Shown here piece after piece: positions 1 through 64,000 of a DNA stretch of 64,000 nucleotides. Numbering within the stretch: the first letter of the stretch is position 1; the number at the start of each line of letters is the position of its first letter. The DNA comes from an uncultured archaeon (lineage in GTDB: Archaea > Asgardarchaeota > Thorarchaeia > Thorarchaeales > Thorarchaeaceae), in contig CAZVZC010000005.1 in the NCBI GenBank assembly GCA_964631415.1, forward strand, positions 18,084 through 82,083. The letters are read 5' to 3'. Made by a program: the position numbers and the translations under genes. Below the pieces are notes generated by a model. That model saw nothing but the letters and a program-made list of their open reading frames with translations. It searched no databases and was not told where the DNA came from.

Positions 1-423
1 GTTTGCATGATCCTTCAGTTCTGGTACTGCGTCATACAGATCCTTTGCGCTAAGTGCAGGGTTCACAGCTCCAGTATGATAGTCGACCTTGCTTGCAATG
101 GTGCCACCAGTGCTTAACACAGCCACACTGGGCAGACCCGGCTTCTCGCTGACAGAAACGTCCGAAGTAGGCCGCTTTCGTGAACTTGCGGTCTGCACCA
201 GCCGGACAGTCGTTCCCGACTCAATGCGTATGCCAGCATTGTACCCATTGTCCATCTTGATGACGACATGGTCAGGGTCAGTCCCAATCTGTGCACGCGG
301 CATGAGTACTCCTGAGTACTCGTAGTCCTTGAGAGAGACTGCAATCCTGTCGCCTATCTTAACATGTGCGGCCGAGAGTTTGCTGAGGACGAGGCCACTA
401 TATCCGGACTCTTCCAGACCCAA
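1..423 (-). CDS. gatD: Glu-tRNA(Gln) amidotransferase subunit D, 5' part (runs off the window; absent from the ORF track)
   Basis: Manual translation from TTG at 423: MGLEESGYSG...YSGVLMPR...HVVIKMDNGYNAGI...VAVLSTGGTIASKVDYHTGAV, i.e. the GatD N-terminal domain plus the asparaginase TGGTIAS motif; GGTGAGG SD just upstream. Confidence 0.93.
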   Translation of the reverse strand, partial: MGLEESGYSGLVLSKLSAAHVKIGDRIAVSLKDYEYSGVLMPRAQIGTDPDHVVIKMDNGYNAGIRIESGTTVRLVQTASSRKRPTSDVSVSEKPGLPSVAVLSTGGTIASKVDYHTGAVNPALSAKDLYDAVPELKDHAN

Positions 424-536
424 TGCTACCTCACCTTCAATCTTGGGACCAGACGGCTCGTGGTCGTCATAAAGCTTCGCTCTTGCGGTTTCTGCGACCG
501 AACAAGACCGTTCATATTGACAACGGAAGCACACGA

Positions 537-1121
537 CTAGAGGATGCCCGAGAAGATTAGGACTCCAAAGGCTATGAAGACAAGACTTGTGACCTTTCGT
601 ATCAGGTCAATCGGAACGGCCCTTGCTACTCGGCCTCCGGCAGCCGCACCCATGGCGTTGACAATGAAGAAACCAATAATAGCACCTAGGAATACAAACA
701 TAGGGATGGCGGACCGTGCGGCGAGTGCAAGACACGCAATCTGAGTCTTGTCGCCGAGTTCTGAGAGAAAGACAAGCGAAAACATGCTCAAGAAGGTGCC
801 AGCATTGCTGCAGTCGGTGGCACCCTCCGATTCGCGTCTGATGAGTGTGTAAAAGCCCATGGCCAGAAACATAGCACCGGAGAGGTGTGCTATCAAGTCG
901 GTGGGAAGTTCGTCTGCCATCAAGACTCCAATGACCACTGCTATGACAGTAGAACTCGCCAGCGCTAGCATTGTGGCAAGAAGCACTACAGATGGATGCT
1001 TGTACTGTGCGCTCATGCACATTGTAGCAAGCATCGTCTTGTCACCCAGTTCTGCCAAGAACACGATACCTGCAGAATACAATAGCGTTTCTAACGGCAA
1101 GCCTGTCTGCTCCATGCGCAC
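537..1121 (-). CDS. TMEM165/GDT1 (UPF0016) family Ca2+/Mn2+ transporter
   Basis: Two ELGDKT signature motifs in an internally duplicated hydrophobic protein. Confidence 0.92.
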   Translation of the reverse strand: MRMEQTGLPLETLLYSAGIVFLAELGDKTMLATMCMSAQYKHPSVVLLATMLALASSTVIAVVIGVLMADELPTDLIAHLSGAMFLAMGFYTLIRRESEGATDCSNAGTFLSMFSLVFLSELGDKTQIACLALAARSAIPMFVFLGAIIGFFIVNAMGAAAGGRVARAVPIDLIRKVTSLVFIAFGVLIFSGIL

Positions 1122-1156
1122 ATGGCAGAGGAACGCGTTTTCCGGAGATACGGCAC

Positions 1157-2503
1157 TTAAGGATGTCGTTGTAGATGTTTTTCTTGTAAGGTCCGGCTTA
1201 TCTCGTTTCTTTTGATGATCTCGCGGAACATGTGAGCGCTCTCGCGGGGCTTGCGCGAGAGAGTCGAATAGTCCACTGCAATCAGTCCAAAGTGACTACT
1301 GAACCCCTCAGCCCATTCGAAGTTGTCAGTCAGACTCCAGACCAAGTAACCTTGTATGTCCACTCCGTCTTGGATTGCCTGATGGACCTGCTGAAGATGC
1401 ATCAAGATGTATCTGCAACGAAGTGAGTCGTCGAGAGCACCAATGCCATTCTCCGTCATGAACAAGGGCTTCTTCCATCTCCCCCAATAGGACTTGATTA
1501 CATGATAGTAGCCTGCAGGATACACCTCCCAATCTAGTCCCTCACATCGCTCTAGACTGGGATCCTTTGGCGGCATCTGTCCTGCCTTGAAGTCAAGTTC
1601 CGACGAAACACGTATGCGACTGTAGTAGTTCACACCGATGAAGTCTGCACTGTTCTCAAGCGGCTCATAATGGCCGCCGTCGCCTGCAGGCTCTGGGACT
1701 GTCGCTGTCATGACACCCTTCAGCCACATCTGGTTGTAGAGCTCGTCTAGGTAGCGAGCCAGTTCAACATCAGCATCGTTATTGGGATTATAGGGCTGAA
1801 AGTAAGAAACACTCAACACAGGACCGATTTGAGGTTGCCGCATGCCCAAGTCGTCATAGACATCACGAATACCAGTTGCAGCCTGTCCATGAGCCATCAG
1901 CAGATGTTTCGCTGCAGTGAGAGCTTTGCCATAGTCCTTTATCTCTGGAGGAAAACCTCCGAACAGATACCCTGAAGCTACAACCACCATGGGCTCGTTT
2001 ATGATGTTCCATGTCACGTTGTAATCGGATAATGCAGCAGCAATCTTGCGGCAGTAAGGAGCAAACATCTCCGGACTCTCGGGGTTCAGCCAAGCTCCGG
2101 CATCGCGAAACCATATTGGGTTTGTGAAGTGATGGAGAGTCACCATCGGTCGGATTCCACGATCTACCAGTGCCTTCACTACTGACCGGTAGTGTTCAAT
2201 CTCACGCTCATTCCATTCTCCACGCTTTGGCTCGATTCGGCTCCATTCGACTGAGAGGCGATGAACTTGATGACCCAGTTGTCTTGCGAGGTCGAAGTCC
2301 TCCTCATACCGGTTGTAGTGGTCGCAGGCCACACTTGAATTGGCACCATCCTTGATCTTCCCTGGTATTTTCTCCCACTCAGACCAATCGTTGTTGTTGC
2401 CGCCCTCCGTCTGGTGGGCTGACGCTGCGCTGCCCCAGAGAAAGCCCTTAGGAAATCTGAGAGTCTTGTACTGCAACGGTCTCACGAGTTGTGACCAAGG
2501 CAT
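1157..2503 (-). CDS. Glycoside hydrolase family 1 (beta-glucosidase/galactosidase)
   Basis: FPKGFLWGSA..AHQTEG, NEP acid/base, TENG nucleophile, WSLTDNFEW motifs. Confidence 0.95.
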   Translation of the reverse strand: MPWSQLVRPLQYKTLRFPKGFLWGSAASAHQTEGGNNNDWSEWEKIPGKIKDGANSSVACDHYNRYEEDFDLARQLGHQVHRLSVEWSRIEPKRGEWNEREIEHYRSVVKALVDRGIRPMVTLHHFTNPIWFRDAGAWLNPESPEMFAPYCRKIAAALSDYNVTWNIINEPMVVVASGYLFGGFPPEIKDYGKALTAAKHLLMAHGQAATGIRDVYDDLGMRQPQIGPVLSVSYFQPYNPNNDADVELARYLDELYNQMWLKGVMTATVPEPAGDGGHYEPLENSADFIGVNYYSRIRVSSELDFKAGQMPPKDPSLERCEGLDWEVYPAGYYHVIKSYWGRWKKPLFMTENGIGALDDSLRCRYILMHLQQVHQAIQDGVDIQGYLVWSLTDNFEWAEGFSSHFGLIAVDYSTLSRKPRESAHMFREIIKRNEISRTLQEKHLQRHP

Positions 2504-2547
2504 AACGAAATGATAACTCTATCCCGACATCATTTGTGCAGAGAGTG

Positions 2548-2664
2548 TGGTGCGGGAGACGGGACACTCACACGCTCAGAAACTGATACGTGTTTTGAAC
2601 CCGTGAATCCCTACGGAAGCAGATCTTAAGCCTGCCGCCTTTGACCAGACTTGGCAACTCCCGC
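2548..2664 (-). tRNA. tRNA-Leu(TAA) with 29-nt intron at 59/60 (2565-2593), CCA encoded
   Basis: Acceptor GCGGGAG/CTCCCGC, anticodon arm GCAGG-CTTAAGA-TCTGC, long variable arm, T-stem ACGGG/CCCGT; insert forms a BHB (UUCA/UGAG helix, bulges AA|A and UG|U). Confidence 0.93.
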
Positions 2665-2980
2665 ATGGGTTGCACATTATTGGTGACCCCTTGGTTTCAC
2701 CGTAGGGCTCTCCGCGGGTATCGCATGGTCACGAAGCGTTCTTCAACCTTTGGCCTGTTGATTCTGCGGATTCCCCTAGGAGAACCACCCGTTGCACTCG
2801 GACTAGCTTGTGAATGCCATTTAGAGCTGTCTTCTGACACACTTCAAATCAGTGACTTATGAGTATCCAACTCGGCTTTCACGACCGCAAAGTATGCCTT
2901 CTGCGGGAGTTTCAGGTGCGTCCAGCTTCTGTGTAATGAGCGCATCCAGAATCAGTTTCGAAAACTGCATGCTGTGTGGA

Positions 2981-3086
2981 TGGTGGGGCGGACGAGACTT
3001 GAACTCGTGACCTACTCGGTGTAAGCGAGTCATCATGGCCGATCTAGACCACCCTATAGAGGAGTGGTTGTCTAGACTACCGCCCC
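2981..3086 (-). tRNA. tRNA-Val(TAC) with 28-nt D-loop intron (~17/17a; 3042-3069), CCA encoded
   Basis: Acceptor GGGGCGG/CCGCCCC, anticodon arm ACTCG-CTTACAC-CGAGT, T-arm ACGAG-TTCAAGT-CTCGT; hairpin insert in the D-loop with CUAG/CUAG central helix. Confidence 0.92.
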
Positions 3087-3123
3087 TATGCGTGAGCCTA
3101 TCTGTGGATAATAAAAGAGTTGC

Positions 3124-3801
3124 TCAGAGGCGGACTGCGGCTAAATGGAATTCCTGCAGTGATTCGTCAAGGACTATTGCTTGCACATCAGTGTAGCCCA
3201 ACGCAGACACACCTCCGGTCAGAGCCGACACGATATCGGGTTTCGCTCTGGACTTGAATGCCGCGACCAGTCTGCCATTATGCTTCAACAGTCGAGAAAA
3301 GCGTTCGATTAAAGATAGAGTCCCTTCCGGATCGGTTGTCACATCCACAAGCATCACGTCCAGTTCTTCCTCACTGCAGATACTGAGAGGATCCATGTTG
3401 AAAGCGTCTGCAATGAGGATGGAGATGCTAGGCCAAGTCTTAGATAGCTCTGTGAGCGGCTCCAGAAACCTGTTGGAAACCTCGATGCCCTTTGCTACTG
3501 CACCCCTTTCAGCTAGGTACCGGAGGAACCCCCCAGCAGAGCTTCCGATATCGAGAACTAGGTCCCCTGCGGACACGAAACGGCCGCCCAAGAGGGTGTC
3601 AAGCCGCTTGAGCTTGTCATAACCGACCGGAGCATCTGAGGACTCCATAGAAACAGCTATCGACTCGGTACCGGTCACTTGAGTCGATGACTTGGCGACA
3701 CGGCCATCAACTGTCACCATACCGTCACGGATAGCCCGCTTTGCAGCCTGTCGCGAGTGGAATCTGCCTGTTTCCACTAGCCAGACATCAAGTCGAGGCA
3801 T
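3124..3801 (-). CDS. S4-domain SAM-dependent RNA methyltransferase (TlyA/FtsJ-like)
   Basis: N-terminal RLDVWLVETG..SRQAAKRAIRDGMVTVDG (S4) and VLDIGSSAGGF SAM motif. Confidence 0.85.
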   Translation of the reverse strand: MPRLDVWLVETGRFHSRQAAKRAIRDGMVTVDGRVAKSSTQVTGTESIAVSMESSDAPVGYDKLKRLDTLLGGRFVSAGDLVLDIGSSAGGFLRYLAERGAVAKGIEVSNRFLEPLTELSKTWPSISILIADAFNMDPLSICSEEELDVMLVDVTTDPEGTLSLIERFSRLLKHNGRLVAAFKSRAKPDIVSALTGGVSALGYTDVQAIVLDESLQEFHLAAVRL

Positions 3802-4561
3802 GGTCTTCTCCTCGAATGTTGTTGGGCACAAACAAGTGAATAGGGACGCCCCTCAGCCGAGGACCAATAGCTGCTACGATACCTGATGCGTGTGTTGACC
3901 TCTTGCACATCAGAGAATACTCGAATGGACCCAGTTGCTCGACTGCAAAGATGTCCTCAAGGTGCCGCGTCTTGGACAGAGCGTGCTCCAGCATCTCTTT
4001 CGTGACACCCAATACAATGAGCCGTTCGTGGTCATCGGACGTCCAGCTGGTGATTCTTTTCAAAATAAACTCAGTGAATTGTGCCTCGATTGTTGGCTTA
4101 CCTGCATCCACCTTCGTCACTCTGATCTCCACAGGGAGATTGTTCACTAGGACGAGTTTGCTGGCGATAGCTCTCACAGACTTGTCGTGCATCTCGAACT
4201 GTTCGCGGACATGATACAATGGGACCAATGCATCTATCGCTTGCGGGACACGAATACCCATATCGACATACAGCCCAAAGCCGACTTTGCCAATGTCGAC
4301 AAGCCATCCGTACGATACGACCCCGGGACTCAAGTCTTGGAGCCTCGGTGCAATACCCCATTGCTTGGCAAGAGCATTTGCAGCGAACTCTTCGTCCTCT
4401 CCTTCTAGACTCACGGACAGACGTCCAGCTGAATCTGTCCGTAGGCTCACAAGCTGGGCATCGAGGCCTGTGATGACGCTCGAGATGCTGGCCTTGACTG
4501 TCCGCAGCAACCGCTGTCTGTAGGTGCCATATGTGTGAACTGACAGATCAAGGTGTTTCAA
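3788..4561 (-). CDS. DUF2110-family protein
   Basis: GKVGFGLYVD motif, C-terminal GIVAAIGP; position downstream of tfe as in many archaea. Confidence 0.75.
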   Translation of the reverse strand: MKHLDLSVHTYGTYRQRLLRTVKASISSVITGLDAQLVSLRTDSAGRLSVSLEGEDEEFAANALAKQWGIAPRLQDLSPGVVSYGWLVDIGKVGFGLYVDMGIRVPQAIDALVPLYHVREQFEMHDKSVRAIASKLVLVNNLPVEIRVTKVDAGKPTIEAQFTEFILKRITSWTSDDHERLIVLGVTKEMLEHALSKTRHLEDIFAVEQLGPFEYSLMCKRSTHASGIVAAIGPRLRGVPIHLFVPNNIRGEDHAST

Positions 4562-4650
4562 TGATATTCCTCACGGACTGTTATACAAAGGACCTGTGCA
4601 TAGCACGCCAAACATCGAACTGTGCGGGAACTGTCAGGACCCTGTGGAGG

Positions 4651-5187
4651 CTATGTGGATGTGCTTGCCTCCAAGTCGGCTTTCAACTCTTCAACGCGTT
4701 TTCGAAGGAAGCTGATTGCGCTGGCATTATCAACATACTCGAGTTGTTGATTGCAGACTGGGCAGCGGAAGGATAGGTTCATTGCCTCTTCAAAGGGAAC
4801 TGGAGAAGAGTCGCGGTTCACGCATGCATATAGGTCATTGTTAGTTTCATGCTCCAGTCTCTGCTCGAGTAGGTTCAGCACCAGTCGCTTCTTCCGGTTA
4901 ACAAGCGCTTGCGCCTTTCTCGGATCTATGCGCCAGTAATACAAGAACCACCCAGTGTTGGTATCACGGATTCTTCGATATGACGCAAGGTGATTGTCGT
5001 GCAGCTTGTATAGTATCCTACGTACAACGTTTAGCTTCAGGTCTGTCTTTGTGGCGATCTCTTCGTCTGTGGTTTCCTCAGTGTTCACAAGGACTGTAGC
5101 CACATCCACGCCCTCTTTGCCTGCAATCTCTTCGACTACAAGACGAAACAGGTCATGATTTATCGAGTGTGCCATTGAAGCAATCAC
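4651..5187 (-). CDS. tfe: Transcription factor E (TFIIE-alpha homologue)
   Basis: TDEEIA...LNVVRRILYKL...GWFLYYW winged helix; FEEAM..SFRCPVC Zn ribbon. Confidence 0.95.
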   Translation of the reverse strand: MIASMAHSINHDLFRLVVEEIAGKEGVDVATVLVNTEETTDEEIATKTDLKLNVVRRILYKLHDNHLASYRRIRDTNTGWFLYYWRIDPRKAQALVNRKKRLVLNLLEQRLEHETNNDLYACVNRDSSPVPFEEAMNLSFRCPVCNQQLEYVDNASAISFLRKRVEELKADLEASTST

Positions 5188-5311
5188 CTAGGTGTGCAGT
5201 AGCTGGCTAGTCGGCTGGAGGTACGTGATGTTCAAAAGAACCATGAACGGAGTTTGTATAGACTATTATACGCTTAGATACTATATATCAGCTTCGCTTG
5301 CGCCCGCTACG

Positions 5312-5884
5312 CTAACTTCTGTTCGCCTTTTTCCGCTTGACCTTGACGACATCTCCCAAGGTAGCACCCCCTTCAGGACGGTCGTGGCCATACGAGCTGG
5401 GCGCCGGGCCGATTGGCTCCAAGAGCGAGATGCCTAGCTCTCTCTCAAGACCTCTGATTGTCTTCTCTACAGGCTTGAGCCTACCAGCTTCGATTCCCTG
5501 CAAAGTGGAAATCCGTTCGCCAACTTTCTGAGCGAGTTGCTCCTGACTGACCTTGGCCTTCTGCCTTGCATCCCTTATGACCCGGGCGTAGTCTTCAACA
5601 AGTATCATCTCATCGAGCGTCACAGCTCTTTCTGGGTGGGGCTTTGGCTTGACGATTGTATGAACCGTGCGTGGCGGTGGACGAATTTGGGGTGATTTCT
5701 GCTGTGGGGCACCAGTCCATGAGGTATGTGGGGGTGTCGATGGTAGTGATTTCTTGCCTGCGGTCACTGACTTGTCGCCGAACCTTTCAGCACACTGAGG
5801 ACAGAGAATCATCGATGCTCCTTCTATGATCATGCTCCGGCCTTTTCCCTTCATGCTTCTGCCACAGAGCTCACAGCTCGACAT
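5312..5884 (-). CDS. mbf1: Archaeal multiprotein bridging factor aMBF1
   Basis: N-terminal CELCG...CPQC Zn ribbon, HTH (VSQEQLAQKVGE), TLGDVV tail; divergent from pan. Confidence 0.92.
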   Translation of the reverse strand: MSSCELCGRSMKGKGRSMIIEGASMILCPQCAERFGDKSVTAGKKSLPSTPPHTSWTGAPQQKSPQIRPPPRTVHTIVKPKPHPERAVTLDEMILVEDYARVIRDARQKAKVSQEQLAQKVGERISTLQGIEAGRLKPVEKTIRGLERELGISLLEPIGPAPSSYGHDRPEGGATLGDVVKVKRKKANRS

Positions 5885-6091
5885 GGTAAGTGCCTCTGTC
5901 GTGAGTAAAGACTGGTATGCGTTGATAAACATTGCCGACTAGATATGTCGTTTGAAACCGGACTGACTGTTGCTACACGCCAGTTTGCTGCGACCGGCGC
6001 AAAACTGCTCACTGCGAATTCATTAATCCGTTTCGCGGTCAGCCTAACGCTTAAAACTGTAGTCGTTCACCTGAGCTTGAGGTTGCATTGA

Positions 6092-7294
6092 GTGCCAGGG
6101 ACTGCAGAGGCCAAGAAGGACGAGAATGTTGATGACAGCAGCTATGCGCAGACCTACACGAAGCACCTAGAACGACGCCTACGTGCACTAGAAACTGAGA
6201 AACAGATACTCCAGGCCGAACGCAGTCGACTTGAGAAGGAAACCCAGACACTCAGAACAGAGCTTGAGAAGCTGAGACAGTCCCCTCTGATAACTGCCAC
6301 CATACTTGAAATGCTGGATGATGGCAGAGCCGTTGTCAAGAGCTCGACAGGTCCAAACTTCGTCGTGCATGTGGCGTCTTCGCTTCCTAAAGAGAAGATC
6401 CAGCCAGGCATTCGTGTCGCACTCAATCAACGGTCTTTTGCGGTGACCGAAGAACTGCCGCCGCCAAGAGACCCCATGATCAGGGCTATGGAAATAGAGG
6501 AGAAACCCACTGTTAGTTACGTTGAGATAGGCGGGTTGAAAGACCAGCTGAGAGAGATAAGGGAAACCGTTGAGCTGCCTCTGCTGAAACCCGATCTGTT
6601 CAAACAGGTGGGCATAGAGCCGCCTCGAGGAGTACTACTAACGGGACCGCCCGGTACAGGTAAGACACTTTGCGCGAGAGCAGTTGCGCGGGAAACCAAA
6701 GCGGCGTTCATCCGGGTCATTGGTTCGGAACTCGTTCAGAAGTTCATTGGAGAGGGGGCGCGGCTTGTTCGTGAGATTTTCCTGCTTGCAAAAGAGAGAG
6801 CACCATCAATAGTGTTTGTAGATGAGCTGGATGCAGTCGGTTCGCACAGGCTTGATGTTGCCACGTCGGGTGACAGAGAAGTGCAGCGGACTCTCATGCA
6901 GCTTCTCAGTGAGCTAGATGGTTTTGAGAGCCGTGGACAGGTGGCAGTCCTAGGAGCTACAAACCGTCCTGACATTCTTGACCCTGCACTATTGAGACCG
7001 GGACGCTTTGATAGAATCATCGAGTTCCCACTTCCTGATGACAATGGCAGACTTGAGATACTCAAGATACACACGAGGGGAATGAACCTCGCTCCAAACA
7101 TTGAATTCGGTCAGCTGGTCCATTCGACACAGGGGATGACGGGAGCAGACATCAAGGCGATCTGTACAGAGGCAGGGATGTTTGCCATCCGTGATGACAG
7201 GGTGTGTGTCACACAAGATGACCTCCGTCGTGCAGTAGCCAAGCTACAAGGAAGGGCAGGCGGCGACAGGGTTCCAAGTGAGATCTATTGTTAG
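6092..7294 (+). CDS. pan: Proteasome-activating nucleotidase
   Basis: Coiled coil, KSSTGP OB fold, [29 protein letters not shown]; C-terminal IYC. Confidence 0.97.
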
Positions 7295-7309
7295 TTTCAG
7301 AAAGCTCCC

Positions 7310-8146
7310 GTGACGGATATGCAGTACAGGGACTACTTGAGGACCAGACTCAAGGGACTGATTCCCGATGGAGTCACACTCCCTCTGGGTTTCAATCTCG
7401 TAGGACATGTTGCCCTACTACACCTCGATAGCAGCGTGTCAGACTACGCTCATCTCATAGGCAGTGCGACGCTAGGCTATGATTGGAGAATAAAGTCGGT
7501 CGCTGTCAGATCAGGGCCGACAGAGGGAGTGCTCCGGATACCGGCCTATGCTCTTGTAGCAGGCGAACCGAATACAGTCACAACACATGTTGAAGGCGGA
7601 GTAAAGTACAGGCTCGATCCCCTTGTCGTGACATTCTCTGGAGGGAATCGACGTGAGCGAATCCGGTTGCGGTCTGTCGTAGGTCCCGGTGAGATTGTCG
7701 TTGATATGTTCGCATGCGTAGGACAGTTTGCATTGCCGATTGCAGCAGGGAAGAGCTCACAGGTCTTCGCTATTGAGATCAATCCTGTTGCCTATGGATA
7801 TCTACTCGAAAACATCAGACTGAACAAAGCAGAACACAAAGTCGTCGCTCTACTGGGCGATTGCAGAGAGGTACATCCATCAAGGATAGCAGACAGGGTT
7901 GTAATGGGTTATCTTCATAACACGCTGCTTTACCTCCCTGCAGCACTTGAAACACTGTCAGCCAAGGGCGGCATCATTCACATGCACATCGCTGCTCCGA
8001 CAAGTGAAAGCGCATCTATCGAAAGCAGAATCAGCTCTGAAGCACGTCACAGCGGATTCATGACACAAACTATTGTGCGCCGAATCAAGACCTATTCACC
8101 GGGGGTCAATCACATGGTGTTTGACATCAGAGCGACACCTGAATGA
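7310..8146 (+). CDS. Trm5/Taw2 (Met-10+) family SAM-dependent tRNA modification enzyme
   Basis: VVDMFACVGQFAL, EINPVAY, ADRVVMGY, IKTYSPGV motifs. Confidence 0.85.
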   Translation: MTDMQYRDYLRTRLKGLIPDGVTLPLGFNLVGHVALLHLDSSVSDYAHLIGSATLGYDWRIKSVAVRSGPTEGVLRIPAYALVAGEPNTVTTHVEGGVKYRLDPLVVTFSGGNRRERIRLRSVVGPGEIVVDMFACVGQFALPIAAGKSSQVFAIEINPVAYGYLLENIRLNKAEHKVVALLGDCREVHPSRIADRVVMGYLHNTLLYLPAALETLSAKGGIIHMHIAAPTSESASIESRISSEARHSGFMTQTIVRRIKTYSPGVNHMVFDIRATPE

Positions 8147-8255
8147 TCACACTCCGTGTCGAGCGCAATCATTTTATTCGAAACAGGGCATGAACACGGC
8201 GCAGCTCTCTGCAAGCTATCTGGTGTCGCGTCGGAAGTCACCGAAGGTAGATTAC

Positions 8256-8645
8256 ATGGGATTCAGAGGTCTATCACCCAAACAGATATCGCGAATGATG
8301 AAGAAGATGGGAATTGAACAGGAGGAATTGACCGGAGTCAAGGAAGTGGTAATTCGCTTTGCTGACAAGGAGTGGTTCATTCCCGATGCCCATGTATCGA
8401 TGATTAAGCAGCCAGGTGCCGAGTCGTATCAAGTATCAGGAACTAGGAAGGAACGTGCACTGACATCTGACAGTGGGACTAAAGAAGCTGCAAAGGCGAC
8501 ACAGAGGAAGACTGTTGAGATACCAATCCAAGATGCTGCACTTGTCGCTAGTCAGACTGGTGTGACTGTTGATGTGGCAATGAGCGTGTTGAAGGAAACA
8601 GACGGCGATCTTGCTGCTGCGATACTGAAACTACGTCGCAGCTAG
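8256..8645 (+). CDS. nac: Nascent polypeptide-associated complex protein
   Basis: PKQISRMMKKMGI...VKEVVI NAC domain and C-terminal UBA-like GDLAAAIL; ATG at 8256. Confidence 0.93.
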   Translation: MGFRGLSPKQISRMMKKMGIEQEELTGVKEVVIRFADKEWFIPDAHVSMIKQPGAESYQVSGTRKERALTSDSGTKEAAKATQRKTVEIPIQDAALVASQTGVTVDVAMSVLKETDGDLAAAILKLRRS

Positions 8646-8704
8646 GATTCGTGTAGTATTTGTAATACAACGAGAACTCGCCGACCGAAGGTCCAGTACC
8701 GGTC

Positions 8705-9331
8705 TTATTTCTTCAGTCGCTCCTTGACCATCTTGATGCGGTAGAAGTCTTCACGTTCTCGTTCCTCTAAGGCTAGCTTAACGAAGCGTGCAGTGGCATC
8801 AAGCCGAGGTATCACAACGGTTTCCAATGCTGACACCCGCCGCTTGGTCCTTTCAATCTCCAGAGCCAGTCGTTTGACGGTAGATTCTATCTCAGCCAGT
8901 CGGACTATGGTCCGAAGAGCCTCGCTGAACTTAGAACTCATAACATCGAGTTTGGCGCTTGAGTCTGGTAGTGAGTAGGCCATCTCGGGGTTTTCTTGCT
9001 CGACTGAAAGCACCGGGACACGGACACCCATCATGGACCTAGTGGAGATTGTCAATTCAGCACGTACTCCGCTCGCGTACGCGAACTCCACTACCCGTGA
9101 GGGCCCCATCAGCATCTTGGCTTGGGTTAGAGCAGAGAATGCTTCCTTCAGAGTTGTGTCGACCTTCTCCCGAGCCTCTTTGATTTCTGCTATGGCGTTG
9201 AAGAATTCCATGATCAGCGAGTCGCGCTTTTCTCTCAGGAGCTTGTGACCACGCTCTGCAAGAGCCATCCTGTTTTTGAGAGCTAGCAGCTCCATGCGCG
9301 TGGTCTTGGTTCCTGGCAGGATTTTGCTCGT
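8705..9331 (-). CDS. atpD: A/V-type ATP synthase subunit D (probable ACG start at 9331; first ATG at 9295)
   Basis: TRMELL...AERGHKLLREKRD and EIERTKRRVSALE..VIP motifs; GGAGGTGA SD at 9338-9345. Confidence 0.95.
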   Translation of the reverse strand, partial: TSKILPGTKTTRMELLALKNRMALAERGHKLLREKRDSLIMEFFNAIAEIKEAREKVDTTLKEAFSALTQAKMLMGPSRVVEFAYASGVRAELTISTRSMMGVRVPVLSVEQENPEMAYSLPDSSAKLDVMSSKFSEALRTIVRLAEIESTVKRLALEIERTKRRVSALETVVIPRLDATARFVKLALEEREREDFYRIKMVKERLKK

Positions 9332-9415
9332 CCTCGTTCACCTCCGTATTCAGGTGAAAGCTGGAATGGATTGGCTCGAATCGTGTTCCAGTCCTGTCAA
9401 AGCCCTTCTGCTCCT

Positions 9416-9694
9416 TCATGCCACAGCAAACGTGACAGCACTGATGATGACCCCAGTGAGGCAAAGGAAGAACCACTTCATGAGGTAGCTACCAGCAGCT
9501 TTTGGATTATCGTCGATTTGGCCAGTGACAGCCAGTGTGGACATGGAAATGAACAGGAATGCAAATGGCAGTGCAATTGCCTTGTTAGTGAGTGGGAAAT
9601 CTTTGATTAGAATGATTCCAACAAGACCTGCGAATATCAGAAAAGATAGTATCATCAGCGAGTCCAGCACATGTCGCATTCGCTCTATGTCCAT
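9416..9694 (-). CDS. Small hypothetical membrane protein (about 3 TM)
   Basis: 92-aa ORF with three hydrophobic segments; AGGAG upstream; co-oriented with atpD. Confidence 0.7.
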   Translation of the reverse strand: MDIERMRHVLDSLMILSFLIFAGLVGIILIKDFPLTNKAIALPFAFLFISMSTLAVTGQIDDNPKAAGSYLMKWFFLCLTGVIISAVTFAVA

Positions 9695-10026
9695 TTTCTC
9701 TTTCTCCTGGAACTGGCAGATGATTGGACCCTGAGGTCCAGTTCTTGAACCTCTCTGTTCCGTTGAAAAAGATTATGGCTGGTCGACCTGTAGACTATCG
9801 AGAACCGTGCAAATAGGAGGGAGGCATTTCTGTGTTGGCCGGTTCATGTTGATACTGAACGTGCCAGTCGTTAGTTAGTCAACCACAAGTTGCATTCCAA
9901 CTGCACTAAGACCCAAGCATACTGTCTGTTCGAGGAGTCACAAATCATCTGTTAGTACCTCGTGTTTCATTCAGCACTTCACAGGAAACAGACTACCACA
10001 CAACTTATATCGACGTGCTGTCTTCT

Positions 10027-10063
10027 GTGATTGTATTACAACCACTACTTGTGATACTGTCAC
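10027..10063. promoter_or_regulatory. Two imperfect 13-bp palindromes (GTGATTGTATTAC, GTGATACTGTCAC), putative operator
   Basis: Located between a TATA-like CTTATAT (~10004) and the ATG at 10086; the same motif recurs at 14289 and 14307. Confidence 0.5.
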
Positions 10064-10085
10064 TTGCGGTACCGAGGTATAGAGC

Positions 10086-11060
10086 ATGACGATTGCCATT
10101 CACGAGAGCGCGCTGATACGTCACTTCAACACCAGGAAGGAAACGTTGCGAGCTTGGGAAGAGAAGATTGGATGCCGGTTCTCGCCCTTCAGAGGGTTCA
10201 AGATGCCTGACTCGCGCCTGTATATCGAGCATCCTGATTTCTTGGATAGCATAGTCGACCTTGTCTTGACTAATGAGCGTCACATCTTCATTCGGGGACC
10301 TGTCGGTTCGGGGAAAAGCACACTCATGCTCTTGGCCCTGAGAGACCTGCCCACCCTCATGGACCGACGAGGAAACAGGTTTGTTGCGGGCTATGTCGGA
10401 ATGACGGGGCTGTATGAGAAACAAATGGCAGCTGCAATTGCAGATTCCTTGAGGGTGAAGTATAGGAGGTCATGGGAGACGAGCCAGATCATAGAAGCGA
10501 TCTCTGTCGAGAGTGTGCGCAGGTACATCGAGGAGAAATGTCGCACTGCGCTCTTCATAGAGGATGTTGCAGACAACCAAGAAGCGGCCTTTCATAAGAT
10601 ACGGTATCTTGCCGACCTTCCTACAGAGGAGATGAAGGATAGCTATGGGACTGCATTGGATGAACCGATTGTAACACTCATTATGAGTGGCACCATGGAG
10701 TACTGGAATGCTATGCTGAACTACCTTCCTCAGATAGCTGACAGGACCGAACCCTTGGATGTCCCGCCTTTTGATGATGCGAAAGCGAGGGAGTTCATAG
10801 CCCGTAGAGTTGCATATGCGCAAGGCAAGATTGACACCTTTGACAAGGACAACATTGACGTCTACCCCTTTACGGACGAGGCAGTGCGATGCATCAACGA
10901 AGCGGCGAAGGGCAATCCCAGGGACATACGGATGCTGGCGCGAGGATGTGAACAGGTAGCAGCCGAGGAATTCAGGAGAACAGGTGATCCGACGGTCGCT
11001 CAAAAGATTGCGGAGCTGGTAGCCGATGCATATGCTGTGATCCTCAAGGAGGTGCACTAG
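10086..11060 (+). CDS. AAA+ ATPase (ExeA/Cdc6-like fold, no C-terminal winged helix)
   Basis: Walker A GPVGSGKST, Walker B-like ALFIEDVA, IADR arginine finger, AKGNPRDI sensor-2. Confidence 0.85.
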   Translation: MTIAIHESALIRHFNTRKETLRAWEEKIGCRFSPFRGFKMPDSRLYIEHPDFLDSIVDLVLTNERHIFIRGPVGSGKSTLMLLALRDLPTLMDRRGNRFVAGYVGMTGLYEKQMAAAIADSLRVKYRRSWETSQIIEAISVESVRRYIEEKCRTALFIEDVADNQEAAFHKIRYLADLPTEEMKDSYGTALDEPIVTLIMSGTMEYWNAMLNYLPQIADRTEPLDVPPFDDAKAREFIARRVAYAQGKIDTFDKDNIDVYPFTDEAVRCINEAAKGNPRDIRMLARGCEQVAAEEFRRTGDPTVAQKIAELVADAYAVILKEVH

Positions 11061-11381
11061 TTGAGCGTACTTGGGAAGTACAGAAGAGAGGCGGACAGGG
11101 AAGAGGAGGAGAAACCTGAAGCGACTTCTAAGAGTCGAGAGAGTGAGAGAGGTAGTGTGGACAGAGGAAGAGAGGAAACGCCTAGACAGACAGAATCCGT
11201 ACCGAACAGAGACAGAAAGAGTCCAATAGTTTCCTTCTCCATACCCACCGACTTGAGAGCTTGCCTACAAGCAATAAGGAAGAATAAGGCAATCAATCTC
11301 AGCATGTGGGTAGAAAAGCAGCTTCGGAAGGCGATACTTGAAGAATTCCCGGGCATAGCAGAGAAGTACCTTGAATCATGA
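11061..11381 (+). CDS. Putative ribbon-helix-helix DNA-binding protein with disordered charged N-terminus
   Basis: TTG abuts the ATPase stop, GGAGGTG SD; C-terminal PIVSFSIPTDLRACLQAIRKNKAINLSMWVEKQLRKAI has a beta-alpha-alpha RHH pattern. Confidence 0.75.
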   Translation: MSVLGKYRREADREEEEKPEATSKSRESERGSVDRGREETPRQTESVPNRDRKSPIVSFSIPTDLRACLQAIRKNKAINLSMWVEKQLRKAILEEFPGIAEKYLES

Positions 11382-11444
11382 GTTCGATGGGTATGGCCCC
11401 CTCAAGTTCATCGATACGCTGAGCAGTCGAACCTCGGTTTCGTT

Positions 11445-12875
11445 TCACATTGTATTGTATGTGGCACGTTCCGGATACAGACTAGTGGAATCACTGTGCA
11501 TCTGGGCATATTCTACTGCTCGACTGATACACATGATGGCCAGTGCAGGATCATCATAACAGGGAATGTGGTGTGCTTCGAGCAACTCCTTCCCCGGTCG
11601 AGCCACATCACCGGCAAGCCACACTCCAACAACAGGTTTCTTTGTCCGAGATGTCCTGACTCCCTCCAATGTCCCTTCGGCATGTTCGATTTCTGTCATT
11701 CCTGCGAATGTTGGAACGGCACAAATCACAAGTAGGACGTCTACACTTCGGTCTCGGAGTGCAGACTCTGCTGCAATCTGGTACTCCCTCCTTCCTCCAG
11801 TGGCAACCACATCGATAGGGTTCTCGACTGAGGCAAGAGGAGATAGGACTTCGTGCAGTTCCCTACGAGTACTACTATTGAGTAAGGACAATGTGAGGTT
11901 CTGATCGGAAGCAGCATCTGCTGCTAGGACACCAGCACCTCCTGTATTACTAATAATACAAATCTTACGACCTGTCGGGAGTGGTTGATAATCAAAGAAC
12001 TTGCATATCTCAAGGAGCGTGTCAAGAGTGGGGGCAGTCACACAGCCCGCCTGTTGAATCATTCCAGTGAAGACCCCCGTAGATCCTGCAAGAGAGCCCG
12101 TATGTGACTTGACTGCCTTGCCGCCTTGTTCACTACGGCCCCCTTTCAGAATCACAACAGGTTTCTTCTCGGCGGTGTTGCGTAGTGACTCGAACACTGC
12201 ACGGCCATTACTGACGCCTTCCATGTACATGGCAATAACCGATGTACTGGAATCCTCGCCTAGGTAGTCCAGAATCTCCGTGAAGTCAACATCCGCCGCA
12301 TTTCCGATGCCTACAAACTTGTTGAGCCCGATGTTCTTAGTACGAGTGATATAGATGCAGACTCCACCAAGGGCTCCACTCTGAGAAACAAGAGATATAC
12401 GTCCACGCTCGGGCATGACAGTGAATGTACCATTGAACAGACGGCTGTTTGACACTCCGACACAGTTGGGACCAAGAAATCTAACACCTGCATCTTTGGC
12501 CGCCTTTACAAGAGTTTCCTCTATCTGCGCTCCTTCTGTGCCGGTTTCACCGAAACCTCCAGAGAATATGACTGCGTTCCGTGCACCGGCTCTTCGGATT
12601 TCATCCATCAGTCCTGGGCAGTGTTTGGCTTCTATAGCTACTAGCACTAGGTCGACAGGCTCTGGCAGATCCGCCAAGCTCCTGTACGCCATCATGCCTG
12701 CAACACTGCCACCGCTACGTGTCACTGGATACACCCTGACTTTCGAAGTCAAGAGATTCATGAGAATTGAATTGCCGAGCTTTCGCGGATCTGATGATGC
12801 ACCAACAAGAGCAATCTTGCGAGGATTGAAGAAAAGATCCATGACACCTGTTGGTTTACCCTCAGTGACAGTCAT
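11445..12875 (-). CDS. acdA: Acetate/acyl-CoA ligase (ADP-forming) alpha subunit
   Basis: CoA-binding ALVGAS, LGPNCVG, SQSGAL, phospho-His SHTGSLAG, NPID. Confidence 0.93.
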   Translation of the reverse strand: MTVTEGKPTGVMDLFFNPRKIALVGASSDPRKLGNSILMNLLTSKVRVYPVTRSGGSVAGMMAYRSLADLPEPVDLVLVAIEAKHCPGLMDEIRRAGARNAVIFSGGFGETGTEGAQIEETLVKAAKDAGVRFLGPNCVGVSNSRLFNGTFTVMPERGRISLVSQSGALGGVCIYITRTKNIGLNKFVGIGNAADVDFTEILDYLGEDSSTSVIAMYMEGVSNGRAVFESLRNTAEKKPVVILKGGRSEQGGKAVKSHTGSLAGSTGVFTGMIQQAGCVTAPTLDTLLEICKFFDYQPLPTGRKICIISNTGGAGVLAADAASDQNLTLSLLNSSTRRELHEVLSPLASVENPIDVVATGGRREYQIAAESALRDRSVDVLLVICAVPTFAGMTEIEHAEGTLEGVRTSRTKKPVVGVWLAGDVARPGKELLEAHHIPCYDDPALAIMCISRAVEYAQMHSDSTSLYPERATYNTM

Positions 12876-12937
12876 GTACGGTTCCAGATAGGAACTCGAT
12901 TTATGTCTAACTAGAAAGGTCTGTCATACTATTATTA

Positions 12938-14284
12938 CTAGTAATACCGACTCATTGGATCCTTTGGCATTCTCTGATAGACTCGTTTCAGTCTGTTTCG
13001 GTTTGGACGCCCTGAACGCAGGGTGATGTGTATCATGTATCTTGCTTCGGGACTCTTCTTCACTATGTTCTCTAGAGCCGACACTGAGGTGTCCAGTATC
13101 TCTCTTGTTCTTGTGTTGCACGCTATGTCGATGAGTACAGAAACCGCAGATTCGTGATAGAAGCCGCTTAGAGCGACAACTGCGGGTGTGACTACCCGGG
13201 CATCATCCATCTTGGCTAGCTTTCCAAGTATGGCAACAGACTCCTCCGTCCTGATTACGATATGGCTGTTGATGCAGTAGACTAGCTTACGGTAGTCCTC
13301 ACTCGACTCTGTGGTTTCGTAGGCTGCAATCTGACTGTCAAGTAGTGCGTTCAGCGTGAGTACGGCATGTCTGCTGCCAAGGGACCGAAGAACCTCTTGA
13401 TCTTGGTCAATGATTGATGCTAGAAGAAGATTGTACAAGCAATTCGATGGTGTGGCATATTCTCGGGGTCCTAGTGGCCCAGAGTCATTGCACCAGTCAG
13501 ACTGCGTACCGAGCATTCTCTGTATTACGGGCAATACAGTAGCCTCGCTCAGAGGAAGTTGCTTGCCCTTGACACCCAGTTCGGCCAGAACTCTGCGTGC
13601 GATTTCTGTCGACCACAGGGATGCGATATCTATGGTGTCGCCGCATATGACAGGCTTCATTCTCTTCAGCTCAATGTCCCTCATCGTTTCGAACGCCAAT
13701 TGCATGTCTGGCCTGCAATCACTGATGGCCAGTGATTGGTCGAAGAAGAAAGATTCACTTGAGGTGATTTGTTCGACAGCAAGCTGGCAGACTCGTTCTG
13801 AGAAATGCAATGAAGCTGCAACCATCGATGCTTCCCCTCCCAGGTCGCTGAGTAGGGCTGCAGTGTCAATATTGACAGGTTCGAGTCCAGTGCACGAAAA
13901 GAGACCGAATACCATTTCTCGATACTTCAGGGGTTCGAGCCGAGTACGACAACTGCCCGGGCTGACTGGAAGCGAATAGTCCATCTCGGCCGCCCGTTTC
14001 AGGAGTTGCAGTGCGGCAGGCCAACCAAGTTCGCGTTCCGTCGCAGCAGTGATATCGAGCAGGTCTCTACTTCTTCTCTCAGCTATTGCATCAACGAACT
14101 CCTGCAGCCGTACTCGATCCTCGGCCGCTCTGGCACGCTCGGCGCTTGCCTTGAGAATCCAGCTGTGATCATCGTGCTGTGTCAAGTCAATCACTGCATA
14201 GCCCAAGTTCGAATTCGTCATCGACCGTGAGTGAATAAGACTTTGTCCTGTGCCTTTCGCAGGTCGACAAGGGCGGCTGGACAA
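12938..14284 (-). CDS. Hypothetical alpha-helical protein with HEAT-like C-terminus (start possibly 14221)
   Basis: 448-aa ORF; C-terminal VVTPAVVALSGFYHESAVSVLIDIA resembles a HEAT/PBS repeat. Confidence 0.7.
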   Translation of the reverse strand: MSSRPCRPAKGTGQSLIHSRSMTNSNLGYAVIDLTQHDDHSWILKASAERARAAEDRVRLQEFVDAIAERRSRDLLDITAATERELGWPAALQLLKRAAEMDYSLPVSPGSCRTRLEPLKYREMVFGLFSCTGLEPVNIDTAALLSDLGGEASMVAASLHFSERVCQLAVEQITSSESFFFDQSLAISDCRPDMQLAFETMRDIELKRMKPVICGDTIDIASLWSTEIARRVLAELGVKGKQLPLSEATVLPVIQRMLGTQSDWCNDSGPLGPREYATPSNCLYNLLLASIIDQDQEVLRSLGSRHAVLTLNALLDSQIAAYETTESSEDYRKLVYCINSHIVIRTEESVAILGKLAKMDDARVVTPAVVALSGFYHESAVSVLIDIACNTRTREILDTSVSALENIVKKSPEARYMIHITLRSGRPNRNRLKRVYQRMPKDPMSRYY

Positions 14285-14288
14285 GTGG

Positions 14289-14333
14289 ATGATACTGTCA
14301 CAAGTGTGTACACTGTCACATGAACAGTGCCAT
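14289..14333. promoter_or_regulatory. Tandem ACTGTCAC palindrome-like sites
   Basis: ATGATACTGTCAC (14289), TGTACACTGTCAC (14307), degenerate inverted copy at 14321; first matches the 10051 site at 12/13. Confidence 0.5.
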
Positions 14334-14695
14334 GTTGTCTTGGATCTCGAAACGAGCCATTCAGCCTGAGAAACTATGCGTTCTAGGATTAGAACTATGT
14401 ATTCCTGCGTAGTTACCTATAGTGAGTGTGTCGTGCTAGTAACGACTCGTTACAGTACTCTTTCACAGGGCTCACTTGAGCGTCCGTCAGAGGAATCTCT
14501 ATCTCCTCAAAACAAGCATACCTCTAAGAGCGTCCGATGTCGGCACGAGCGAGTCCGTGAGATCAGCGTCCACTGAATTCCAGTGCTGTCGCTGATGGCA
14601 CGACGCACTCGAGTTTTTCCGCATGGCGAAGTCCGAAAGTGACACGAATGTATTGTGATACCTGTATTACCAGAGTGCCAGCCGCTGTTTGCCCG

Positions 14696-15259
14696 CTAGC
14701 TGCTCCAATTCGGGTCTTCTCTGATGCGAGAGAGCACTGATTTCAGAGACAGTGGAGATGATACCTCTTCCAAAGCAGACAAGACTGTTCGCTCAGCCGC
14801 TTTGTAGCTCTCAGCATCTTCGCTCGTCAGATGTCCTTTACCTGCCAGCACATCACGTACTTTTCTGTAGTCGCCGATTTTCGCGGCTATCTCTTCAAAG
14901 GGCCTGAAGACTGTGAATTCGAACAGACCCAGATATCCTAGGAGCAACATAGTGTATAGACACCTGGTTACATTCGTTCGTGCCTGCTGAAGAGTCCTGT
15001 TGAAAGCGCCTCGTGACACTCCAGTCGACTGATTTTGGCCCCTAGAACGGAAGGATGCCTTCTCCTCGTAAGGTATATGCGTCCCAAGGGTGTCTTCTAC
15101 AACTAGGTCAATCAGGAGAGTTTCGAGCTGTGAGTCTGTGAGATTCGACCCCTTGAGCAAGACCCTGAGTATGGGCTCTTTCAATACCTGTCTTGCGCCG
15201 GATGATGCTCTTTTTGCAGCCCTTGCACCCCTGTCGGCTTCAGTCTGATCAGGATTCAT
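14696..15259 (-). CDS. Conserved archaeal hypothetical protein, probable HTH
   Basis: LTDSQLETLL...GVSRGAFNRTLQQAR..V...LYTMLLLGYLG pattern recalled from uncharacterised TACK/Asgard proteins; AAGGAG SD before ATG 15259. Confidence 0.75.
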   Translation of the reverse strand: MNPDQTEADRGARAAKRASSGARQVLKEPILRVLLKGSNLTDSQLETLLIDLVVEDTLGTHIPYEEKASFRSRGQNQSTGVSRGAFNRTLQQARTNVTRCLYTMLLLGYLGLFEFTVFRPFEEIAAKIGDYRKVRDVLAGKGHLTSEDAESYKAAERTVLSALEEVSSPLSLKSVLSRIREDPNWSS

Positions 15260-15732
15260 GAGATTGAACTCCTTTTTTTGAAAACGGGACCAAACGGCCC
15301 CCCAAGGTCGAATTGGATGTCTACGATGTCTTTCAAGACATGCGACAATCAATCGACCAAGCGGATACAAATCCGTATACGGCATCGATAGTTGTATGCC
15401 CTTAACATAAATGCTTCTAGCCTACCGGCATTCTCGAACCGTTCTTTGTTGGTTGGGCAAAATCGGGCGCAAGAGTCTTTGCGCTCGTAGAAGAAGCACT
15501 ATGATTACATATTGTAGGATGGTTCCTGTCGGGATAAACTCTGAGAGGAGTCTACTCAGGAGATACTCAAGCCGGTACTGAACAGTGTCGAAGGCAGTCC
15601 GAACTTTACGCGGCTGGCACACCTTCTTCCGATCACAATCTGACATAGGTTCTGAGTGAAAGGTGATGATGCATTGTAGCTGGGAGCTCACGACAGGGAA
15701 TGCATTCTGCAGTGATATCGCTTCGACAGACT

Positions 15733-16149
15733 TCATCTTCCACTGAGTGTCCACTCCGAACCTAGCGGTATCGGCACAAATCCGAGAATCAGATTCCCCC
15801 GGATCTCGTCAAACTTGAAGACGCCGAGTAGATGGTTTCCAGATGTGGTGTCCCATTCCACCCACCCTCTACTCAGGTAGTATTGGAACACATTTCTACA
15901 CTGTTTTCGTACTGATGAGAAAAGCTGTCGATAGCGTCTTCGTTGCGAAGGGCGGATGCCCCACCTACTGAGAATGAAACGATTGGCAAGACCATTGCTT
16001 GAAACAAGCACTGGCTTTCTTCCCTTCGGCTGAGTTACGATGATTCTCTGAAGGGCCTCGTGAAGACACTCTGGCACCGCAGCTAGGATGGACGGAGTCG
16101 GGCTGGGATCTCTAAACAGTGAACGATTCTGCTCAGTGGACGTGGACAC
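15733..16149 (-). CDS. Basic hypothetical protein, possible winged helix
   Basis: 138 aa, Arg-rich helices followed by a beta-hairpin-like GVFKFDEIRGNLILGFV. Confidence 0.65.
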   Translation of the reverse strand: MSTSTEQNRSLFRDPSPTPSILAAVPECLHEALQRIIVTQPKGRKPVLVSSNGLANRFILSRWGIRPSQRRRYRQLFSSVRKQCRNVFQYYLSRGWVEWDTTSGNHLLGVFKFDEIRGNLILGFVPIPLGSEWTLSGR

Positions 16150-16221
16150 TTTGGATCATCAATCAGTATGATGCGCCTCTTATGAGCGCCTATATTCTCA
16201 ATAGCATGACATAGGTCTTCA

Positions 16222-16401
16222 ACAGCTGCCTAGAAGGTGGGCAGTCTTGGACATTTTCGAGTAGGGGCTTAAATAGCTCGAACCAGACGTTTCTTCGAGG
16301 CTGACTCGACACATTCCAGCCACAAGGAGTACGACCCCAGTGCCGTTTCTGGGAATACAAAGACTCCTGTGTCTAACTTTGTCCAACTAACAATGAACGG
16401 T
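16222..16401 (-). repeat. Dispersed intergenic repeat, copy A
   Basis: Reverse complement of 16335-16401 matches 63934-64000 at 62/67 nt; aligns with 51275-51454 over about 180 bp. Confidence 0.88.
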
Positions 16402-16619
16402 TTCGTCTAGACTACTTACTGCAGGTTGGACAGAGTTGGATACAGTGAACTCTGCCCAATCCATGAGCGGCTGTCGCATACCTCGCATTTGCATCGTGAT
16501 ACTGGTAATGTTAGTAATACAACAGAGTAGACGCGGGCTCCAATCTATCTGTATGCAGGTTTGACGCTTCATTGAGTTAATATCGACTGGTGTATCCTCC
16601 GGCGGTAGGGCTCCTGAAC

Positions 16620-18995
16620 TTGAAACAAAGAGCGGACATTCATGTCGCAGGCGTCGTTCAAGGAGTAGGATTTCGGCCCTTTGTGTATCGTCTTGCCACC
16701 AGCATGGGCTTGGTCGGCTATGTACTGAACCTCGGGACTTCGGGGGTTCGGATTGTAGCAGAGGGGGAAAGAAATTGTATCGAGCATCTGGTCAGTGAGA
16801 TAAAGTCACATCCGCCATCAGTTTCTAGAATCGACTCCATCCAGATCGACTGGGCAGAACCAAGGAACGATTTTTCAGACTTTTCAATCGAGAAGTCATC
16901 AGCAGCCAGAACCGACTCTTCAGCCCTTGAGATCCCTCCCGACATCGCCACATGCAATGAATGTGTCCAAGATTTGATGAACCCGGACTCACGCTGGTAT
17001 ATGTATCCGTTCACATCGTGTTCTGCCTGTGGACCTAGGTTCTCTACGATAGTAGAGCTCCCATATGACAGGCCCAATACTACTATGAGCGATTTCCCTC
17101 TTTGTACCAAATGCGGAACCGAATACTCAGAGCCTCGAAACCGTCGATATCATGCACAGACCACTGCATGCCAATCGTGCGGGCCCGCATATCGTCTGGT
17201 GAATTCACGTGGCAAGGATGAAGGAACAAGCAACCCAATAGCTACTGCCTCAGATTTGATTGCGAGAGGAGCAATAATCGCAGTCCAGGGAATCTCTGGA
17301 ACGCATCTCGTGACAAAGACTACTGATCCCGAGCCATTGCAGGAGTTGAGAAGAAGAAAAAGAAGGTCACAGAGGCCGTTTGCAATAATGGTGAGGAACC
17401 TTCGAACTCTGTCGGCTCTTTTCGCTGTTTCTGACCAAGAAGCTGAACTTCTCTCGTCTTGGCGCAAGCCCGTGGTCTTGGTGAGAAAACCAGCAGAGCC
17501 GTCAGTTGTGAATCCGGCCTCTAGAACGACCGTATCAGGTGTAATACCAACGGAGGTTCTCGAAGCGATCTCGCCGGGTTTAGACACAGTGGGAGTGATG
17601 TTGCCTTACTCACCTATACACCATCTTCTCTTCCATTATCTGGACGAACCAGCACTTGTCATGACAAGCGCAAATCCAACAGGCGTGCCTATGTACATTA
17701 ATCCTGATACAATCATTTCAGAACTCGGGAACGTTGCTGATGGGTTCTTGGTTCACAATAGAAGAATTCACCAGAGAGCAGATGACTCCGTGGTCAAGTT
17801 CGTCGGAAACATTCCGGTGTTCATACGGAGAGGACGGGGGTATGTGCCGGAACCACTTGAGTTGGATGATCATTTTAGCACGACTCAGGTTGTAGCTTTA
17901 GGTCCCGAAGAGAAGACCACGGGAGCAGTCCTGAAATCTGACAAGATCTACATGACTCAACATATAGGAGACACTGACAGGACAGAAAACGTTGAGTTTC
18001 TTTGGAACGCTTTGAAACACCTCATGCAGTTAGCTGGAGTGACCAGACCTGATACGGTTGCTTGCGATCTCCACCCCGAGTTCCTAACTACAGATTTCGG
18101 CAGAGAGATAGCGACGGAATACGAAGTGCCGCTCATCCAAGTTCAGCATCACCATGCTCATATGGCATCACTGGTTGTCGACCGTCGAGTTCCTACTGAC
18201 ACTTCTATTACTTGTATTACCATGGATGGGTATGGCTACGCGCCTGACCGAACAGCTTGGGGGGGTGAAGTGTTGATCGGTGGCCTCATGGCGGCAAAGA
18301 AGTATGGAGGTCTCAAGCCGCAGAAGTATATAGGAGGAAACCTGTCTGCGAGGTATGCAGTCAGAGCTCTAATGGGGATAATTGGGACTGCTCTTGACTA
18401 CGGTCAGGTTGTTGAAATGATGGGTGGTGCTAGCGTCGCACCGAATGTAGCCGTCAGTAGTGAGAGCTTATCCATGCTCGCGGAAGCACAGAACAAAGGA
18501 CTGAATGTTATTGTGAGCACAAGCGCTGGGAGATATCTCGATGCTGTGGCAGCGGCTCTAGGAGTGTGTTATGAGAATACCTATGATGGTGAGTGCCCCA
18601 TGAAGCTTGAGGCAATAGCCCGAGAAACAGACTTCAGGATTAATGCGGAGTATCATACTGGACACGGTTCACTTGAGTTGGACACCACAACATCGTTAGA
18701 TCAAGTATTCCAATTGAGGAAAAGGGGAGTCCCGATTCCAGAGATTGCATATGCGGCGCAGTGGCATCTGGGAGAAGCCTTGGCAGAGATTGCATGCACG
18801 GTTTCAAAAGGCGAAGGTGTGGAAGCTATTGGCCTTTCGGGCGGAGTAGCCGTCAACCGGATCATCACAATGGCAGCGCTTACTCGCATCGCGCGAGAAA
18901 AACTCCAGCCGTTGATTCACATGAGTATTCCGCCAGGAGACGGCGGCATTTCGGTTGGTCAAGCTGCTGTAGCCGCATGGAAGTCGCTCCACTGA
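16620..18995 (+). CDS. hypF: Carbamoyltransferase HypF
   Basis: Acylphosphatase GVVQGVGFRPFVY, two Zn fingers, HHHAH, PPGDGGISVGQ. Confidence 0.97.
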   Translation: MKQRADIHVAGVVQGVGFRPFVYRLATSMGLVGYVLNLGTSGVRIVAEGERNCIEHLVSEIKSHPPSVSRIDSIQIDWAEPRNDFSDFSIEKSSAARTDSSALEIPPDIATCNECVQDLMNPDSRWYMYPFTSCSACGPRFSTIVELPYDRPNTTMSDFPLCTKCGTEYSEPRNRRYHAQTTACQSCGPAYRLVNSRGKDEGTSNPIATASDLIARGAIIAVQGISGTHLVTKTTDPEPLQELRRRKRRSQRPFAIMVRNLRTLSALFAVSDQEAELLSSWRKPVVLVRKPAEPSVVNPASRTTVSGVIPTEVLEAISPGLDTVGVMLPYSPIHHLLFHYLDEPALVMTSANPTGVPMYINPDTIISELGNVADGFLVHNRRIHQRADDSVVKFVGNIPVFIRRGRGYVPEPLELDDHFSTTQVVALGPEEKTTGAVLKSDKIYMTQHIGDTDRTENVEFLWNALKHLMQLAGVTRPDTVACDLHPEFLTTDFGREIATEYEVPLIQVQHHHAHMASLVVDRRVPTDTSITCITMDGYGYAPDRTAWGGEVLIGGLMAAKKYGGLKPQKYIGGNLSARYAVRALMGIIGTALDYGQVVEMMGGASVAPNVAVSSESLSMLAEAQNKGLNVIVSTSAGRYLDAVAAALGVCYENTYDGECPMKLEAIARETDFRINAEYHTGHGSLELDTTTSLDQVFQLRKRGVPIPEIAYAAQWHLGEALAEIACTVSKGEGVEAIGLSGGVAVNRIITMAALTRIAREKLQPLIHMSIPPGDGGISVGQAAVAAWKSLH

Positions 18996-19036
18996 TTGCA
19001 AGAGCGAACCGTGAGAACATTCAACCGGCTCGACTT

Positions 19037-19666
19037 CTAGTAGCTCAGCTTCTCCTTCACCATTGAGTAACCAAGGTTGAAGGCGCGGACGTTCATCTCT
19101 TCAAACTTTCCGGGAAAGCTGTCACGTGCGGATTCGAGAGCCGTATCTCTGCTGATTGGTGTCATTCCTGAAGCGATAGCTGCACCGAACAAGACCATGT
19201 TTAAGGAACCTTCAGTGCCTGCTGTCTTCGCCAAGTCTGAAGCGTCAAACTCAAGGATGTTGTCTGTGAACTTCCGTATCAAGGCAAGAACCGATTCACG
19301 CTTTGGATATTCAATCTGACCCATTGAAACAGCAACGGGCATCTGAATATGCGAATTCAGAATGACCAGACCTTCGGGCGCAACTAAGTGGATCTCCCTT
19401 AGTGTTTCGATGGGTTCGAAACCTAGTATCAGTTGAGCACTGCCAGCGTCTACAATGGGGCCCATTGCACAAGGACCTATTCTTACAGTGCATGTAACGT
19501 GACCTCCTCTTTGAGCCATACCATGTATCTCGCCAACCCTGACATTGTGCCCATCGAACATAGCAGCTCTTGCCATCATGTCAGCGAGTGTGAGAACACC
19601 TTGGCCACCCACCCCGGTGAGCACTATGTTCATGATGGATGCAGTATTACAATTCGTACGTTTCAT
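19037..19666 (-). CDS. iorB: Indolepyruvate:ferredoxin oxidoreductase beta subunit
   Basis: GVGGQGVL, EIHGMAQRGG, NMVLFGA, NVRAFNLG. Confidence 0.95.
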   Translation of the reverse strand: MKRTNCNTASIMNIVLTGVGGQGVLTLADMMARAAMFDGHNVRVGEIHGMAQRGGHVTCTVRIGPCAMGPIVDAGSAQLILGFEPIETLREIHLVAPEGLVILNSHIQMPVAVSMGQIEYPKRESVLALIRKFTDNILEFDASDLAKTAGTEGSLNMVLFGAAIASGMTPISRDTALESARDSFPGKFEEMNVRAFNLGYSMVKEKLSY

Positions 19667-19667
19667 G

Positions 19668-28789: not shown

Positions 28790-30613
28790 CTAGAGGACTG
28801 TTACTGATTTGGCAAGGTTGCGTGGCTTGTCAGGATCGTATCCTTTCCTCAATGCAACATAGTAGCTGAACAGCTGAAGGGGCACAACAAAGGGTATCGT
28901 TGAGAACTCTGGTTCCACACCTGTCTGTATCTCGAAGTACTGACTGGAGAGACCGCAGATTTCCTCGTCCCCTCTCTCAGCAACAGAAAGTATCGATGCG
29001 CCTCTCGCCTTCATCTCCATGATATTTCCAATCATACGGCTCCTAGTCCCATCTCTAGGTACTACGAAGACCACCGGATAGCTGTCTTGGACCAGCGCAA
29101 TAGGACCGTGCTTAGATTCACCAGCAGAATACCCCTCTGCATGATTGTACGCTATCTCCTTCAGCTTCAAGGCTCCCTCTTTCGCAGTTGCTACTGAAAC
29201 ACCACGGCCCAGAAAGAGGAAGCTTGGCCTGTCATAGTAGGTCGCGGCCAAAGTACGAGCACGTTCTTCATTCCTAGCTATGGTTTCAGAAACAATCTCG
29301 GGCAGCCTGAATAGACCTGCTCTCTTTTGAATGATAACATCATTCTCAATGAACTGCGTGGTTTCAGCCAAGGCTAAGGCAATTTGGGCTAAAGCTGTCA
29401 ATTGTACCAAGAACGTCTTCGTTGCAGCCACGCCGATTTCCGGCCCGGCCTGTGTGATGACTGAGTAGTCAGCGGTCTGTGTTATGGAGCTTCCGACAAC
29501 GTTTGTGATTGCAATGACTTTAGCTCCGAAACGCTTGGCATACTTGGCTGCCGAAATAGTGTCTGTCGTTTCTCCCGATTGAGTTATTGCAATCACGCAA
29601 TCACGTGCAGACAGTCTGCCATAGACCGTATCAGAGAAGTCACTTGCAAGCTCTGGTACGGGGAGTATCCCTGCTAGTGAACCGAACATGTGCTGTCCTG
29701 CTACAGCCGCATGGCCCGACGTACCCATAGCGATCATATACACCCTGTCCGCATCGCGGATCATCTCCGCTGCTTCGGCAATGACCTCTCTGCGAATTCT
29801 GAGAGTGTTCTTCACTGCGTCAGGCTGCTCATGTATCTCCTTGAGCATGAAATGGGGAAAACCCCCCTTCTGAGCTTGATCCGCAGTCCAACTGACCTTG
29901 ATTGCTTCGCGCTGTACCTTGGTCGCATCTGAGATCTTCTCTATCTCGACACCGTCTGCTGACAATGTCGCTATCTCACCATCTAGAAGGAGTATCATCT
30001 TGTTGGTCATGGGCAGAAAGGCCGGGATGTCTGAACTGATGTAGTGTACGCTCTCTTCCTCTCCGATGACAAGAGGGTTGCCGTCCCGCATTGCACACAT
30101 CTTGTCGGGTTCTCTCGTTGTCATAGCCACTACTGCATAAGTCCCCTCTATTCGTAATGCCACCTTCTTCATCGCAGTCTTGAGATCTTGACCCTGGTTC
30201 ATGAATTCCTCAATCATGTGAGGGATGACTTCTGTATCGGTGTCAGAGCTGAAGACGTGGCCTCTTGCGCTGAGCTCACTCCTGAGTTCGAGGAAATTGT
30301 CAATCACGCCGTTATGTACTACAGCTATCTGGTTATTGCAGTCAAAGTGTGGATGCGAGTTCAACATAGAGGGTATGCCATGAGTCGCCCATCTCGTGTG
30401 TCCAATTCCCATAGACCCCGGCAGATCGTCAAGGTTGAGCTTTCTATGCACCTCGTCAATGCTTCCTCTCTCCTTCTTCATGTAGAGATGACCGTCTGCA
30501 ACTGTCGTTATCCCAACGGAGTCATAACCCCTGTATTCGAGTCGTTTGAGTGCTTGGTGAAGAAAAGGAGCCACATCACCCCGTTTCTGCACGACGCCTA
30601 TTATCCCGCACAC
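28790..30613 (-). CDS. glmS: Glutamine--fructose-6-phosphate transaminase
   Basis: MCGIIG, EYRGYDS, GHTRWATHG, QSGET, EGALKLKE, PRNLAKSVTV. Confidence 0.98.
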   Translation of the reverse strand: MCGIIGVVQKRGDVAPFLHQALKRLEYRGYDSVGITTVADGHLYMKKERGSIDEVHRKLNLDDLPGSMGIGHTRWATHGIPSMLNSHPHFDCNNQIAVVHNGVIDNFLELRSELSARGHVFSSDTDTEVIPHMIEEFMNQGQDLKTAMKKVALRIEGTYAVVAMTTREPDKMCAMRDGNPLVIGEEESVHYISSDIPAFLPMTNKMILLLDGEIATLSADGVEIEKISDATKVQREAIKVSWTADQAQKGGFPHFMLKEIHEQPDAVKNTLRIRREVIAEAAEMIRDADRVYMIAMGTSGHAAVAGQHMFGSLAGILPVPELASDFSDTVYGRLSARDCVIAITQSGETTDTISAAKYAKRFGAKVIAITNVVGSSITQTADYSVITQAGPEIGVAATKTFLVQLTALAQIALALAETTQFIENDVIIQKRAGLFRLPEIVSETIARNEERARTLAATYYDRPSFLFLGRGVSVATAKEGALKLKEIAYNHAEGYSAGESKHGPIALVQDSYPVVFVVPRDGTRSRMIGNIMEMKARGASILSVAERGDEEICGLSSQYFEIQTGVEPEFSTIPFVVPLQLFSYYVALRKGYDPDKPRNLAKSVTVL

Positions 30614-30699
30614 AGTAGGAACCTCCGTCGGGTGTTCTCACACTTGAGCAGTGCCTAGTCACCTCTGAGGGGTAAGACCTGAGATAAGCATTGGGACGG

Positions 30700-31011
30700 C
30701 TAACCTGTGAGTTCAATCTCAATGTACACAGAATCCGGTATCTTCACACGCATTATCTGCCGGATGGCGCGCTCGTCTGCATCGATGTCAATCAGCCGCT
30801 TGTGAATCCTCATTTCCCATTTGTCCCAAGACTCAGAACCCTGTCCACACGGAGTCTTTCTTGTCGGAACAATCATCCGACGCGTGGGTAGGGGAATTGG
30901 ACCTGCCATCCTAACGCCTGTCTTGTGGGTGATTCGCTTAATCTGATTGCATACACCATCAAGGTACTCAGTGTTGGTACTTGATAGTCGAATCCTAGCT
31001 CTCTGAGTCAT
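30700..31011 (-). CDS. rpsJ: 30S ribosomal protein S10 (uS10)
   Basis: [26 protein letters not shown]. Confidence 0.98.
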
Positions 31012-31271
31012 ACCGGCGTCAACCCCGCATTAGGAGGCTTCCGCAACAGCGACTTTCGATTGGGATAAAAACATTGTCTTGTGTGTGGCTGAAACGTTGC
31101 CAACGAACAGTCTATGAGCGCGATGCCGACTGCCGACCAAGCATAGTCGCCGGGCAGATGCATGATTGCTTGATGCTGTTAGATTCTTTCATGTCTAAGC
31201 GTGTAGTTGTGTACAAAGAAAGAGAATCTCCATAAGTGGGAGCCATCACAAACGCCTCTTGGGTGCACGTA

Positions 31272-32066
31272 TTGGATAGCCTGACTGTAGTCAAACTCGG
31301 TGGTTCGGTCATTACTCACAAGGATTCCAGTCCGCCGATGGTAAACACTGAAGCAATCCTACGCATAGTTCGAGAGTTGAAAGCCCGCAGAGGTAAACTG
31401 ATTGTTGTACTCGGCGGCGGGGCATATGGTCATCAGCCAGCCTATCTATACGGTTTTGGTGATCCAAGCACTCCCAAGGAACGTCTGCTAGCAGGTGTTC
31501 CGGTAATTCGCCACAACATGACTCTCCTCTCACTCGAAGTTGAGAAAGCAATGCAGGATGTAAGCATTCCTAGAGTCGTATTTTCGCCTTTCTCATCCAG
31601 TCTGTTGCACAACGGCTCAATAGTGGCCTTTCCGACAGGTCTCATTCAGAGGGCTCTGGAAGCGGGACTGATAGTCATGACACATGGTGATGTGTGCTTC
31701 GACGACATTACAGGCGCCTCAATCCTCAGTGGTGACACCATTCTAGTCTATCTTGCAAAAGCGCTGGGCGCTAAGTCTATCTACGTCGGCACAGACGTCG
31801 ACGGCGTATTCGAAGGAGATCCAAAGGAAGATCATGCTGCAAAACTCGTTCCGGTTATCAACAAGTCCAACAAGCAGCGCGTACTACTAGGTGTAGGTTC
31901 ATCAAGGGCTAAGGACGTCACGGGTGGCATGGCGAGGAAGGTGGGTGAGCTAATGGAGCTTGAGGATAGCAAACCTGAGATTGCAATCTTCAATCTATGT
32001 ATTCCCGGGCGCCTAGAGTCACTACTATCTGGCAAACCAGTAGTTTGCACAAGAATCACTTTCTGA
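31272..32066 (+). CDS. ipk: Isopentenyl phosphate kinase
   Basis: KLGGSVITHK, GGGAYGH, HGDV, ILSGD, DVTGGM. Confidence 0.9.
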   Translation: MDSLTVVKLGGSVITHKDSSPPMVNTEAILRIVRELKARRGKLIVVLGGGAYGHQPAYLYGFGDPSTPKERLLAGVPVIRHNMTLLSLEVEKAMQDVSIPRVVFSPFSSSLLHNGSIVAFPTGLIQRALEAGLIVMTHGDVCFDDITGASILSGDTILVYLAKALGAKSIYVGTDVDGVFEGDPKEDHAAKLVPVINKSNKQRVLLGVGSSRAKDVTGGMARKVGELMELEDSKPEIAIFNLCIPGRLESLLSGKPVVCTRITF

Positions 32067-32133
32067 TAAATGGAAGGAAGTAGATGGTTCGACAGAAGTA
32101 AGTTCCTGCACAATCACCCCTGATTCACAGTCA

Positions 32134-35100
32134 TCACTTTCCATCACATCCTATGACTGCCTGGGCCTCCTCAAATTCGTAGGCCACGAGGTTTGGAGGT
32201 TTTACAGCATCTTCATTCAGATATTCTGCGGCTGTCAATACACACACTGTCTGGGTGGACTTGCAGACGTTACAGACCGGGTCGTTGACAGACTGCAGAA
32301 GTGCATTGAGTTCCTGCTGGCTCGGAAAGACAATGTACGACTTCCTATCGGCACAGAGGTTGTAGTGACCATGATTTCGCAAAACCCGATCACTTGATTT
32401 GACAAGCTCTGCTTCAAGAGCCGCCACAGCCCTCTCCCTCAGCTCTACAATCTTTGAACCGCTGACGGCCCAAAGCCCTTCTTCGAGGTCCTGAAACACT
32501 TCCTTGTCCTTCACTCTCAATGCAACCAGCTTCTCATCCACCAGTAGCTCAGTCAGTGCCCGTCTTCCCTCATCTTCACTCATAGGAATCGATCTGCTTC
32601 TGACAGACTGGATTGCCGTTGTCTGGATGAAATCCAAGAGCGTGTTCCACCGAACTTGGCCCCCTGACAATTCCACAAAGTCTTGAATCGTTCCGAACCA
32701 CAAACGCGTCTGAACTGCAGAAGCCGAAGATGGAATCTGCTCATGCATCACGTTTCTCAGATGCCTATCCACAGGCCTGTCGACCATATCAACAGTGCTG
32801 ATCTCGCTTCGTCCGTCCGCATGTTTCTTCCTTCTCTTGAGCTGGGCTTGTACCATGCTCTCGAGAGAGCTTGGAAACGCAGACACGACAGTGACAGAGT
32901 CGAAGTCTTCACTGGCATCCATAAGTTCTCTCAAACGTGTGGCGGCAACACTTCCTCTTACAACGACGTAGAGCTCAGCAATTCCATTTCCCAAGCAATT
33001 CATACGATGTCGAATCCAGTCAAGCGTGCTCTCCATTGACGAAGCTTTCAAATGCTCAGGGATTATCACTACTGCCTTATCCTCTATCACAATATCTGGC
33101 TCATCAGTAGACGTCTTTTCGGAAGTGGCCATCTTTCCAAGTGCCTTCAATATGTGCTGGGCGATGGCCTGCCTTACAGCCTCTAATCCCTTCCCGGGCA
33201 GTGTGAACAAGAAACCTCCAGAAACCAACGGCAGCGACTCCCGTTCGATTGTTCCCAGACAAATAAGGTCGTGAATCAACTCCGTTGTGTCCTCGTTTCT
33301 GATTCGTGGGTCTAATGTCGTCAGGAAATGCTGCAGTTCATCATCTGTAGCAGCCCTCTGTGATGCAAGAAATGCAACAACCCTATTTGCCAGTTCACCG
33401 AGCCTATCAAACACCAAGCACTGATGTACGTTCTCCTCTGAAGCACCCAACTCAGTTCCAGCGGCTTCTGACGCAGACGCGGGCAATACCGGGTATCTCT
33501 CCACACCACTGTGCTCATCACTCATGCTGTCCGCTACTGAATCGGTGACATCTGAAAGCTGATCATCTGGTGATAAACGGGACTGTGGTATCACGCTGAA
33601 TCGTGTTGTGACAATCTCAAAGGTTTCCGTCTGAGGCGTGACAATAAGTGCTCTTCCAACTTTCAGTATCCTAAGATAGCGCTCCTGCTCCTCGTTTAGG
33701 GACATGAACCTGCCCCCAACCGAGCTGTCGTATGGTAGTCGGAAAGTGATTTTTGTTGACGTGTTGGCCAGAATGTTGGAAGAAATGTTAGGCCTAGTTG
33801 AAACTACGATAACACCCTGTCCAGTTGCTCGCTGTAACATGACCATAGATTCACCAGTGGTAACGTCCGCAGCGGACTGTCGCGTATAGCTCTCCGGCAC
33901 AAGGTTGCTTGCCTCTTCCAAGACGACAACATGTACAAGTTCGGGGGTGATGCCACGGCGCATCGCACCATCGAAGATGCGCTTTGCAACGAGATTGTAA
34001 AGCAACCGCGCCGCATCCATCCCACCAACCCTTGCGACATATCGTAGGTCGAATATGACTCGCCTGTCAAGTAGAGCTGACATCTTAACAGCATTAGGTC
34101 CTCCGCAGAGTATCGATCCAAGTGGTTCACGCGAGAGTATCTCAAGGCGATTTAGCAGTGCATCTCTTGTCAGGCTTCCTGTGCGGTCATTGCCCGCAAG
34201 TTCATTAACTGTGTCAATCAATGCATCTACTGAGTTGCCCCGCCTGTCTTCCCTAGCAACCTTCAGAACAGACTCCCTTAGCAGCTTCTCCATTGCAGGC
34301 GAGAGTTCGGTTGATGTTCCCATCTCCTTAAGCAGTTCTCTGAGGATGGCGAATGTTGTGTATGCGTGTCTTTCACCTGTGTCCACTTCTGGGTCCATCA
34401 TGTCTATCACAAAAGAGGGATCCAATCCCGGGCGCAGAATCATGACTTCGTCGTTAATATCCACGAGGTCACTGTACTCTGACCCCTTAACGTCAAAGAT
34501 CCACCATGGCACATTGGTCTTGAGAGTCAATTCGGCCATCAGGTGTTTCACCAGAGTTGTCTTTCCCGTTCCCGTGGCTCCCATGACAGCAACATGCTCT
34601 CTCAGCCACTCCTTCTTCAAACCCACTCTGTTGAGCTGTCGTCCTCCATAGACGGTCCATCCAATGAAGAGTTCATTGTCGACTAGCTCTCTTGCCGGGA
34701 CTGGGAAGCTAGGTGTCTGTATGGCAGAAACAACTGGCACACTCTGCACTGGAGTGTTCACGAACGCGGCAAGTCTACCCACATGCAGTTTCCGGGGTTT
34801 GAAATGGCGTCTTGTAAGCAGTTTCCAAGCCATGCCTGTACCGACCCTCATGTCCCTTACGAGGACACGACTATCCCCACCCCAAATGGATATGGCAAGT
34901 CCCATCACCCCCTCCTGAGCCATCTTCAACTGAGTTGCGCTTGGGGCGCTCACAACGACATATACAGTTGAGTTGAACCAGCTTTCATTGCCCTGCACTT
35001 GTTCGTACTGATCCAAGAGGTTTTTTTTCGCGGCTTGATCGACCAGCGAGTCCTCTCGCTTTCGCTCTCTCTCGCGAATGGATCTCCACTGACCCTCCAT

Positions 35101-35958
35101 TTTCCTTCTCTCTCTGCCAGGTTTGGCACTGGAGAAGACACAGGTCAGACTCAAAGAAAACCCCTGTTTCAACGCGGTGGACAGGAAAGTGCCAACTTGC
35201 GATGATGAAGGTGAGGGTGCCACTCTAGGGGCACCAGTGAACACCATTAGCGATTTCTGGAGGTCGGCTTCACCGTGCAATCGACTCTCCAGCATTCCTT
35301 CCTCGACAACGGATTCGGCCGCTTTTCCCAGAGCATCGCCCCTCAATTGATGTAGTTCAAGATTGACTAGAGACGCCAGAAGGATTGCCTCTGTTCTCGT
35401 CGCCTCTCTCCTCAGGACTTGCATCATTTCTTCCAAGTGGCGACCGGTCATACTAATGAAAAACCTCAGAAACGGTTCTCCCTTAGCTAGTCCGGCCTCA
35501 TATGCCACCGTGACTCTGTGATCCATACCTGCGCGTAGAGCCAATAGCATCGCCGTATTGTACTTAGGTTTGTCATCGGGTCCACACTCCACCGATCCTG
35601 GTGCAGATGTGATTTCAAGACAGCACATCGCAATCAAACGGTTTCCTAGACAGACTACAAGGAACTCATCTTGCACTGAGGATGATATGCCTTCAACAAG
35701 AGTTCCTAGACATGCCAAGACTGCTCCTGCAGAGATTGGCACTCCACAGACCAGAATCTCTACCAGAAGTTTCGACGGAACAGTGGGCTGTTCGATGAAA
35801 CCGGCTAGTGGAAGCATGTAGACCACAATCAGATACAGGGCACATGCCACTGCTCCAAACGCATAGACTGTTCTAATCCAATGCCCACAATTCAACATGA
35901 TTCTATCTGCGATGTTTCTCCTGTTGTTTCCGGGTGTGCTAGTGCTCATCATAAGCAA
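32134..35958 (-). CDS. Membrane-anchored HerA/VirB4/FtsK-superfamily ATPase with long C-terminal extension
   Basis: Two N-terminal TM segments; HVAVMGATGTGKTT, IFDVKGSEY, VVVLEEA, GVIVVSTRP, NTSTKITF motifs. Confidence 0.88.
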   Translation of the reverse strand: MLMMSTSTPGNNRRNIADRIMLNCGHWIRTVYAFGAVACALYLIVVYMLPLAGFIEQPTVPSKLLVEILVCGVPISAGAVLACLGTLVEGISSSVQDEFLVVCLGNRLIAMCCLEITSAPGSVECGPDDKPKYNTAMLLALRAGMDHRVTVAYEAGLAKGEPFLRFFISMTGRHLEEMMQVLRREATRTEAILLASLVNLELHQLRGDALGKAAESVVEEGMLESRLHGEADLQKSLMVFTGAPRVAPSPSSSQVGTFLSTALKQGFSLSLTCVFSSAKPGRERRKMEGQWRSIRERERKREDSLVDQAAKKNLLDQYEQVQGNESWFNSTVYVVVSAPSATQLKMAQEGVMGLAISIWGGDSRVLVRDMRVGTGMAWKLLTRRHFKPRKLHVGRLAAFVNTPVQSVPVVSAIQTPSFPVPARELVDNELFIGWTVYGGRQLNRVGLKKEWLREHVAVMGATGTGKTTLVKHLMAELTLKTNVPWWIFDVKGSEYSDLVDINDEVMILRPGLDPSFVIDMMDPEVDTGERHAYTTFAILRELLKEMGTSTELSPAMEKLLRESVLKVAREDRRGNSVDALIDTVNELAGNDRTGSLTRDALLNRLEILSREPLGSILCGGPNAVKMSALLDRRVIFDLRYVARVGGMDAARLLYNLVAKRIFDGAMRRGITPELVHVVVLEEASNLVPESYTRQSAADVTTGESMVMLQRATGQGVIVVSTRPNISSNILANTSTKITFRLPYDSSVGGRFMSLNEEQERYLRILKVGRALIVTPQTETFEIVTTRFSVIPQSRLSPDDQLSDVTDSVADSMSDEHSGVERYPVLPASASEAAGTELGASEENVHQCLVFDRLGELANRVVAFLASQRAATDDELQHFLTTLDPRIRNEDTTELIHDLICLGTIERESLPLVSGGFLFTLPGKGLEAVRQAIAQHILKALGKMATSEKTSTDEPDIVIEDKAVVIIPEHLKASSMESTLDWIRHRMNCLGNGIAELYVVVRGSVAATRLRELMDASEDFDSVTVVSAFPSSLESMVQAQLKRRKKHADGRSEISTVDMVDRPVDRHLRNVMHEQIPSSASAVQTRLWFGTIQDFVELSGGQVRWNTLLDFIQTTAIQSVRSRSIPMSEDEGRRALTELLVDEKLVALRVKDKEVFQDLEEGLWAVSGSKIVELRERAVAALEAELVKSSDRVLRNHGHYNLCADRKSYIVFPSQQELNALLQSVNDPVCNVCKSTQTVCVLTAAEYLNEDAVKPPNLVAYEFEEAQAVIGCDGK

Positions 35959-36355
35959 ACTTCACGACCGCGCCACACTGTCGAATCATGATTCATCTGG
36001 GAATGCCAATTCCAAACACCCTGTGCCAGTGTCTGCAATTTGAACTCCCCCGCGACTCTTCCTCTGTCGACACATTGGCGTTCAGTTTTCAAGTGTTGTG
36101 ACTAACTGGAGTCGCTGTTCCGTTGGTCACGTGAACAGATTGGAGATGGCTAGTTTGCAATGGTTCTAGGAGGTTAAAAGACACGCTCCACTAACGAGAA
36201 AGCAGTGGATTGGATGAGAAACAGAGCCGTTTCCGAACAGGACATTGCCAGTTCAAGCGACGGACCAGTAATATCAATCCGATTCGTCAGAGGTACGCCC
36301 CGGACTCGATTGGGACCAAGGGGGCAAGACGACAAACCCTCCTGAGGCATGCTCA

Positions 36356-38320
36356 ATGAGGAATGAGTCTGTTCTTATTGGAGCTGCATTTGCCCTGATG
36401 CTCTTCATGTTTGTAGCCTGCACAGAAACAGCGTCTGCAGAAGAAGCGTCTATCTGTCGGGGTGACGTTGCAACCATCACCATTATCTTGCTCCAGAATG
36501 GCACCTATGGAAACCCTGTTTCCAACCAACCTGTGGAATTCTTCGATCAGACCCTTGATGTGTTCTTGGGTTTGGCCCTGACTGGTGTGGACGGGCACGC
36601 CCAGTTCGAATGGTCGCTACCATTAGACCATCCCCTTGGGCCGACCATCATTAATGCCACCTATCGTGGTAACGAAACCCTAGCACTCGCTCCTTCATTC
36701 CAATGGACATCGATTACTGTTCTCTCCCCAACAGAAATGGATATTCGAGTCGAACGGAGCGTTATCTTTCCCGGGGATGTCCTGCCATTCACAGTCCTAC
36801 TCTTGAACGATATGGACCTTCCACTGCCGTATGCACAACTCACTGTGTTTTGCAACAGAATGCCAGTCGTGTCCGGGGTAACGAACTCGTCCGGTTGGGC
36901 CCGGTTCACTGTACAGTGCAACGACTCATGGGCTTGTCTTGGAGAGAATGAAATCCGGGTTGTCTATGAACGAAACCTGACAGCCTTCAACGAGGCGGTA
37001 GCAGAGTCATTCATGATCACGATTGAGCAAGTTTCCACAAGCATCGAAGTTGCAGAGCCCCCTCCGGAGTCGTATGGGCTCAATGATACTCTGCTTACAG
37101 ATTTCATTCTAAAGTCCGACGATGGAACACTACCTGGGGCCAGACTTCAAGTTTCTCTGGACGGAGTTTCTCTTGCTGTTGTCTTGACTGATGAATCTGG
37201 TACGGCATATGTGTGCCTAATCATAGACGCCAGATTCAGTCTAGGTCCTCATACATTGACCATCGAATATCCGGGCAGTTCCCGATACGCTTCATGTTCA
37301 CGTGAGATATATGTCACCGTTTCAAGCATTGCAACTATTCAAGTCACTCTTCAAGAGCCTGTCATTATCAACACAGACAGCAACATCACCATTGAAATCG
37401 GGGATCTGTTCGGCCGTCCGATACCGAATGCTACCGTCATTCTACGGGACCTAGTTAGCAACGAAACCCTTGCCAATGCTGTCCCTGCTGGCAAGACCTC
37501 TGTAGGCTTCAGCCTCCGCATTGTAGGAAGAAGCGGAGCTAGGAGCTTTCTTGTCCGCATTATTGGAAACGAGCACATCATGAACAGGACTTATGCATTC
37601 AGTGCCTTTGTGTGGTCTCGTCCTGACTTGATACTAGTCAGAAGCACCATCAGGGGGTATGCTTCCCCCAATCAGCTGGTAACACTCGAGGTCAAGCTAT
37701 GCGACTCCCAAATGGCCTACACTGGCACACTTGTGGAAGCTTGTATAGACAATACAACAGTCGTTTCCCGTGCATTCACGAATAGTTCTGGCCTTGCGGT
37801 CATTCAGATCAAAGCTCCGCAGCTTGAAGGTCCGTTCGATACATGGATTGTCTACCGAGGCAATCTGACTGCCTTTAGAATGTCTAATGCTCTGCACTAT
37901 AGTTTCATCGTTAGCAGAACAGTCCCACTGGCGATTGAACTGTACCACTACGCAGTCATTTTGCCACTGCAACAGCTCGAGGTTGTCTTAATGGCTTGTG
38001 CTCTCAATGGATCCTTGCTAGAGGGGGTGACAATAAACTATGAATGGCTTTCCGTTCGAGGAAGCGCAGAGAGCACGCATGGTGGCTTGTCCCAACTGTA
38101 CCTGCCAGTACCTGGATATCCGGGTTCGTTCAATCTCTCCTACTGGACCGAATCCTCTTCATACATACTCTCATGTATCGGACACTTCGTCATCAATCTG
38201 AATGGAACTGAAGTTGCAGCGGCTCAAGGTGTCGGCATCACTGGTATGACAGCAAGCATATGCGTTTCACTAACACTGGTGGCTATACCAATCATCAGAA
38301 AGAGGTACCTGCTGGACTGA
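36356..38320 (+). CDS. Secreted, C-terminally anchored Ig-like repeat surface glycoprotein
   Basis: Signal peptide, repeated TxxxG.A and Y.G motifs, many N-x-S/T sequons, C-terminal TM plus RKRY. Confidence 0.85.
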   Translation: MRNESVLIGAAFALMLFMFVACTETASAEEASICRGDVATITIILLQNGTYGNPVSNQPVEFFDQTLDVFLGLALTGVDGHAQFEWSLPLDHPLGPTIINATYRGNETLALAPSFQWTSITVLSPTEMDIRVERSVIFPGDVLPFTVLLLNDMDLPLPYAQLTVFCNRMPVVSGVTNSSGWARFTVQCNDSWACLGENEIRVVYERNLTAFNEAVAESFMITIEQVSTSIEVAEPPPESYGLNDTLLTDFILKSDDGTLPGARLQVSLDGVSLAVVLTDESGTAYVCLIIDARFSLGPHTLTIEYPGSSRYASCSREIYVTVSSIATIQVTLQEPVIINTDSNITIEIGDLFGRPIPNATVILRDLVSNETLANAVPAGKTSVGFSLRIVGRSGARSFLVRIIGNEHIMNRTYAFSAFVWSRPDLILVRSTIRGYASPNQLVTLEVKLCDSQMAYTGTLVEACIDNTTVVSRAFTNSSGLAVIQIKAPQLEGPFDTWIVYRGNLTAFRMSNALHYSFIVSRTVPLAIELYHYAVILPLQQLEVVLMACALNGSLLEGVTINYEWLSVRGSAESTHGGLSQLYLPVPGYPGSFNLSYWTESSSYILSCIGHFVINLNGTEVAAAQGVGITGMTASICVSLTLVAIPIIRKRYLLD

Positions 38321-38328
38321 AATCCCAA

Positions 38329-38438
38329 TGGTGCTCCGGCCGGGATTCGAACCCGGGTCTGGGGATCGAGAGTCCCCAATGCTGGGCCGGACTACATTCG
38401 GCCGCACAACGAATCTGACTCGGTGCGTCTACCGGAGC
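38329..38438 (-). tRNA. tRNA-Glu(CTC) with 32-nt intron at 10/11 (38397-38428), CCA encoded
   Basis: Acceptor GCTCCGG/CCGGAGC, anticodon arm GGGGA-CTCTCGA-TCCCC, T-arm CCGGG-TTCGAAT-CCCGG; CGGU/GCCG helix with AG|A and AA|U bulges. Confidence 0.92.
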
Positions 38439-38692
38439 TTGGGCTGTGCCAGCCCGGAGCGGGCCATCACCCTCTACGAAGCAAATAAGGCTTTCTCTGC
38501 AAAGACGCGGTATTTTCGATTTGAGAGGGATGCTGGCAAAGAACTACGGTCTATCATTGAGCGAACCATGGATGGTTTCAGAGCACCAGCCACGTTTCCG
38601 ATTCGTTTCAACCTGGCTTGCTCACTTTCAATGACAGCCGATTGAATCCAAACATTCAAGCGGCCTCGATCTGCTTACCGTGACTGGGTGTA

Positions 38693-38899
38693 TCATGGAC
38701 CGAATAGCTGGGTGAGACTACTCCAGCTGTCTTGGAGGAGCTGAAGCAGACTGCTCACAACACCTTGTGCCCATCCTGTTGCCTCGAGGATGACTGCTAT
38801 TATGATGGAAACAGTGACCACAGCTAGACCAAGAAGCAGGCTCTCCTCTACCAAGGGTCCTCCAATCTCATTGTTCTTCAGCTCAGTCTGCTTCGTCAT
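38693..38899 (-). CDS. Flp/type IV-like small pilin
   Basis: Short leader KNNEIG then GPLVEE and a hydrophobic helix (class III-like signal); downstream of the TadA-like ATPase. Confidence 0.65.
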   Translation of the reverse strand: MTKQTELKNNEIGGPLVEESLLLGLAVVTVSIIIAVILEATGWAQGVVSSLLQLLQDSWSSLTQLFGP

Positions 38900-39062
38900 C
38901 TCACAAACCTATCCAAGGGTTCTCTTCGAGGCTATATTAAGTCCTCATGTTCTTGGCCCGGAGATAATGCGCCCTCTCAGCAAACCCTAACATACTCCAC
39001 CAGCACAACTTAGTGTGTCAAAGGCTGGCCAACCGTGTGCAAAGGCGACATTTGATGTCGTT

Positions 39063-40859
39063 TCAGCCCCGGTACACAAAGGGATGACCGTTTTTCCATA
39101 GCCGTTCCCCTATGAACATAGTAGTGTCCATACCGGACCCGCCAATTTCGTTCTCAAGTTCATGAAGCAGCCTCTCATAGGCGGGCATATGACTTTGAAT
39201 GCTTTGTTCCCGGGAATGAATCACAAATGCTCCATCCTCCCCCCACTTCGGGATTCTAGGCTTAGGCAGCTGACTTGACAAGACCGTATTCAGCCCCACG
39301 AATCTCAGTAGGCCATCAATAACCTGTCTTCTCACTTCAACAACCTCTTTGAGTCGTCGTGTAGCTTCTCCTGGTGTGGGCCGCTCCATAGTGACTATGA
39401 GGTCCATAAGTGCAACACTCGACTTGTCAATGCCGTGATCCGATGTCCAGCGAGAAATGAGGCTTGATGCAGAGTCACTATGGCACGTCTGCATCGTATG
39501 AAGACCAGCCGCAATTGCCTGAAACAAAGCACGACTGTGTTCTGCAGTCTGAATCTCGCCAAGAACAAGATAGTCAGGTGATCTGTGAAGGCTCTTGACA
39601 ATCTCCTTGCTCTTGTCAAATCCGGGCTCGTTCTCGTCTACTGGATCGACCCTGATTCTTACTTGGTGATAGCCTTTGATGGCCCTACTCTCGACGGCAT
39701 CTTCAATGTAGACTTTTCTCCAGCTTCGTGGCGTGGTCATGTCCAGAGCATTCAGAAGAGTAGTCTTCCCGGACCCCGGACCACCTGTTATCGTAATGTT
39801 GAACCTAGCAGACACAGCAAGCAACAGTATCGCTGCAGCCTCCATACTCAGTGTGCCGTTGCGAACCAAGTCTGCTACCGAATATGGGCTCCTACGGGCC
39901 CTGCGCATCTCAAGGTGCAGTCCATCTGGACTCAAAGGTGGTAGGCTCAGAGAGAGCCGCAGGGCCGCATCACAGACCGACATCTCTGTCTTGAGTGAGG
40001 GGTTTCTCCGGTCGAGATGGAAATTGCTCTCAGCCCTTACCAGTGTGACGATACGATCAACATCATCTTCGTTGAGGGTCGTTGTCGAACAACACCTTCC
40101 CAAACGCCGATGGTCAAAGTAAATCTGACTCTCCGGCCGGTCTAGGTAAACTTCCTCTACCTCGTCATCCAGCAGAATCGGAAGGAAGCATCGGAGGGCT
40201 GTTGATCGATGTGCTATGATCTCTGCGATTCTAGTCCTAGTGATAGTGCCTACCTCTGGCAGTGAGTGCGAGATTCTCGCTGCAACGATTCCGGAAATTC
40301 GTGTAAGTCTGGTGTTGATGCTCTCCCTGGACAGAAACGGTGTATTATCAAACAGACTCCTGTCGGCACCCAATTCATTCAGTAACGTCATTTCAAGGCG
40401 AGTTCTAACAAGTGGGACCGCTTGGTGAAGCAGACCTGAACTGGATCTACACTCACGAAAGACTGACAGGTAGGGCCCAACAAGATATGCTTCAGATACC
40501 AGCTGAATCGTGTCAAAGAAACCTTGGTCCTCAATGTAGACTGATTCCCAGCCCTCCGATTGCCAAGGTGGCTCGTTGAGCAGTCTTCCATCGTGTCCTC
40601 CAAGATGAACTAGGCTCTTCTCAGGTTCGACGACCAAGACCTTGGCTCTCCGGCCATCATCAGAACTGTTCAAGGCTAGCTGTCTGCATGGCCCAGGCTC
40701 TGCATAATCACATTCTGTGCACCGTGCCTTGGGGCATACGACAACAGTAACCAAGTGTTTTACCACATGGATCCAACTCCATAGCATCGGATGTGAATCG
40801 AATCCGCAAGCCTGAAGCTGCAAACAGCAACCGTTTGTTTCGTCAAGCGGCAGATACAA
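39063..40859 (-). CDS. TadA/CpaF/VirB11-family secretion ATPase
   Basis: GGPGSGKTTLLNAL, IEDAVE Asp box, SLHRSPDYLVLGEI, QTCHSDS His box. Confidence 0.9.
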   Translation of the reverse strand: MYLPLDETNGCCLQLQACGFDSHPMLWSWIHVVKHLVTVVVCPKARCTECDYAEPGPCRQLALNSSDDGRRAKVLVVEPEKSLVHLGGHDGRLLNEPPWQSEGWESVYIEDQGFFDTIQLVSEAYLVGPYLSVFRECRSSSGLLHQAVPLVRTRLEMTLLNELGADRSLFDNTPFLSRESINTRLTRISGIVAARISHSLPEVGTITRTRIAEIIAHRSTALRCFLPILLDDEVEEVYLDRPESQIYFDHRRLGRCCSTTTLNEDDVDRIVTLVRAESNFHLDRRNPSLKTEMSVCDAALRLSLSLPPLSPDGLHLEMRRARRSPYSVADLVRNGTLSMEAAAILLLAVSARFNITITGGPGSGKTTLLNALDMTTPRSWRKVYIEDAVESRAIKGYHQVRIRVDPVDENEPGFDKSKEIVKSLHRSPDYLVLGEIQTAEHSRALFQAIAAGLHTMQTCHSDSASSLISRWTSDHGIDKSSVALMDLIVTMERPTPGEATRRLKEVVEVRRQVIDGLLRFVGLNTVLSSQLPKPRIPKWGEDGAFVIHSREQSIQSHMPAYERLLHELENEIGGSGMDTTMFIGERLWKNGHPFVYRG

Positions 40860-40956
40860 ACTAAGCTGCCGGCCTCACCGATTTAAGGCCCCTCAGGTGA
40901 TAATCCGAAAGGAGGCATCTTCAGGTGGTACCTGCTCTGGTGTCATGAAACAAGGC

Positions 40957-42024
40957 TCAGGCAGACAATTCTGGGGCCTTCGTGGTACCTTCGTCCAAGA
41001 TTTTCTTTATCATCCCGTAGTGGTCGCGGATGCTATACTCTGCCACTTCTGTCGCGTTGGAAACCAGTTTCTGAGTCAACACAGAATGCCTCCCATGCTC
41101 AATAGCCACTATCCGGTCACTAGCATAGGCGACCGAAACAACAAATATGAACGGGTTTCGACCACCTCTCCTTGAGGCCGGTATGAGATCGAGGACTACA
41201 AACATTTTGTTCCTCATGGCGTTCTCATATTCCTTGGAATCCCATTCTCTCAACTTTGCTTTGCCAACAACCTCCGGACTATTCATGAGCATCGACAACA
41301 CCCTAGGGATGTAATCCTCGGGCTGTCTCAGATCTGGTGCATGACCTGTCACAGACTTGAGTCGCATCGCTTCGCGGACCATTGCACGCACATTCACTCT
41401 GTGCCCGCACTTCTCAAAGACATCAGCTATCTCCTCCAGAGTTATCGGAGCTTCGTCCTTGAACTCACGTACTGCCATCAGCAGACATACGGCCATTAGG
41501 AGAATGTTATTGGTGATTCTGTCTTTTGCATCTGAGATGACTTTCTTGTAGAGATACGCAGTCCGATCGCGTACCTGATCGCTCAGCATTAGTGATTTCG
41601 AAACATGATTGAGCGTTCTGAGTGCCCGGTACTTTGCCTCACTCCTCCCGATTCTTATGCGTGCACTGTACACAGTCTTCAGTCGTTTGAATCTCTTCTG
41701 CGCAAGGCCGGACAAGGCTTGACCGTGAGCATCTCGGAAATACGTGTCCTTGTGAAAGCCCATGTAGCTTCCAAGCCCGTCTACAATATGCATTCTGTTT
41801 CCCAGTGAAACATACATGGCTGCATCCGGAGTTTCGCCATGTTGTTCCTCCCCCATCTGGTAAGTTGGATGCACATATTCCCTAGAAACCACAAGTCCAC
41901 ATTCGGTGCATACTATGTGCCCCTGACTGGTCACCAGTTGCCCCGAACAGTCCGGACAGGACCATGAAGAGGTTGCGAGCTGTTCACCTGTTTCATTAAC
42001 CAAGGGCTGTACCACAGGAGACAC
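40957..42024 (-). CDS. Transcription initiation factor IIB-family paralogue
   Basis: CPDC...CTECGLV Zn ribbon, two cyclin-like repeats, TQKLVSNATEVAEYSIR HTH. Confidence 0.85.
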   Translation of the reverse strand: MSPVVQPLVNETGEQLATSSWSCPDCSGQLVTSQGHIVCTECGLVVSREYVHPTYQMGEEQHGETPDAAMYVSLGNRMHIVDGLGSYMGFHKDTYFRDAHGQALSGLAQKRFKRLKTVYSARIRIGRSEAKYRALRTLNHVSKSLMLSDQVRDRTAYLYKKVISDAKDRITNNILLMAVCLLMAVREFKDEAPITLEEIADVFEKCGHRVNVRAMVREAMRLKSVTGHAPDLRQPEDYIPRVLSMLMNSPEVVGKAKLREWDSKEYENAMRNKMFVVLDLIPASRRGGRNPFIFVVSVAYASDRIVAIEHGRHSVLTQKLVSNATEVAEYSIRDHYGMIKKILDEGTTKAPELSA

Positions 42025-42182
42025 TCATCATTCGAACCCATAACTGGATTCTAGGCGCTCCTGTTCTCTTCACAAGGCATGTATGTCTGCTCCATCGAAC
42101 ACGCATGGCTACTAAGCAGTTGTTTTCACCCTACCGAGAAAGGGGGGTTTCCGAAACTACTGCATCTTCCGACGGACGCTTC

Positions 42183-42548
42183 TCAAGTGATCATGATATA
42201 GAACGTATTAGATGCGAAAGTCTTGCTCTGTGAGGGCGTTGGCTTAGCAATCCCAAGCACAACTCTAAGGCCCCCCAAAGATCCCAGTACCTCAAGCCCT
42301 TTGTTCTCACTTCTCCGGAAGACGGTGCCCTCACCGTACAGCCTCGCCTGTTCTCCCTTAGGAATAGCCTTGGAGTCAATGACCACATCAACGTGATCCT
42401 TGACACCAAACCTACTGGAAAGCGCTTCTGGAAGTTCAATCGTCAGTGTTGCACCATCACTCTTGGACGACACCTTCAAGAGCTTGAGCCTCTTAGTGTC
42501 CGTTTCCCTGATCAGTTCGATGATGGCATCCTTGAGCCTGACACCCAT
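42183..42548 (-). CDS. rpo8: DNA-directed RNA polymerase subunit Rpo8 (RpoG/Rpb8)
   Basis: About 120-aa OB-type protein with G.V and SLGGL motifs. Confidence 0.7.
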   Translation of the reverse strand: MGVRLKDAIIELIRETDTKRLKLLKVSSKSDGATLTIELPEALSSRFGVKDHVDVVIDSKAIPKGEQARLYGEGTVFRRSENKGLEVLGSLGGLRVVLGIAKPTPSQSKTFASNTFYIMIT

Positions 42549-42671
42549 AACCCTAGCACATCCAGTAGATTGAGTCTTCGTGGTGAGCGGCCGAAGGCAT
42601 TGAATTAAACCTGTCGCTGTTCTCTTGTGCCGTTTTTTAGGCACTGCAGTGACAGTTGTTCGGTGGGCCCG

Positions 42672-45362
42672 ATGCTTCCGAAACTGCTAGCCATACTATT
42701 CCTGTCCGTGGCAATGGCATCCTACTTTGTGGCACCGGTTTCGGCGTTCTATTTTGAACTCTACTACTTCGAAACCGACAAGATGGTGTACGAGGTCGGG
42801 GAAACAATCGAGATGGTCGTCAAGGTCGCTGCTGAGTTCAGCGAAACTGGGTCATGTGACGCCTATTTCGCTGTTGTCAGAAGTAACGACTCCGTGACTG
42901 TCTTCTATGACGGCTACAGCATCCCCTCTGAGTCTGGTCTTCGCTTTCTGACTTCGCCTTACGTCATAATGCCCCGTGACATCACCCCGGGAGTCATTGG
43001 CGCGAAAATGCAGGTGGTCTTTAACATCGTCGTATATGACGAGTATACCCAAGGCAATCACACGCAAATCGAGGTTGATGTGAAAAGAGGTCACCTAACA
43101 ACGTTTCCTGAAAGCCCACTGTCGGTTGAGTTCGGGACCAACACGACAGTTCTGCTGAGGATAGCAAGTCCACACAACAACAACGTGGTTCTATCCAACG
43201 AAACCGTTTCACTCTACGTCCAGAACCCAGACGGTTTACCAGTGTTTCAAGCGGAAGCATCGACAGACTCACAAGGTCTGGTGCAGTTGAATTGGACCAA
43301 ATCCATGGGTCCACCAGGGGTATACAATCTGACTATCAATGGAGCCGGCACTGCTTCATTCCTGCCGTTTTCGGAATCGCTACAAGTCACTGTGCAACTT
43401 GGAGCATCGAGTCTGGAAGTACTGAGTGCCACGGAACAGGTCTACTGCCAATCCTCCGACTGTACTCAAACAGAGTTCGCGAAAGTCACGGTTGAACACT
43501 TCAGCACATCGCACTCTCCTATCTATGATAGCGAAGTGCAATGGAATGCATCATTTGGCTGCGGGTTCATGAACAATCTAGGGAACGGGACCTATAGTGC
43601 ACTAATCCCTTTCAGTACCGGACCCGGACTGTATACCATTGGCCTCACAGCGACAAATGCTCTTTATCAGATTGCTGCGAGGACAGTTGTCATACGAGCC
43701 AATAGCAGACCACTATTGGCGAACGTCACACTGCTCTCTGAAGTAGTATGCGGCACGCCATTCCAAGTCCGAGTGCTAATCGCGGACGGGTTGAGCGGAA
43801 CCCCAGTCGGATCACTTCCGTTCACACTCGGGGTTACAGTGGGTAACGAAAGCCTGACCATAGTAGAGGGTGCCACCAACTCCTCAGGTGCCCTGCAAAT
43901 CACAAGGTACATACCAACCACATTCTGGGGTACCGGGTTTCTATCTTTGATTATCCATAACACAAGCCGCTACAGCGATCTATCGGAAACACTACCGATT
44001 GATGTCCTATACTGTCCTAAGGTGTCGGTTCAAATAGAAACCCCGATTATGGTGAACCATGATGCAGAAGTTCGCCTGCTCCTGTTAGATCCCATTGGAT
44101 CTCCGGTCTTCGGTGCAGTAGTCGAGCTTCATACTCCCGACAATGTCACAGCGGTCATGAACACTACGAGCTATGACGGTACCACACTCCTCCGCTGGCG
44201 AGTTCCTCTAGGAACTGGCCTTGGAAACCAGACTCATTCGCTAGTGATACACAGAAACGGTGGAAGGTTCATCAGTCATACAACGAGAGACTTGGTGTTC
44301 ATGGTTCTTTGCCCACTTTTTCTTGAGCCTTTCAATGGCACACTGCAGGTCATACGGGGTCACAACGTATCTATTCGACTCACAATGGTGTCGGAAGGAC
44401 CCAAGTACCAACTAATCGACCTTATGCTCCGAAGCAATGACAGTTCATTGACAACTTCAGCTGTGGTTTCCACTGACACCTATACGGAAATCACGCTGAC
44501 GGCGAACTCAAGCATCGTTCCGGGTCCATACGTGGTCTATGCAGAAGTCCTATCCGGGCCATTTGTCATATTGAACCAGCCTCAGATCGAAGTCATTGTC
44601 ATTGGGACTCTACAAGCGAGTTTCACCATTGTTTCGGCATTCTATGCTGAAGCCCTCGTTGTCAATCCTATTGTGAGGGATGACACTGATAGCACACCAG
44701 AATCGGTATCGGCAACCTTGTATTTCATTGATTGCGGACTTCAGATCTCCTTGGATCTGGCTCTTCCTCGTATGGCATGGTCCATTTCACTGCCCCTTCA
44801 AGTGGCCCCCGGAGCTCAGAATGTCACAATCGAGATCAGCCTTCCTTGGTTTGTCGCGGCACATAGGTCTATTCTCGTATTTGTATGGATGCGGACAAGA
44901 ATGGTGATCTCAGTATCGACCTACAAACCAAACAAGACTGGTTCTGTCGTTGGGCTTGAACTGGTTCAAGTCCCTGACAGCACATCGAGTAGCTCCCCCG
45001 GTTCAATCATAAGTCCTCCACCAATCTTGTTCAATGGCACGACTTCAACCTTGTTGCCCACTGCACGAGAAACCTCTCTCACAAGCTGTCCGAGGTTGAG
45101 CTCTGGCACTAACAACCTGTCGACTGTGTCGGCAAACTGCCTCACTTCCGAATCAGGGAACGGCCATACAGTTCTAAGCCTCAAGGAACGGACCGACAAG
45201 GAACTCGTTCTGTTCACTACCACTTCTTCCACAGTTCTCGAAGTACTTCCGAAGGAAACTACCCCCCAATCCGCTGTCTGGGGCCCTGAAACAACCACAT
45301 CAGTCAGAAGGGCGCTCTCTCTCAGAATCTTGTCCGTCAGTCTCCGCACGAGCCTGTCGTGA
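42672..45362 (+). CDS. Large secreted Ig-like repeat surface protein; tail overlaps korA antisense
   Basis: Signal peptide MLPKLLAILFLSVAMA, ETDKMVYEVGETI, many sequons; no stop until 45362. Confidence 0.82.
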   Translation: MLPKLLAILFLSVAMASYFVAPVSAFYFELYYFETDKMVYEVGETIEMVVKVAAEFSETGSCDAYFAVVRSNDSVTVFYDGYSIPSESGLRFLTSPYVIMPRDITPGVIGAKMQVVFNIVVYDEYTQGNHTQIEVDVKRGHLTTFPESPLSVEFGTNTTVLLRIASPHNNNVVLSNETVSLYVQNPDGLPVFQAEASTDSQGLVQLNWTKSMGPPGVYNLTINGAGTASFLPFSESLQVTVQLGASSLEVLSATEQVYCQSSDCTQTEFAKVTVEHFSTSHSPIYDSEVQWNASFGCGFMNNLGNGTYSALIPFSTGPGLYTIGLTATNALYQIAARTVVIRANSRPLLANVTLLSEVVCGTPFQVRVLIADGLSGTPVGSLPFTLGVTVGNESLTIVEGATNSSGALQITRYIPTTFWGTGFLSLIIHNTSRYSDLSETLPIDVLYCPKVSVQIETPIMVNHDAEVRLLLLDPIGSPVFGAVVELHTPDNVTAVMNTTSYDGTTLLRWRVPLGTGLGNQTHSLVIHRNGGRFISHTTRDLVFMVLCPLFLEPFNGTLQVIRGHNVSIRLTMVSEGPKYQLIDLMLRSNDSSLTTSAVVSTDTYTEITLTANSSIVPGPYVVYAEVLSGPFVILNQPQIEVIVIGTLQASFTIVSAFYAEALVVNPIVRDDTDSTPESVSATLYFIDCGLQISLDLALPRMAWSISLPLQVAPGAQNVTIEISLPWFVAAHRSILVFVWMRTRMVISVSTYKPNKTGSVVGLELVQVPDSTSSSSPGSIISPPPILFNGTTSTLLPTARETSLTSCPRLSSGTNNLSTVSANCLTSESGNGHTVLSLKERTDKELVLFTTTSSTVLEVLPKETTPQSAVWGPETTTSVRRALSLRILSVSLRTSLS

Positions 45363-46099
45363 GTTCCCGGGTCCGAAGTCATCCTGAGCCCGTTGTTGTC
45401 GTGGGTTGAACCAGTCACGAGCAGATTGTGTCCATCACCAAACCTAGGCATTACTGCGTGCCCGCTCTCATCAATGCCGCCATACGACGGTTCTCCTGTC
45501 CGTGCGAATCTTCTCCGCACTGTCACATCTCTGTTCTTTGTGATAACAACCCTCTCTCGAGAGTGAGCCACAATCTCGTCGGACAGCAGTATCGTTGGGT
45601 GTCTCAGGCGTTCAGACAGGAAGAAGGCCTTCAGGGTCAGCTCATAGGTTTCTTCTGCTGAGCTGGGGGCAAGCACTATGCTCTCGTAGTCCCCATGAGA
45701 TCCCCATCTGGCTTGCATGACATCTCCTTGGGCTGCCTTAGTGGCTTGTCCTGTGCTCGGGCCTGCTCTCTGGACGTCTACGATGACACAAGGTGTCTCA
45801 GTCATGATGGCATAGCCAATACCTTCCTGCATCAGGCTGAAACCCGGTCCCGAGGTAGCAGTCATTGAAAGGAGTCCACCCCACGAGCTACCAATGATGG
45901 CGGAAACTGCCCCTATCTCGTCTTCCATCTGGAGGTACGTACCCCCCACTCGTGGTAACCTTTCAGCCATGATTTCGGCAATCTCAGATGCTGGTGTGAT
46001 TGGATAGCCAGCAAAGAAGCGGCAGCCCGCAGCTATGGCTGCTTCAGCACAAGCTTGGTTCCCTTGCCAGAAGTAAACCGACCCGCCTTGGCCAGACAT
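44966..46099 (-). CDS. korA: 2-oxoacid:ferredoxin oxidoreductase alpha subunit
   Basis: GYPITPASEI, QMEDEIG, TATSGPGFSLMQE, QRAGPSTG, ELNLGQL. Confidence 0.92.
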   Translation of the reverse strand: MSGQGGSVYFWQGNQACAEAAIAAGCRFFAGYPITPASEIAEIMAERLPRVGGTYLQMEDEIGAVSAIIGSSWGGLLSMTATSGPGFSLMQEGIGYAIMTETPCVIVDVQRAGPSTGQATKAAQGDVMQARWGSHGDYESIVLAPSSAEETYELTLKAFFLSERLRHPTILLSDEIVAHSRERVVITKNRDVTVRRRFARTGEPSYGGIDESGHAVMPRFGDGHNLLVTGSTHDNNGLRMTSDPGTHDRLVRRLTDKILRESALLTDVVVSGPQTADWGVVSFGSTSRTVEEVVVNRTSSLSVRSLRLRTVWPFPDSEVRQFADTVDRLLVPELNLGQLVREVSRAVGNKVEVVPLNKIGGGLMIEPGELLDVLSGT

Positions 46100-46358
46100 T
46101 CTTGGGACTCTCGATGCCTGCGTCGTTCTAGTGTTAAGATAAGACTTCTGCAATAGCTCCCCAGTCAAGTTGCCGAGAAGACTACGATGCAGTCACATCA
46201 TATGAACCGCCAGTCTTGAGAAGGATTAATCGCAATCCTAGACTTGGATACCAACCAACACCAATCGGCGTTCAGTCTTTGGTGTCATTGAAATGAAACA
46301 AGCACAGCGATTTTTGCCGATAGTCTTTTATCAAGCACACTATGTGCTGCTAGATCGA

Positions 46359-46464
46359 GCGGCCATGGTCTAGTATGGTCTAGGACGGGAGCCTCCCAAG
46401 CTTCCAACCCGAGACGGTTTCATTGACAGTGACCGCGGGAGTTCAAATCCCGGTGGCCGCACCA
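46359..46464 (+). tRNA. tRNA-Gly(CCC) with 28-nt intron at 53/54 (46414-46441), CCA encoded
   Basis: Acceptor GCGGCCA/TGGCCGC, anticodon arm GGAGC-CTCCCAA-GCTTC; CCCG/CGGG helix with AG|A and AG|U bulges. Confidence 0.9.
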
Positions 46465-46681
46465 TCTTCGTTCGCCACGCTTAAGGGGAAGTTCTACAGA
46501 CGTGATTCTTGGCGAGTGATGACTGTCATGACCCCGATGAGTCGATTAGGACGATGATATGGATCTTGAGTTAAGAGCTCGCCACTATTACTTTCGGCTA
46601 CCTCTACTGTCCGTGTGCATTTAATCGTACACCACGCACAATGCTTTTAAGTTTCCAACGCGGCGTCCCAGTCGGACTGCA

Positions 46682-47875
46682 ATGTCTCGGGACTATGTTG
46701 AGGACGAGCTAAGCCGACACAGTGTGTTCAAGTCAGAGCAATTCCTGTCTGTCGACTATGTCCCTGAAATACTTCCTCATCGCGAATTGGAGCTGAGAGC
46801 TCTAGCTCAGAGCTTCAAGACAATCATAACATCACCCGGTCGGACCAGCCAGAGATTCATCGTGGAGGGGCCTGTTGGCACTGGAAAGACAGCAGTGACT
46901 AAGAGGTTCTCGGAGCAAATGGTCCAAGCGGCCAACAGAAGAGGCATTCGGTTGCACAAACTGCATATCAACTGCCGAGTGAACAAAACTACTAACCTAA
47001 TCTACATGAAGATGCTTCGTGAGTTTAAGCCGATGTTTCCTCGTAGAGGGCACTCGCCTGCCGAAATCCTCCAAATGGTCTTAGAGGTTCTCGACTCTGA
47101 AGACGAGTATCTCCTATTGATATTGGATGAGCTTGACTATTTCATTAGACAGAGGGGCACAGACATACTCTATGACCTCACGCGACTTATGGACGACCGA
47201 CTCAATGCCCCACAAAGGATCTCAATGATTGGAGTGGGACGAAACATCTCAGTTGACGAGAGTATGTTCGATCATAGTATCCTCAGCACTCTCCAGCGCA
47301 ACATCTCACACTTCGACAAATACGACTCTGAGGCGCTGCACGACATTCTGAGAGACCGTGTCATGTTGGCATTTGAGCCGAACACGGTCATGGACGAGGC
47401 TCTCCAAGTCATATCCGACATAGCATCCGAGCGCGGCGATGCAAGGTATGCTATTGAGCTATTGTGGCGTGCAGGCAAGCAAGCCGATCGCGAGGGCTCT
47501 AAGGCAGTTTATCCAGACTACGTACGTCAGGCCAAGGCCGACACACACCCTGAGCTGAGGAAGGAGGTCTTCACCTCTCTCCCGCTACAGACCAAACTTC
47601 TCTTGCTGGCTGCAAGCAGGCATCTGAAGGAGATTCGTAGTGCCTATGCGACGATAGGAGAGGTGGAGGACATGTATCACACAGTGTGCGAAGAATATGG
47701 ACAAGAGCCAAGAGCACACACCCAAGTCTGGCAGTGGGTCCAAGACCTCAGTGCTCATGGAGTAGTCGACACAAAGCGGTCTGGACAAGGTCAGAGGGGC
47801 CAGACTACGCTCATTGGTCTTTCGGACGTTCCTGCGGACATGCTTGAACGTTTCCTTGTAGATCTGCTCAAGTGA
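46682..47875 (+). CDS. cdc6: Orc1/Cdc6 replication initiator
   Basis: YVPEILPHRE, GPVGTGKT, LILDELD, GDARYAIELL, C-terminal winged helix ending GQRGQT. Confidence 0.97.
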   Translation: MSRDYVEDELSRHSVFKSEQFLSVDYVPEILPHRELELRALAQSFKTIITSPGRTSQRFIVEGPVGTGKTAVTKRFSEQMVQAANRRGIRLHKLHINCRVNKTTNLIYMKMLREFKPMFPRRGHSPAEILQMVLEVLDSEDEYLLLILDELDYFIRQRGTDILYDLTRLMDDRLNAPQRISMIGVGRNISVDESMFDHSILSTLQRNISHFDKYDSEALHDILRDRVMLAFEPNTVMDEALQVISDIASERGDARYAIELLWRAGKQADREGSKAVYPDYVRQAKADTHPELRKEVFTSLPLQTKLLLLAASRHLKEIRSAYATIGEVEDMYHTVCEEYGQEPRAHTQVWQWVQDLSAHGVVDTKRSGQGQRGQTTLIGLSDVPADMLERFLVDLLK

Positions 47876-47899
47876 CTATAGGAGGATGCTTGAATCATT

Positions 47900-48184
47900 A
47901 TGAATCCCGCTTCTGGTCTGCGAATACCGATTGAAGATCTGTTCTCCTCAAAAGGACGCGTGAGAATCCTCAGAGAACTGGCCATGTCAGGTGAGCTGAA
48001 CATATCGGAGTTGTGCAGAAGAGCTGGACTGAACCACAGTTCAACAAAGGCTCATTTAGAGGTACTACTGCAATCCGGATTGATTGAAGAAAAGACATTC
48101 GGCAGAATCAAGATCTACCGATACCGCGTCGAAGACCTGAGAGCGCGTTCTCTGAAGAACCTGTTCGACCTGTGGTCAGCATAA
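47900..48184 (+). CDS. Small ArsR-like winged-helix protein
   Basis: FSSKGRVRIL..GELNISELCRRAGLNH..GLIEEKTFGRIKIY; commonly next to cdc6 in TACK archaea. Confidence 0.85.
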   Translation: MNPASGLRIPIEDLFSSKGRVRILRELAMSGELNISELCRRAGLNHSSTKAHLEVLLQSGLIEEKTFGRIKIYRYRVEDLRARSLKNLFDLWSA

Positions 48185-48200
48185 GAGGTCCAAGAGCAGG

Positions 48201-49031
48201 ATGACCGCCTACTTGTGCCGTCTCTTCTACCTTGGCAACAACTATCATGGTTCTCAGTGGCAACTAGGACTACGTACGGTCCAGGGTGAGCTCATAAGTG
48301 CGGCTGCAAAGTGGAGTGGGGAAGAGCATTCACCAGCCACAATCCAGTTATCAGGACGCACAGACGGAGGGGTACACAGCATAGGCCAGATAGCAATGAT
48401 AATGTCTGGGGTACCACTAGACATCAACCAGATCAACAAACACCTACCGGACGATATCACGCTCTGGGCTTATGCAGTGGCCCCGCCCGGGTTCAAGCCA
48501 CGTCATAGCGTGCTTATGCGTCACTATAGATACTACCTCGACACATCGGACATGAATCTTGACGTGCCATCAATGCAGAAGGCTGCGCAACACCTCATAG
48601 GGTCACATGATTTTGCCTTGCTTTCAAAGCCAGATGGCGACAGATCCTCTAGAGCAACACTCCTTAATGCCAGTATAACGGAATCTGAACACATGCTGAC
48701 ATTGGACACGTACGGAACTAGTTTTCTATGGAAGCTCGTGCGGAAGATAGTGTCTCTGCTCATTCACATTGGCACAGGTGAACTAGCCCCCGAAGTTGTC
48801 CCTGAAGTCCTTCAGGGCCATACAGTGATACGCAGTGGGATTAGGCCTGCCGTACCCGAATGCCTTGTACTCATCGAAGCAATCACACCGGTTCGTATGA
48901 AATGCAGCAAGCTGGCAGTGAAAAGAGTCCAGAGACAGATACACACCCAGTTGGGATTCCTTGCGAAGTCCACTAGGACCTTGTCTGCCTTGAGTGAGGA
49001 CTTTCTTTTGAAGCAATTGATGCCCTACTGA
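48201..49031 (+). CDS. truA: tRNA pseudouridine(38-40) synthase
   Basis: YLGNNYHGSQ, TVQGEL, SGRTDGGVHS, GSHDF, SFLWKLVR. Confidence 0.93.
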   Translation: MTAYLCRLFYLGNNYHGSQWQLGLRTVQGELISAAAKWSGEEHSPATIQLSGRTDGGVHSIGQIAMIMSGVPLDINQINKHLPDDITLWAYAVAPPGFKPRHSVLMRHYRYYLDTSDMNLDVPSMQKAAQHLIGSHDFALLSKPDGDRSSRATLLNASITESEHMLTLDTYGTSFLWKLVRKIVSLLIHIGTGELAPEVVPEVLQGHTVIRSGIRPAVPECLVLIEAITPVRMKCSKLAVKRVQRQIHTQLGFLAKSTRTLSALSEDFLLKQLMPY

Positions 49032-50214
49032 CACCAAGCCACTTGGCAAGTAAGTTGCCAGATTTCGGATCTCTTGTCGCGATTTGCTCCAATGTATCAT
49101 AGAATGCCCGGCCCGCTCTTCTCCTAGAAACTCTGGACAAATCCGAAATCCTAGAAACGGCATCTGCAGTCTTGTCCCATCTTCTGGCGCCGCGCCAAAC
49201 GAGAAGAGGCCAAGACGGCTCGGAGTAGTCTAGCCGTCGGTATGGTGTATCCGAGCGGCTTGCTACAATCCCCACTGCAAGGAAATCCTGGACATATGCC
49301 AACAGTTTCCAGTTCTGTTCTCTGCGTATTCTGCCAAGTGCCAAGTCAGATAATGACAACGCTTCAAACCCCTGGCTTAACTCATGATAAGCTGTAAGAT
49401 GCAAATGCAGATTCTCCTCAAGCCAGAGCACCATCTCCTCGGGATCAACGTCTGCCTCTGATACAGTCCTTCTAGCCACAATAGGACTGGTTGCCATGAA
49501 CAGCCTGCTTAGGGTTTCCTTGACACCACGACGAACATCTCTTGATGCCAAGGCACTGACTCCTAAGGTAGCATCACCAACAGCAAGCACCTCTAGGTCA
49601 GAGATTGCTGCTCGCAGGTCGCCACCTGACAGTTCAGCTATGTCCTCAAGGACTGTGTCTGCAATTTCGAACCCATTGAGCATCGCAACTCGTTTCAGAA
49701 CGCTGAGTACGTCTTTTGCTTCTATCGGCTTCATGTTGAGTACTCGACAATGTCTTACCAAGTCTTTCAGACGAGGGCTTTCAGGATCGTTAGCAGTCAT
49801 GATTAAGGGGTGGACAGTTTCTTCTATGACTTTCAGGATGGCCCCTGCACCCCCCCTGTCACCAGTACCAGAGAGGCCATCAACTTCGTCCAGCAAGATG
49901 ATGCGCATTCGTCCATCAAGGGTCTGTTGTGTGGACGCAGTCCACACCTGCGTTTCTATGGCTCCCTTGTTGCGCTTGTCACTGGCATTGAACTCGACTA
50001 GTTCAGCATCCAAGTCCCTAGAAAGCGCGACCACAGCTGATGTCTTACCAATTCCTGGCGGTCCCAGTAGCAGCATCGCCTTGATCTTTGGCGTCTTCCG
50101 TTTCCAAGAAGCCACCCACTCACTGAGTTCTTGTAGAGCTTCATGATTGCCTGCCACCTGATCCAAACTCTGGGGCCTGTGCTTCTCAGGCCAAGGCAGA
50201 CCCTCCTCACTCAT
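48973..50214 (-). CDS. rfcL: Replication factor C large subunit
   Basis: WPEKHRP, GPPGIGKTS, EFNASD, LLDEVDG, GDLRAAI, WLEEN. Confidence 0.95.
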   Translation of the reverse strand: MSEEGLPWPEKHRPQSLDQVAGNHEALQELSEWVASWKRKTPKIKAMLLLGPPGIGKTSAVVALSRDLDAELVEFNASDKRNKGAIETQVWTASTQQTLDGRMRIILLDEVDGLSGTGDRGGAGAILKVIEETVHPLIMTANDPESPRLKDLVRHCRVLNMKPIEAKDVLSVLKRVAMLNGFEIADTVLEDIAELSGGDLRAAISDLEVLAVGDATLGVSALASRDVRRGVKETLSRLFMATSPIVARRTVSEADVDPEEMVLWLEENLHLHLTAYHELSQGFEALSLSDLALGRIRREQNWKLLAYVQDFLAVGIVASRSDTPYRRLDYSEPSWPLLVWRGARRWDKTADAVSRISDLSRVSRRRAGRAFYDTLEQIATRDPKSGNLLAKWLGVSRASIASKESPHSRQTRS

Positions 50215-51170
50215 TCCGATTCCTTCTGAAGTCCCACGAAAGACAGCAGCGCTCCAAGCTGAACCTCTCCGCTTGCTCCTTCAGATATACGAAACTCGGC
50301 TTCTGCCGTTCTCTCAAGATAGGCCATTCTCAGACGCTCTGAGAAATCCTGTTTCATGATCTCTCGATGTATCTGCCGTATCAAGTCAAGGGATGATAGT
50401 CCTTGATGATAGATGAGATCTCTGAGAATCTGAAGAGCTGCGTCACACTTGCCAGACTGCGCCATCACCAGCATCTCATGCACTCTCTTAGGGTCTGGTT
50501 GACCTGATATTGCGTAGACGACCTCACCAGTGACGTTTCTACTCGCAGCAGCCGCAGCCTGCAGTAGATTAATCGCAGTCCTCATGTCTCCCTCCGCAAG
50601 ATACAGTATTGCCTCCTTCCCACTGGAAACCAGTTTGACACCTTCTCTTCCTGCGATGTACTCAACCCTACTTGTGATACTGTCCTCTGAGAGCCGGGCG
50701 AACTTGAAGACGGCACATCTTGACTGGATTGGTGGAATGATTCGGCTAGAGTAGTTGCATATCAGTACCATTCGGCACGATGCAGCATTTGCCTCCATTG
50801 TGCGTCTCAGAGCATGTTGTGCGTCACTCGTCAGGTGATCGGCCTCGTCCAAGACGAGAATCTTAAACGGTGCACCTCCTGCAGGAATAGTCCGTGCAAA
50901 GTGCTTAATCTGATTCCTCACGACCTCGATTCCTCTCTCGTCACTTGCATTCAGTTCCATGAAGTTCTGTTCAAACGAGTCACCAAACAGGTCTCTTGCC
51001 ATCGCGATGGCTGCAGTGGTCTTGCTCGTACCGGGCGGACCAGTGAAAAGGCAGTGAGGAATATTCCTGTTCTCAACGAACTTCGCCAGACTTCTGATCA
51101 CCGGCTCTTGGCCGACTATGTCCGTCAGAGTCGATGGTCTGTACTTCTCGGTCCAGAGCTCCATATTCAT
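50211..51170 (-). CDS. rfcS: Replication factor C small subunit
   Basis: WTEKYRP, ELNASDERG, LDEAD, IQSRC, GDMR. Confidence 0.97.
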   Translation of the reverse strand: MNMELWTEKYRPSTLTDIVGQEPVIRSLAKFVENRNIPHCLFTGPPGTSKTTAAIAMARDLFGDSFEQNFMELNASDERGIEVVRNQIKHFARTIPAGGAPFKILVLDEADHLTSDAQHALRRTMEANAASCRMVLICNYSSRIIPPIQSRCAVFKFARLSEDSITSRVEYIAGREGVKLVSSGKEAILYLAEGDMRTAINLLQAAAAASRNVTGEVVYAISGQPDPKRVHEMLVMAQSGKCDAALQILRDLIYHQGLSSLDLIRQIHREIMKQDFSERLRMAYLERTAEAEFRISEGASGEVQLGALLSFVGLQKESE

Positions 51171-51274
51171 TGAGTTTCATCGTCCTGCTGTAGGAAAGTT
51201 GTGACACCTCAGTCTCACAAGGATGAGAGAACTCGCCATCGGCCCTTAAAAGACCCTTCGGGCAAGCTCATTGT

Positions 51275-51454
51275 ATCGTTCATTGTCTGCTGGACAAGAC
51301 TGGACACAGGAGTCCTCGTTTCCCGGAAGCGGCACTAAGGTTACACTCATTGAGGCTACACCATGTCGGGTCAACCTCAAAGAGGGGGTCGTGTCAGGAG
51401 GTATTTCAGTTCATATCGAAGGCTGTCGACAGTGTCCAACCTGTGGACAGATGT
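51275..51454 (+). repeat. Dispersed intergenic repeat, copy B (more diverged)
   Basis: CGTTCATTGT..TGGACAA...TGGACACAGGAGTC...CGGCACT core shared with copies A and C. Confidence 0.8.
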
Positions 51455-51561
51455 CACACGCTCCCACAACGCTCGTGGCTCCATTGCGTTCTGAACGTTG
51501 GGTCTAGCTCCCCACGGGAAGGGCTTTATGAGAGCCACACCAACTTTGGGTTCGTGCTATC

Positions 51562-52122
51562 ATGATGAGAATCTGTGATGACATCGGTGAGATTGTAGAC
51601 AGGTTTAGGATGACGTTTCTTAACGATGTCCGGGAATGCATATTCAGGAAGGATGTTCCGACGATCACCGCCTGTGGTCATCAGATGGGTCCTTTCCACC
51701 AAGGCGACCATGCAGACTTGCCAAACTGGGTCATTGAGAAGTTCCTGAAACACAATCTCGTTGACCTCGCAGCCGAGGACGCCTACGAGTCCCTGAGAAG
51801 AGTGGAGAACCTCTATAGGGAGGACGAGAAACAGCCACACAAACTTCAGCCTTTTCATCCGAATCTCTATGCAGCACTGAATCGCAAGTTGCTTCGGCTT
51901 GAAAGCGATAAGACATCATTAGACCCTAGGAGCTACGAAGAGATTGAGAAGCTCAAACGGATAATCCCATTTCTGGTGGAATCTCGTCTGTCCAAGATAG
52001 TACGTGCAGCGAAGTCTGGTGCCTATCTTGAGATGCGCAAACAGATGGCCAACGAGGAACGCTGGTTATGCGAAGAGCTCTCAAGAATCGTGTCTGAGTG
52101 GCGTGATCGTGTGATGAGATAG
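51562..52122 (+). CDS. gins23: GINS subunit (Gins23-type)
   Basis: N-terminal B domain (GPFHQG...LPNW), helical A domain (RLSKIV, EERWL); directly upstream of mcm. Confidence 0.85.
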   Translation: MMRICDDIGEIVDRFRMTFLNDVRECIFRKDVPTITACGHQMGPFHQGDHADLPNWVIEKFLKHNLVDLAAEDAYESLRRVENLYREDEKQPHKLQPFHPNLYAALNRKLLRLESDKTSLDPRSYEEIEKLKRIIPFLVESRLSKIVRAAKSGAYLEMRKQMANEERWLCEELSRIVSEWRDRVMR

Positions 52123-52215
52123 GCGAAGCCAACACAGGAGCTTAAATATGGATCAACATGCCTAAGCAGCAGACGCAGAGCAGCTGCCCGACCGCGTACT
52201 CTGTTTAGAGCAAAG

Positions 52216-54306
52216 ATGTCGAGGCTGGAATCGATGTCCGGTCATGATGAGGGTCCACAAGAGAGGTTCGAGGAGTTCCTTCGCACCTACAAGGATGAGC
52301 ATGGCAATCTTACCTACTGGCCCAAATGCCAGCAGATGTCTCTCAACGATGAAACATCGCTTGTAGTGGACTTCCAAGACTTGGTGAGCTTTGACAACAT
52401 GTTTGCAGTGCTAGCTGCTGAGGATCCAGGATCGTTTCTCAGCGTGGCCAGCAATGCATTGCTTTCGATTCTCAGGATAGAGGATCCTGAGTATGTGAGT
52501 AAACTGGACATCAGTACGATCAAGATTCGGATAATCAACTACTCCGAACACGTTCCTCTCCGGCACATAAGGTCCAAACACATAGGCAAAATGATTCAGA
52601 TAAGCGGAATCATGATGCGGGCAAGTGAGGTCAAGCCCCTCTTAGTCGAAGCCGTCTTCAGATGCAGAGTCTGCGGGCAGGACATACCGCAGGCACAGGA
52701 GGACGGCCGTTATACCGAGCCTCCGCTATGTCCTACCTGTGGCAAGAAGACAGCCATGCGACTCATTCCTGAGCAATCCAGATTCGTAGACTGGCAGAAA
52801 GTGAGAATACAGGAATCTCCCGACGAGCTTCCTCCTGGGCAGATGCCGAGGTCGGTCGATGTGGTCCTCGAAGGTGACATTGTCGACCTGTCCCGACCTG
52901 GAGACCTAGTGAAACTCGCAGGAGTACTTCAGACGACTCCTGACTTCTCGCGGCACGGCGGCAGGTTGGCCACGTTCAACGTCTTCATAGAGGCCAATGG
53001 CGTTGAAATTGCCGAAAAAGAGTACGAACAACTTGAGATATCGGAGGAAGATGGGAAGCGCATACGTGAATTGGCAGAAGATCCCTATGTACACGAAAGG
53101 GTGTATGCTTCCATCGCCCCCTCTATTCATGGTCATGAACACGTGAAGGAGTCCATTGCTCTGCTGCTGTTCGGGGGCGTGGAGAAAATACTGCCTGATG
53201 GTACACACCTCAGAGGAAGGTCAAACATCCTGATTATCGGTGATCCAGGTACTGGGAAGAGCCAGATCTTGAAATTCGTGGCCGGCCTTGCTTCACGTGG
53301 TCTTTATACTTCTGGCAAAGGCACTACTGCAGCAGGGCTCACGGCAGCTGTGATTCACGATACGGACACAGGAGCCATGACACTTGAGGCAGGAGCACTG
53401 GTACTGGCTGACCAAGGGACTGCATGCATTGACGAATTCGACAAGATGGACCCAAACGATCGCACCGCGATACACGAGGCAATGGAACAGCATACAGTCA
53501 GCATAGCAAAGGCCGGAATCGTCGCCACACTCAATGCAAGGACGTCAATTCTGGCTGCAGCAAATCCTGCTCTGGGTCGATATGAGCCTTCAATGTCGAT
53601 ACAGGACAACATAAAGCTCCCGTTCACGATTCTCTCAAGGTTTGACCTGACTTGGATACTCGTAGACACGGTTGAGCCCACGAAGGACAGGGAGCTAGCA
53701 CAGTTCATACTGAGCATGCATCAGAGGAAGAAGAGCCCGATCAAGGAAACAGTTCCTCCAATTCCACCGGAGTTCCTAAAGAAGTACATTGGCTACGCCA
53801 ATCGCTATGTGATACCTCAGCTAACGCCTGAGGCTGCTGAAGTCATTGAGAACTTCTATGTAGACCTTCGCAAGAGCGCGGAAGGTGGTGCGGCGCCTGT
53901 GCCAATCACTGCTCGCCAGCTGGAATCATTAGTCCGCCTTGCAGAGGCAAGGGCAAGAATGGCTCTACGTCCCAAAGTGACCAAGGAAGATGCCGAAGCA
54001 GCAGTCCGTTTGATGCAGGAATCACTGCGAATGGTTGCACTAGACACTACGACCGGGAAGATTGACATAGACCGACTTGTGTCCAAGATGAGCGCTGCTC
54101 AGCGGAGCTCATCAGACGTGATTCTGAAAGCTGTGAAGGATATGGAGGCCGAAGGCTCTCCTGTCGTGAGCGAGGACGCATTGATACAGAGAGTTACTGC
54201 CATGGGCCTTTCAAGAGAACGTGCTGAAGAAGTCATCAAGAAGCTTGTTGCAGAGGGCATCCTGTTCAACCCACGTGAAGGTAAGATTAAGCGGGCTCAA
54301 GCATGA
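52216..54306 (+). CDS. mcm: Replicative helicase MCM
   Basis: C4 Zn finger, GDPGTGKSQ, AAGLTAAV, IDEFDKM, SRFD, TARQLE; no intein. Confidence 0.98.
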   Translation: MSRLESMSGHDEGPQERFEEFLRTYKDEHGNLTYWPKCQQMSLNDETSLVVDFQDLVSFDNMFAVLAAEDPGSFLSVASNALLSILRIEDPEYVSKLDISTIKIRIINYSEHVPLRHIRSKHIGKMIQISGIMMRASEVKPLLVEAVFRCRVCGQDIPQAQEDGRYTEPPLCPTCGKKTAMRLIPEQSRFVDWQKVRIQESPDELPPGQMPRSVDVVLEGDIVDLSRPGDLVKLAGVLQTTPDFSRHGGRLATFNVFIEANGVEIAEKEYEQLEISEEDGKRIRELAEDPYVHERVYASIAPSIHGHEHVKESIALLLFGGVEKILPDGTHLRGRSNILIIGDPGTGKSQILKFVAGLASRGLYTSGKGTTAAGLTAAVIHDTDTGAMTLEAGALVLADQGTACIDEFDKMDPNDRTAIHEAMEQHTVSIAKAGIVATLNARTSILAAANPALGRYEPSMSIQDNIKLPFTILSRFDLTWILVDTVEPTKDRELAQFILSMHQRKKSPIKETVPPIPPEFLKKYIGYANRYVIPQLTPEAAEVIENFYVDLRKSAEGGAAPVPITARQLESLVRLAEARARMALRPKVTKEDAEAAVRLMQESLRMVALDTTTGKIDIDRLVSKMSAAQRSSSDVILKAVKDMEAEGSPVVSEDALIQRVTAMGLSRERAEEVIKKLVAEGILFNPREGKIKRAQA

Positions 54307-54344
54307 GGAAGGAGCCCATAATGACTTGAGCGGGGCGGACGACA

Positions 54345-56585
54345 ACGCGTCTTGACGAGCTTCCGATAAACCAGCGGGTTATCTCCTTGCTCCAGGAGAG
54401 TGGCATAACTGATCTCTTTCCCCCGCAAGAGGAGGCCTTCAAGACCGGTGTCCTTGATGGAAAGAACCTCGTACTCGCAGTCCCTACCAGCTCTGGCAAG
54501 ACACTGGTTTCTGAGATTTGCATGCTCAAAGCCATACTAGAGGGAAAAGGGAAGGCAGTGTATCTCGTTCCGCTCAAGTCGTTGGCACGGGAGAAGTACG
54601 ATGAGTTTAGGAAGTATGAGAAACTTGGAATACTGACGGCGATGTCCGTTGGCGACTATGATTCTCCCGGGGCGAAGCTCTCCGATGCAGACATACTCGT
54701 GTTGACTACTGAGCGGGCGGACTCGCTCATTTGTCACAAACCTGAGTGGATAGACGACATCGGGGTTGTTGTGGTTGATGAAGTCCATTTGATCAATGAC
54801 CCCTCCAGAGGTCCGACACTCGAGATGGTGATTGCTAAAATCACTCAGATGCTTCCAAGCATCCAAGTCATTGCTCTGAGTGCCACAATACCGAATGCCG
54901 AAGAAATCGCAGCTTGGTTGAAAGCCGAATTGGTTAGGAGTTCCTGGCGGCCCGTGCCTCTCAGTGAAGGAGTGCTCTTCGAGGGCCGAATCAGATTCGG
55001 CAATGGGTCCTCCCGAACGATTCGGCATGCGCGAGGTGAGGAGCTGGCTGACCTCGTCTGCGACACATTAGATGAGAATGGCCAAGTCTTGGTGTTTGTT
55101 TCAAGCCGCCGTTCCGCGGTTTCGGTTGCAAACAAGACTGTGCCCTTCGTACGGCCATACATCTCTCGCAGTACTTTGGAAACGATGTTTCAGGCATCTG
55201 GTAGGATTGGAGGTGGTCCCAATGCTCCTGAGGCATCCAAGGTGCTGGCCAAGATGATGCAAGCTGGTGTGGCTTTTCACCATGCAGGTCTGACAGGTCA
55301 GGAACGCACGACAGTTGAAGACTGCTTCAAGGGCAATCTACTGAAGGTGATTGTTGCCACTCCGACGCTAGCGGCCGGGATTAACTTACCAGCCAGACGC
55401 GTTGTGATACGCGATTATCGCCGCTACGAAGAGGAGCGTGGCAATCAACCTATTCCTGTGCTGGAATACAAGCAAATGGCGGGCCGTGCAGGCCGCCCCA
55501 AGTATGATGTGTATGGGGAGGCCATCCTAGTAGCAAGGACTGAAGAGGAGTACGACTTTCTGATGGACCACTATGTTTCATCTGAACCTGAGGAGATCAA
55601 GTCCAAGCTGGCCTCAGAGTCCGCAGTCCGTTTCCATTTGTTGTCATCCATAGCTGGAGGAATGACACACAACAGAGAAGAGATAGATCGCCTCATGGAT
55701 GGCACCTTCTTCTCATTCCAGTTCAATCGCTGGGAGATAGACCACTACATCTCATCTGCACTGACTTTCCTTGAAGAAGGACGGTTGGTCGGCCGGGGTG
55801 AAAGCGATGAGCTCTATGCGACCAGTCTAGGGGAGAAAGCCGCAAAGCTGTACATTGATCCTCAGACTGCCATCCTGTTTCGAGATGCGCTGTCGGAAGT
55901 CGGAGATGTCCATCCACTTGGCATGCTCCATCTGATATGTAGTACACCTGACCAGCCACTCACATACGTGACACAGGCAGAGATCGAAGACTATGAAGCC
56001 TTCATCAGTAGTCATGAGAGTGAGTTCATTGTTGACATATCCGAACAGATGGAGGACTATGAAGAATACCCACGGTTTCTTGCACAAGTCAAGACAGCAC
56101 GGATGTTGAATGACTGGATATCTGAGCACACAGAACGAAACATCACCGAGGACTATGATGTGGGAATGGGTGATGTCCATCGCTACATTGAGGCTGCAGA
56201 TTGGCTGATGCACGCCGCATCCGAAATTGCTCGAGTCACTGGCAGATCGCAACTGATTCCATCTCTACACGCACTTCAAGTACGGGTCAAGAACGGCGTA
56301 CTTCCAGAGCTATTGGAGCTCATCAGTCTGAGAGGTGTGGGGCGCGTAAGAGGCAGAATGCTGTTCAATCACGGTCTGAGAACTCTCTCCGACTTGTACC
56401 GGGCTCCAGTAGAAGAGATAGCCAGAGTACCTGCGATTGGGCTCACCATCGCCGAGTCCATAAAACACCAGTTGGGCTTTGAAACGAGTGATACCGGCGA
56501 CAAAGTTCCGGTTCCCAGTGATCAGCATGACCAGTCTGGTTCAGCACAGACACTGCTTGAGGAGTTTGAAGACGAGGACAGCTAG
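54345..56585 (+). CDS. hel308: Hel308/Hjm Ski2-like DNA helicase (probable ACG start at 54345; first TTG at 54387)
   Basis: LFPPQ, PTSSGKT, DEVH, SAT, TPTLAAGINLPA, QMAGRAGR, GVGRVRGR. Confidence 0.95.
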   Translation, partial: TRLDELPINQRVISLLQESGITDLFPPQEEAFKTGVLDGKNLVLAVPTSSGKTLVSEICMLKAILEGKGKAVYLVPLKSLAREKYDEFRKYEKLGILTAMSVGDYDSPGAKLSDADILVLTTERADSLICHKPEWIDDIGVVVVDEVHLINDPSRGPTLEMVIAKITQMLPSIQVIALSATIPNAEEIAAWLKAELVRSSWRPVPLSEGVLFEGRIRFGNGSSRTIRHARGEELADLVCDTLDENGQVLVFVSSRRSAVSVANKTVPFVRPYISRSTLETMFQASGRIGGGPNAPEASKVLAKMMQAGVAFHHAGLTGQERTTVEDCFKGNLLKVIVATPTLAAGINLPARRVVIRDYRRYEEERGNQPIPVLEYKQMAGRAGRPKYDVYGEAILVARTEEEYDFLMDHYVSSEPEEIKSKLASESAVRFHLLSSIAGGMTHNREEIDRLMDGTFFSFQFNRWEIDHYISSALTFLEEGRLVGRGESDELYATSLGEKAAKLYIDPQTAILFRDALSEVGDVHPLGMLHLICSTPDQPLTYVTQAEIEDYEAFISSHESEFIVDISEQMEDYEEYPRFLAQVKTARMLNDWISEHTERNITEDYDVGMGDVHRYIEAADWLMHAASEIARVTGRSQLIPSLHALQVRVKNGVLPELLELISLRGVGRVRGRMLFNHGLRTLSDLYRAPVEEIARVPAIGLTIAESIKHQLGFETSDTGDKVPVPSDQHDQSGSAQTLLEEFEDEDS

Positions 56586-57652
56586 AACAGAATTCCCTCT
56601 AGATTGTTCTCAATTACCTTCACCAAATCCTCTGTATAGCGTGTGCAAATGTCACTCTCTGAGTGGCTTCCTCCATACTTCGTTATCTCACGTCCCGACA
56701 GTTCTTCAAGAAGGTTCTGGGATGCACTGCCCACAACATCCAAGTTATACCCTCCTTCAAGGAAGAATGCAAGCCTGCCCTGTGCGTTCTCCTGAGCGAT
56801 TGTCTTGATGCGCGCGTTCATCATGGAGATGCCAGAAGTCGTAAGACCCATGCTCGTCAGCGTGTCCTGAAAATGGCAGTCAAACCCGGCCGAAACGAGT
56901 ACAAACTGAGGGTTGTAGGCCTTTGCCAAGGGTTCAACTATGCGACTGAAGGCTATATCATAGGATGTGTCCCCGGCACCCGGATACATGGACAAGTTCA
57001 CAGTATAGCCCTTGCCCTCTCCCGTTCCAATCTCATCAGGAAATCCCGAACCTGGGAATATCGAACGTCCGTCTTGGTGCATGGTGACATAGAGGACCTT
57101 GTTAGTGGAATAGAAGGCTCTTTGTGTCCCATTACCGTGGTGTGCGTCATAGTCAATGATCATCACCCTGTCAGTCTTTCTCTTTGCCACGAGATGTTCT
57201 GCGGCAACGGCAATGTTATTGACAAAACAGAACCCGAGCGCCCTGTCATATTCTGCATGATGTCCAGGGGGCCTGCAAAGGATGTAGGCATTGTCACTCT
57301 TTCCATCTACTATCCTGTCGACGGCTCCAATGCCTCCTCCTGCCGCCAACACCATGGCATCATATGTGAACGCGTTCACTGCAGTATCGAGAGTAAAGAA
57401 ACCACCACCTCGACGAGACTTCTCACGTATGTCTGTGATGTACCTTCTGTCGTGTAGAGCATAAATCTCATTGAGATCTGGTGGTTCTGGCGTGACTAGT
57501 CTGATGTTTCCAGTTTTGAGTAGGCCCGCTCCATCTATGTATTTCATGGCCATCCTCAAGCGTTCTGGACTCTCTGGGTGTCCCGGAGATATCTCATGTT
57601 TTGTGAACATTTCATGATATACCAAGTCAGTCGTCATCTCAGGATTCCTCAA
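56582..57652 (-). CDS. Zn-dependent histone deacetylase-family protein
   Basis: HPESPER, RPPGHHA, GFC, DYDAHHGNGTQ, SAGFD, EGGY. Confidence 0.94.
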   Translation of the reverse strand: MRNPEMTTDLVYHEMFTKHEISPGHPESPERLRMAMKYIDGAGLLKTGNIRLVTPEPPDLNEIYALHDRRYITDIREKSRRGGGFFTLDTAVNAFTYDAMVLAAGGGIGAVDRIVDGKSDNAYILCRPPGHHAEYDRALGFCFVNNIAVAAEHLVAKRKTDRVMIIDYDAHHGNGTQRAFYSTNKVLYVTMHQDGRSIFPGSGFPDEIGTGEGKGYTVNLSMYPGAGDTSYDIAFSRIVEPLAKAYNPQFVLVSAGFDCHFQDTLTSMGLTTSGISMMNARIKTIAQENAQGRLAFFLEGGYNLDVVGSASQNLLEELSGREITKYGGSHSESDICTRYTEDLVKVIENNLEGILF

Positions 57653-57863
57653 TACGATGGAACTCTCAGACCTACGGGATCAGCAGCACGCTGGACACAG
57701 GCTTGAAACCACTCGTTGTTTACACAGCAACTTAACTGATATGGTACAGCTCCATGTGGCCAATCGGTGAAGCGGACCCAATACACTATCGATGGACAAC
57801 AGATGAATAGGGCATCATGGACAATCTTTATCTTCGCGTTGGTAAACGCCAGCCCTGAGCCAT

Positions 57864-58001
57864 GGGTCGGTAGTCTAGCTTGGTATGATTCTTGCTTGGG
57901 GTGGCTCTGGCATTTTTGCCGGCGCCACAGAATGCAAGCGGTCGGGAGTTCAAGCAGTCGGGGACTTCCCCCGACTGGAACTTATCTCCCCCGGCCCACC
58001 A
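57864..58001 (+). tRNA. tRNA-Pro(GGG) with two introns: 37/38 (57902-57932, 31 nt) and 58/59 (57954-57983, 30 nt), CCA encoded
   Basis: Acceptor GGGTCGG/CCGGCCC, anticodon stem CTTGC/GCAAG, spliced T-arm GGGAG-TTCAAAT-CTCCC; second intron has a GUUC/GAAC helix, AA|G and UU|A bulges and a 9-bp hairpin. Confidence 0.9.
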
Positions 58002-58002
58002 C

Positions 58003-58557
58003 TCACCTCTTTTCAGGAATTTCCCACAGGGTTTCATAGATTGGCCCGGGTGACGTGAGAGTGCTCTTGGTCATTCGAAAAGAGGAAACTGTCATGATAC
58101 CGGCAGACTCTCTAGTCAGCGACTCCAGGTTCCTGACCATCCCCTCTCTGTCATTCACTGCTCGGACTCGGGCTATCGTAGCATGCGCCTTAAACCCCTT
58201 CTCAGGGGGATATCCCAGATTTGCCAGCTGGGCGTCGATTCTTCCCTTGAGATCGGTCATTTGCTGTGCATTCTGTGAAACCCCAACCCATATGACATTT
58301 GGACGTCGTGGGTTTGGAAAGGCACCGATACCCTCCACTTGAATCGTGAAGGGTGGAAACTGCAATGTGCCTAGAGCCTTCCTCATCTCATCGATTCTTG
58401 AAACTGCAGTATCACCAAAGAATCGGAGTGTGAAGTGTATGCTGTCCTTCTCCACAAGCTTGAGTTTGGCAGCTTTGTTGTCGAGTTTGCTCTGAATACG
58501 TGAGATTCGAGCAAGGAGCGCATCGTCATCGATGTCAATACTAAGGAACACCCTCAT
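58003..58557 (-). CDS. thpR: RNA 2',3'-cyclic phosphodiesterase (2H family, 2'-5' RNA ligase)
   Basis: MRVFLSID, HFTLRFFG and HATIAR 2H motifs, GPIY. Confidence 0.95.
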   Translation of the reverse strand: MRVFLSIDIDDDALLARISRIQSKLDNKAAKLKLVEKDSIHFTLRFFGDTAVSRIDEMRKALGTLQFPPFTIQVEGIGAFPNPRRPNVIWVGVSQNAQQMTDLKGRIDAQLANLGYPPEKGFKAHATIARVRAVNDREGMVRNLESLTRESAGIMTVSSFRMTKSTLTSPGPIYETLWEIPEKR

Positions 58558-58846
58558 CTTTTCTGACAAGTGACACACCTCAAGTCTTCTTTGAGTGAAC
58601 TCAGCCTGATTAATACTAGCGGTAAGTCACCCAGAATGAACACGCTCAAACGGCGCCCTAGGAGGATGAATCCAGTGAAACTGGTTGGAATGAAAGGCTG
58701 AAGGGAGTTGGGAGTGAGTTTCTCACTGGATTATAGTCCATGTGGTTAGACACGTCGACTGTCAGCCACTAGGAGCAAGCAGTGACGACCACAAAAGAGA
58801 TTTGGCACACATCGAGACTCAGCTGTGTCAGGTTGGGCATGATGCC

Positions 58847-59443
58847 ATGAATCTCGTCGTAATCACAGGAATGCCAGGGGCAGGGAAAAGCGAACTCGCC
58901 CAGATCTTCCGTGATGCGGGTTTTCCCGTCATTGTGATGGGTGATGTCATCCGCGAAGAAAGCAAAAGGAGAGGTCTTGAGGCCAACCCTGAGAGCACGA
59001 AGAAGGTCATGCTGGATCTTCGTGAACGAGAGGGCCCCGGAGTAATCGCTATTCATTGTCTTGACGAGCTGAAGACGCATGCATCCCCGACAGTTGTCAT
59101 CGAGGGCTGTCGGAGCGTTGCAGAAGTTGAAGTCTTCCAACAGTACGCCGAGTCGGTCACGATTGTGTGCATTCATTCATCTCCGCTTACCAGATTCGCT
59201 CGCTTATGCCAACGGGGACGCGAAGATGCTCCTCCAGAGTGGTCAAGCTTCCGGGAGCGCGACCTGAGGGAGATCTCAGTGGGTCTTGGTGGAGTCATTG
59301 CATTGAGTGACATAATGCTGATCAATGAGGGATCCATTGAGGTCATGCACAAGTCCGGAAGAAGAATCGTAGCGAGGTTCCAGAAAGATGCAAACCATCG
59401 TGCGAAGCCGCGTGTATCCGACAGAAGATCAAGAACGAGTTGA
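58847..59443 (+). CDS. UPF0200 nucleoside monophosphate/dephospho-CoA kinase-like protein
   Basis: ITGMPGAGKS, MGDVIREE, EGCRS..E, RGREDA, ERDLRE. Confidence 0.88.
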   Translation: MNLVVITGMPGAGKSELAQIFRDAGFPVIVMGDVIREESKRRGLEANPESTKKVMLDLREREGPGVIAIHCLDELKTHASPTVVIEGCRSVAEVEVFQQYAESVTIVCIHSSPLTRFARLCQRGREDAPPEWSSFRERDLREISVGLGGVIALSDIMLINEGSIEVMHKSGRRIVARFQKDANHRAKPRVSDRRSRTS

Positions 59444-59813
59444 GAAAGCGATCACGAATATCTTCGCTGACCTTTCTTACATCGTGGTTGAAGATGAAAC
59501 GCACTTCGAGGTGCAGTCTCCTCTTGATCGAGCAGGCTCTCTTGGCTGGCTTCGACAACGAATCCATGAGCTCAGGATAATCGATGCTGTACGTTCAAGG
59601 TTGCTGTCTAACTGGAATGGACGTTCAACATGGTTGTGTCTTGACAAGCAAGCCGCTTTCTCGGGAAGGGTCAGAATCGCTGACGACTCTGAAGAATCTC
59701 CTCCGCTTGGGTTCATAGAGATTACATTCGAGTTTGAAACAGACCCGGAGTTCCAGAGATTCCTGTCTTGGTTCGCCCCGCGTACTGTGAACGGGCACGT
59801 TGTTGAGGGCTAG
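59388..59813 (+). CDS. UPF0201 (DUF54) RNA-binding protein
   Basis: YPTEDQERVEKAITNIF, KQAAFSG, PLG.I; usual partner of UPF0200. Confidence 0.88.
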   Translation: MQTIVRSRVYPTEDQERVEKAITNIFADLSYIVVEDETHFEVQSPLDRAGSLGWLRQRIHELRIIDAVRSRLLSNWNGRSTWLCLDKQAAFSGRVRIADDSEESPPLGFIEITFEFETDPEFQRFLSWFAPRTVNGHVVEG

Positions 59814-60835
59814 AATCTTAGCACGAATACCTCGCGTGTCAACCCGCTGTGCACCGGCACCAGTAGCCGAAGCTCTGGGGTGAAACCGGAGTCATTCATC
59901 AATCGCAGGACGTTCATTTCAGCACTGCCGCAAAGGCACATACTTCCTCCTTTTGACAAGAATTCACTGGCTTGGTGCAGGAGTGAACTGACTAACTCTG
60001 TTGCCTCCTCTCCATGGGTTGAGCTGGATCTGCCATACGGGGGATCTGTCACAACACAGTGGCATTTTCGCACCGGGATTGACTGGGCATCACCATGAAT
60101 GAGGGAATAATCAGCATTACCAGCACTCATCAGATTGATGCGAGCCCCTGCCAACAATCGCCAGCTGCAATCAAGCCCGACCGGTTTGGCCCCGATATGC
60201 GAAACTTCGCACAGTATTCCGCCTGCTCCGCAGAATGGATCAAGTACAATGTGGTCTGGCATCACACCGGCAAGATTGCACATTACCCTTGCTAGGAACG
60301 AGTTCATCATCGAGGGGTGAAAGAAAGGCATCGATCCCGGACTTCTTCTCCTCAGCTGACCACGCAGCTGTGACTGATTTGACTCACACACCAAGACGTG
60401 CTCTGGCTCTAGAACGAGCAATATATTCACAGCAGGGTTCCTTATGGCAACTCTGGCTCCGGTTGATGTTCTAATCAACTCTCCAAGTAGTCGAATCGCT
60501 GATTCCCTGCTGCCTGTCCCCTTGTTTCCAGTAAGGTCCAACACTCTGATGTAGAAGCTGTCCTGTGGTTTCACCCACGCTCGAATCTCATTAAGGTAAT
60601 CGCCCTGTATAACACTGTTGAAACTGCCAGCCTCAATTATGATACGGCCCGCTTCTTTGGTGAGGGCCGCTCTCCCCAAGATGAATGAAGAAGGGTCTGG
60701 ATGGCAACGAACGACGGCCAACGGCCCGGACCAACTTATGTTGGCTTCGATTCTCGATGCACGAATCAGAGCTTGGACTTCAGCTTGGGCCAGAGTGACA
60801 TTCTCGCCAGATACCAGCACGAAGTATCTGTTCAA
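59810..60835 (-). CDS. trm11: tRNA (guanine10-N2)-methyltransferase Trm11/TrmG10
   Basis: THUMP-like N-terminus, PFFHP, LDPFCGAGG, TDPPYGR. Confidence 0.88.
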   Translation of the reverse strand: MNRYFVLVSGENVTLAQAEVQALIRASRIEANISWSGPLAVVRCHPDPSSFILGRAALTKEAGRIIIEAGSFNSVIQGDYLNEIRAWVKPQDSFYIRVLDLTGNKGTGSRESAIRLLGELIRTSTGARVAIRNPAVNILLVLEPEHVLVCESNQSQLRGQLRRRSPGSMPFFHPSMMNSFLARVMCNLAGVMPDHIVLDPFCGAGGILCEVSHIGAKPVGLDCSWRLLAGARINLMSAGNADYSLIHGDAQSIPVRKCHCVVTDPPYGRSSSTHGEEATELVSSLLHQASEFLSKGGSMCLCGSAEMNVLRLMNDSGFTPELRLLVPVHSGLTREVFVLRF

Positions 60836-60844
60836 ACCCCTTTC

Positions 60845-61615
60845 CTACTCCTCCGTGGCATAGTCTTCTCCGCCAGCGAATATTCGTTGCATCTCACCAT
60901 AGAGTATTTCCATCCCTGACATCTGTTTCGCCGATACTGGTATCACGGTCGCCTCTCCTCCAAGATCGTCCAGCATTCTGAGTATGGAGCCTGAATACTC
61001 CCGGAGCAATCCGCCCTCTGAGGTATCCAGAGACTCTTCAAGCAAGTAGGAGTCCTCTGACCAACCAACTATCTCTTGGACCTGATTCTCTAGTAGTATG
61101 TCCTGTTTACTAAGGACATTCAGCTGTGGCAGTCCAAACCTTATACTGATTGACAAACCGAGCAACATTGAGGCGAGATAGCCAGCTGGAGTACGTGCAA
61201 TGTTGGAGTCAAGGAGGTAGAGGGACAAGGCAGGATTCTGCCCCCTGATACTGGAAATCATCAAAGGACCGGAGTTTCGATATGCAAAGAGTTCCATCTG
61301 TCCCGGACAATCAATCAGGACGTAGTTCGCTTCTGTGCTGAGAATCTCTTCCTTGATTTCGTTCGCATAGCTGACGGCCATATCCAGACTCGCGACCAGT
61401 GCACCGTTCGGCCCAAGACCGTACTTGTTTATCACCTCAGCGTAGTCAACATACTCCCGGATGTCGACATCGCTAGTATAGGGCAGATCCTCGACGCCCG
61501 GGTCAAGATTGACCACTGCAACACTCAAGTCTGACTCCGTGAGCCACTTCTCTAAAGAAGCAGTCAACGTAGACTTGCCGGAACCAGCTGTGCCAACTAT
61601 GATAGAGCAGAACAT
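60845..61615 (-). CDS. GPN-loop GTPase
   Basis: GTAGSGKST, NLDPG, GLGPNGAL, DCPGQMELF, SKQD, VSA. Confidence 0.95.
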   Translation of the reverse strand: MFCSIIVGTAGSGKSTLTASLEKWLTESDLSVAVVNLDPGVEDLPYTSDVDIREYVDYAEVINKYGLGPNGALVASLDMAVSYANEIKEEILSTEANYVLIDCPGQMELFAYRNSGPLMISSIRGQNPALSLYLLDSNIARTPAGYLASMLLGLSISIRFGLPQLNVLSKQDILLENQVQEIVGWSEDSYLLEESLDTSEGGLLREYSGSILRMLDDLGGEATVIPVSAKQMSGMEILYGEMQRIFAGGEDYATEE

Positions 61616-61794
61616 CGACTAGACCGCGAGAGAAGGCAAGCTAATCCAGTCTTGAGTTCTTCGGTCGTCCTAACGGGCCCACTCATATTGCTCTATGACT
61701 TACCGATTCTGCAAGTTGCCATATCTCGTCACTTGTCGATATTTGCTTTGGTTTTCGCACAAGTCTTATCTGTTCGCACAGGCAGTCCTGACTC

Positions 61795-62541
61795 ATGGAC
61801 CAGAGTGAGGCTCTGCAAAGACTTGCGGAGGCGATAGCCGGAGAAATCTGTCTTGCTGAGACAGACCCCGGTGCGGTCATGAAAAGATGGCGCGAGCGTT
61901 TTCAAATCTCTCAAAAGCATCTTGCTAAGCACCTCGGTGTTTCTCCATCAGTGATAAGCGATTATGAAAGCGGAAGAAGGAAGTCGCCGCGTGTTGATAC
62001 TATTCGAAGGTTCGTTGAAGGGCTGATCGAGATGGACGCTGGTAACGGAGGTCGAGTCGCGATGGCCCTCGAGAAGCTCGTCGCCCCCGAGATTGCATCA
62101 GATGCCATTCTTGACAGCCGCGAGTTTGGAGTGCCAGTGCCTGCAAGACTGCTCATCAAGCACTTAGGCTGCAGAGTGCTGACTCATGATGCTCTGCTTG
62201 ACCGGGACATCTATGGTTACACAGCCTTAGACAGCGTAAAGGCGATAGTCGCCCTTACTCCCCAACAGCTCCTTCGTCTCTATGGCGGGACAACCCAGAG
62301 AGCTGCAATTCTCACCAATGTCTCAACAGGTCGGTCTCCCATGGTCGCAATCAAAGCCAGCCAAATCGGAACATCTGCTGCAGTAAAGCCTGCAGTCGTC
62401 GTACTCCAAGGTGTAAAGGAGCTGGACCCACTCGCCATCAAGATTGCCGAGAGTATACATCTGCCCTTGTGCACGTCAGATCATGCTTCAGCAGAGGATC
62501 TAATCCGCAGTCTAAGAGCTTTCAACCCCCACGTTGAGTGA
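61795..62541 (+). CDS. Conserved archaeal XRE/HTH transcriptional regulator (COG1709-like)
   Basis: IAGEI, SPSVISDYESGRRKSP, TNVSTGRSPMVAIK. Confidence 0.88.
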   Translation: MDQSEALQRLAEAIAGEICLAETDPGAVMKRWRERFQISQKHLAKHLGVSPSVISDYESGRRKSPRVDTIRRFVEGLIEMDAGNGGRVAMALEKLVAPEIASDAILDSREFGVPVPARLLIKHLGCRVLTHDALLDRDIYGYTALDSVKAIVALTPQQLLRLYGGTTQRAAILTNVSTGRSPMVAIKASQIGTSAAVKPAVVVLQGVKELDPLAIKIAESIHLPLCTSDHASAEDLIRSLRAFNPHVE

Positions 62542-63851
62542 TAGAACAGAGGTCGGTGACTTTGGAACTGATGATGGAGGTGAACGACCCGGTTCATGGT
62601 TTCATTGGACTCACAGAGCTCGAAGCCAAGATAATCGATTCTGAACCCTATCAGAGGTTGAGAAGAATAAAGCAGCTCTCCGGAGGCCATTATGTCTATC
62701 CAACAGGGACACACACTCGATTCGGCCACTGCATCGGTGCAATGTACCTTGCTGGTCTAATGGGTAACAGGCTCTTGGGTCAGTTGGGGCTTGAAGACTC
62801 ACTTCAGGAAGTGCGGGTCGCAGCCTTACTTCACGACATAGGCCATGGCCCATTCAGTCATGTGTTCGAGGAGTCGCTGATTGAGAAACGGGGATGGAAT
62901 CATGAAGATGTGACTGAATGGATAATCCGTGAGAGCGAGCTGGGTGATTTGCTTGAAGATGGAGGCCAGTCGAGAGACCGTATAGCGAAGCTCGTGCGTG
63001 GTCACGGACTTAGGTCGACTGATGCCATACTGGCCGGAATTGTCGCAGGCCAAATTGATGTTGACAAGATGGACTACCTAGTCCGTGACTCCTTCTACTG
63101 CGGAGTCAACTACGGCTTGGTCGATATCGTCCGTCTGATAAACAGTCTTGAGGTTTCGGACCAAGGCACGCTATACTTCGACATTGCTGCGCGGGGTGCA
63201 TTAGAGTCGTTTCTAGTGGCAAGATATGAGATGTTTCTGAACGTGTATTACCACAAGACAGTACGCAGCGTCGAGATCATGCTTGTGAAGATGATGAATG
63301 CAGCTGACGGCATACTTGGCTTTACTGGCTTCTCCACACCAGCCCAGTTCTTGAAGTTGGACGACCCGTTCGTTATTTCAAGTGTACGTAGTCTCAAACC
63401 TGAGTCGGCCGAGTCCCGGGAGGCCATAGCTATGGTCAATCTGCTGGACTCACGTGTGCTCTACAAGTGTGCGTTTGAAAAGGTCCTTCATACTCAGGAC
63501 AGGTTTGTTTCCAAGGTGCTTACGAAGCGAAAAGTCAGAGAAACAATCCAAGATGAGATTGCATCAGATGCTGGTGTCCCCTCCGACGAGGTGATGGTCG
63601 ATGTACCGACACTGCCATCAGTGCCCTACGATCCCCATCAAATCAATCCCATGGAGATAGGTATCTTCGAGGTCATTGATGGAAAGAAGGTCCCACACAA
63701 CCTCTCGGACTACTCAAACATAGGGCAGATGATGAAGGTGTACTTGGACGTCATTAGAGTCTACACACTTGACAAACATCGGACAAAGGTAGGACGCGCT
63801 GCACGCGGGATATTCCAAGAGGTACCTGAGGCGGCCCTGATCCATATGTGA
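62538..63851 (+). CDS. HD-domain phosphohydrolase (SAMHD1/dNTPase-like)
   Basis: DPVHG, QRLRRIKQL, LLHDIGHGPFSHVFE, DVDKMDYLVRD, VYYHK. Confidence 0.93.
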   Translation: MIEQRSVTLELMMEVNDPVHGFIGLTELEAKIIDSEPYQRLRRIKQLSGGHYVYPTGTHTRFGHCIGAMYLAGLMGNRLLGQLGLEDSLQEVRVAALLHDIGHGPFSHVFEESLIEKRGWNHEDVTEWIIRESELGDLLEDGGQSRDRIAKLVRGHGLRSTDAILAGIVAGQIDVDKMDYLVRDSFYCGVNYGLVDIVRLINSLEVSDQGTLYFDIAARGALESFLVARYEMFLNVYYHKTVRSVEIMLVKMMNAADGILGFTGFSTPAQFLKLDDPFVISSVRSLKPESAESREAIAMVNLLDSRVLYKCAFEKVLHTQDRFVSKVLTKRKVRETIQDEIASDAGVPSDEVMVDVPTLPSVPYDPHQINPMEIGIFEVIDGKKVPHNLSDYSNIGQMMKVYLDVIRVYTLDKHRTKVGRAARGIFQEVPEAALIHM

Positions 63852-63933
63852 CATCAGGTCATGAGCTTCCTAGGGCAAGTAGCACCAAGCGTTTGCCTAT
63901 GTACAGAGCATCAGTTGGGACTCGTGTCTTCTG

Positions 63934-64000
63934 ACCGTTCATTGTAAGTTGGACAAAGTTGGACACAGGAGTCCTTGTCCTCCCAGAAACGGCACTGGGG
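63934..64000 (+). repeat. Dispersed intergenic repeat, copy C (truncated by window end)
   Basis: 62/67 identity to the reverse complement of 16335-16401. Confidence 0.88.

Follow-up and report, generated by a model that had tools for sequence, protein, structure and literature searches.

The window, that is, the whole 64,000-nucleotide stretch of Thorarchaeota DNA analysed here, holds exactly five tRNA genes and six introns of 28–32 nt as resolved by a purpose-written cloverleaf-plus-BHB solver, and the sequence makes it very probable that these are functional single-copy genes, each carrying one or two short BHB introns. The trait is family-wide, and introns come and go at individual loci over time. 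Exhaustive scans of the window, with and without a CCA anchor, found no additional tRNA genes. In the following list, BHB values give the pairs in the central helix (of four), the outer helix and the inner helix.

2548–2664, minus strand: tRNA-Leu(TAA); exon 1 2594–2664, exon 2 plus CCA 2548–2564
2565–2593, minus strand: Leu(TAA) intron, 29 nt, T-loop 59/60; strict hBHBh', BHB 4/5/5; predicted excision regains the mature T-loop
2981–3086, minus strand: tRNA-Val(TAC); exon 1 3070–3086, exon 2 plus CCA 2981–3041
3042–3069, minus strand: Val(TAC) intron, 28 nt, D-loop 17/17a; BHB 4/1/7, central helix palindromic (CTAG)
38329–38438, minus strand: tRNA-Glu(CTC); exon 1 38429–38438 (10 nt), exon 2 plus CCA 38329–38396
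38397–38428, minus strand: Glu(CTC) intron, 32 nt, D-stem 10/11; BHB 4/1/5, with exon bases 5–8 in the central helix
46359–46464, plus strand: tRNA-Gly(CCC); exon 1 46359–46413, exon 2 plus CCA 46442–46464
46414–46441, plus strand: Gly(CCC) intron, 28 nt, 53/54; BHB 4/1/5, seen in the RNAfold MFE structure
57864–58001, plus strand: tRNA-Pro(GGG), CCA encoded; exons 57864–57901, 57933–57953 and 57984–58001
57902–57932, plus strand: Pro(GGG) intron 1, 31 nt, 37/38; BHB 3/5/3
57954–57983, plus strand: Pro(GGG) intron 2, 30 nt, 58/59; BHB 4/4/9

Removal of the introns gives cloverleaf scores of 28.9–30.9 out of a maximum of 31.5 for all five genes, compared with a top score of 24.1 in a reversed-genome decoy, and an A52:C62 mismatch in mature Gly(CCC) is the sole blemish among the five cloverleaves. 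These results bear out the initial annotation, which had described every tRNA gene of the window as intron-split, with five of six introns at non-canonical positions, and had proposed that the introns fold into BHBs whose removal restores cloverleaves: all six positions were recovered by the solver, the sizes matched the 28–32 nt stated there and, as it had also noted, the introns are mutually dissimilar, sharing no significant sequence. Five of the six junctions combine a fully paired central helix (4/4) with an inner helix of 5–9 bp, whereas the Pro 37/38 intron has a 3/4 central helix with one mismatch and both flanking helices; this geometry is consistent with the definition quoted in bioRxiv 10.64898/2026.10.13.758758. 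By our own estimate, four central and at least five inner pairs would arise by chance at about 1.5e-4 of junctions (0.375^9). A looser criterion of 4/4 central and at least 3 inner pairs finds 3–10 matches per shuffled precursor; because a BHB alone is thus common in shuffles, assignments were based on cloverleaf and BHB taken jointly, on the decoy and on orthologues. RNAfold favours a different fold for the canonical Pro 37/38 intron, and its MFE structures lack the short central helices assigned to Leu and Pro 58/59. At the Val locus, the 26- and 24-nt excisions were discarded in favour of 28 nt, the only one to yield an orthologue-like D-loop of 10 nt, the length that is also the orthologue consensus.

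Standard tools deal poorly with these loci, as the initial annotation had anticipated for default tRNA annotation. ARAGORN detects two of the window's tRNA genes, both in the wrong register, and when run with introns allowed miscalls the Glu locus as Arg(CCG); the Rfam tRNA model detects three of the five, with Leu at 18 bits and Pro undetected. Such poor scores, together with the mismatch in the Gly T-stem and the incompleteness of the genome, would be expected if the loci were decaying pseudogenes or carried unspliced insertions, with other copies doing the decoding. This is nevertheless highly improbable, since exon sequences stay nearly the same from genus to genus but inserts are free to diverge, each insert is located exactly at a BHB, and the same architecture recurs in independent MAGs from different studies. 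Moreover, the five anticodons have no other copies in the 85%-complete assembly; intron-less duplicates, which the initial annotation regarded as the finding that would speak against it, are thus absent from it, and one could lie in the part of the MAG that the assembly lacks.

The reading of the loci as spliced, functional genes gains from comparison with orthologues in about 20–35 related genomes, in which near-identical exons surround hypervariable introns that still form BHBs. MCM of this genome is 98% identical to that of Ca. Thorarchaeota OWC3 and 72–81% identical to those of many other Thorarchaeota, and Pro(GGG) orthologues at 34 Thorarchaeota loci are syntenic, 3.5 kb downstream of MCM; in these, exons are near-identical and introns hypervariable, with 3–4 of the 4 central pairs present (4/4 in the T-loop introns). 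The Pro 37/38 intron is found at all 35 Thorarchaeota loci. Position 10/11 of Glu is occupied in 16 of 19 family genomes by unalignable intron sequences, with compensatory inner-helix changes among the 16 orthologues, and 53/54 of Gly in 13 of 16 orthologues, by introns of 18–31 nt. In the genomes searched, neither the Glu 10/11 nor the Gly 53/54 intron turned up beyond the family, which makes independence from Thermoproteales plausible.

The introns at other positions are less widely shared. The Val 17/17a intron was found only here among 13 orthologues sampled, being absent from the other 12; the intron of Leu(TAA) lies at 59/60 in this genome, whereas two same-genus genomes and eight others have it at 37/38; and the Pro T-loop intron is patchy, requiring at least seven gains or losses on the MCM tree. 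The Leu/Val locus is not contained in the assembly of OWC3, the closest genome. Taken by themselves, these three introns could reflect a recent burst confined to this genome or genus, an improbable explanation given the Pro 37/38 (35/35 loci), Glu 10/11 (16/19) and Gly 53/54 (13/16) introns and a Leu 59/60 intron alignable with its counterpart in another genus (whole-gene identity 79%). Because the Pro, Glu and Gly introns are widespread and the Leu intron is alignable across genera, most of the introns predate the genus. Intron ages differ, with Pro 37/38 assigned as ancestral, Glu 10/11 and Gly 53/54 as family-wide, Leu 59/60 and Pro 58/59 as patchy and Val 17/17a as private. The independent expansion in this lineage that the initial annotation had proposed accordingly remains plausible as far as independence from Thermoproteales is concerned, but not as one private burst.

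Young non-canonical introns might come from the duplication of part of the tRNA gene that hosts them. In favour of this, the Val intron ends in 11 nt that match exon positions 6–16 at 10 of 11 sites (shuffle p = 0.01), and the T-loop intron of Ser(TGA) repeats the anticodon stem-loop of its own gene at 11 of 12 positions. The palindromic central helix, however, forces part of the Val match, and the signal is not general: among 72 flank comparisons, 2 have p <= 0.05 compared with 3.6 expected, and a rank test of self versus non-self gives p = 0.36. Such an origin is improbable.

Another feature of the Glu locus is a conserved element in its leader, which starts 22 nt upstream of the mature tRNA-Glu 5' end:

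38449–38460, minus strand: 12-nt leader motif; repeats the acceptor 5' strand of tRNA-Glu exactly (38454–38460), followed by R and CTGG

Conservation of this motif averages 92% among the 16 orthologues, compared with 47–57% in the flanks, and it is present in 16/16 intron-bearing Glu orthologues versus 2/6 intron-less ones; exact acceptor-strand leader copies occur in none of 141 control tRNA genes. In all 16 MFE folds the copy pairs with the acceptor 3' strand. An independent instance occurs in a different Asgard family, where the copy precedes a tRNA-His gene interrupted at 8/9; the genome concerned has no close relatives in the set for a conservation comparison. These folds and counts lead to a model, to which we assign an even chance of being right, in which the copy may serve as a functional stand-in acceptor strand. 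While the central helix of the 10/11 intron occupies exon bases 5–8, the leader copy would pair with the acceptor 3' strand and so let the Glu splice motif form; after ligation, the true acceptor 5' strand would take over, and RNase P would remove the leader. No published description of an acceptor-strand leader copy was found; should the element be functional, it would represent a new cis-acting aid to tRNA splicing in archaea. Reading Glu as a two-intron gene that begins with the upstream copy was discarded, as this loses U8 and the repeat registers contain no BHB.

The window is an ordinary sample of its genome, a genome-wide census of which is similarly intron-rich. Interruptions are present in 29 of 35 CCA-anchored tRNA genes (about 83%), with 6 genes uninterrupted, 22 containing one intron and 7 containing two; two or more introns thus occur in 7/35 genes (20%), a lower bound, and there are ~1.0–1.2 introns per gene. 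Being anchored on an encoded CCA and one intact arm, the census misses genes. Non-canonical positions account for 22 of the 36 introns (61%) and canonical ones for 14, and the T-loop is a hot spot (12/36). A blastn-short comparison revealed no significant similarity among the 36 introns that would indicate intron families or mobility, the top match being 13 nt between two 56/57 introns (E = 0.058). A search for the 5' halves of two initiator-like 3' halves found none.

Introns of this kind call for a broad-specificity endonuclease, as the initial annotation had argued, and a matching enzyme is encoded. The genome contains two separate PF01974 (EndA) genes, of 188 and 240 aa. The 188-aa protein aligns nearly over its full length with the Aeropyrum pernix catalytic subunit (3P1Z_B, E = 8e-49), with two single-residue gaps and a gap-free CSL, and retains the Tyr/His/Lys triad, the position of the His being marked by the His-to-Ala mutant 3AJV_B; it has K and K at the positions of A. 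pernix CSL residues K44 and R46, the role of K44 being taken from PMC3241643. In side-by-side alignments inspected by eye, the 240-aa paralogue has no catalytic His. By sequence comparison, then, the subunit architecture, which the initial annotation had proposed to establish, is assigned as two-subunit (alpha-beta)2 with the broad-specificity CSL/L1 loop. The genome also encodes an RtcB ligase (PF01139, 592 bits). In the precursor, the four exon bases before the 5' cut would pair with the four intron bases before the 3' cut, leaving two 3-nt bulges, each of which the (alpha-beta)2 endonuclease would cut after the second base; the CSL/L1 loop would permit cleavage despite the near-absent outer helix of the Val, Glu and Gly introns. 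RtcB would then ligate the exons, and RNase P and 3' processing would complete a tRNA whose CCA is gene-encoded.

The initial annotation had likened this intron density to that described for Thermoproteales and ARMAN archaea. The comparison leaves out the intron-rich tRNA sets and EndA type already published for Asgard archaea. The multi-intron tRNA genes known from Thermoproteales (Sugahara 2008, cited in PMC11291895) have non-canonical and multiple BHB introns as here, and the CSL lysine of the catalytic subunit is common to Aeropyrum EndA (PMC3241643) and this genome. Thermoproteales, however, are a different phylum; their introns fall into 26 recurrent sequence families according to the 2026 preprint, whereas none was found among the 36 introns here; and the EndA beta subunit of this genome keeps both domains and in sequence resembles the Methanopyrus and Methanocaldococcus proteins more closely than it does crenarchaeal beta. 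The epsilon2 EndA of ARMAN-2 likewise performs broad-specificity splicing of non-canonical introns, as predicted here, but is a single polypeptide of ~390 aa with three units and loop L2, as opposed to two subunits with L1/CSL; membership of that type was rejected, the only EndA genes found being the separate ones for the 188- and 240-aa proteins.

The closest counterparts are other Asgard archaea, for which heavy tRNA interruption and an (alpha-beta)2 EndA with L1/CSL are reported in PMC5829648, PMC11291895 and bioRxiv 10.64898/2026.10.13.758758. Kaneta et al. 2018 (PMC5829648), who surveyed EndA and tRNA genes, included Thorarchaeota SMTZ1-83, from the same phylum-level group as this genome; they describe Asgard EndA as (alpha-beta)2 with the L1 loop and note tRNA sets whose gaps hint at disrupted genes that escaped detection. 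Their presentation is limited to a summary figure, and their text gives no per-gene positions, orthologue comparison or turnover. The intron-rich Asgard of the 2026 preprint, from the same phylum, share with this genome BHB introns that are frequently multiple and at non-canonical positions, D-arm introns overlooked in annotation, recurrent gains and an (alpha-beta)2 EndA. Being Thorarchaeota by MCM, with 29/35 genes interrupted and 22/36 introns non-canonical, the present genome belongs to this intron-rich group. Since such sets and the EndA type were published in 2018, 2024 and 2026, it is a further case of a known trait. It differs from the preprint's Asgard in its class, Thorarchaeia, which goes unmentioned in the main text there, and in having the T-loop as its hot spot (12/36 introns). 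What is added here is that Thorarchaeia too carry heavily interrupted tRNA sets largely missed by standard finders, which matters when the completeness of a MAG or its codon capacity is judged. Introns of all four ages, from ancestral through family-wide and patchy to private, provide clean single-locus examples of turnover, which bear on how BHB introns arrive. The intron load is lower here than in the Asgard of the 2026 preprint, with ~83% of genes interrupted and ~1.0–1.2 introns per gene versus 92–98% and ~2.2, and with two or more introns in at least 20% of genes versus ~71% in the preprint's focal families.

The introns of the window tRNA genes are real, were correctly described in the initial annotation, and are typical of both their genome and their family. 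The five loci, first read by eye, were analyzed with a custom scorer. For each possible excision it evaluates the remaining cloverleaf on 21 stem pairs and 11 conserved bases (highest attainable score 31.5), together with the bulge-helix-bulge (BHB) geometry at the junctions. It returned exactly the six positions originally proposed, with post-excision cloverleaf scores of 28.9-30.9.

Introns of the window tRNA genes (gene coordinates and strand; BHB as central-helix pairs of 4 / outer helix / inner helix)
2548-2664 (-): tRNA-Leu(TAA), intron at 59/60, 29 nt, BHB 4/5/5
2981-3086 (-): tRNA-Val(TAC), D-loop intron at 17/17a, 28 nt, BHB 4/1/7
38329-38438 (-): tRNA-Glu(CTC), intron at 10/11, 32 nt, BHB 4/1/5
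46359-46464 (+): tRNA-Gly(CCC), intron at 53/54, 28 nt, BHB 4/1/5
57864-58001 (+): tRNA-Pro(GGG), intron 1 at 37/38, 31 nt, BHB 3/5/3
57864-58001 (+): tRNA-Pro(GGG), intron 2 at 58/59, 30 nt, BHB 4/4/9

The Leu and Pro 58/59 introns form strict hBHBh' motifs, those of Val, Glu and Gly are of the relaxed HBh' type, without a real outer helix, and the Pro 37/38 intron has one mismatch in its central helix. RNAfold places the central helix and bulges in the minimum free energy structure for Val, Glu and Gly; in the structures of Leu and Pro 58/59 both flanking helices, outer and inner, are predicted but the 4-bp helix stays open. Shuffled precursors frequently satisfy a loose BHB criterion, so that the motif alone is little proof; the combination of a 4/4 central helix with at least five inner pairs, found at five of the six junctions, has by our own estimate a chance of ~0.375^9 = 1.5e-4 per junction. 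Moreover, a reversed-genome decoy put through the same pipeline never gave a cloverleaf score above 24.1, against at least 28 for correctly solved real genes.

Two exhaustive scans, one CCA-anchored with no other filter and allowing up to three introns, the other without the CCA anchor but requiring one intact arm, found no window tRNA genes beyond these five. Default annotation does miss them, as had been anticipated: ARAGORN reports two tRNAs, each mis-registered, and with its intron option a spurious Arg(CCG), while with the Rfam tRNA model three loci attain the gathering score, two as partial hits, and no further window locus appears at E <= 10.

The source genome, whose contig 5 contains the window, is a 2.16-Mb MAG (81 contigs, 85% complete, 2% contaminated); its MCM is 98% identical to that of Ca. 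Thorarchaeota OWC3 and 72-81% identical to those of dozens of other Thorarchaeota MAGs. A census anchored on gene-encoded CCA, the counts of which are a lower bound, yielded 35 tRNA genes (6 without intron, 22 with one and 7 with two). Fourteen of the 36 introns lie at 37/38 and 22 elsewhere, with 12 in the T-loop (56/57 to 59/60), and most are 27-34 nt long. Since 83% of the genome's tRNA genes are interrupted, the window is typical of its genome, the chance of five interrupted genes out of five being ~0.39. No second copy of any of the five anticodons, interrupted or not, occurs in the census of this 85%-complete MAG. The introns of the genome share no significant sequence similarity, in agreement with the initial impression of those in the window.

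The 3' CCA is gene-encoded in all 35 census genes and in each orthologue inspected in related genomes; the exception is an Ala(TGC) gene (C19:9816-9888, C denoting contigs), which lies outside the census, as does a two-intron Lys(CTT) gene. The 56/57 introns of Phe-GAA, Leu-CAG and Pro-CGG (C1:182765-182899, C22:34502-34648 and C1:20009-20147) are each 30 nt long with identical layout, and a 13-nt stretch common to two of them (E = 0.058) is the genome's only hint of an intron family. Initiator-Met-like 3' halves, consisting of anticodon arm, T-arm, acceptor 3' strand and CCA, are found at C60:4581-4669 (+) and C79:1-60 (+). Neither has a 5' acceptor strand to match it within 300 nt, and a search elsewhere in the genome found no intact 5' half; genes with several introns, split genes or breaks in the assembly could explain them.

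Comparison of orthologues indicates very different histories. tRNA-Pro(GGG) lies downstream of MCM, at a distance of 3.5 kb, in 34 further Thorarchaeota loci with near-identical exons, and its 37/38 site is occupied in every one; the T-loop intron is absent from 16, at 58/59 in ~11 and at 59/60 in ~8, which on the single-gene MCM tree requires at least 7 gains or losses, or 10 if three states are distinguished. The intron sequences are unrelated, and central pairs number 4/4 in every solved T-loop intron and 3-4 of 4 at 37/38. The Leu(TAA)-Val(TAC) tandem is syntenic throughout the family. The Leu(TAA) intron lies at 59/60 in this genome and in two other genera; ten genomes, two of them congeneric with this one, carry an intron at 37/38, and one apparently lacks any. 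Among the 13 orthologues sampled, the Val(TAC) D-loop intron is restricted to this genome, the others having none or introns at 44/45, 59/60 or other positions. The Glu(CTC) 10/11 intron is present in 16/19 genomes of the family and was not found in two genomes examined outside it; its versions (27-36 nt) are unalignable, with compensatory inner-helix changes. The Gly(CCC) 53/54 intron occurs in 13/16 orthologues (18-31 nt). Such a pattern, in which exons stay conserved and inserts diverge freely under a preserved splice geometry, is expected of real introns and not of pseudogenes. The structural reading, of BHB introns whose removal restores cloverleaves, stands. The further proposal of an independent expansion in this lineage holds only in part, since the six introns differ widely in age and the trait characterizes the family as a whole.

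Mature tRNA-Gly(CCC) would have an A52:C62 mismatch in its T-stem (window 46412 and 46450, +), position 52 being the first base of the 5' bulge. This pair is non-pairing (A or T opposite C) in 10/13 intron-bearing orthologues, with G52 in two others and a compensated A52-T62 in one; intron-less orthologues have G52-C62 in 3/3.

Tested across introns, resemblance to their own flanking exons or mature tRNA showed no general signal above chance. The private Val(TAC) intron (window 3042-3086, -, together with exon 1) ends in 11 nt that match exon positions 6-16 in 10/11 bases (shuffle p = 0.01), and its 5' splice site is the end of an 8-nt palindrome; a local duplication may have left this repeat, or the palindromic central helix may partly force it. 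In tRNA-Ser(TGA) (C8:46392-46509, +) the 58/59 intron includes an 11/12 copy of the anticodon stem-loop of the same tRNA, anticodon included.

One sub-feature merits experimental follow-up:
38449-38460 (-): 12-nt leader motif starting 22 nt upstream of tRNA-Glu(CTC) and beginning with an exact copy of its 7-base acceptor 5' strand

The motif is 92% conserved across 16 intron-bearing orthologues, against 47-57% for the leader flanks, and the introns are not conserved. All 16 orthologues with the 10/11 intron have the copy; of the six intron-less ones, two have a 6/7 copy and four have none. No other tRNA gene of this genome is preceded by an exact copy of its own acceptor strand. Among 164 tRNA genes in the compared loci, just one further gene has an intron that early (at or before position 13), a tRNA-His (8/9 intron) belonging to another Asgard family, and it has an exact copy 13 nt upstream, compared with 0/141 genes with later introns or no intron. 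The central helix of the Glu(CTC) intron engages exon bases 5-8, which thus cannot simultaneously pair with the acceptor 3' strand, and when leader and precursor are folded together (RNAfold) the 3' strand is paired by the leader copy, not the true strand, in 16/16 orthologues. The likeliest reading of these two independent cases is that the copy acts as a stand-in strand; we infer that it would pair with the 3' end, leaving the true acceptor strand meanwhile free to form the splice motif. The literature searched, reviews included, contained no description of a comparable leader copy.

The genome encodes two PF01974 proteins as well as the RtcB ligase. The 188-aa EndA aligns nearly end to end with the catalytic alpha subunit of Aeropyrum pernix (3P1Z_B, E = 8e-49), with two single-residue gaps, neither in the Crenarchaea-specific loop (CSL, or L1 loop); it retains Tyr, His and Lys, and has Lys at both CSL positions K44 and R46. 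The CSL gives EndA its broad substrate range, K44 being its RNA-recognition residue (PMC3241643). The 240-aa paralogue has both EndA domains and lacks the catalytic His. Catalytic and non-catalytic subunits, with the CSL present, make up a predicted (alpha-beta)2 enzyme with L1 loop. The 240-aa gene (C5:7456-8178, +) lies ~10 kb upstream of the window between tRNA-Arg(TCG) and tRNA-Arg(CCT), within a 76-kb stretch of contig 5 that holds nine tRNA genes.

Heavy tRNA interruption in Asgard archaea is already published, and the present case is not new in kind. An interrupted share of 92-95% is on record for the tRNA genes of two other Asgard classes (PMC11291895), and a 2026 preprint on 90 Asgard genomes (bioRxiv 10.64898/2026.10.13.758758) infers repeated intron gains and reports that 30% of inserts, most of them in the D-arm, escape tRNAscan-SE; its main text does not discuss Thorarchaeia. 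With ~1.0-1.2 introns per gene, the genome studied here stands above the 0.86 median that this study gives for non-focal families and below the 2.0-2.4 of the focal ones. A Thorarchaeota genome and the Asgard EndA type are covered by the survey of Kaneta et al. 2018 (PMC5829648), and the EndA predicted here is of that same type.

Follow-up and report, generated by a model that had tools for sequence, protein, structure and literature searches.

The type Ib partition cassettes, exemplified by ParF-ParG/parH of TP228 and delta-omega of pSM19035, combine an NTPase gene with a tailed adaptor of the RHH fold and very short tandem repeats. Omega binds 7-bp heptads, ParG binds 4-bp boxes, and the type Ib systems autoregulate their own promoter. 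We know of no AAA+ ATPase that drives partition, and to our knowledge no SegAB has been described for the Asgard archaea. Among the AAA+ proteins, TnsC and MuB form ATP-dependent assemblies on DNA which are dissolved by a partner protein, and both, like Cdc6/ORC, are DNA-bound, partner-regulated switches. The archaeal SegA-SegB/segS system, which serves chromosome segregation in Sulfolobales, is chromosomal and consists of a two-gene operon with the ATPase gene in first position (PMC8682754, PMC12139799, PMC12284271). SegB contains a conserved N-terminal ATPase-binding region, lineage-specific insertions and a C-terminal RHH domain, and segS comprises three repeats upstream of the operon (PMC12139799).

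The window analysed here, a stretch of 64,000 nucleotides from an archaeon of the Thorarchaeaceae, contains a gene pair with a comparable layout, namely an ATPase gene followed in one operon by the gene for a small putative DNA-binding protein, with short tandem repeats clustered in cis at its promoter and in its surroundings. Like SegA-SegB, the pair is an archaeal, chromosomal two-gene operon with the ATPase gene first; its small protein shows the SegB pattern of a conserved N-terminal region, a lineage-variable middle and a putative RHH-type C-terminal domain, and its heptads resemble segS in being repeated upstream of the operon with more sites elsewhere. The differences are that SegA is a ParA-type Walker ATPase whereas the pair has an AAA+ protein of the Orc/ExeA/TnsC type, and that SegB-like motifs occur chromosome-wide while the heptad field is confined to one origin-side region of 10-20 kb; moreover, no sequence similarity of the small protein to SegB is detectable. 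With the type Ib cassettes the pair shares the NTPase gene, the tailed adaptor (its RHH fold here being putative), short tandem repeat arrays, and an array at its own promoter. It differs from them in the superfamily of the motor, in its chromosomal, origin-linked setting and in its sites, which are spaced at 9 bp (13 bp in family f19), dispersed over many kilobases and embedded in genes. The first-pass annotation had already likened the combination of an ATPase, a tailed small protein and repeated DNA sites to ParF/ParG and SegAB; this likeness holds, and a partition-like reading is strengthened because a genome-unique heptad field surrounds the pair. We regard the pair as a previously undescribed candidate for a centromere-like, origin-organising or partition cassette with an AAA+ ATPase, with a probability of about 40%. 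The genes concerned are:

10086..11060, + strand, AAA+ ATPase gene: ATG start, 324 aa; ExeA/AAA_22 family with an Orc1/Cdc6/TnsC/MuB-like fold
11061..11381, + strand, small partner protein gene: 106 aa; basic tip, variable charged linker, conserved C-terminal domain
14696..15385, - strand, HTH-like gene: sigma-region-4-like motif GVSRGAFNRTLQQARTNV...LLGYLG; conserved core from about residue 60

The two coupled genes are evident in the sequence as they were first described: the TTG start of the second (11061) abuts the TAG stop of the first (11058-11060) and is preceded by an SD-like GGAGGTG at 11045-11051. This start is supported because the N-terminus M-S-(V/L/I)-L-G-K-Y-R-(R/K)-E is conserved in 17 aligned homologues. 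The further expectation that the pair would be conserved as a unit is confirmed. In all 17 Thorarchaeota loci compared, the genes are direct neighbours in the same orientation, the pair is single-copy in every Thorarchaeota genome examined, and it recurs in at least six other Asgard lineages (labelled Odin, Freyr/Jord, f19, f21, f12 and Heimdall/Gerd), with the order of ATPase then small protein kept in all lineages that have it. In several Asgard classes, the Loki-type family f9 among them, the genomes searched yielded no ATPase orthologue; should the function be essential, lineages that lack the pair must use another way. The ATPase family is small, with about 30 representatives among 1.84 billion proteins, and strongly conserved: identity between genera is 78-85%, compared with 64-68% for acetyl-CoA synthetase and 51-59% for HypF of the same loci. 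The pair lies in conserved core synteny across the whole family and several classes, its neighbours being A-ATPase subunit D, acetyl-CoA synthetase, hypF and origin-locus genes. Neither in the window nor in related loci are secretion genes found beside it, and the window and at least 30 related loci contain no transposase or integrase gene in this position. A secretion-associated ExeA, a toxin-antitoxin module and a defence system are rejected because the pair shows single-copy core synteny and very high conservation and has no matching neighbours.

The ATPase, single-copy in its genome, has a Walker A motif GPVGSGKST (residues 71-79), an IADR motif ending at R220 and a GNPR motif ending at R279. 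Both arginines are invariant among the family members compared; R220 is likely the arginine finger and R279 a putative sensor 2. The Walker B motif, FIEDV, lacks a glutamate after D177, and the catalytic Glu is absent in the Thorarchaeota ATPases generally, with ED replacing DE. As noted previously, the sequence contains no ParA-type KGGxGKT motif; its fold is AAA+ and not ParA/MinD, without the deviant Walker A (KGGxxGKT/S) of ParA/SegA-type partition ATPases. The AlphaFold model of the 324 residues (pLDDT 91) ends with the lid domain helices and one terminal helix (306-323) and shows no C-terminal winged helix, in agreement with the first description. The base and lid of Orc1/Cdc6 proteins (1fnn, 1w5s, 2qby; Drosophila Cdc6, 7jgr) provide the best fold match, with Z of 18.7-19.5 over 250-268 aligned residues; the VIA-align Z values are 19.5 for Drosophila Cdc6, 18.7-18.9 for archaeal Cdc6/ORC, 18.6 for TnsC and 17.4 for MuB. 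Foldseek retrieves Cdc6/ORC with the model at E 1e-9, and a PDB profile search with the family matches ORC1 at 1.6e-9.

In sequence, however, the protein is nearer to ExeA/AAA_22/TniB than to Orc1/Cdc6. It fails the orc1/cdc6 model TIGR02928 (12.1 bits against a cut-off of 181.3) and has an N-terminal segment of the ExeA type (G29...PF). AAA_22 scores below threshold on the window protein (22 bits against 27) and is passed with 34-60 bits by the distant family members P0243, P0255, P0258, P0259 and P0262; TIGR03015 matches at E 2.9e-6, far under the cut-off of that model, the Pfam TniB threshold is passed by one distant member, and the JGI annotation of the family proteins is ExeA. TnsC/MuB/TniB and ExeA (GspA) appear to belong with the ATPase to one sequence family group, AAA_22, whose threshold the Thorarchaeota branch does not reach, and the assembly behaviour of TnsC and MuB is the one that we propose for it. 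What sets the pair apart from these relatives is that neither a transposase partner nor type II secretion genes accompany it and that the protein consists of the ATPase domain alone, lacking a membrane span or domain and a peptidoglycan-binding domain; nor is there an ExeB/GspB partner as for ExeA/GspA. The earlier characterization as Cdc6/ExeA-like outside a secretion context is borne out by the fold matches and the neighbouring genes, and as modelled the protein is an Orc1/Cdc6-shaped AAA+ protein devoid of a DNA-binding domain.

The small protein begins with a conserved basic tip, MSVLGKYRRE, followed by a variable and charged middle region, with pLDDT below 50 at residues 14-23 and 30-39, and by a conserved stretch of 50 residues at the C-terminus. 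This much of the first-pass description stands; the RHH fold which it had assigned to the C-terminal part is weakly indicated by sequence and model. A conserved strand-helix-helix (RHH-like) domain is predicted for residues 55-103; the AlphaFold monomer (pLDDT 58) contains helices only (61-74 and 82-95), with IVSFSI before them. Pfam scans of the small proteins gave sub-threshold matches only, among them one to Arc at E 0.03-0.05 in the f19 orthologues, and the PDB profile search with the family gave no match; an Atlas feature score of 0.90 links the protein to a cluster with RHH_10 in 21% of its members. A complex of the ATPase with two copies of the small protein, predicted from their own alignments, scored 0.25 against a mark of 0.32 and counts neither for nor against their interaction. 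The Thorarchaeota small protein is not alignable with those of Odin or f7 by BLAST and hhalign, and homology of the small proteins between Asgard classes rests on position and pattern.

The promoter of the operon and its surroundings contain the following elements:

10005..10012, + strand, TATA-like box CTTATATC, with ACCACA before it; about 75 nt before the ATPase ATG
10027-10045, palindrome GTGATTGTATTACAACCAC: 8 of 9 pairs match; perfect core TTGTATTACAA
10051-10063, palindrome GTGATACTGTCAC: 5 of 6 pairs match
10031..10057, conserved triple-heptad array preceding the ATPase gene: TTGTATTAC-AA-CCACTAC-TT-GTGATAC, 9-bp period
8643..8678, heptad array between the 3' ends of the convergently oriented genes for NAC and A-ATPase subunit D
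11934..11969, heptad array within the acetyl-CoA synthetase gene, in codons of I-(C/G)-I-I-S-N-T-G-G
12913..12948, heptad array in the gap from the acetyl-CoA synthetase gene to a 448-aa ORF
13512..13538, heptad array within the 448-aa helical ORF
14645..14680, heptad array GTGATAC-CT-GTATTAC directly downstream of the HTH-like gene
16495..16530, heptad array GTGATAC-TG-GTAATGT-TA-GTAATAC upstream of hypF
17694..17720, weaker heptad array (13.7 bits) within hypF
18195..18230, heptad array within hypF; outermost site of the field towards the origin

Both palindromes reported upstream of the ATPase gene exist, but GTGATACTGTCAC is not kept as a palindrome even in the closest genome, whose ATPase shows 97% identity. 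Conservation across genera is seen instead for the triple heptad TTGTATTACAA-nn-ACTAC-nn-GTGATAC with its 9-bp period, in the general form GTATTAC-nn-nnACTAC-nn-GTGATAC. The array probably overlaps the transcription start, and the box CTTATATC, conserved in most genera, is a putative promoter element. Many arrays precede a start codon by 20-100 nt (ATPase, 448-aa ORF, o138, hypF), and others lie between convergent 3' ends and within coding sequence. In the acetyl-CoA synthetase gene, most of 17 genera encode IGIISNTGG with ATT GGT ATT ATT AGT AAT ACA, although 14% of serine codons are AGT and 36% of asparagine codons are AAT. The intragenic sites are maintained by synonymous codon choice.

The site field is unique in the genome and selected. 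A weight matrix for heptad arrays, built only from other genera and run on the 2.16-Mb genome of the window, places 10 of its 14 best sites in C5:16.9-36.3 kb, about 19 kb around the pair, compared with 19-31 dispersed sites, 0-2 of them in the locus, for reversed and block-shuffled genomes. The GTAWTAC motif is depleted elsewhere, the field being the single cluster of the genome. The form TGTAWTACA is likewise rare per genome and concentrated at the pair locus, which contains both sites of the window's own genome, 15 of 22 in G012, 9 of 14 in G004, 8 of 17 in G008 and 7 of 16 in G013. The type of heptad differs by lineage: f7 and f19 have GATATC, f12 has TCAATGA, and GTAWTAC is shared by Thorarchaeota, f21 and the genomes labelled Heimdall/Gerd. 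The Heimdall/Gerd-labelled locus L061 contains an array field of 1.1 kb (9351-10451). The repeats recur every 9 bp, except in f19, where the period is 13 bp. The complete f19 genome has 10 pairs of the form GATATC-N6-9-GATATC, and 9 of these fall in a stretch of 11.4 kb around the ATPase gene. Most motifs of the other classes were found by reading promoter regions; exact k-mer counts over 40-kb regions of these classes pointed clearly to one motif only, the 11-mer AAATGATATCA around the ATPase gene of f19, and the AT-rich Odin locus yielded no convincing motif. The heptad type changes together with the type of small protein, a match which is not independent evidence because it follows phylogeny.

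In Asgard archaea the pair is part of the gene neighbourhood of the origin. In Odin, f7 and f19, a distance of 2.5-4.2 kb separates the ATPase gene from the main orc1/cdc6 gene and the winged-helix gene next to it, and in G060 the GATATC boxes reach into the orc1/winged-helix gene region; in Thorarchaeota the main orc1 is 75-166 kb from the pair, while the field stays with the pair. The pair resembles Orc1/Cdc6 in the fold of its ATPase and in being a neighbour of orc1/cdc6; the missing winged helix, the failed orc1/cdc6 models and the ExeA-type N-terminal segment set it apart. In every lineage with the pair, the HTH-like gene is found at a distance of 0-4.5 kb from the ATPase gene; it is also present in origin loci that lack it; a PDB profile search with its family returned nothing meaningful and a Pfam scan sub-threshold matches only. 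In f13, which is devoid of the pair, parA-parB lies beside the HTH gene in the same position as the pair, a replacement whose weight is limited by its being a single evolutionary event. ParB is mostly absent from the Asgard genomes searched.

Given the above layout, the cassette might work as follows. The small protein would dimerise via its RHH-like C-terminal domain, and the dimers would bind cooperatively to the tandem palindromic heptads (GTAWTAC with a 9-bp period in Thorarchaeota), which form about 10 arrays over some 19 kb around the operon, the one on its own promoter suggesting autoregulation. Alternatively, the heptads could be bound by the HTH-like or the winged-helix protein of the locus. 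The basic tip, carried on the flexible linker, may contact the ATPase, a switch of the Orc/Cdc6/TnsC/MuB type that would oligomerise on DNA in its ATP state, with the adaptor controlling its hydrolysis or disassembly. In this manner the pair would organise, position or segregate the origin-proximal chromosome, in a role like that of ParA/ParB-parS, ParF/ParG and SegA/SegB-segS, with a motor from a different ATPase superfamily than the known partition motors. The specific proposal of an Orc/Cdc6-related AAA+ ATPase in the role of ParA, ParM or TubZ, steered by a tailed RHH adaptor on a multi-kilobase heptad centromere by the origin, as a machine for segregating chromosomes or positioning origins, is doubtful. 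If true, it would add a fourth motor class for prokaryotic DNA segregation, previously unrecognised in Asgard archaea, imply that an Orc/Cdc6-type switch can couple to a centromere-like site field, and bear on how origin- and centromere-associated machineries evolved before eukaryotes. The locus is a concrete candidate for Asgard chromosome organisation or segregation; it comprises a defined DNA motif and two small proteins, and these can be expressed and assayed without cultivation.

The same observations could also be accommodated by a role in origin control, which we consider unlikely. The ATPase would then be an Orc/Cdc6-derived loader or remodeller, recruited in trans by the small site-specific protein to iteron-like boxes around the origin, and would regulate origin firing, loading of Orc1 or MCM, or origin sequestration. 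Its structural affinity to Cdc6 and ORC, the proximity to orc1/cdc6 in three classes, the boxes extending towards orc1 in G060, a Walker B motif that lacks the catalytic Glu as in switch-type ORC subunits, and the end of the field about 3.5 kb before a candidate ORB site in the window are all consistent with such a role. However, its sequence affinities lie with ExeA/AAA_22/TniB, as the 12 bits against 181 for TIGR02928 illustrate, the sites do not flank a single unwinding element but are scattered across 10-20 kb and embedded in genes, and in Thorarchaeota the field remains with the pair at a distance from the main orc1. Canonical orc1/cdc6 genes are present in the genome, on C14 and in the window at 46682-47875, and because of this the "split initiator" of the first-pass annotation, of which the present role would be a wider form, is left without specific support. 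Local control of transcription is an improbable explanation as well. Under this hypothesis, the small or the HTH-like protein would repress or activate the genes of the neighbourhood, with the ATPase as a cofactor or as the product of an unrelated gene on the same transcript. Autorepression is common among RHH proteins, many arrays are positioned shortly before start codons, and the ATPase-promoter array lies just downstream of the conserved TATA-like box. Such control might be tied to the cell cycle as for aCcr1 of Sulfolobales, an RHH protein that regulates the archaeal cell cycle and has a short box (PMC9976892). Against this, arrays also occur at convergent 3' ends and in codons through synonymous choice, the covered genes are functionally unrelated housekeeping genes, and a regulon would be expected to be dispersed, whereas the motif keeps to a single locus and is depleted in the rest of the genome; the 80%-conserved AAA+ partner would also be left unexplained.

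Derivation from a mobile element appears highly improbable. The pair would in that case descend, as a remnant or in domesticated form, from a target-selection ATPase of the TnsC/MuB/TniB type and its RHH regulator, or else from a cassette for plasmid or virus maintenance that became fixed in the chromosome. In favour of this, TnsC and MuB rank among the closest folds, one distant family member exceeds the TniB threshold, and partition cassettes are typical of plasmids. Nevertheless, its single-copy presence in conserved core synteny throughout the family and several classes, the absence of transposase or integrase genes beside it in the loci compared, and a conservation much higher than that of mobile-element genes all argue otherwise. 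Even if the role of the pair should prove to be origin control or local regulation, a locus-confined, codon-embedded and elsewhere-avoided site field is unusual and would be useful for marking the origin region in metagenome-assembled genomes of Asgard archaea.

Two lesser repeats of the window may be mentioned. The 8-mer ACTGTCAC occurs at 10056, 14294 and 14312; being not conserved in other genera and common genome-wide, it is taken as chance or strain-specific and not as a conserved element. The palindrome GTGATACTGTCAC, allowing up to two mismatches, has 5 matches in the window against 2.0 expected, a count reached in 7 of 100 shuffles.

The gene for an AAA+ ATPase and the small-protein gene directly following it, together with the short tandem repeats clustered round them, appear to form a centromere-like, origin-organising system, a tentative reading to which we assign a probability of about 0.4. 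The source is a Thorarchaeota metagenome-assembled genome of 2.16 Mb in 81 contigs (85% complete). The principal features in the window are:

10086-11060, plus, AAA+ ATPase, ATG start, 324 aa
11061-11381, plus, small protein, TTG start, 106 aa
11445-12875, minus, acetyl-CoA synthetase
11934-11969, two-heptad site inside the acetyl-CoA synthetase gene
14696-15385, minus, HTH-like gene
21971-22261, minus, Cas2-like small protein
25100-25726, minus, winged-helix protein
46682-47875, plus, orc1/cdc6 paralogue with 1 kb of non-coding DNA before it

The motifs reported for the ATPase in the first-pass annotation, namely GPVGSGKST (residues 71-79), IADR (ending at R220) and GNPR (ending at R279), are all found in this ORF. 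No curated family model passed above threshold: AAA_22 scored 22 bits (cut-off 27), the orc1/cdc6 model 12 bits (cut-off 181), and TIGR03015, a PEP-CTERM/ExeA-type model, gave a sub-threshold E of 2.9e-6; homologues carry the JGI name "ExeA". An exhaustive HMMER search of 1.84 billion representative proteins recovered 30 relatives at E <= 0.001, 9 of them at E <= 1e-30; the named ones belong to Asgard MAGs labelled Thor, Odin, Freyr and Heimdall/Gerd, apart from one in a Bathyarchaeota-labelled MAG. Distant family members pass AAA_22, and one passes TniB. In the AlphaFold model (input alignment of 18 sequences; pLDDT 91) an N-terminal helix precedes the AAA+ base, whose strands 2 and 3 are separated by two helices; a lid and a single terminal helix complete the chain, and the model bears out the earlier claim that a winged helix is absent. 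Its best structural neighbour is Drosophila Cdc6 (Z 19.5, 2.8 Å over 250 residues), others being archaeal Cdc6/ORC (Z 18.7-18.9), TnsC (18.6) and MuB (17.4), and the family profile matches ORC1 in PDB at 1.6e-9. G74, G76, K77, R220 and R279 are invariant across the family and D177 is nearly so, with the next residue being Val in Thorarchaeota (FIEDV) as against DEAQ in distant members; this difference at Walker B suggests that the Thorarchaeota version may be a switch-type ATPase with slow intrinsic hydrolysis.

The small-protein gene shows the translational coupling described earlier, its TTG abutting the TAG stop of the ATPase (11058-11060) behind a GGAGGTG at 11045-11051. Alignment of 17 homologues shows little or no variation in the N-terminal M-S-(V/L/I)-L-G-K-Y-R-(R/K)-E, indicating that TTG is the true start; after it come about 40 variable, charged residues and a strongly conserved final stretch of about 50, in agreement with the proposed basic tip, linker and C-terminal part. 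The protein has no family match. The monomer model is poor (pLDDT 58) and places helices at 61-74, 82-95 and 97-103 after IVSFSI. In orthologues of family f19 this very segment matches Pfam Arc below threshold (E 0.03-0.05), and, as a lead only, the ESM Atlas cluster nearest to the C-terminal part (score 0.90) has RHH_10 in 21% of members. The C-terminal part is therefore a plausible candidate for an RHH fold.

The two genes are conserved together, a point that the first-pass annotation had proposed to check. The own genome has one copy of the ATPase gene, which occurs in 23 of 24 same-family genomes at 78-97% identity, falling to 66% in one same-order genome and 25-34% in members of other Asgard families. 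The gene order TM92, ATPase, small protein, acetyl-CoA synthetase, 448-aa ORF, HTH-like gene, o138 and hypF is the same in all 17 oriented Thorarchaeota loci, except that one locus (L042) has the HTH-like gene and 448-aa ORF inverted and three (L039, L043, L044) lack the latter. Identities to the window proteins in this set are 78-85% for the ATPase, 64-68% for acetyl-CoA synthetase, 51-69% for the HTH-like core, 51-59% for HypF and 29-46% for the 448-aa ORF. Full-length ATPase orthologues (family profile, E < 1e-80) are present in the Asgard families f1, f2, f3, f7, f19 and f21, and a divergent form of 434-458 aa in f12; the same profile found none in the genomes searched of f9, f5, f13 and f22. 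A gene for a 100-160-aa protein directly follows the ATPase gene in every lineage having it. These small proteins, which are not alignable between classes by BLAST or hhalign, all begin with a conserved basic segment, are of low complexity in the middle and show a strand-helix-helix pattern at the C-terminal end, and those of f12, Heimdall/Gerd-type and Thorarchaeota genomes share the ending (D/E)FP-x-(I/V)-x-x-K-Y.

Both palindromes noted earlier upstream of the pair exist (10027-10045 and 10051-10063), but the 13-bp GTGATACTGTCAC is not conserved, even in a genome with a 97%-identical ATPase, and with up to two mismatches is no commoner in the window than expected by chance. What most genera possess 20-60 nt before the ATPase ATG is TTGTATTAC-AA-nnA(C/G)TAC-nn-GTGATAC, that is, three heptads at a 9-bp period, with a conserved ACCrCA-n3-CTTATATC box upstream. 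When all GTATTAC sites of 16 other loci are combined in a position matrix, flanking heptads appear at -9 and +9; the site unit is thus an array in which the palindromic heptad GTAWTAC is repeated in tandem. In other genera such arrays lie in nearly every gap of the locus, including those between convergent genes, and copies of the 9-mer TGTAWTACA, few in each genome, cluster at the locus.

Occurrences of TGTAWTACA in five genomes (genome-wide; at the locus; reversed-pattern control)
G000 (own genome): 2; 2; 12
G012: 22; 15; 24
G004: 14; 9; 21
G008: 17; 8; 25
G013: 16; 7; 26

Scanning the own genome with an array matrix built without the window gave 14 distinct sites of at least 13 bits, 10 of them within 16.9-36.3 kb of contig C5 (window -1174 to 18230). 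In genomes that had been reversed or block-shuffled, 19-31 dispersed sites turned up, 0-2 of them in this interval; the motif is thus about 40-fold enriched in the locus and about 6-fold depleted elsewhere. The under-representation outside the locus (4 sites against 19-31, and no TGTAWTACA against 12 of the reversed pattern) suggests that stray sites are avoided. Four of the 10 locus sites lie inside genes. The one in acetyl-CoA synthetase spans codons of the conserved I-(C/G)-I-I-S-N-T-G-G, with I-G-I-I-S-N-T-G-G encoded by ATT GGT ATT ATT AGT AAT ACA in most of 17 genera. Of these 17, 16-17 retain the rare synonymous codons AGT and AAT, the genome-wide shares being 14% of Ser for AGT, 36% of Asn for AAT and 30% of Thr for ACA, which indicates that the DNA sequence itself, rather than promoters, is under selection within a housekeeping gene. 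The 8-mer ACTGTCAC also occurs in locus gaps at 10056, 14294 and 14312, the last two with a spacing of 18 bp and just upstream of the 448-aa ORF; other genera do not conserve it, and it is common genome-wide (128 copies).

Other Asgard classes have arrays of their own. In f19 and f7, (T)GATATC arrays with a period of about 13 bp lie upstream of the ATPase genes, and in the complete f19 genome G060, 9 of 10 GATATC-N6-9-GATATC pairs fall within 1,636.7-1,648.1 kb (ATPase at 1,642.1 kb; reversed-pattern control, 2). TCAATGA-type arrays occupy each gap of the module in f12. GTAWTAC is also the heptad of f21 and of Heimdall/Gerd-labelled MAGs, where a 1.1-kb non-coding field of at least 6 arrays separates the small-protein and HTH-like genes. 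The heptad thus differs between classes, as does the small protein, while the HTH-like recognition helix is nearly constant, that of f12 being the same as in Thorarchaeota despite a different heptad; this pattern, confounded by phylogeny, favors the small protein as the candidate heptad binder. The HTH-like protein carries the motif GVSRGAFNRxLxQARxNV...LLGYLG, is 35% identical to its f7 counterpart and matched nothing in Pfam or PDB. Its gene lies 0-4.5 kb from the ATPase in all lineages with the pair, and since it is also present in f13 and f6, which are without the pair, it belongs to the neighbourhood and not strictly to the pair.

In an Odin genome (G026), in f7 (G030) and in f19 (G060), 2.5-4.2 kb separate the ATPase from the best-conserved orc1/cdc6 and from an uncharacterised gene of winged-helix type. 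Thorarchaeota have this winged-helix gene at a distance of 13-15 kb and an orc1 paralogue at about 35 kb, and the main orc1 orthologue of the own genome is on another contig (C14). The Cas2-like, winged-helix (38% identity to its counterpart beside orc1 in the f13 locus L026) and orc1/cdc6-paralogue genes of the window are three further members of this recurrent Asgard origin neighbourhood. In f13, parA-parB stands immediately upstream of the HTH-like gene, exactly at the position of the pair (L025 of G036, 1385-2978; L026 of G046, 2652-4251), lying 1.4 kb from orc1/cdc6 in L026, with no orc1/cdc6 in the L025 stretch. In f13, parA-parB may be a functional replacement of the pair. Among 151 genomes f13 was the only family to yield ParB orthologues, and the own genome gave no ParB homologue.

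Partition cassettes such as ParF-ParG, delta-omega, ParM-ParR and SegA-SegB combine an NTPase gene, a tailed small protein of DNA-binding type and short tandem repeats at or around the operon. The pair with its arrays has this architecture, so that the partition-like layout proposed earlier holds for the ATPase, tailed protein and repeats, though not for the palindrome named as the site. SegB itself has a conserved N-terminal SegA-binding part, lineage-specific insertions and a C-terminal RHH, with a three-repeat segS upstream of the operon (PMC12139799). What differs here is the motor, which is an AAA+ ATPase of the Orc/Cdc6-TnsC-MuB type. Such ATPases assemble on DNA in an ATP-dependent manner under the control of partner proteins, which makes an AAA+ motor steered by its partner a plausible mechanism by analogy. 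To our knowledge no partition motor of this type has been described, and our literature search found no paper mentioning this Asgard ATPase family.

The pair and its field might instead serve in origin control, which we consider doubtful, and we are equally sceptical of local transcription control, against which the conserved codons of the in-gene site speak. Derivation of the pair as a mobile-element remnant seems very improbable. Several neighbouring ORFs also deserve mention:

12938-14284, minus, 448-aa helical ORF with a weak HEAT_2 match, poorly conserved and evolving much faster than its neighbours
15422-15754, unconserved 110-aa ORF overlapping o138, probably not a gene
15733-16149, minus, o138 (138-aa ORF), at 43-66% identity between the HTH-like gene and hypF in 16 of 16 other Thorarchaeota loci

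In at least 5 families (L019, L023-L027, L029, L031), hypF and a gene for an XRE-type HTH and CBS-domain protein of about 190 aa recur next to the module or the HTH-like gene; the own-genome XRE-CBS homologue is on a different contig (C25).
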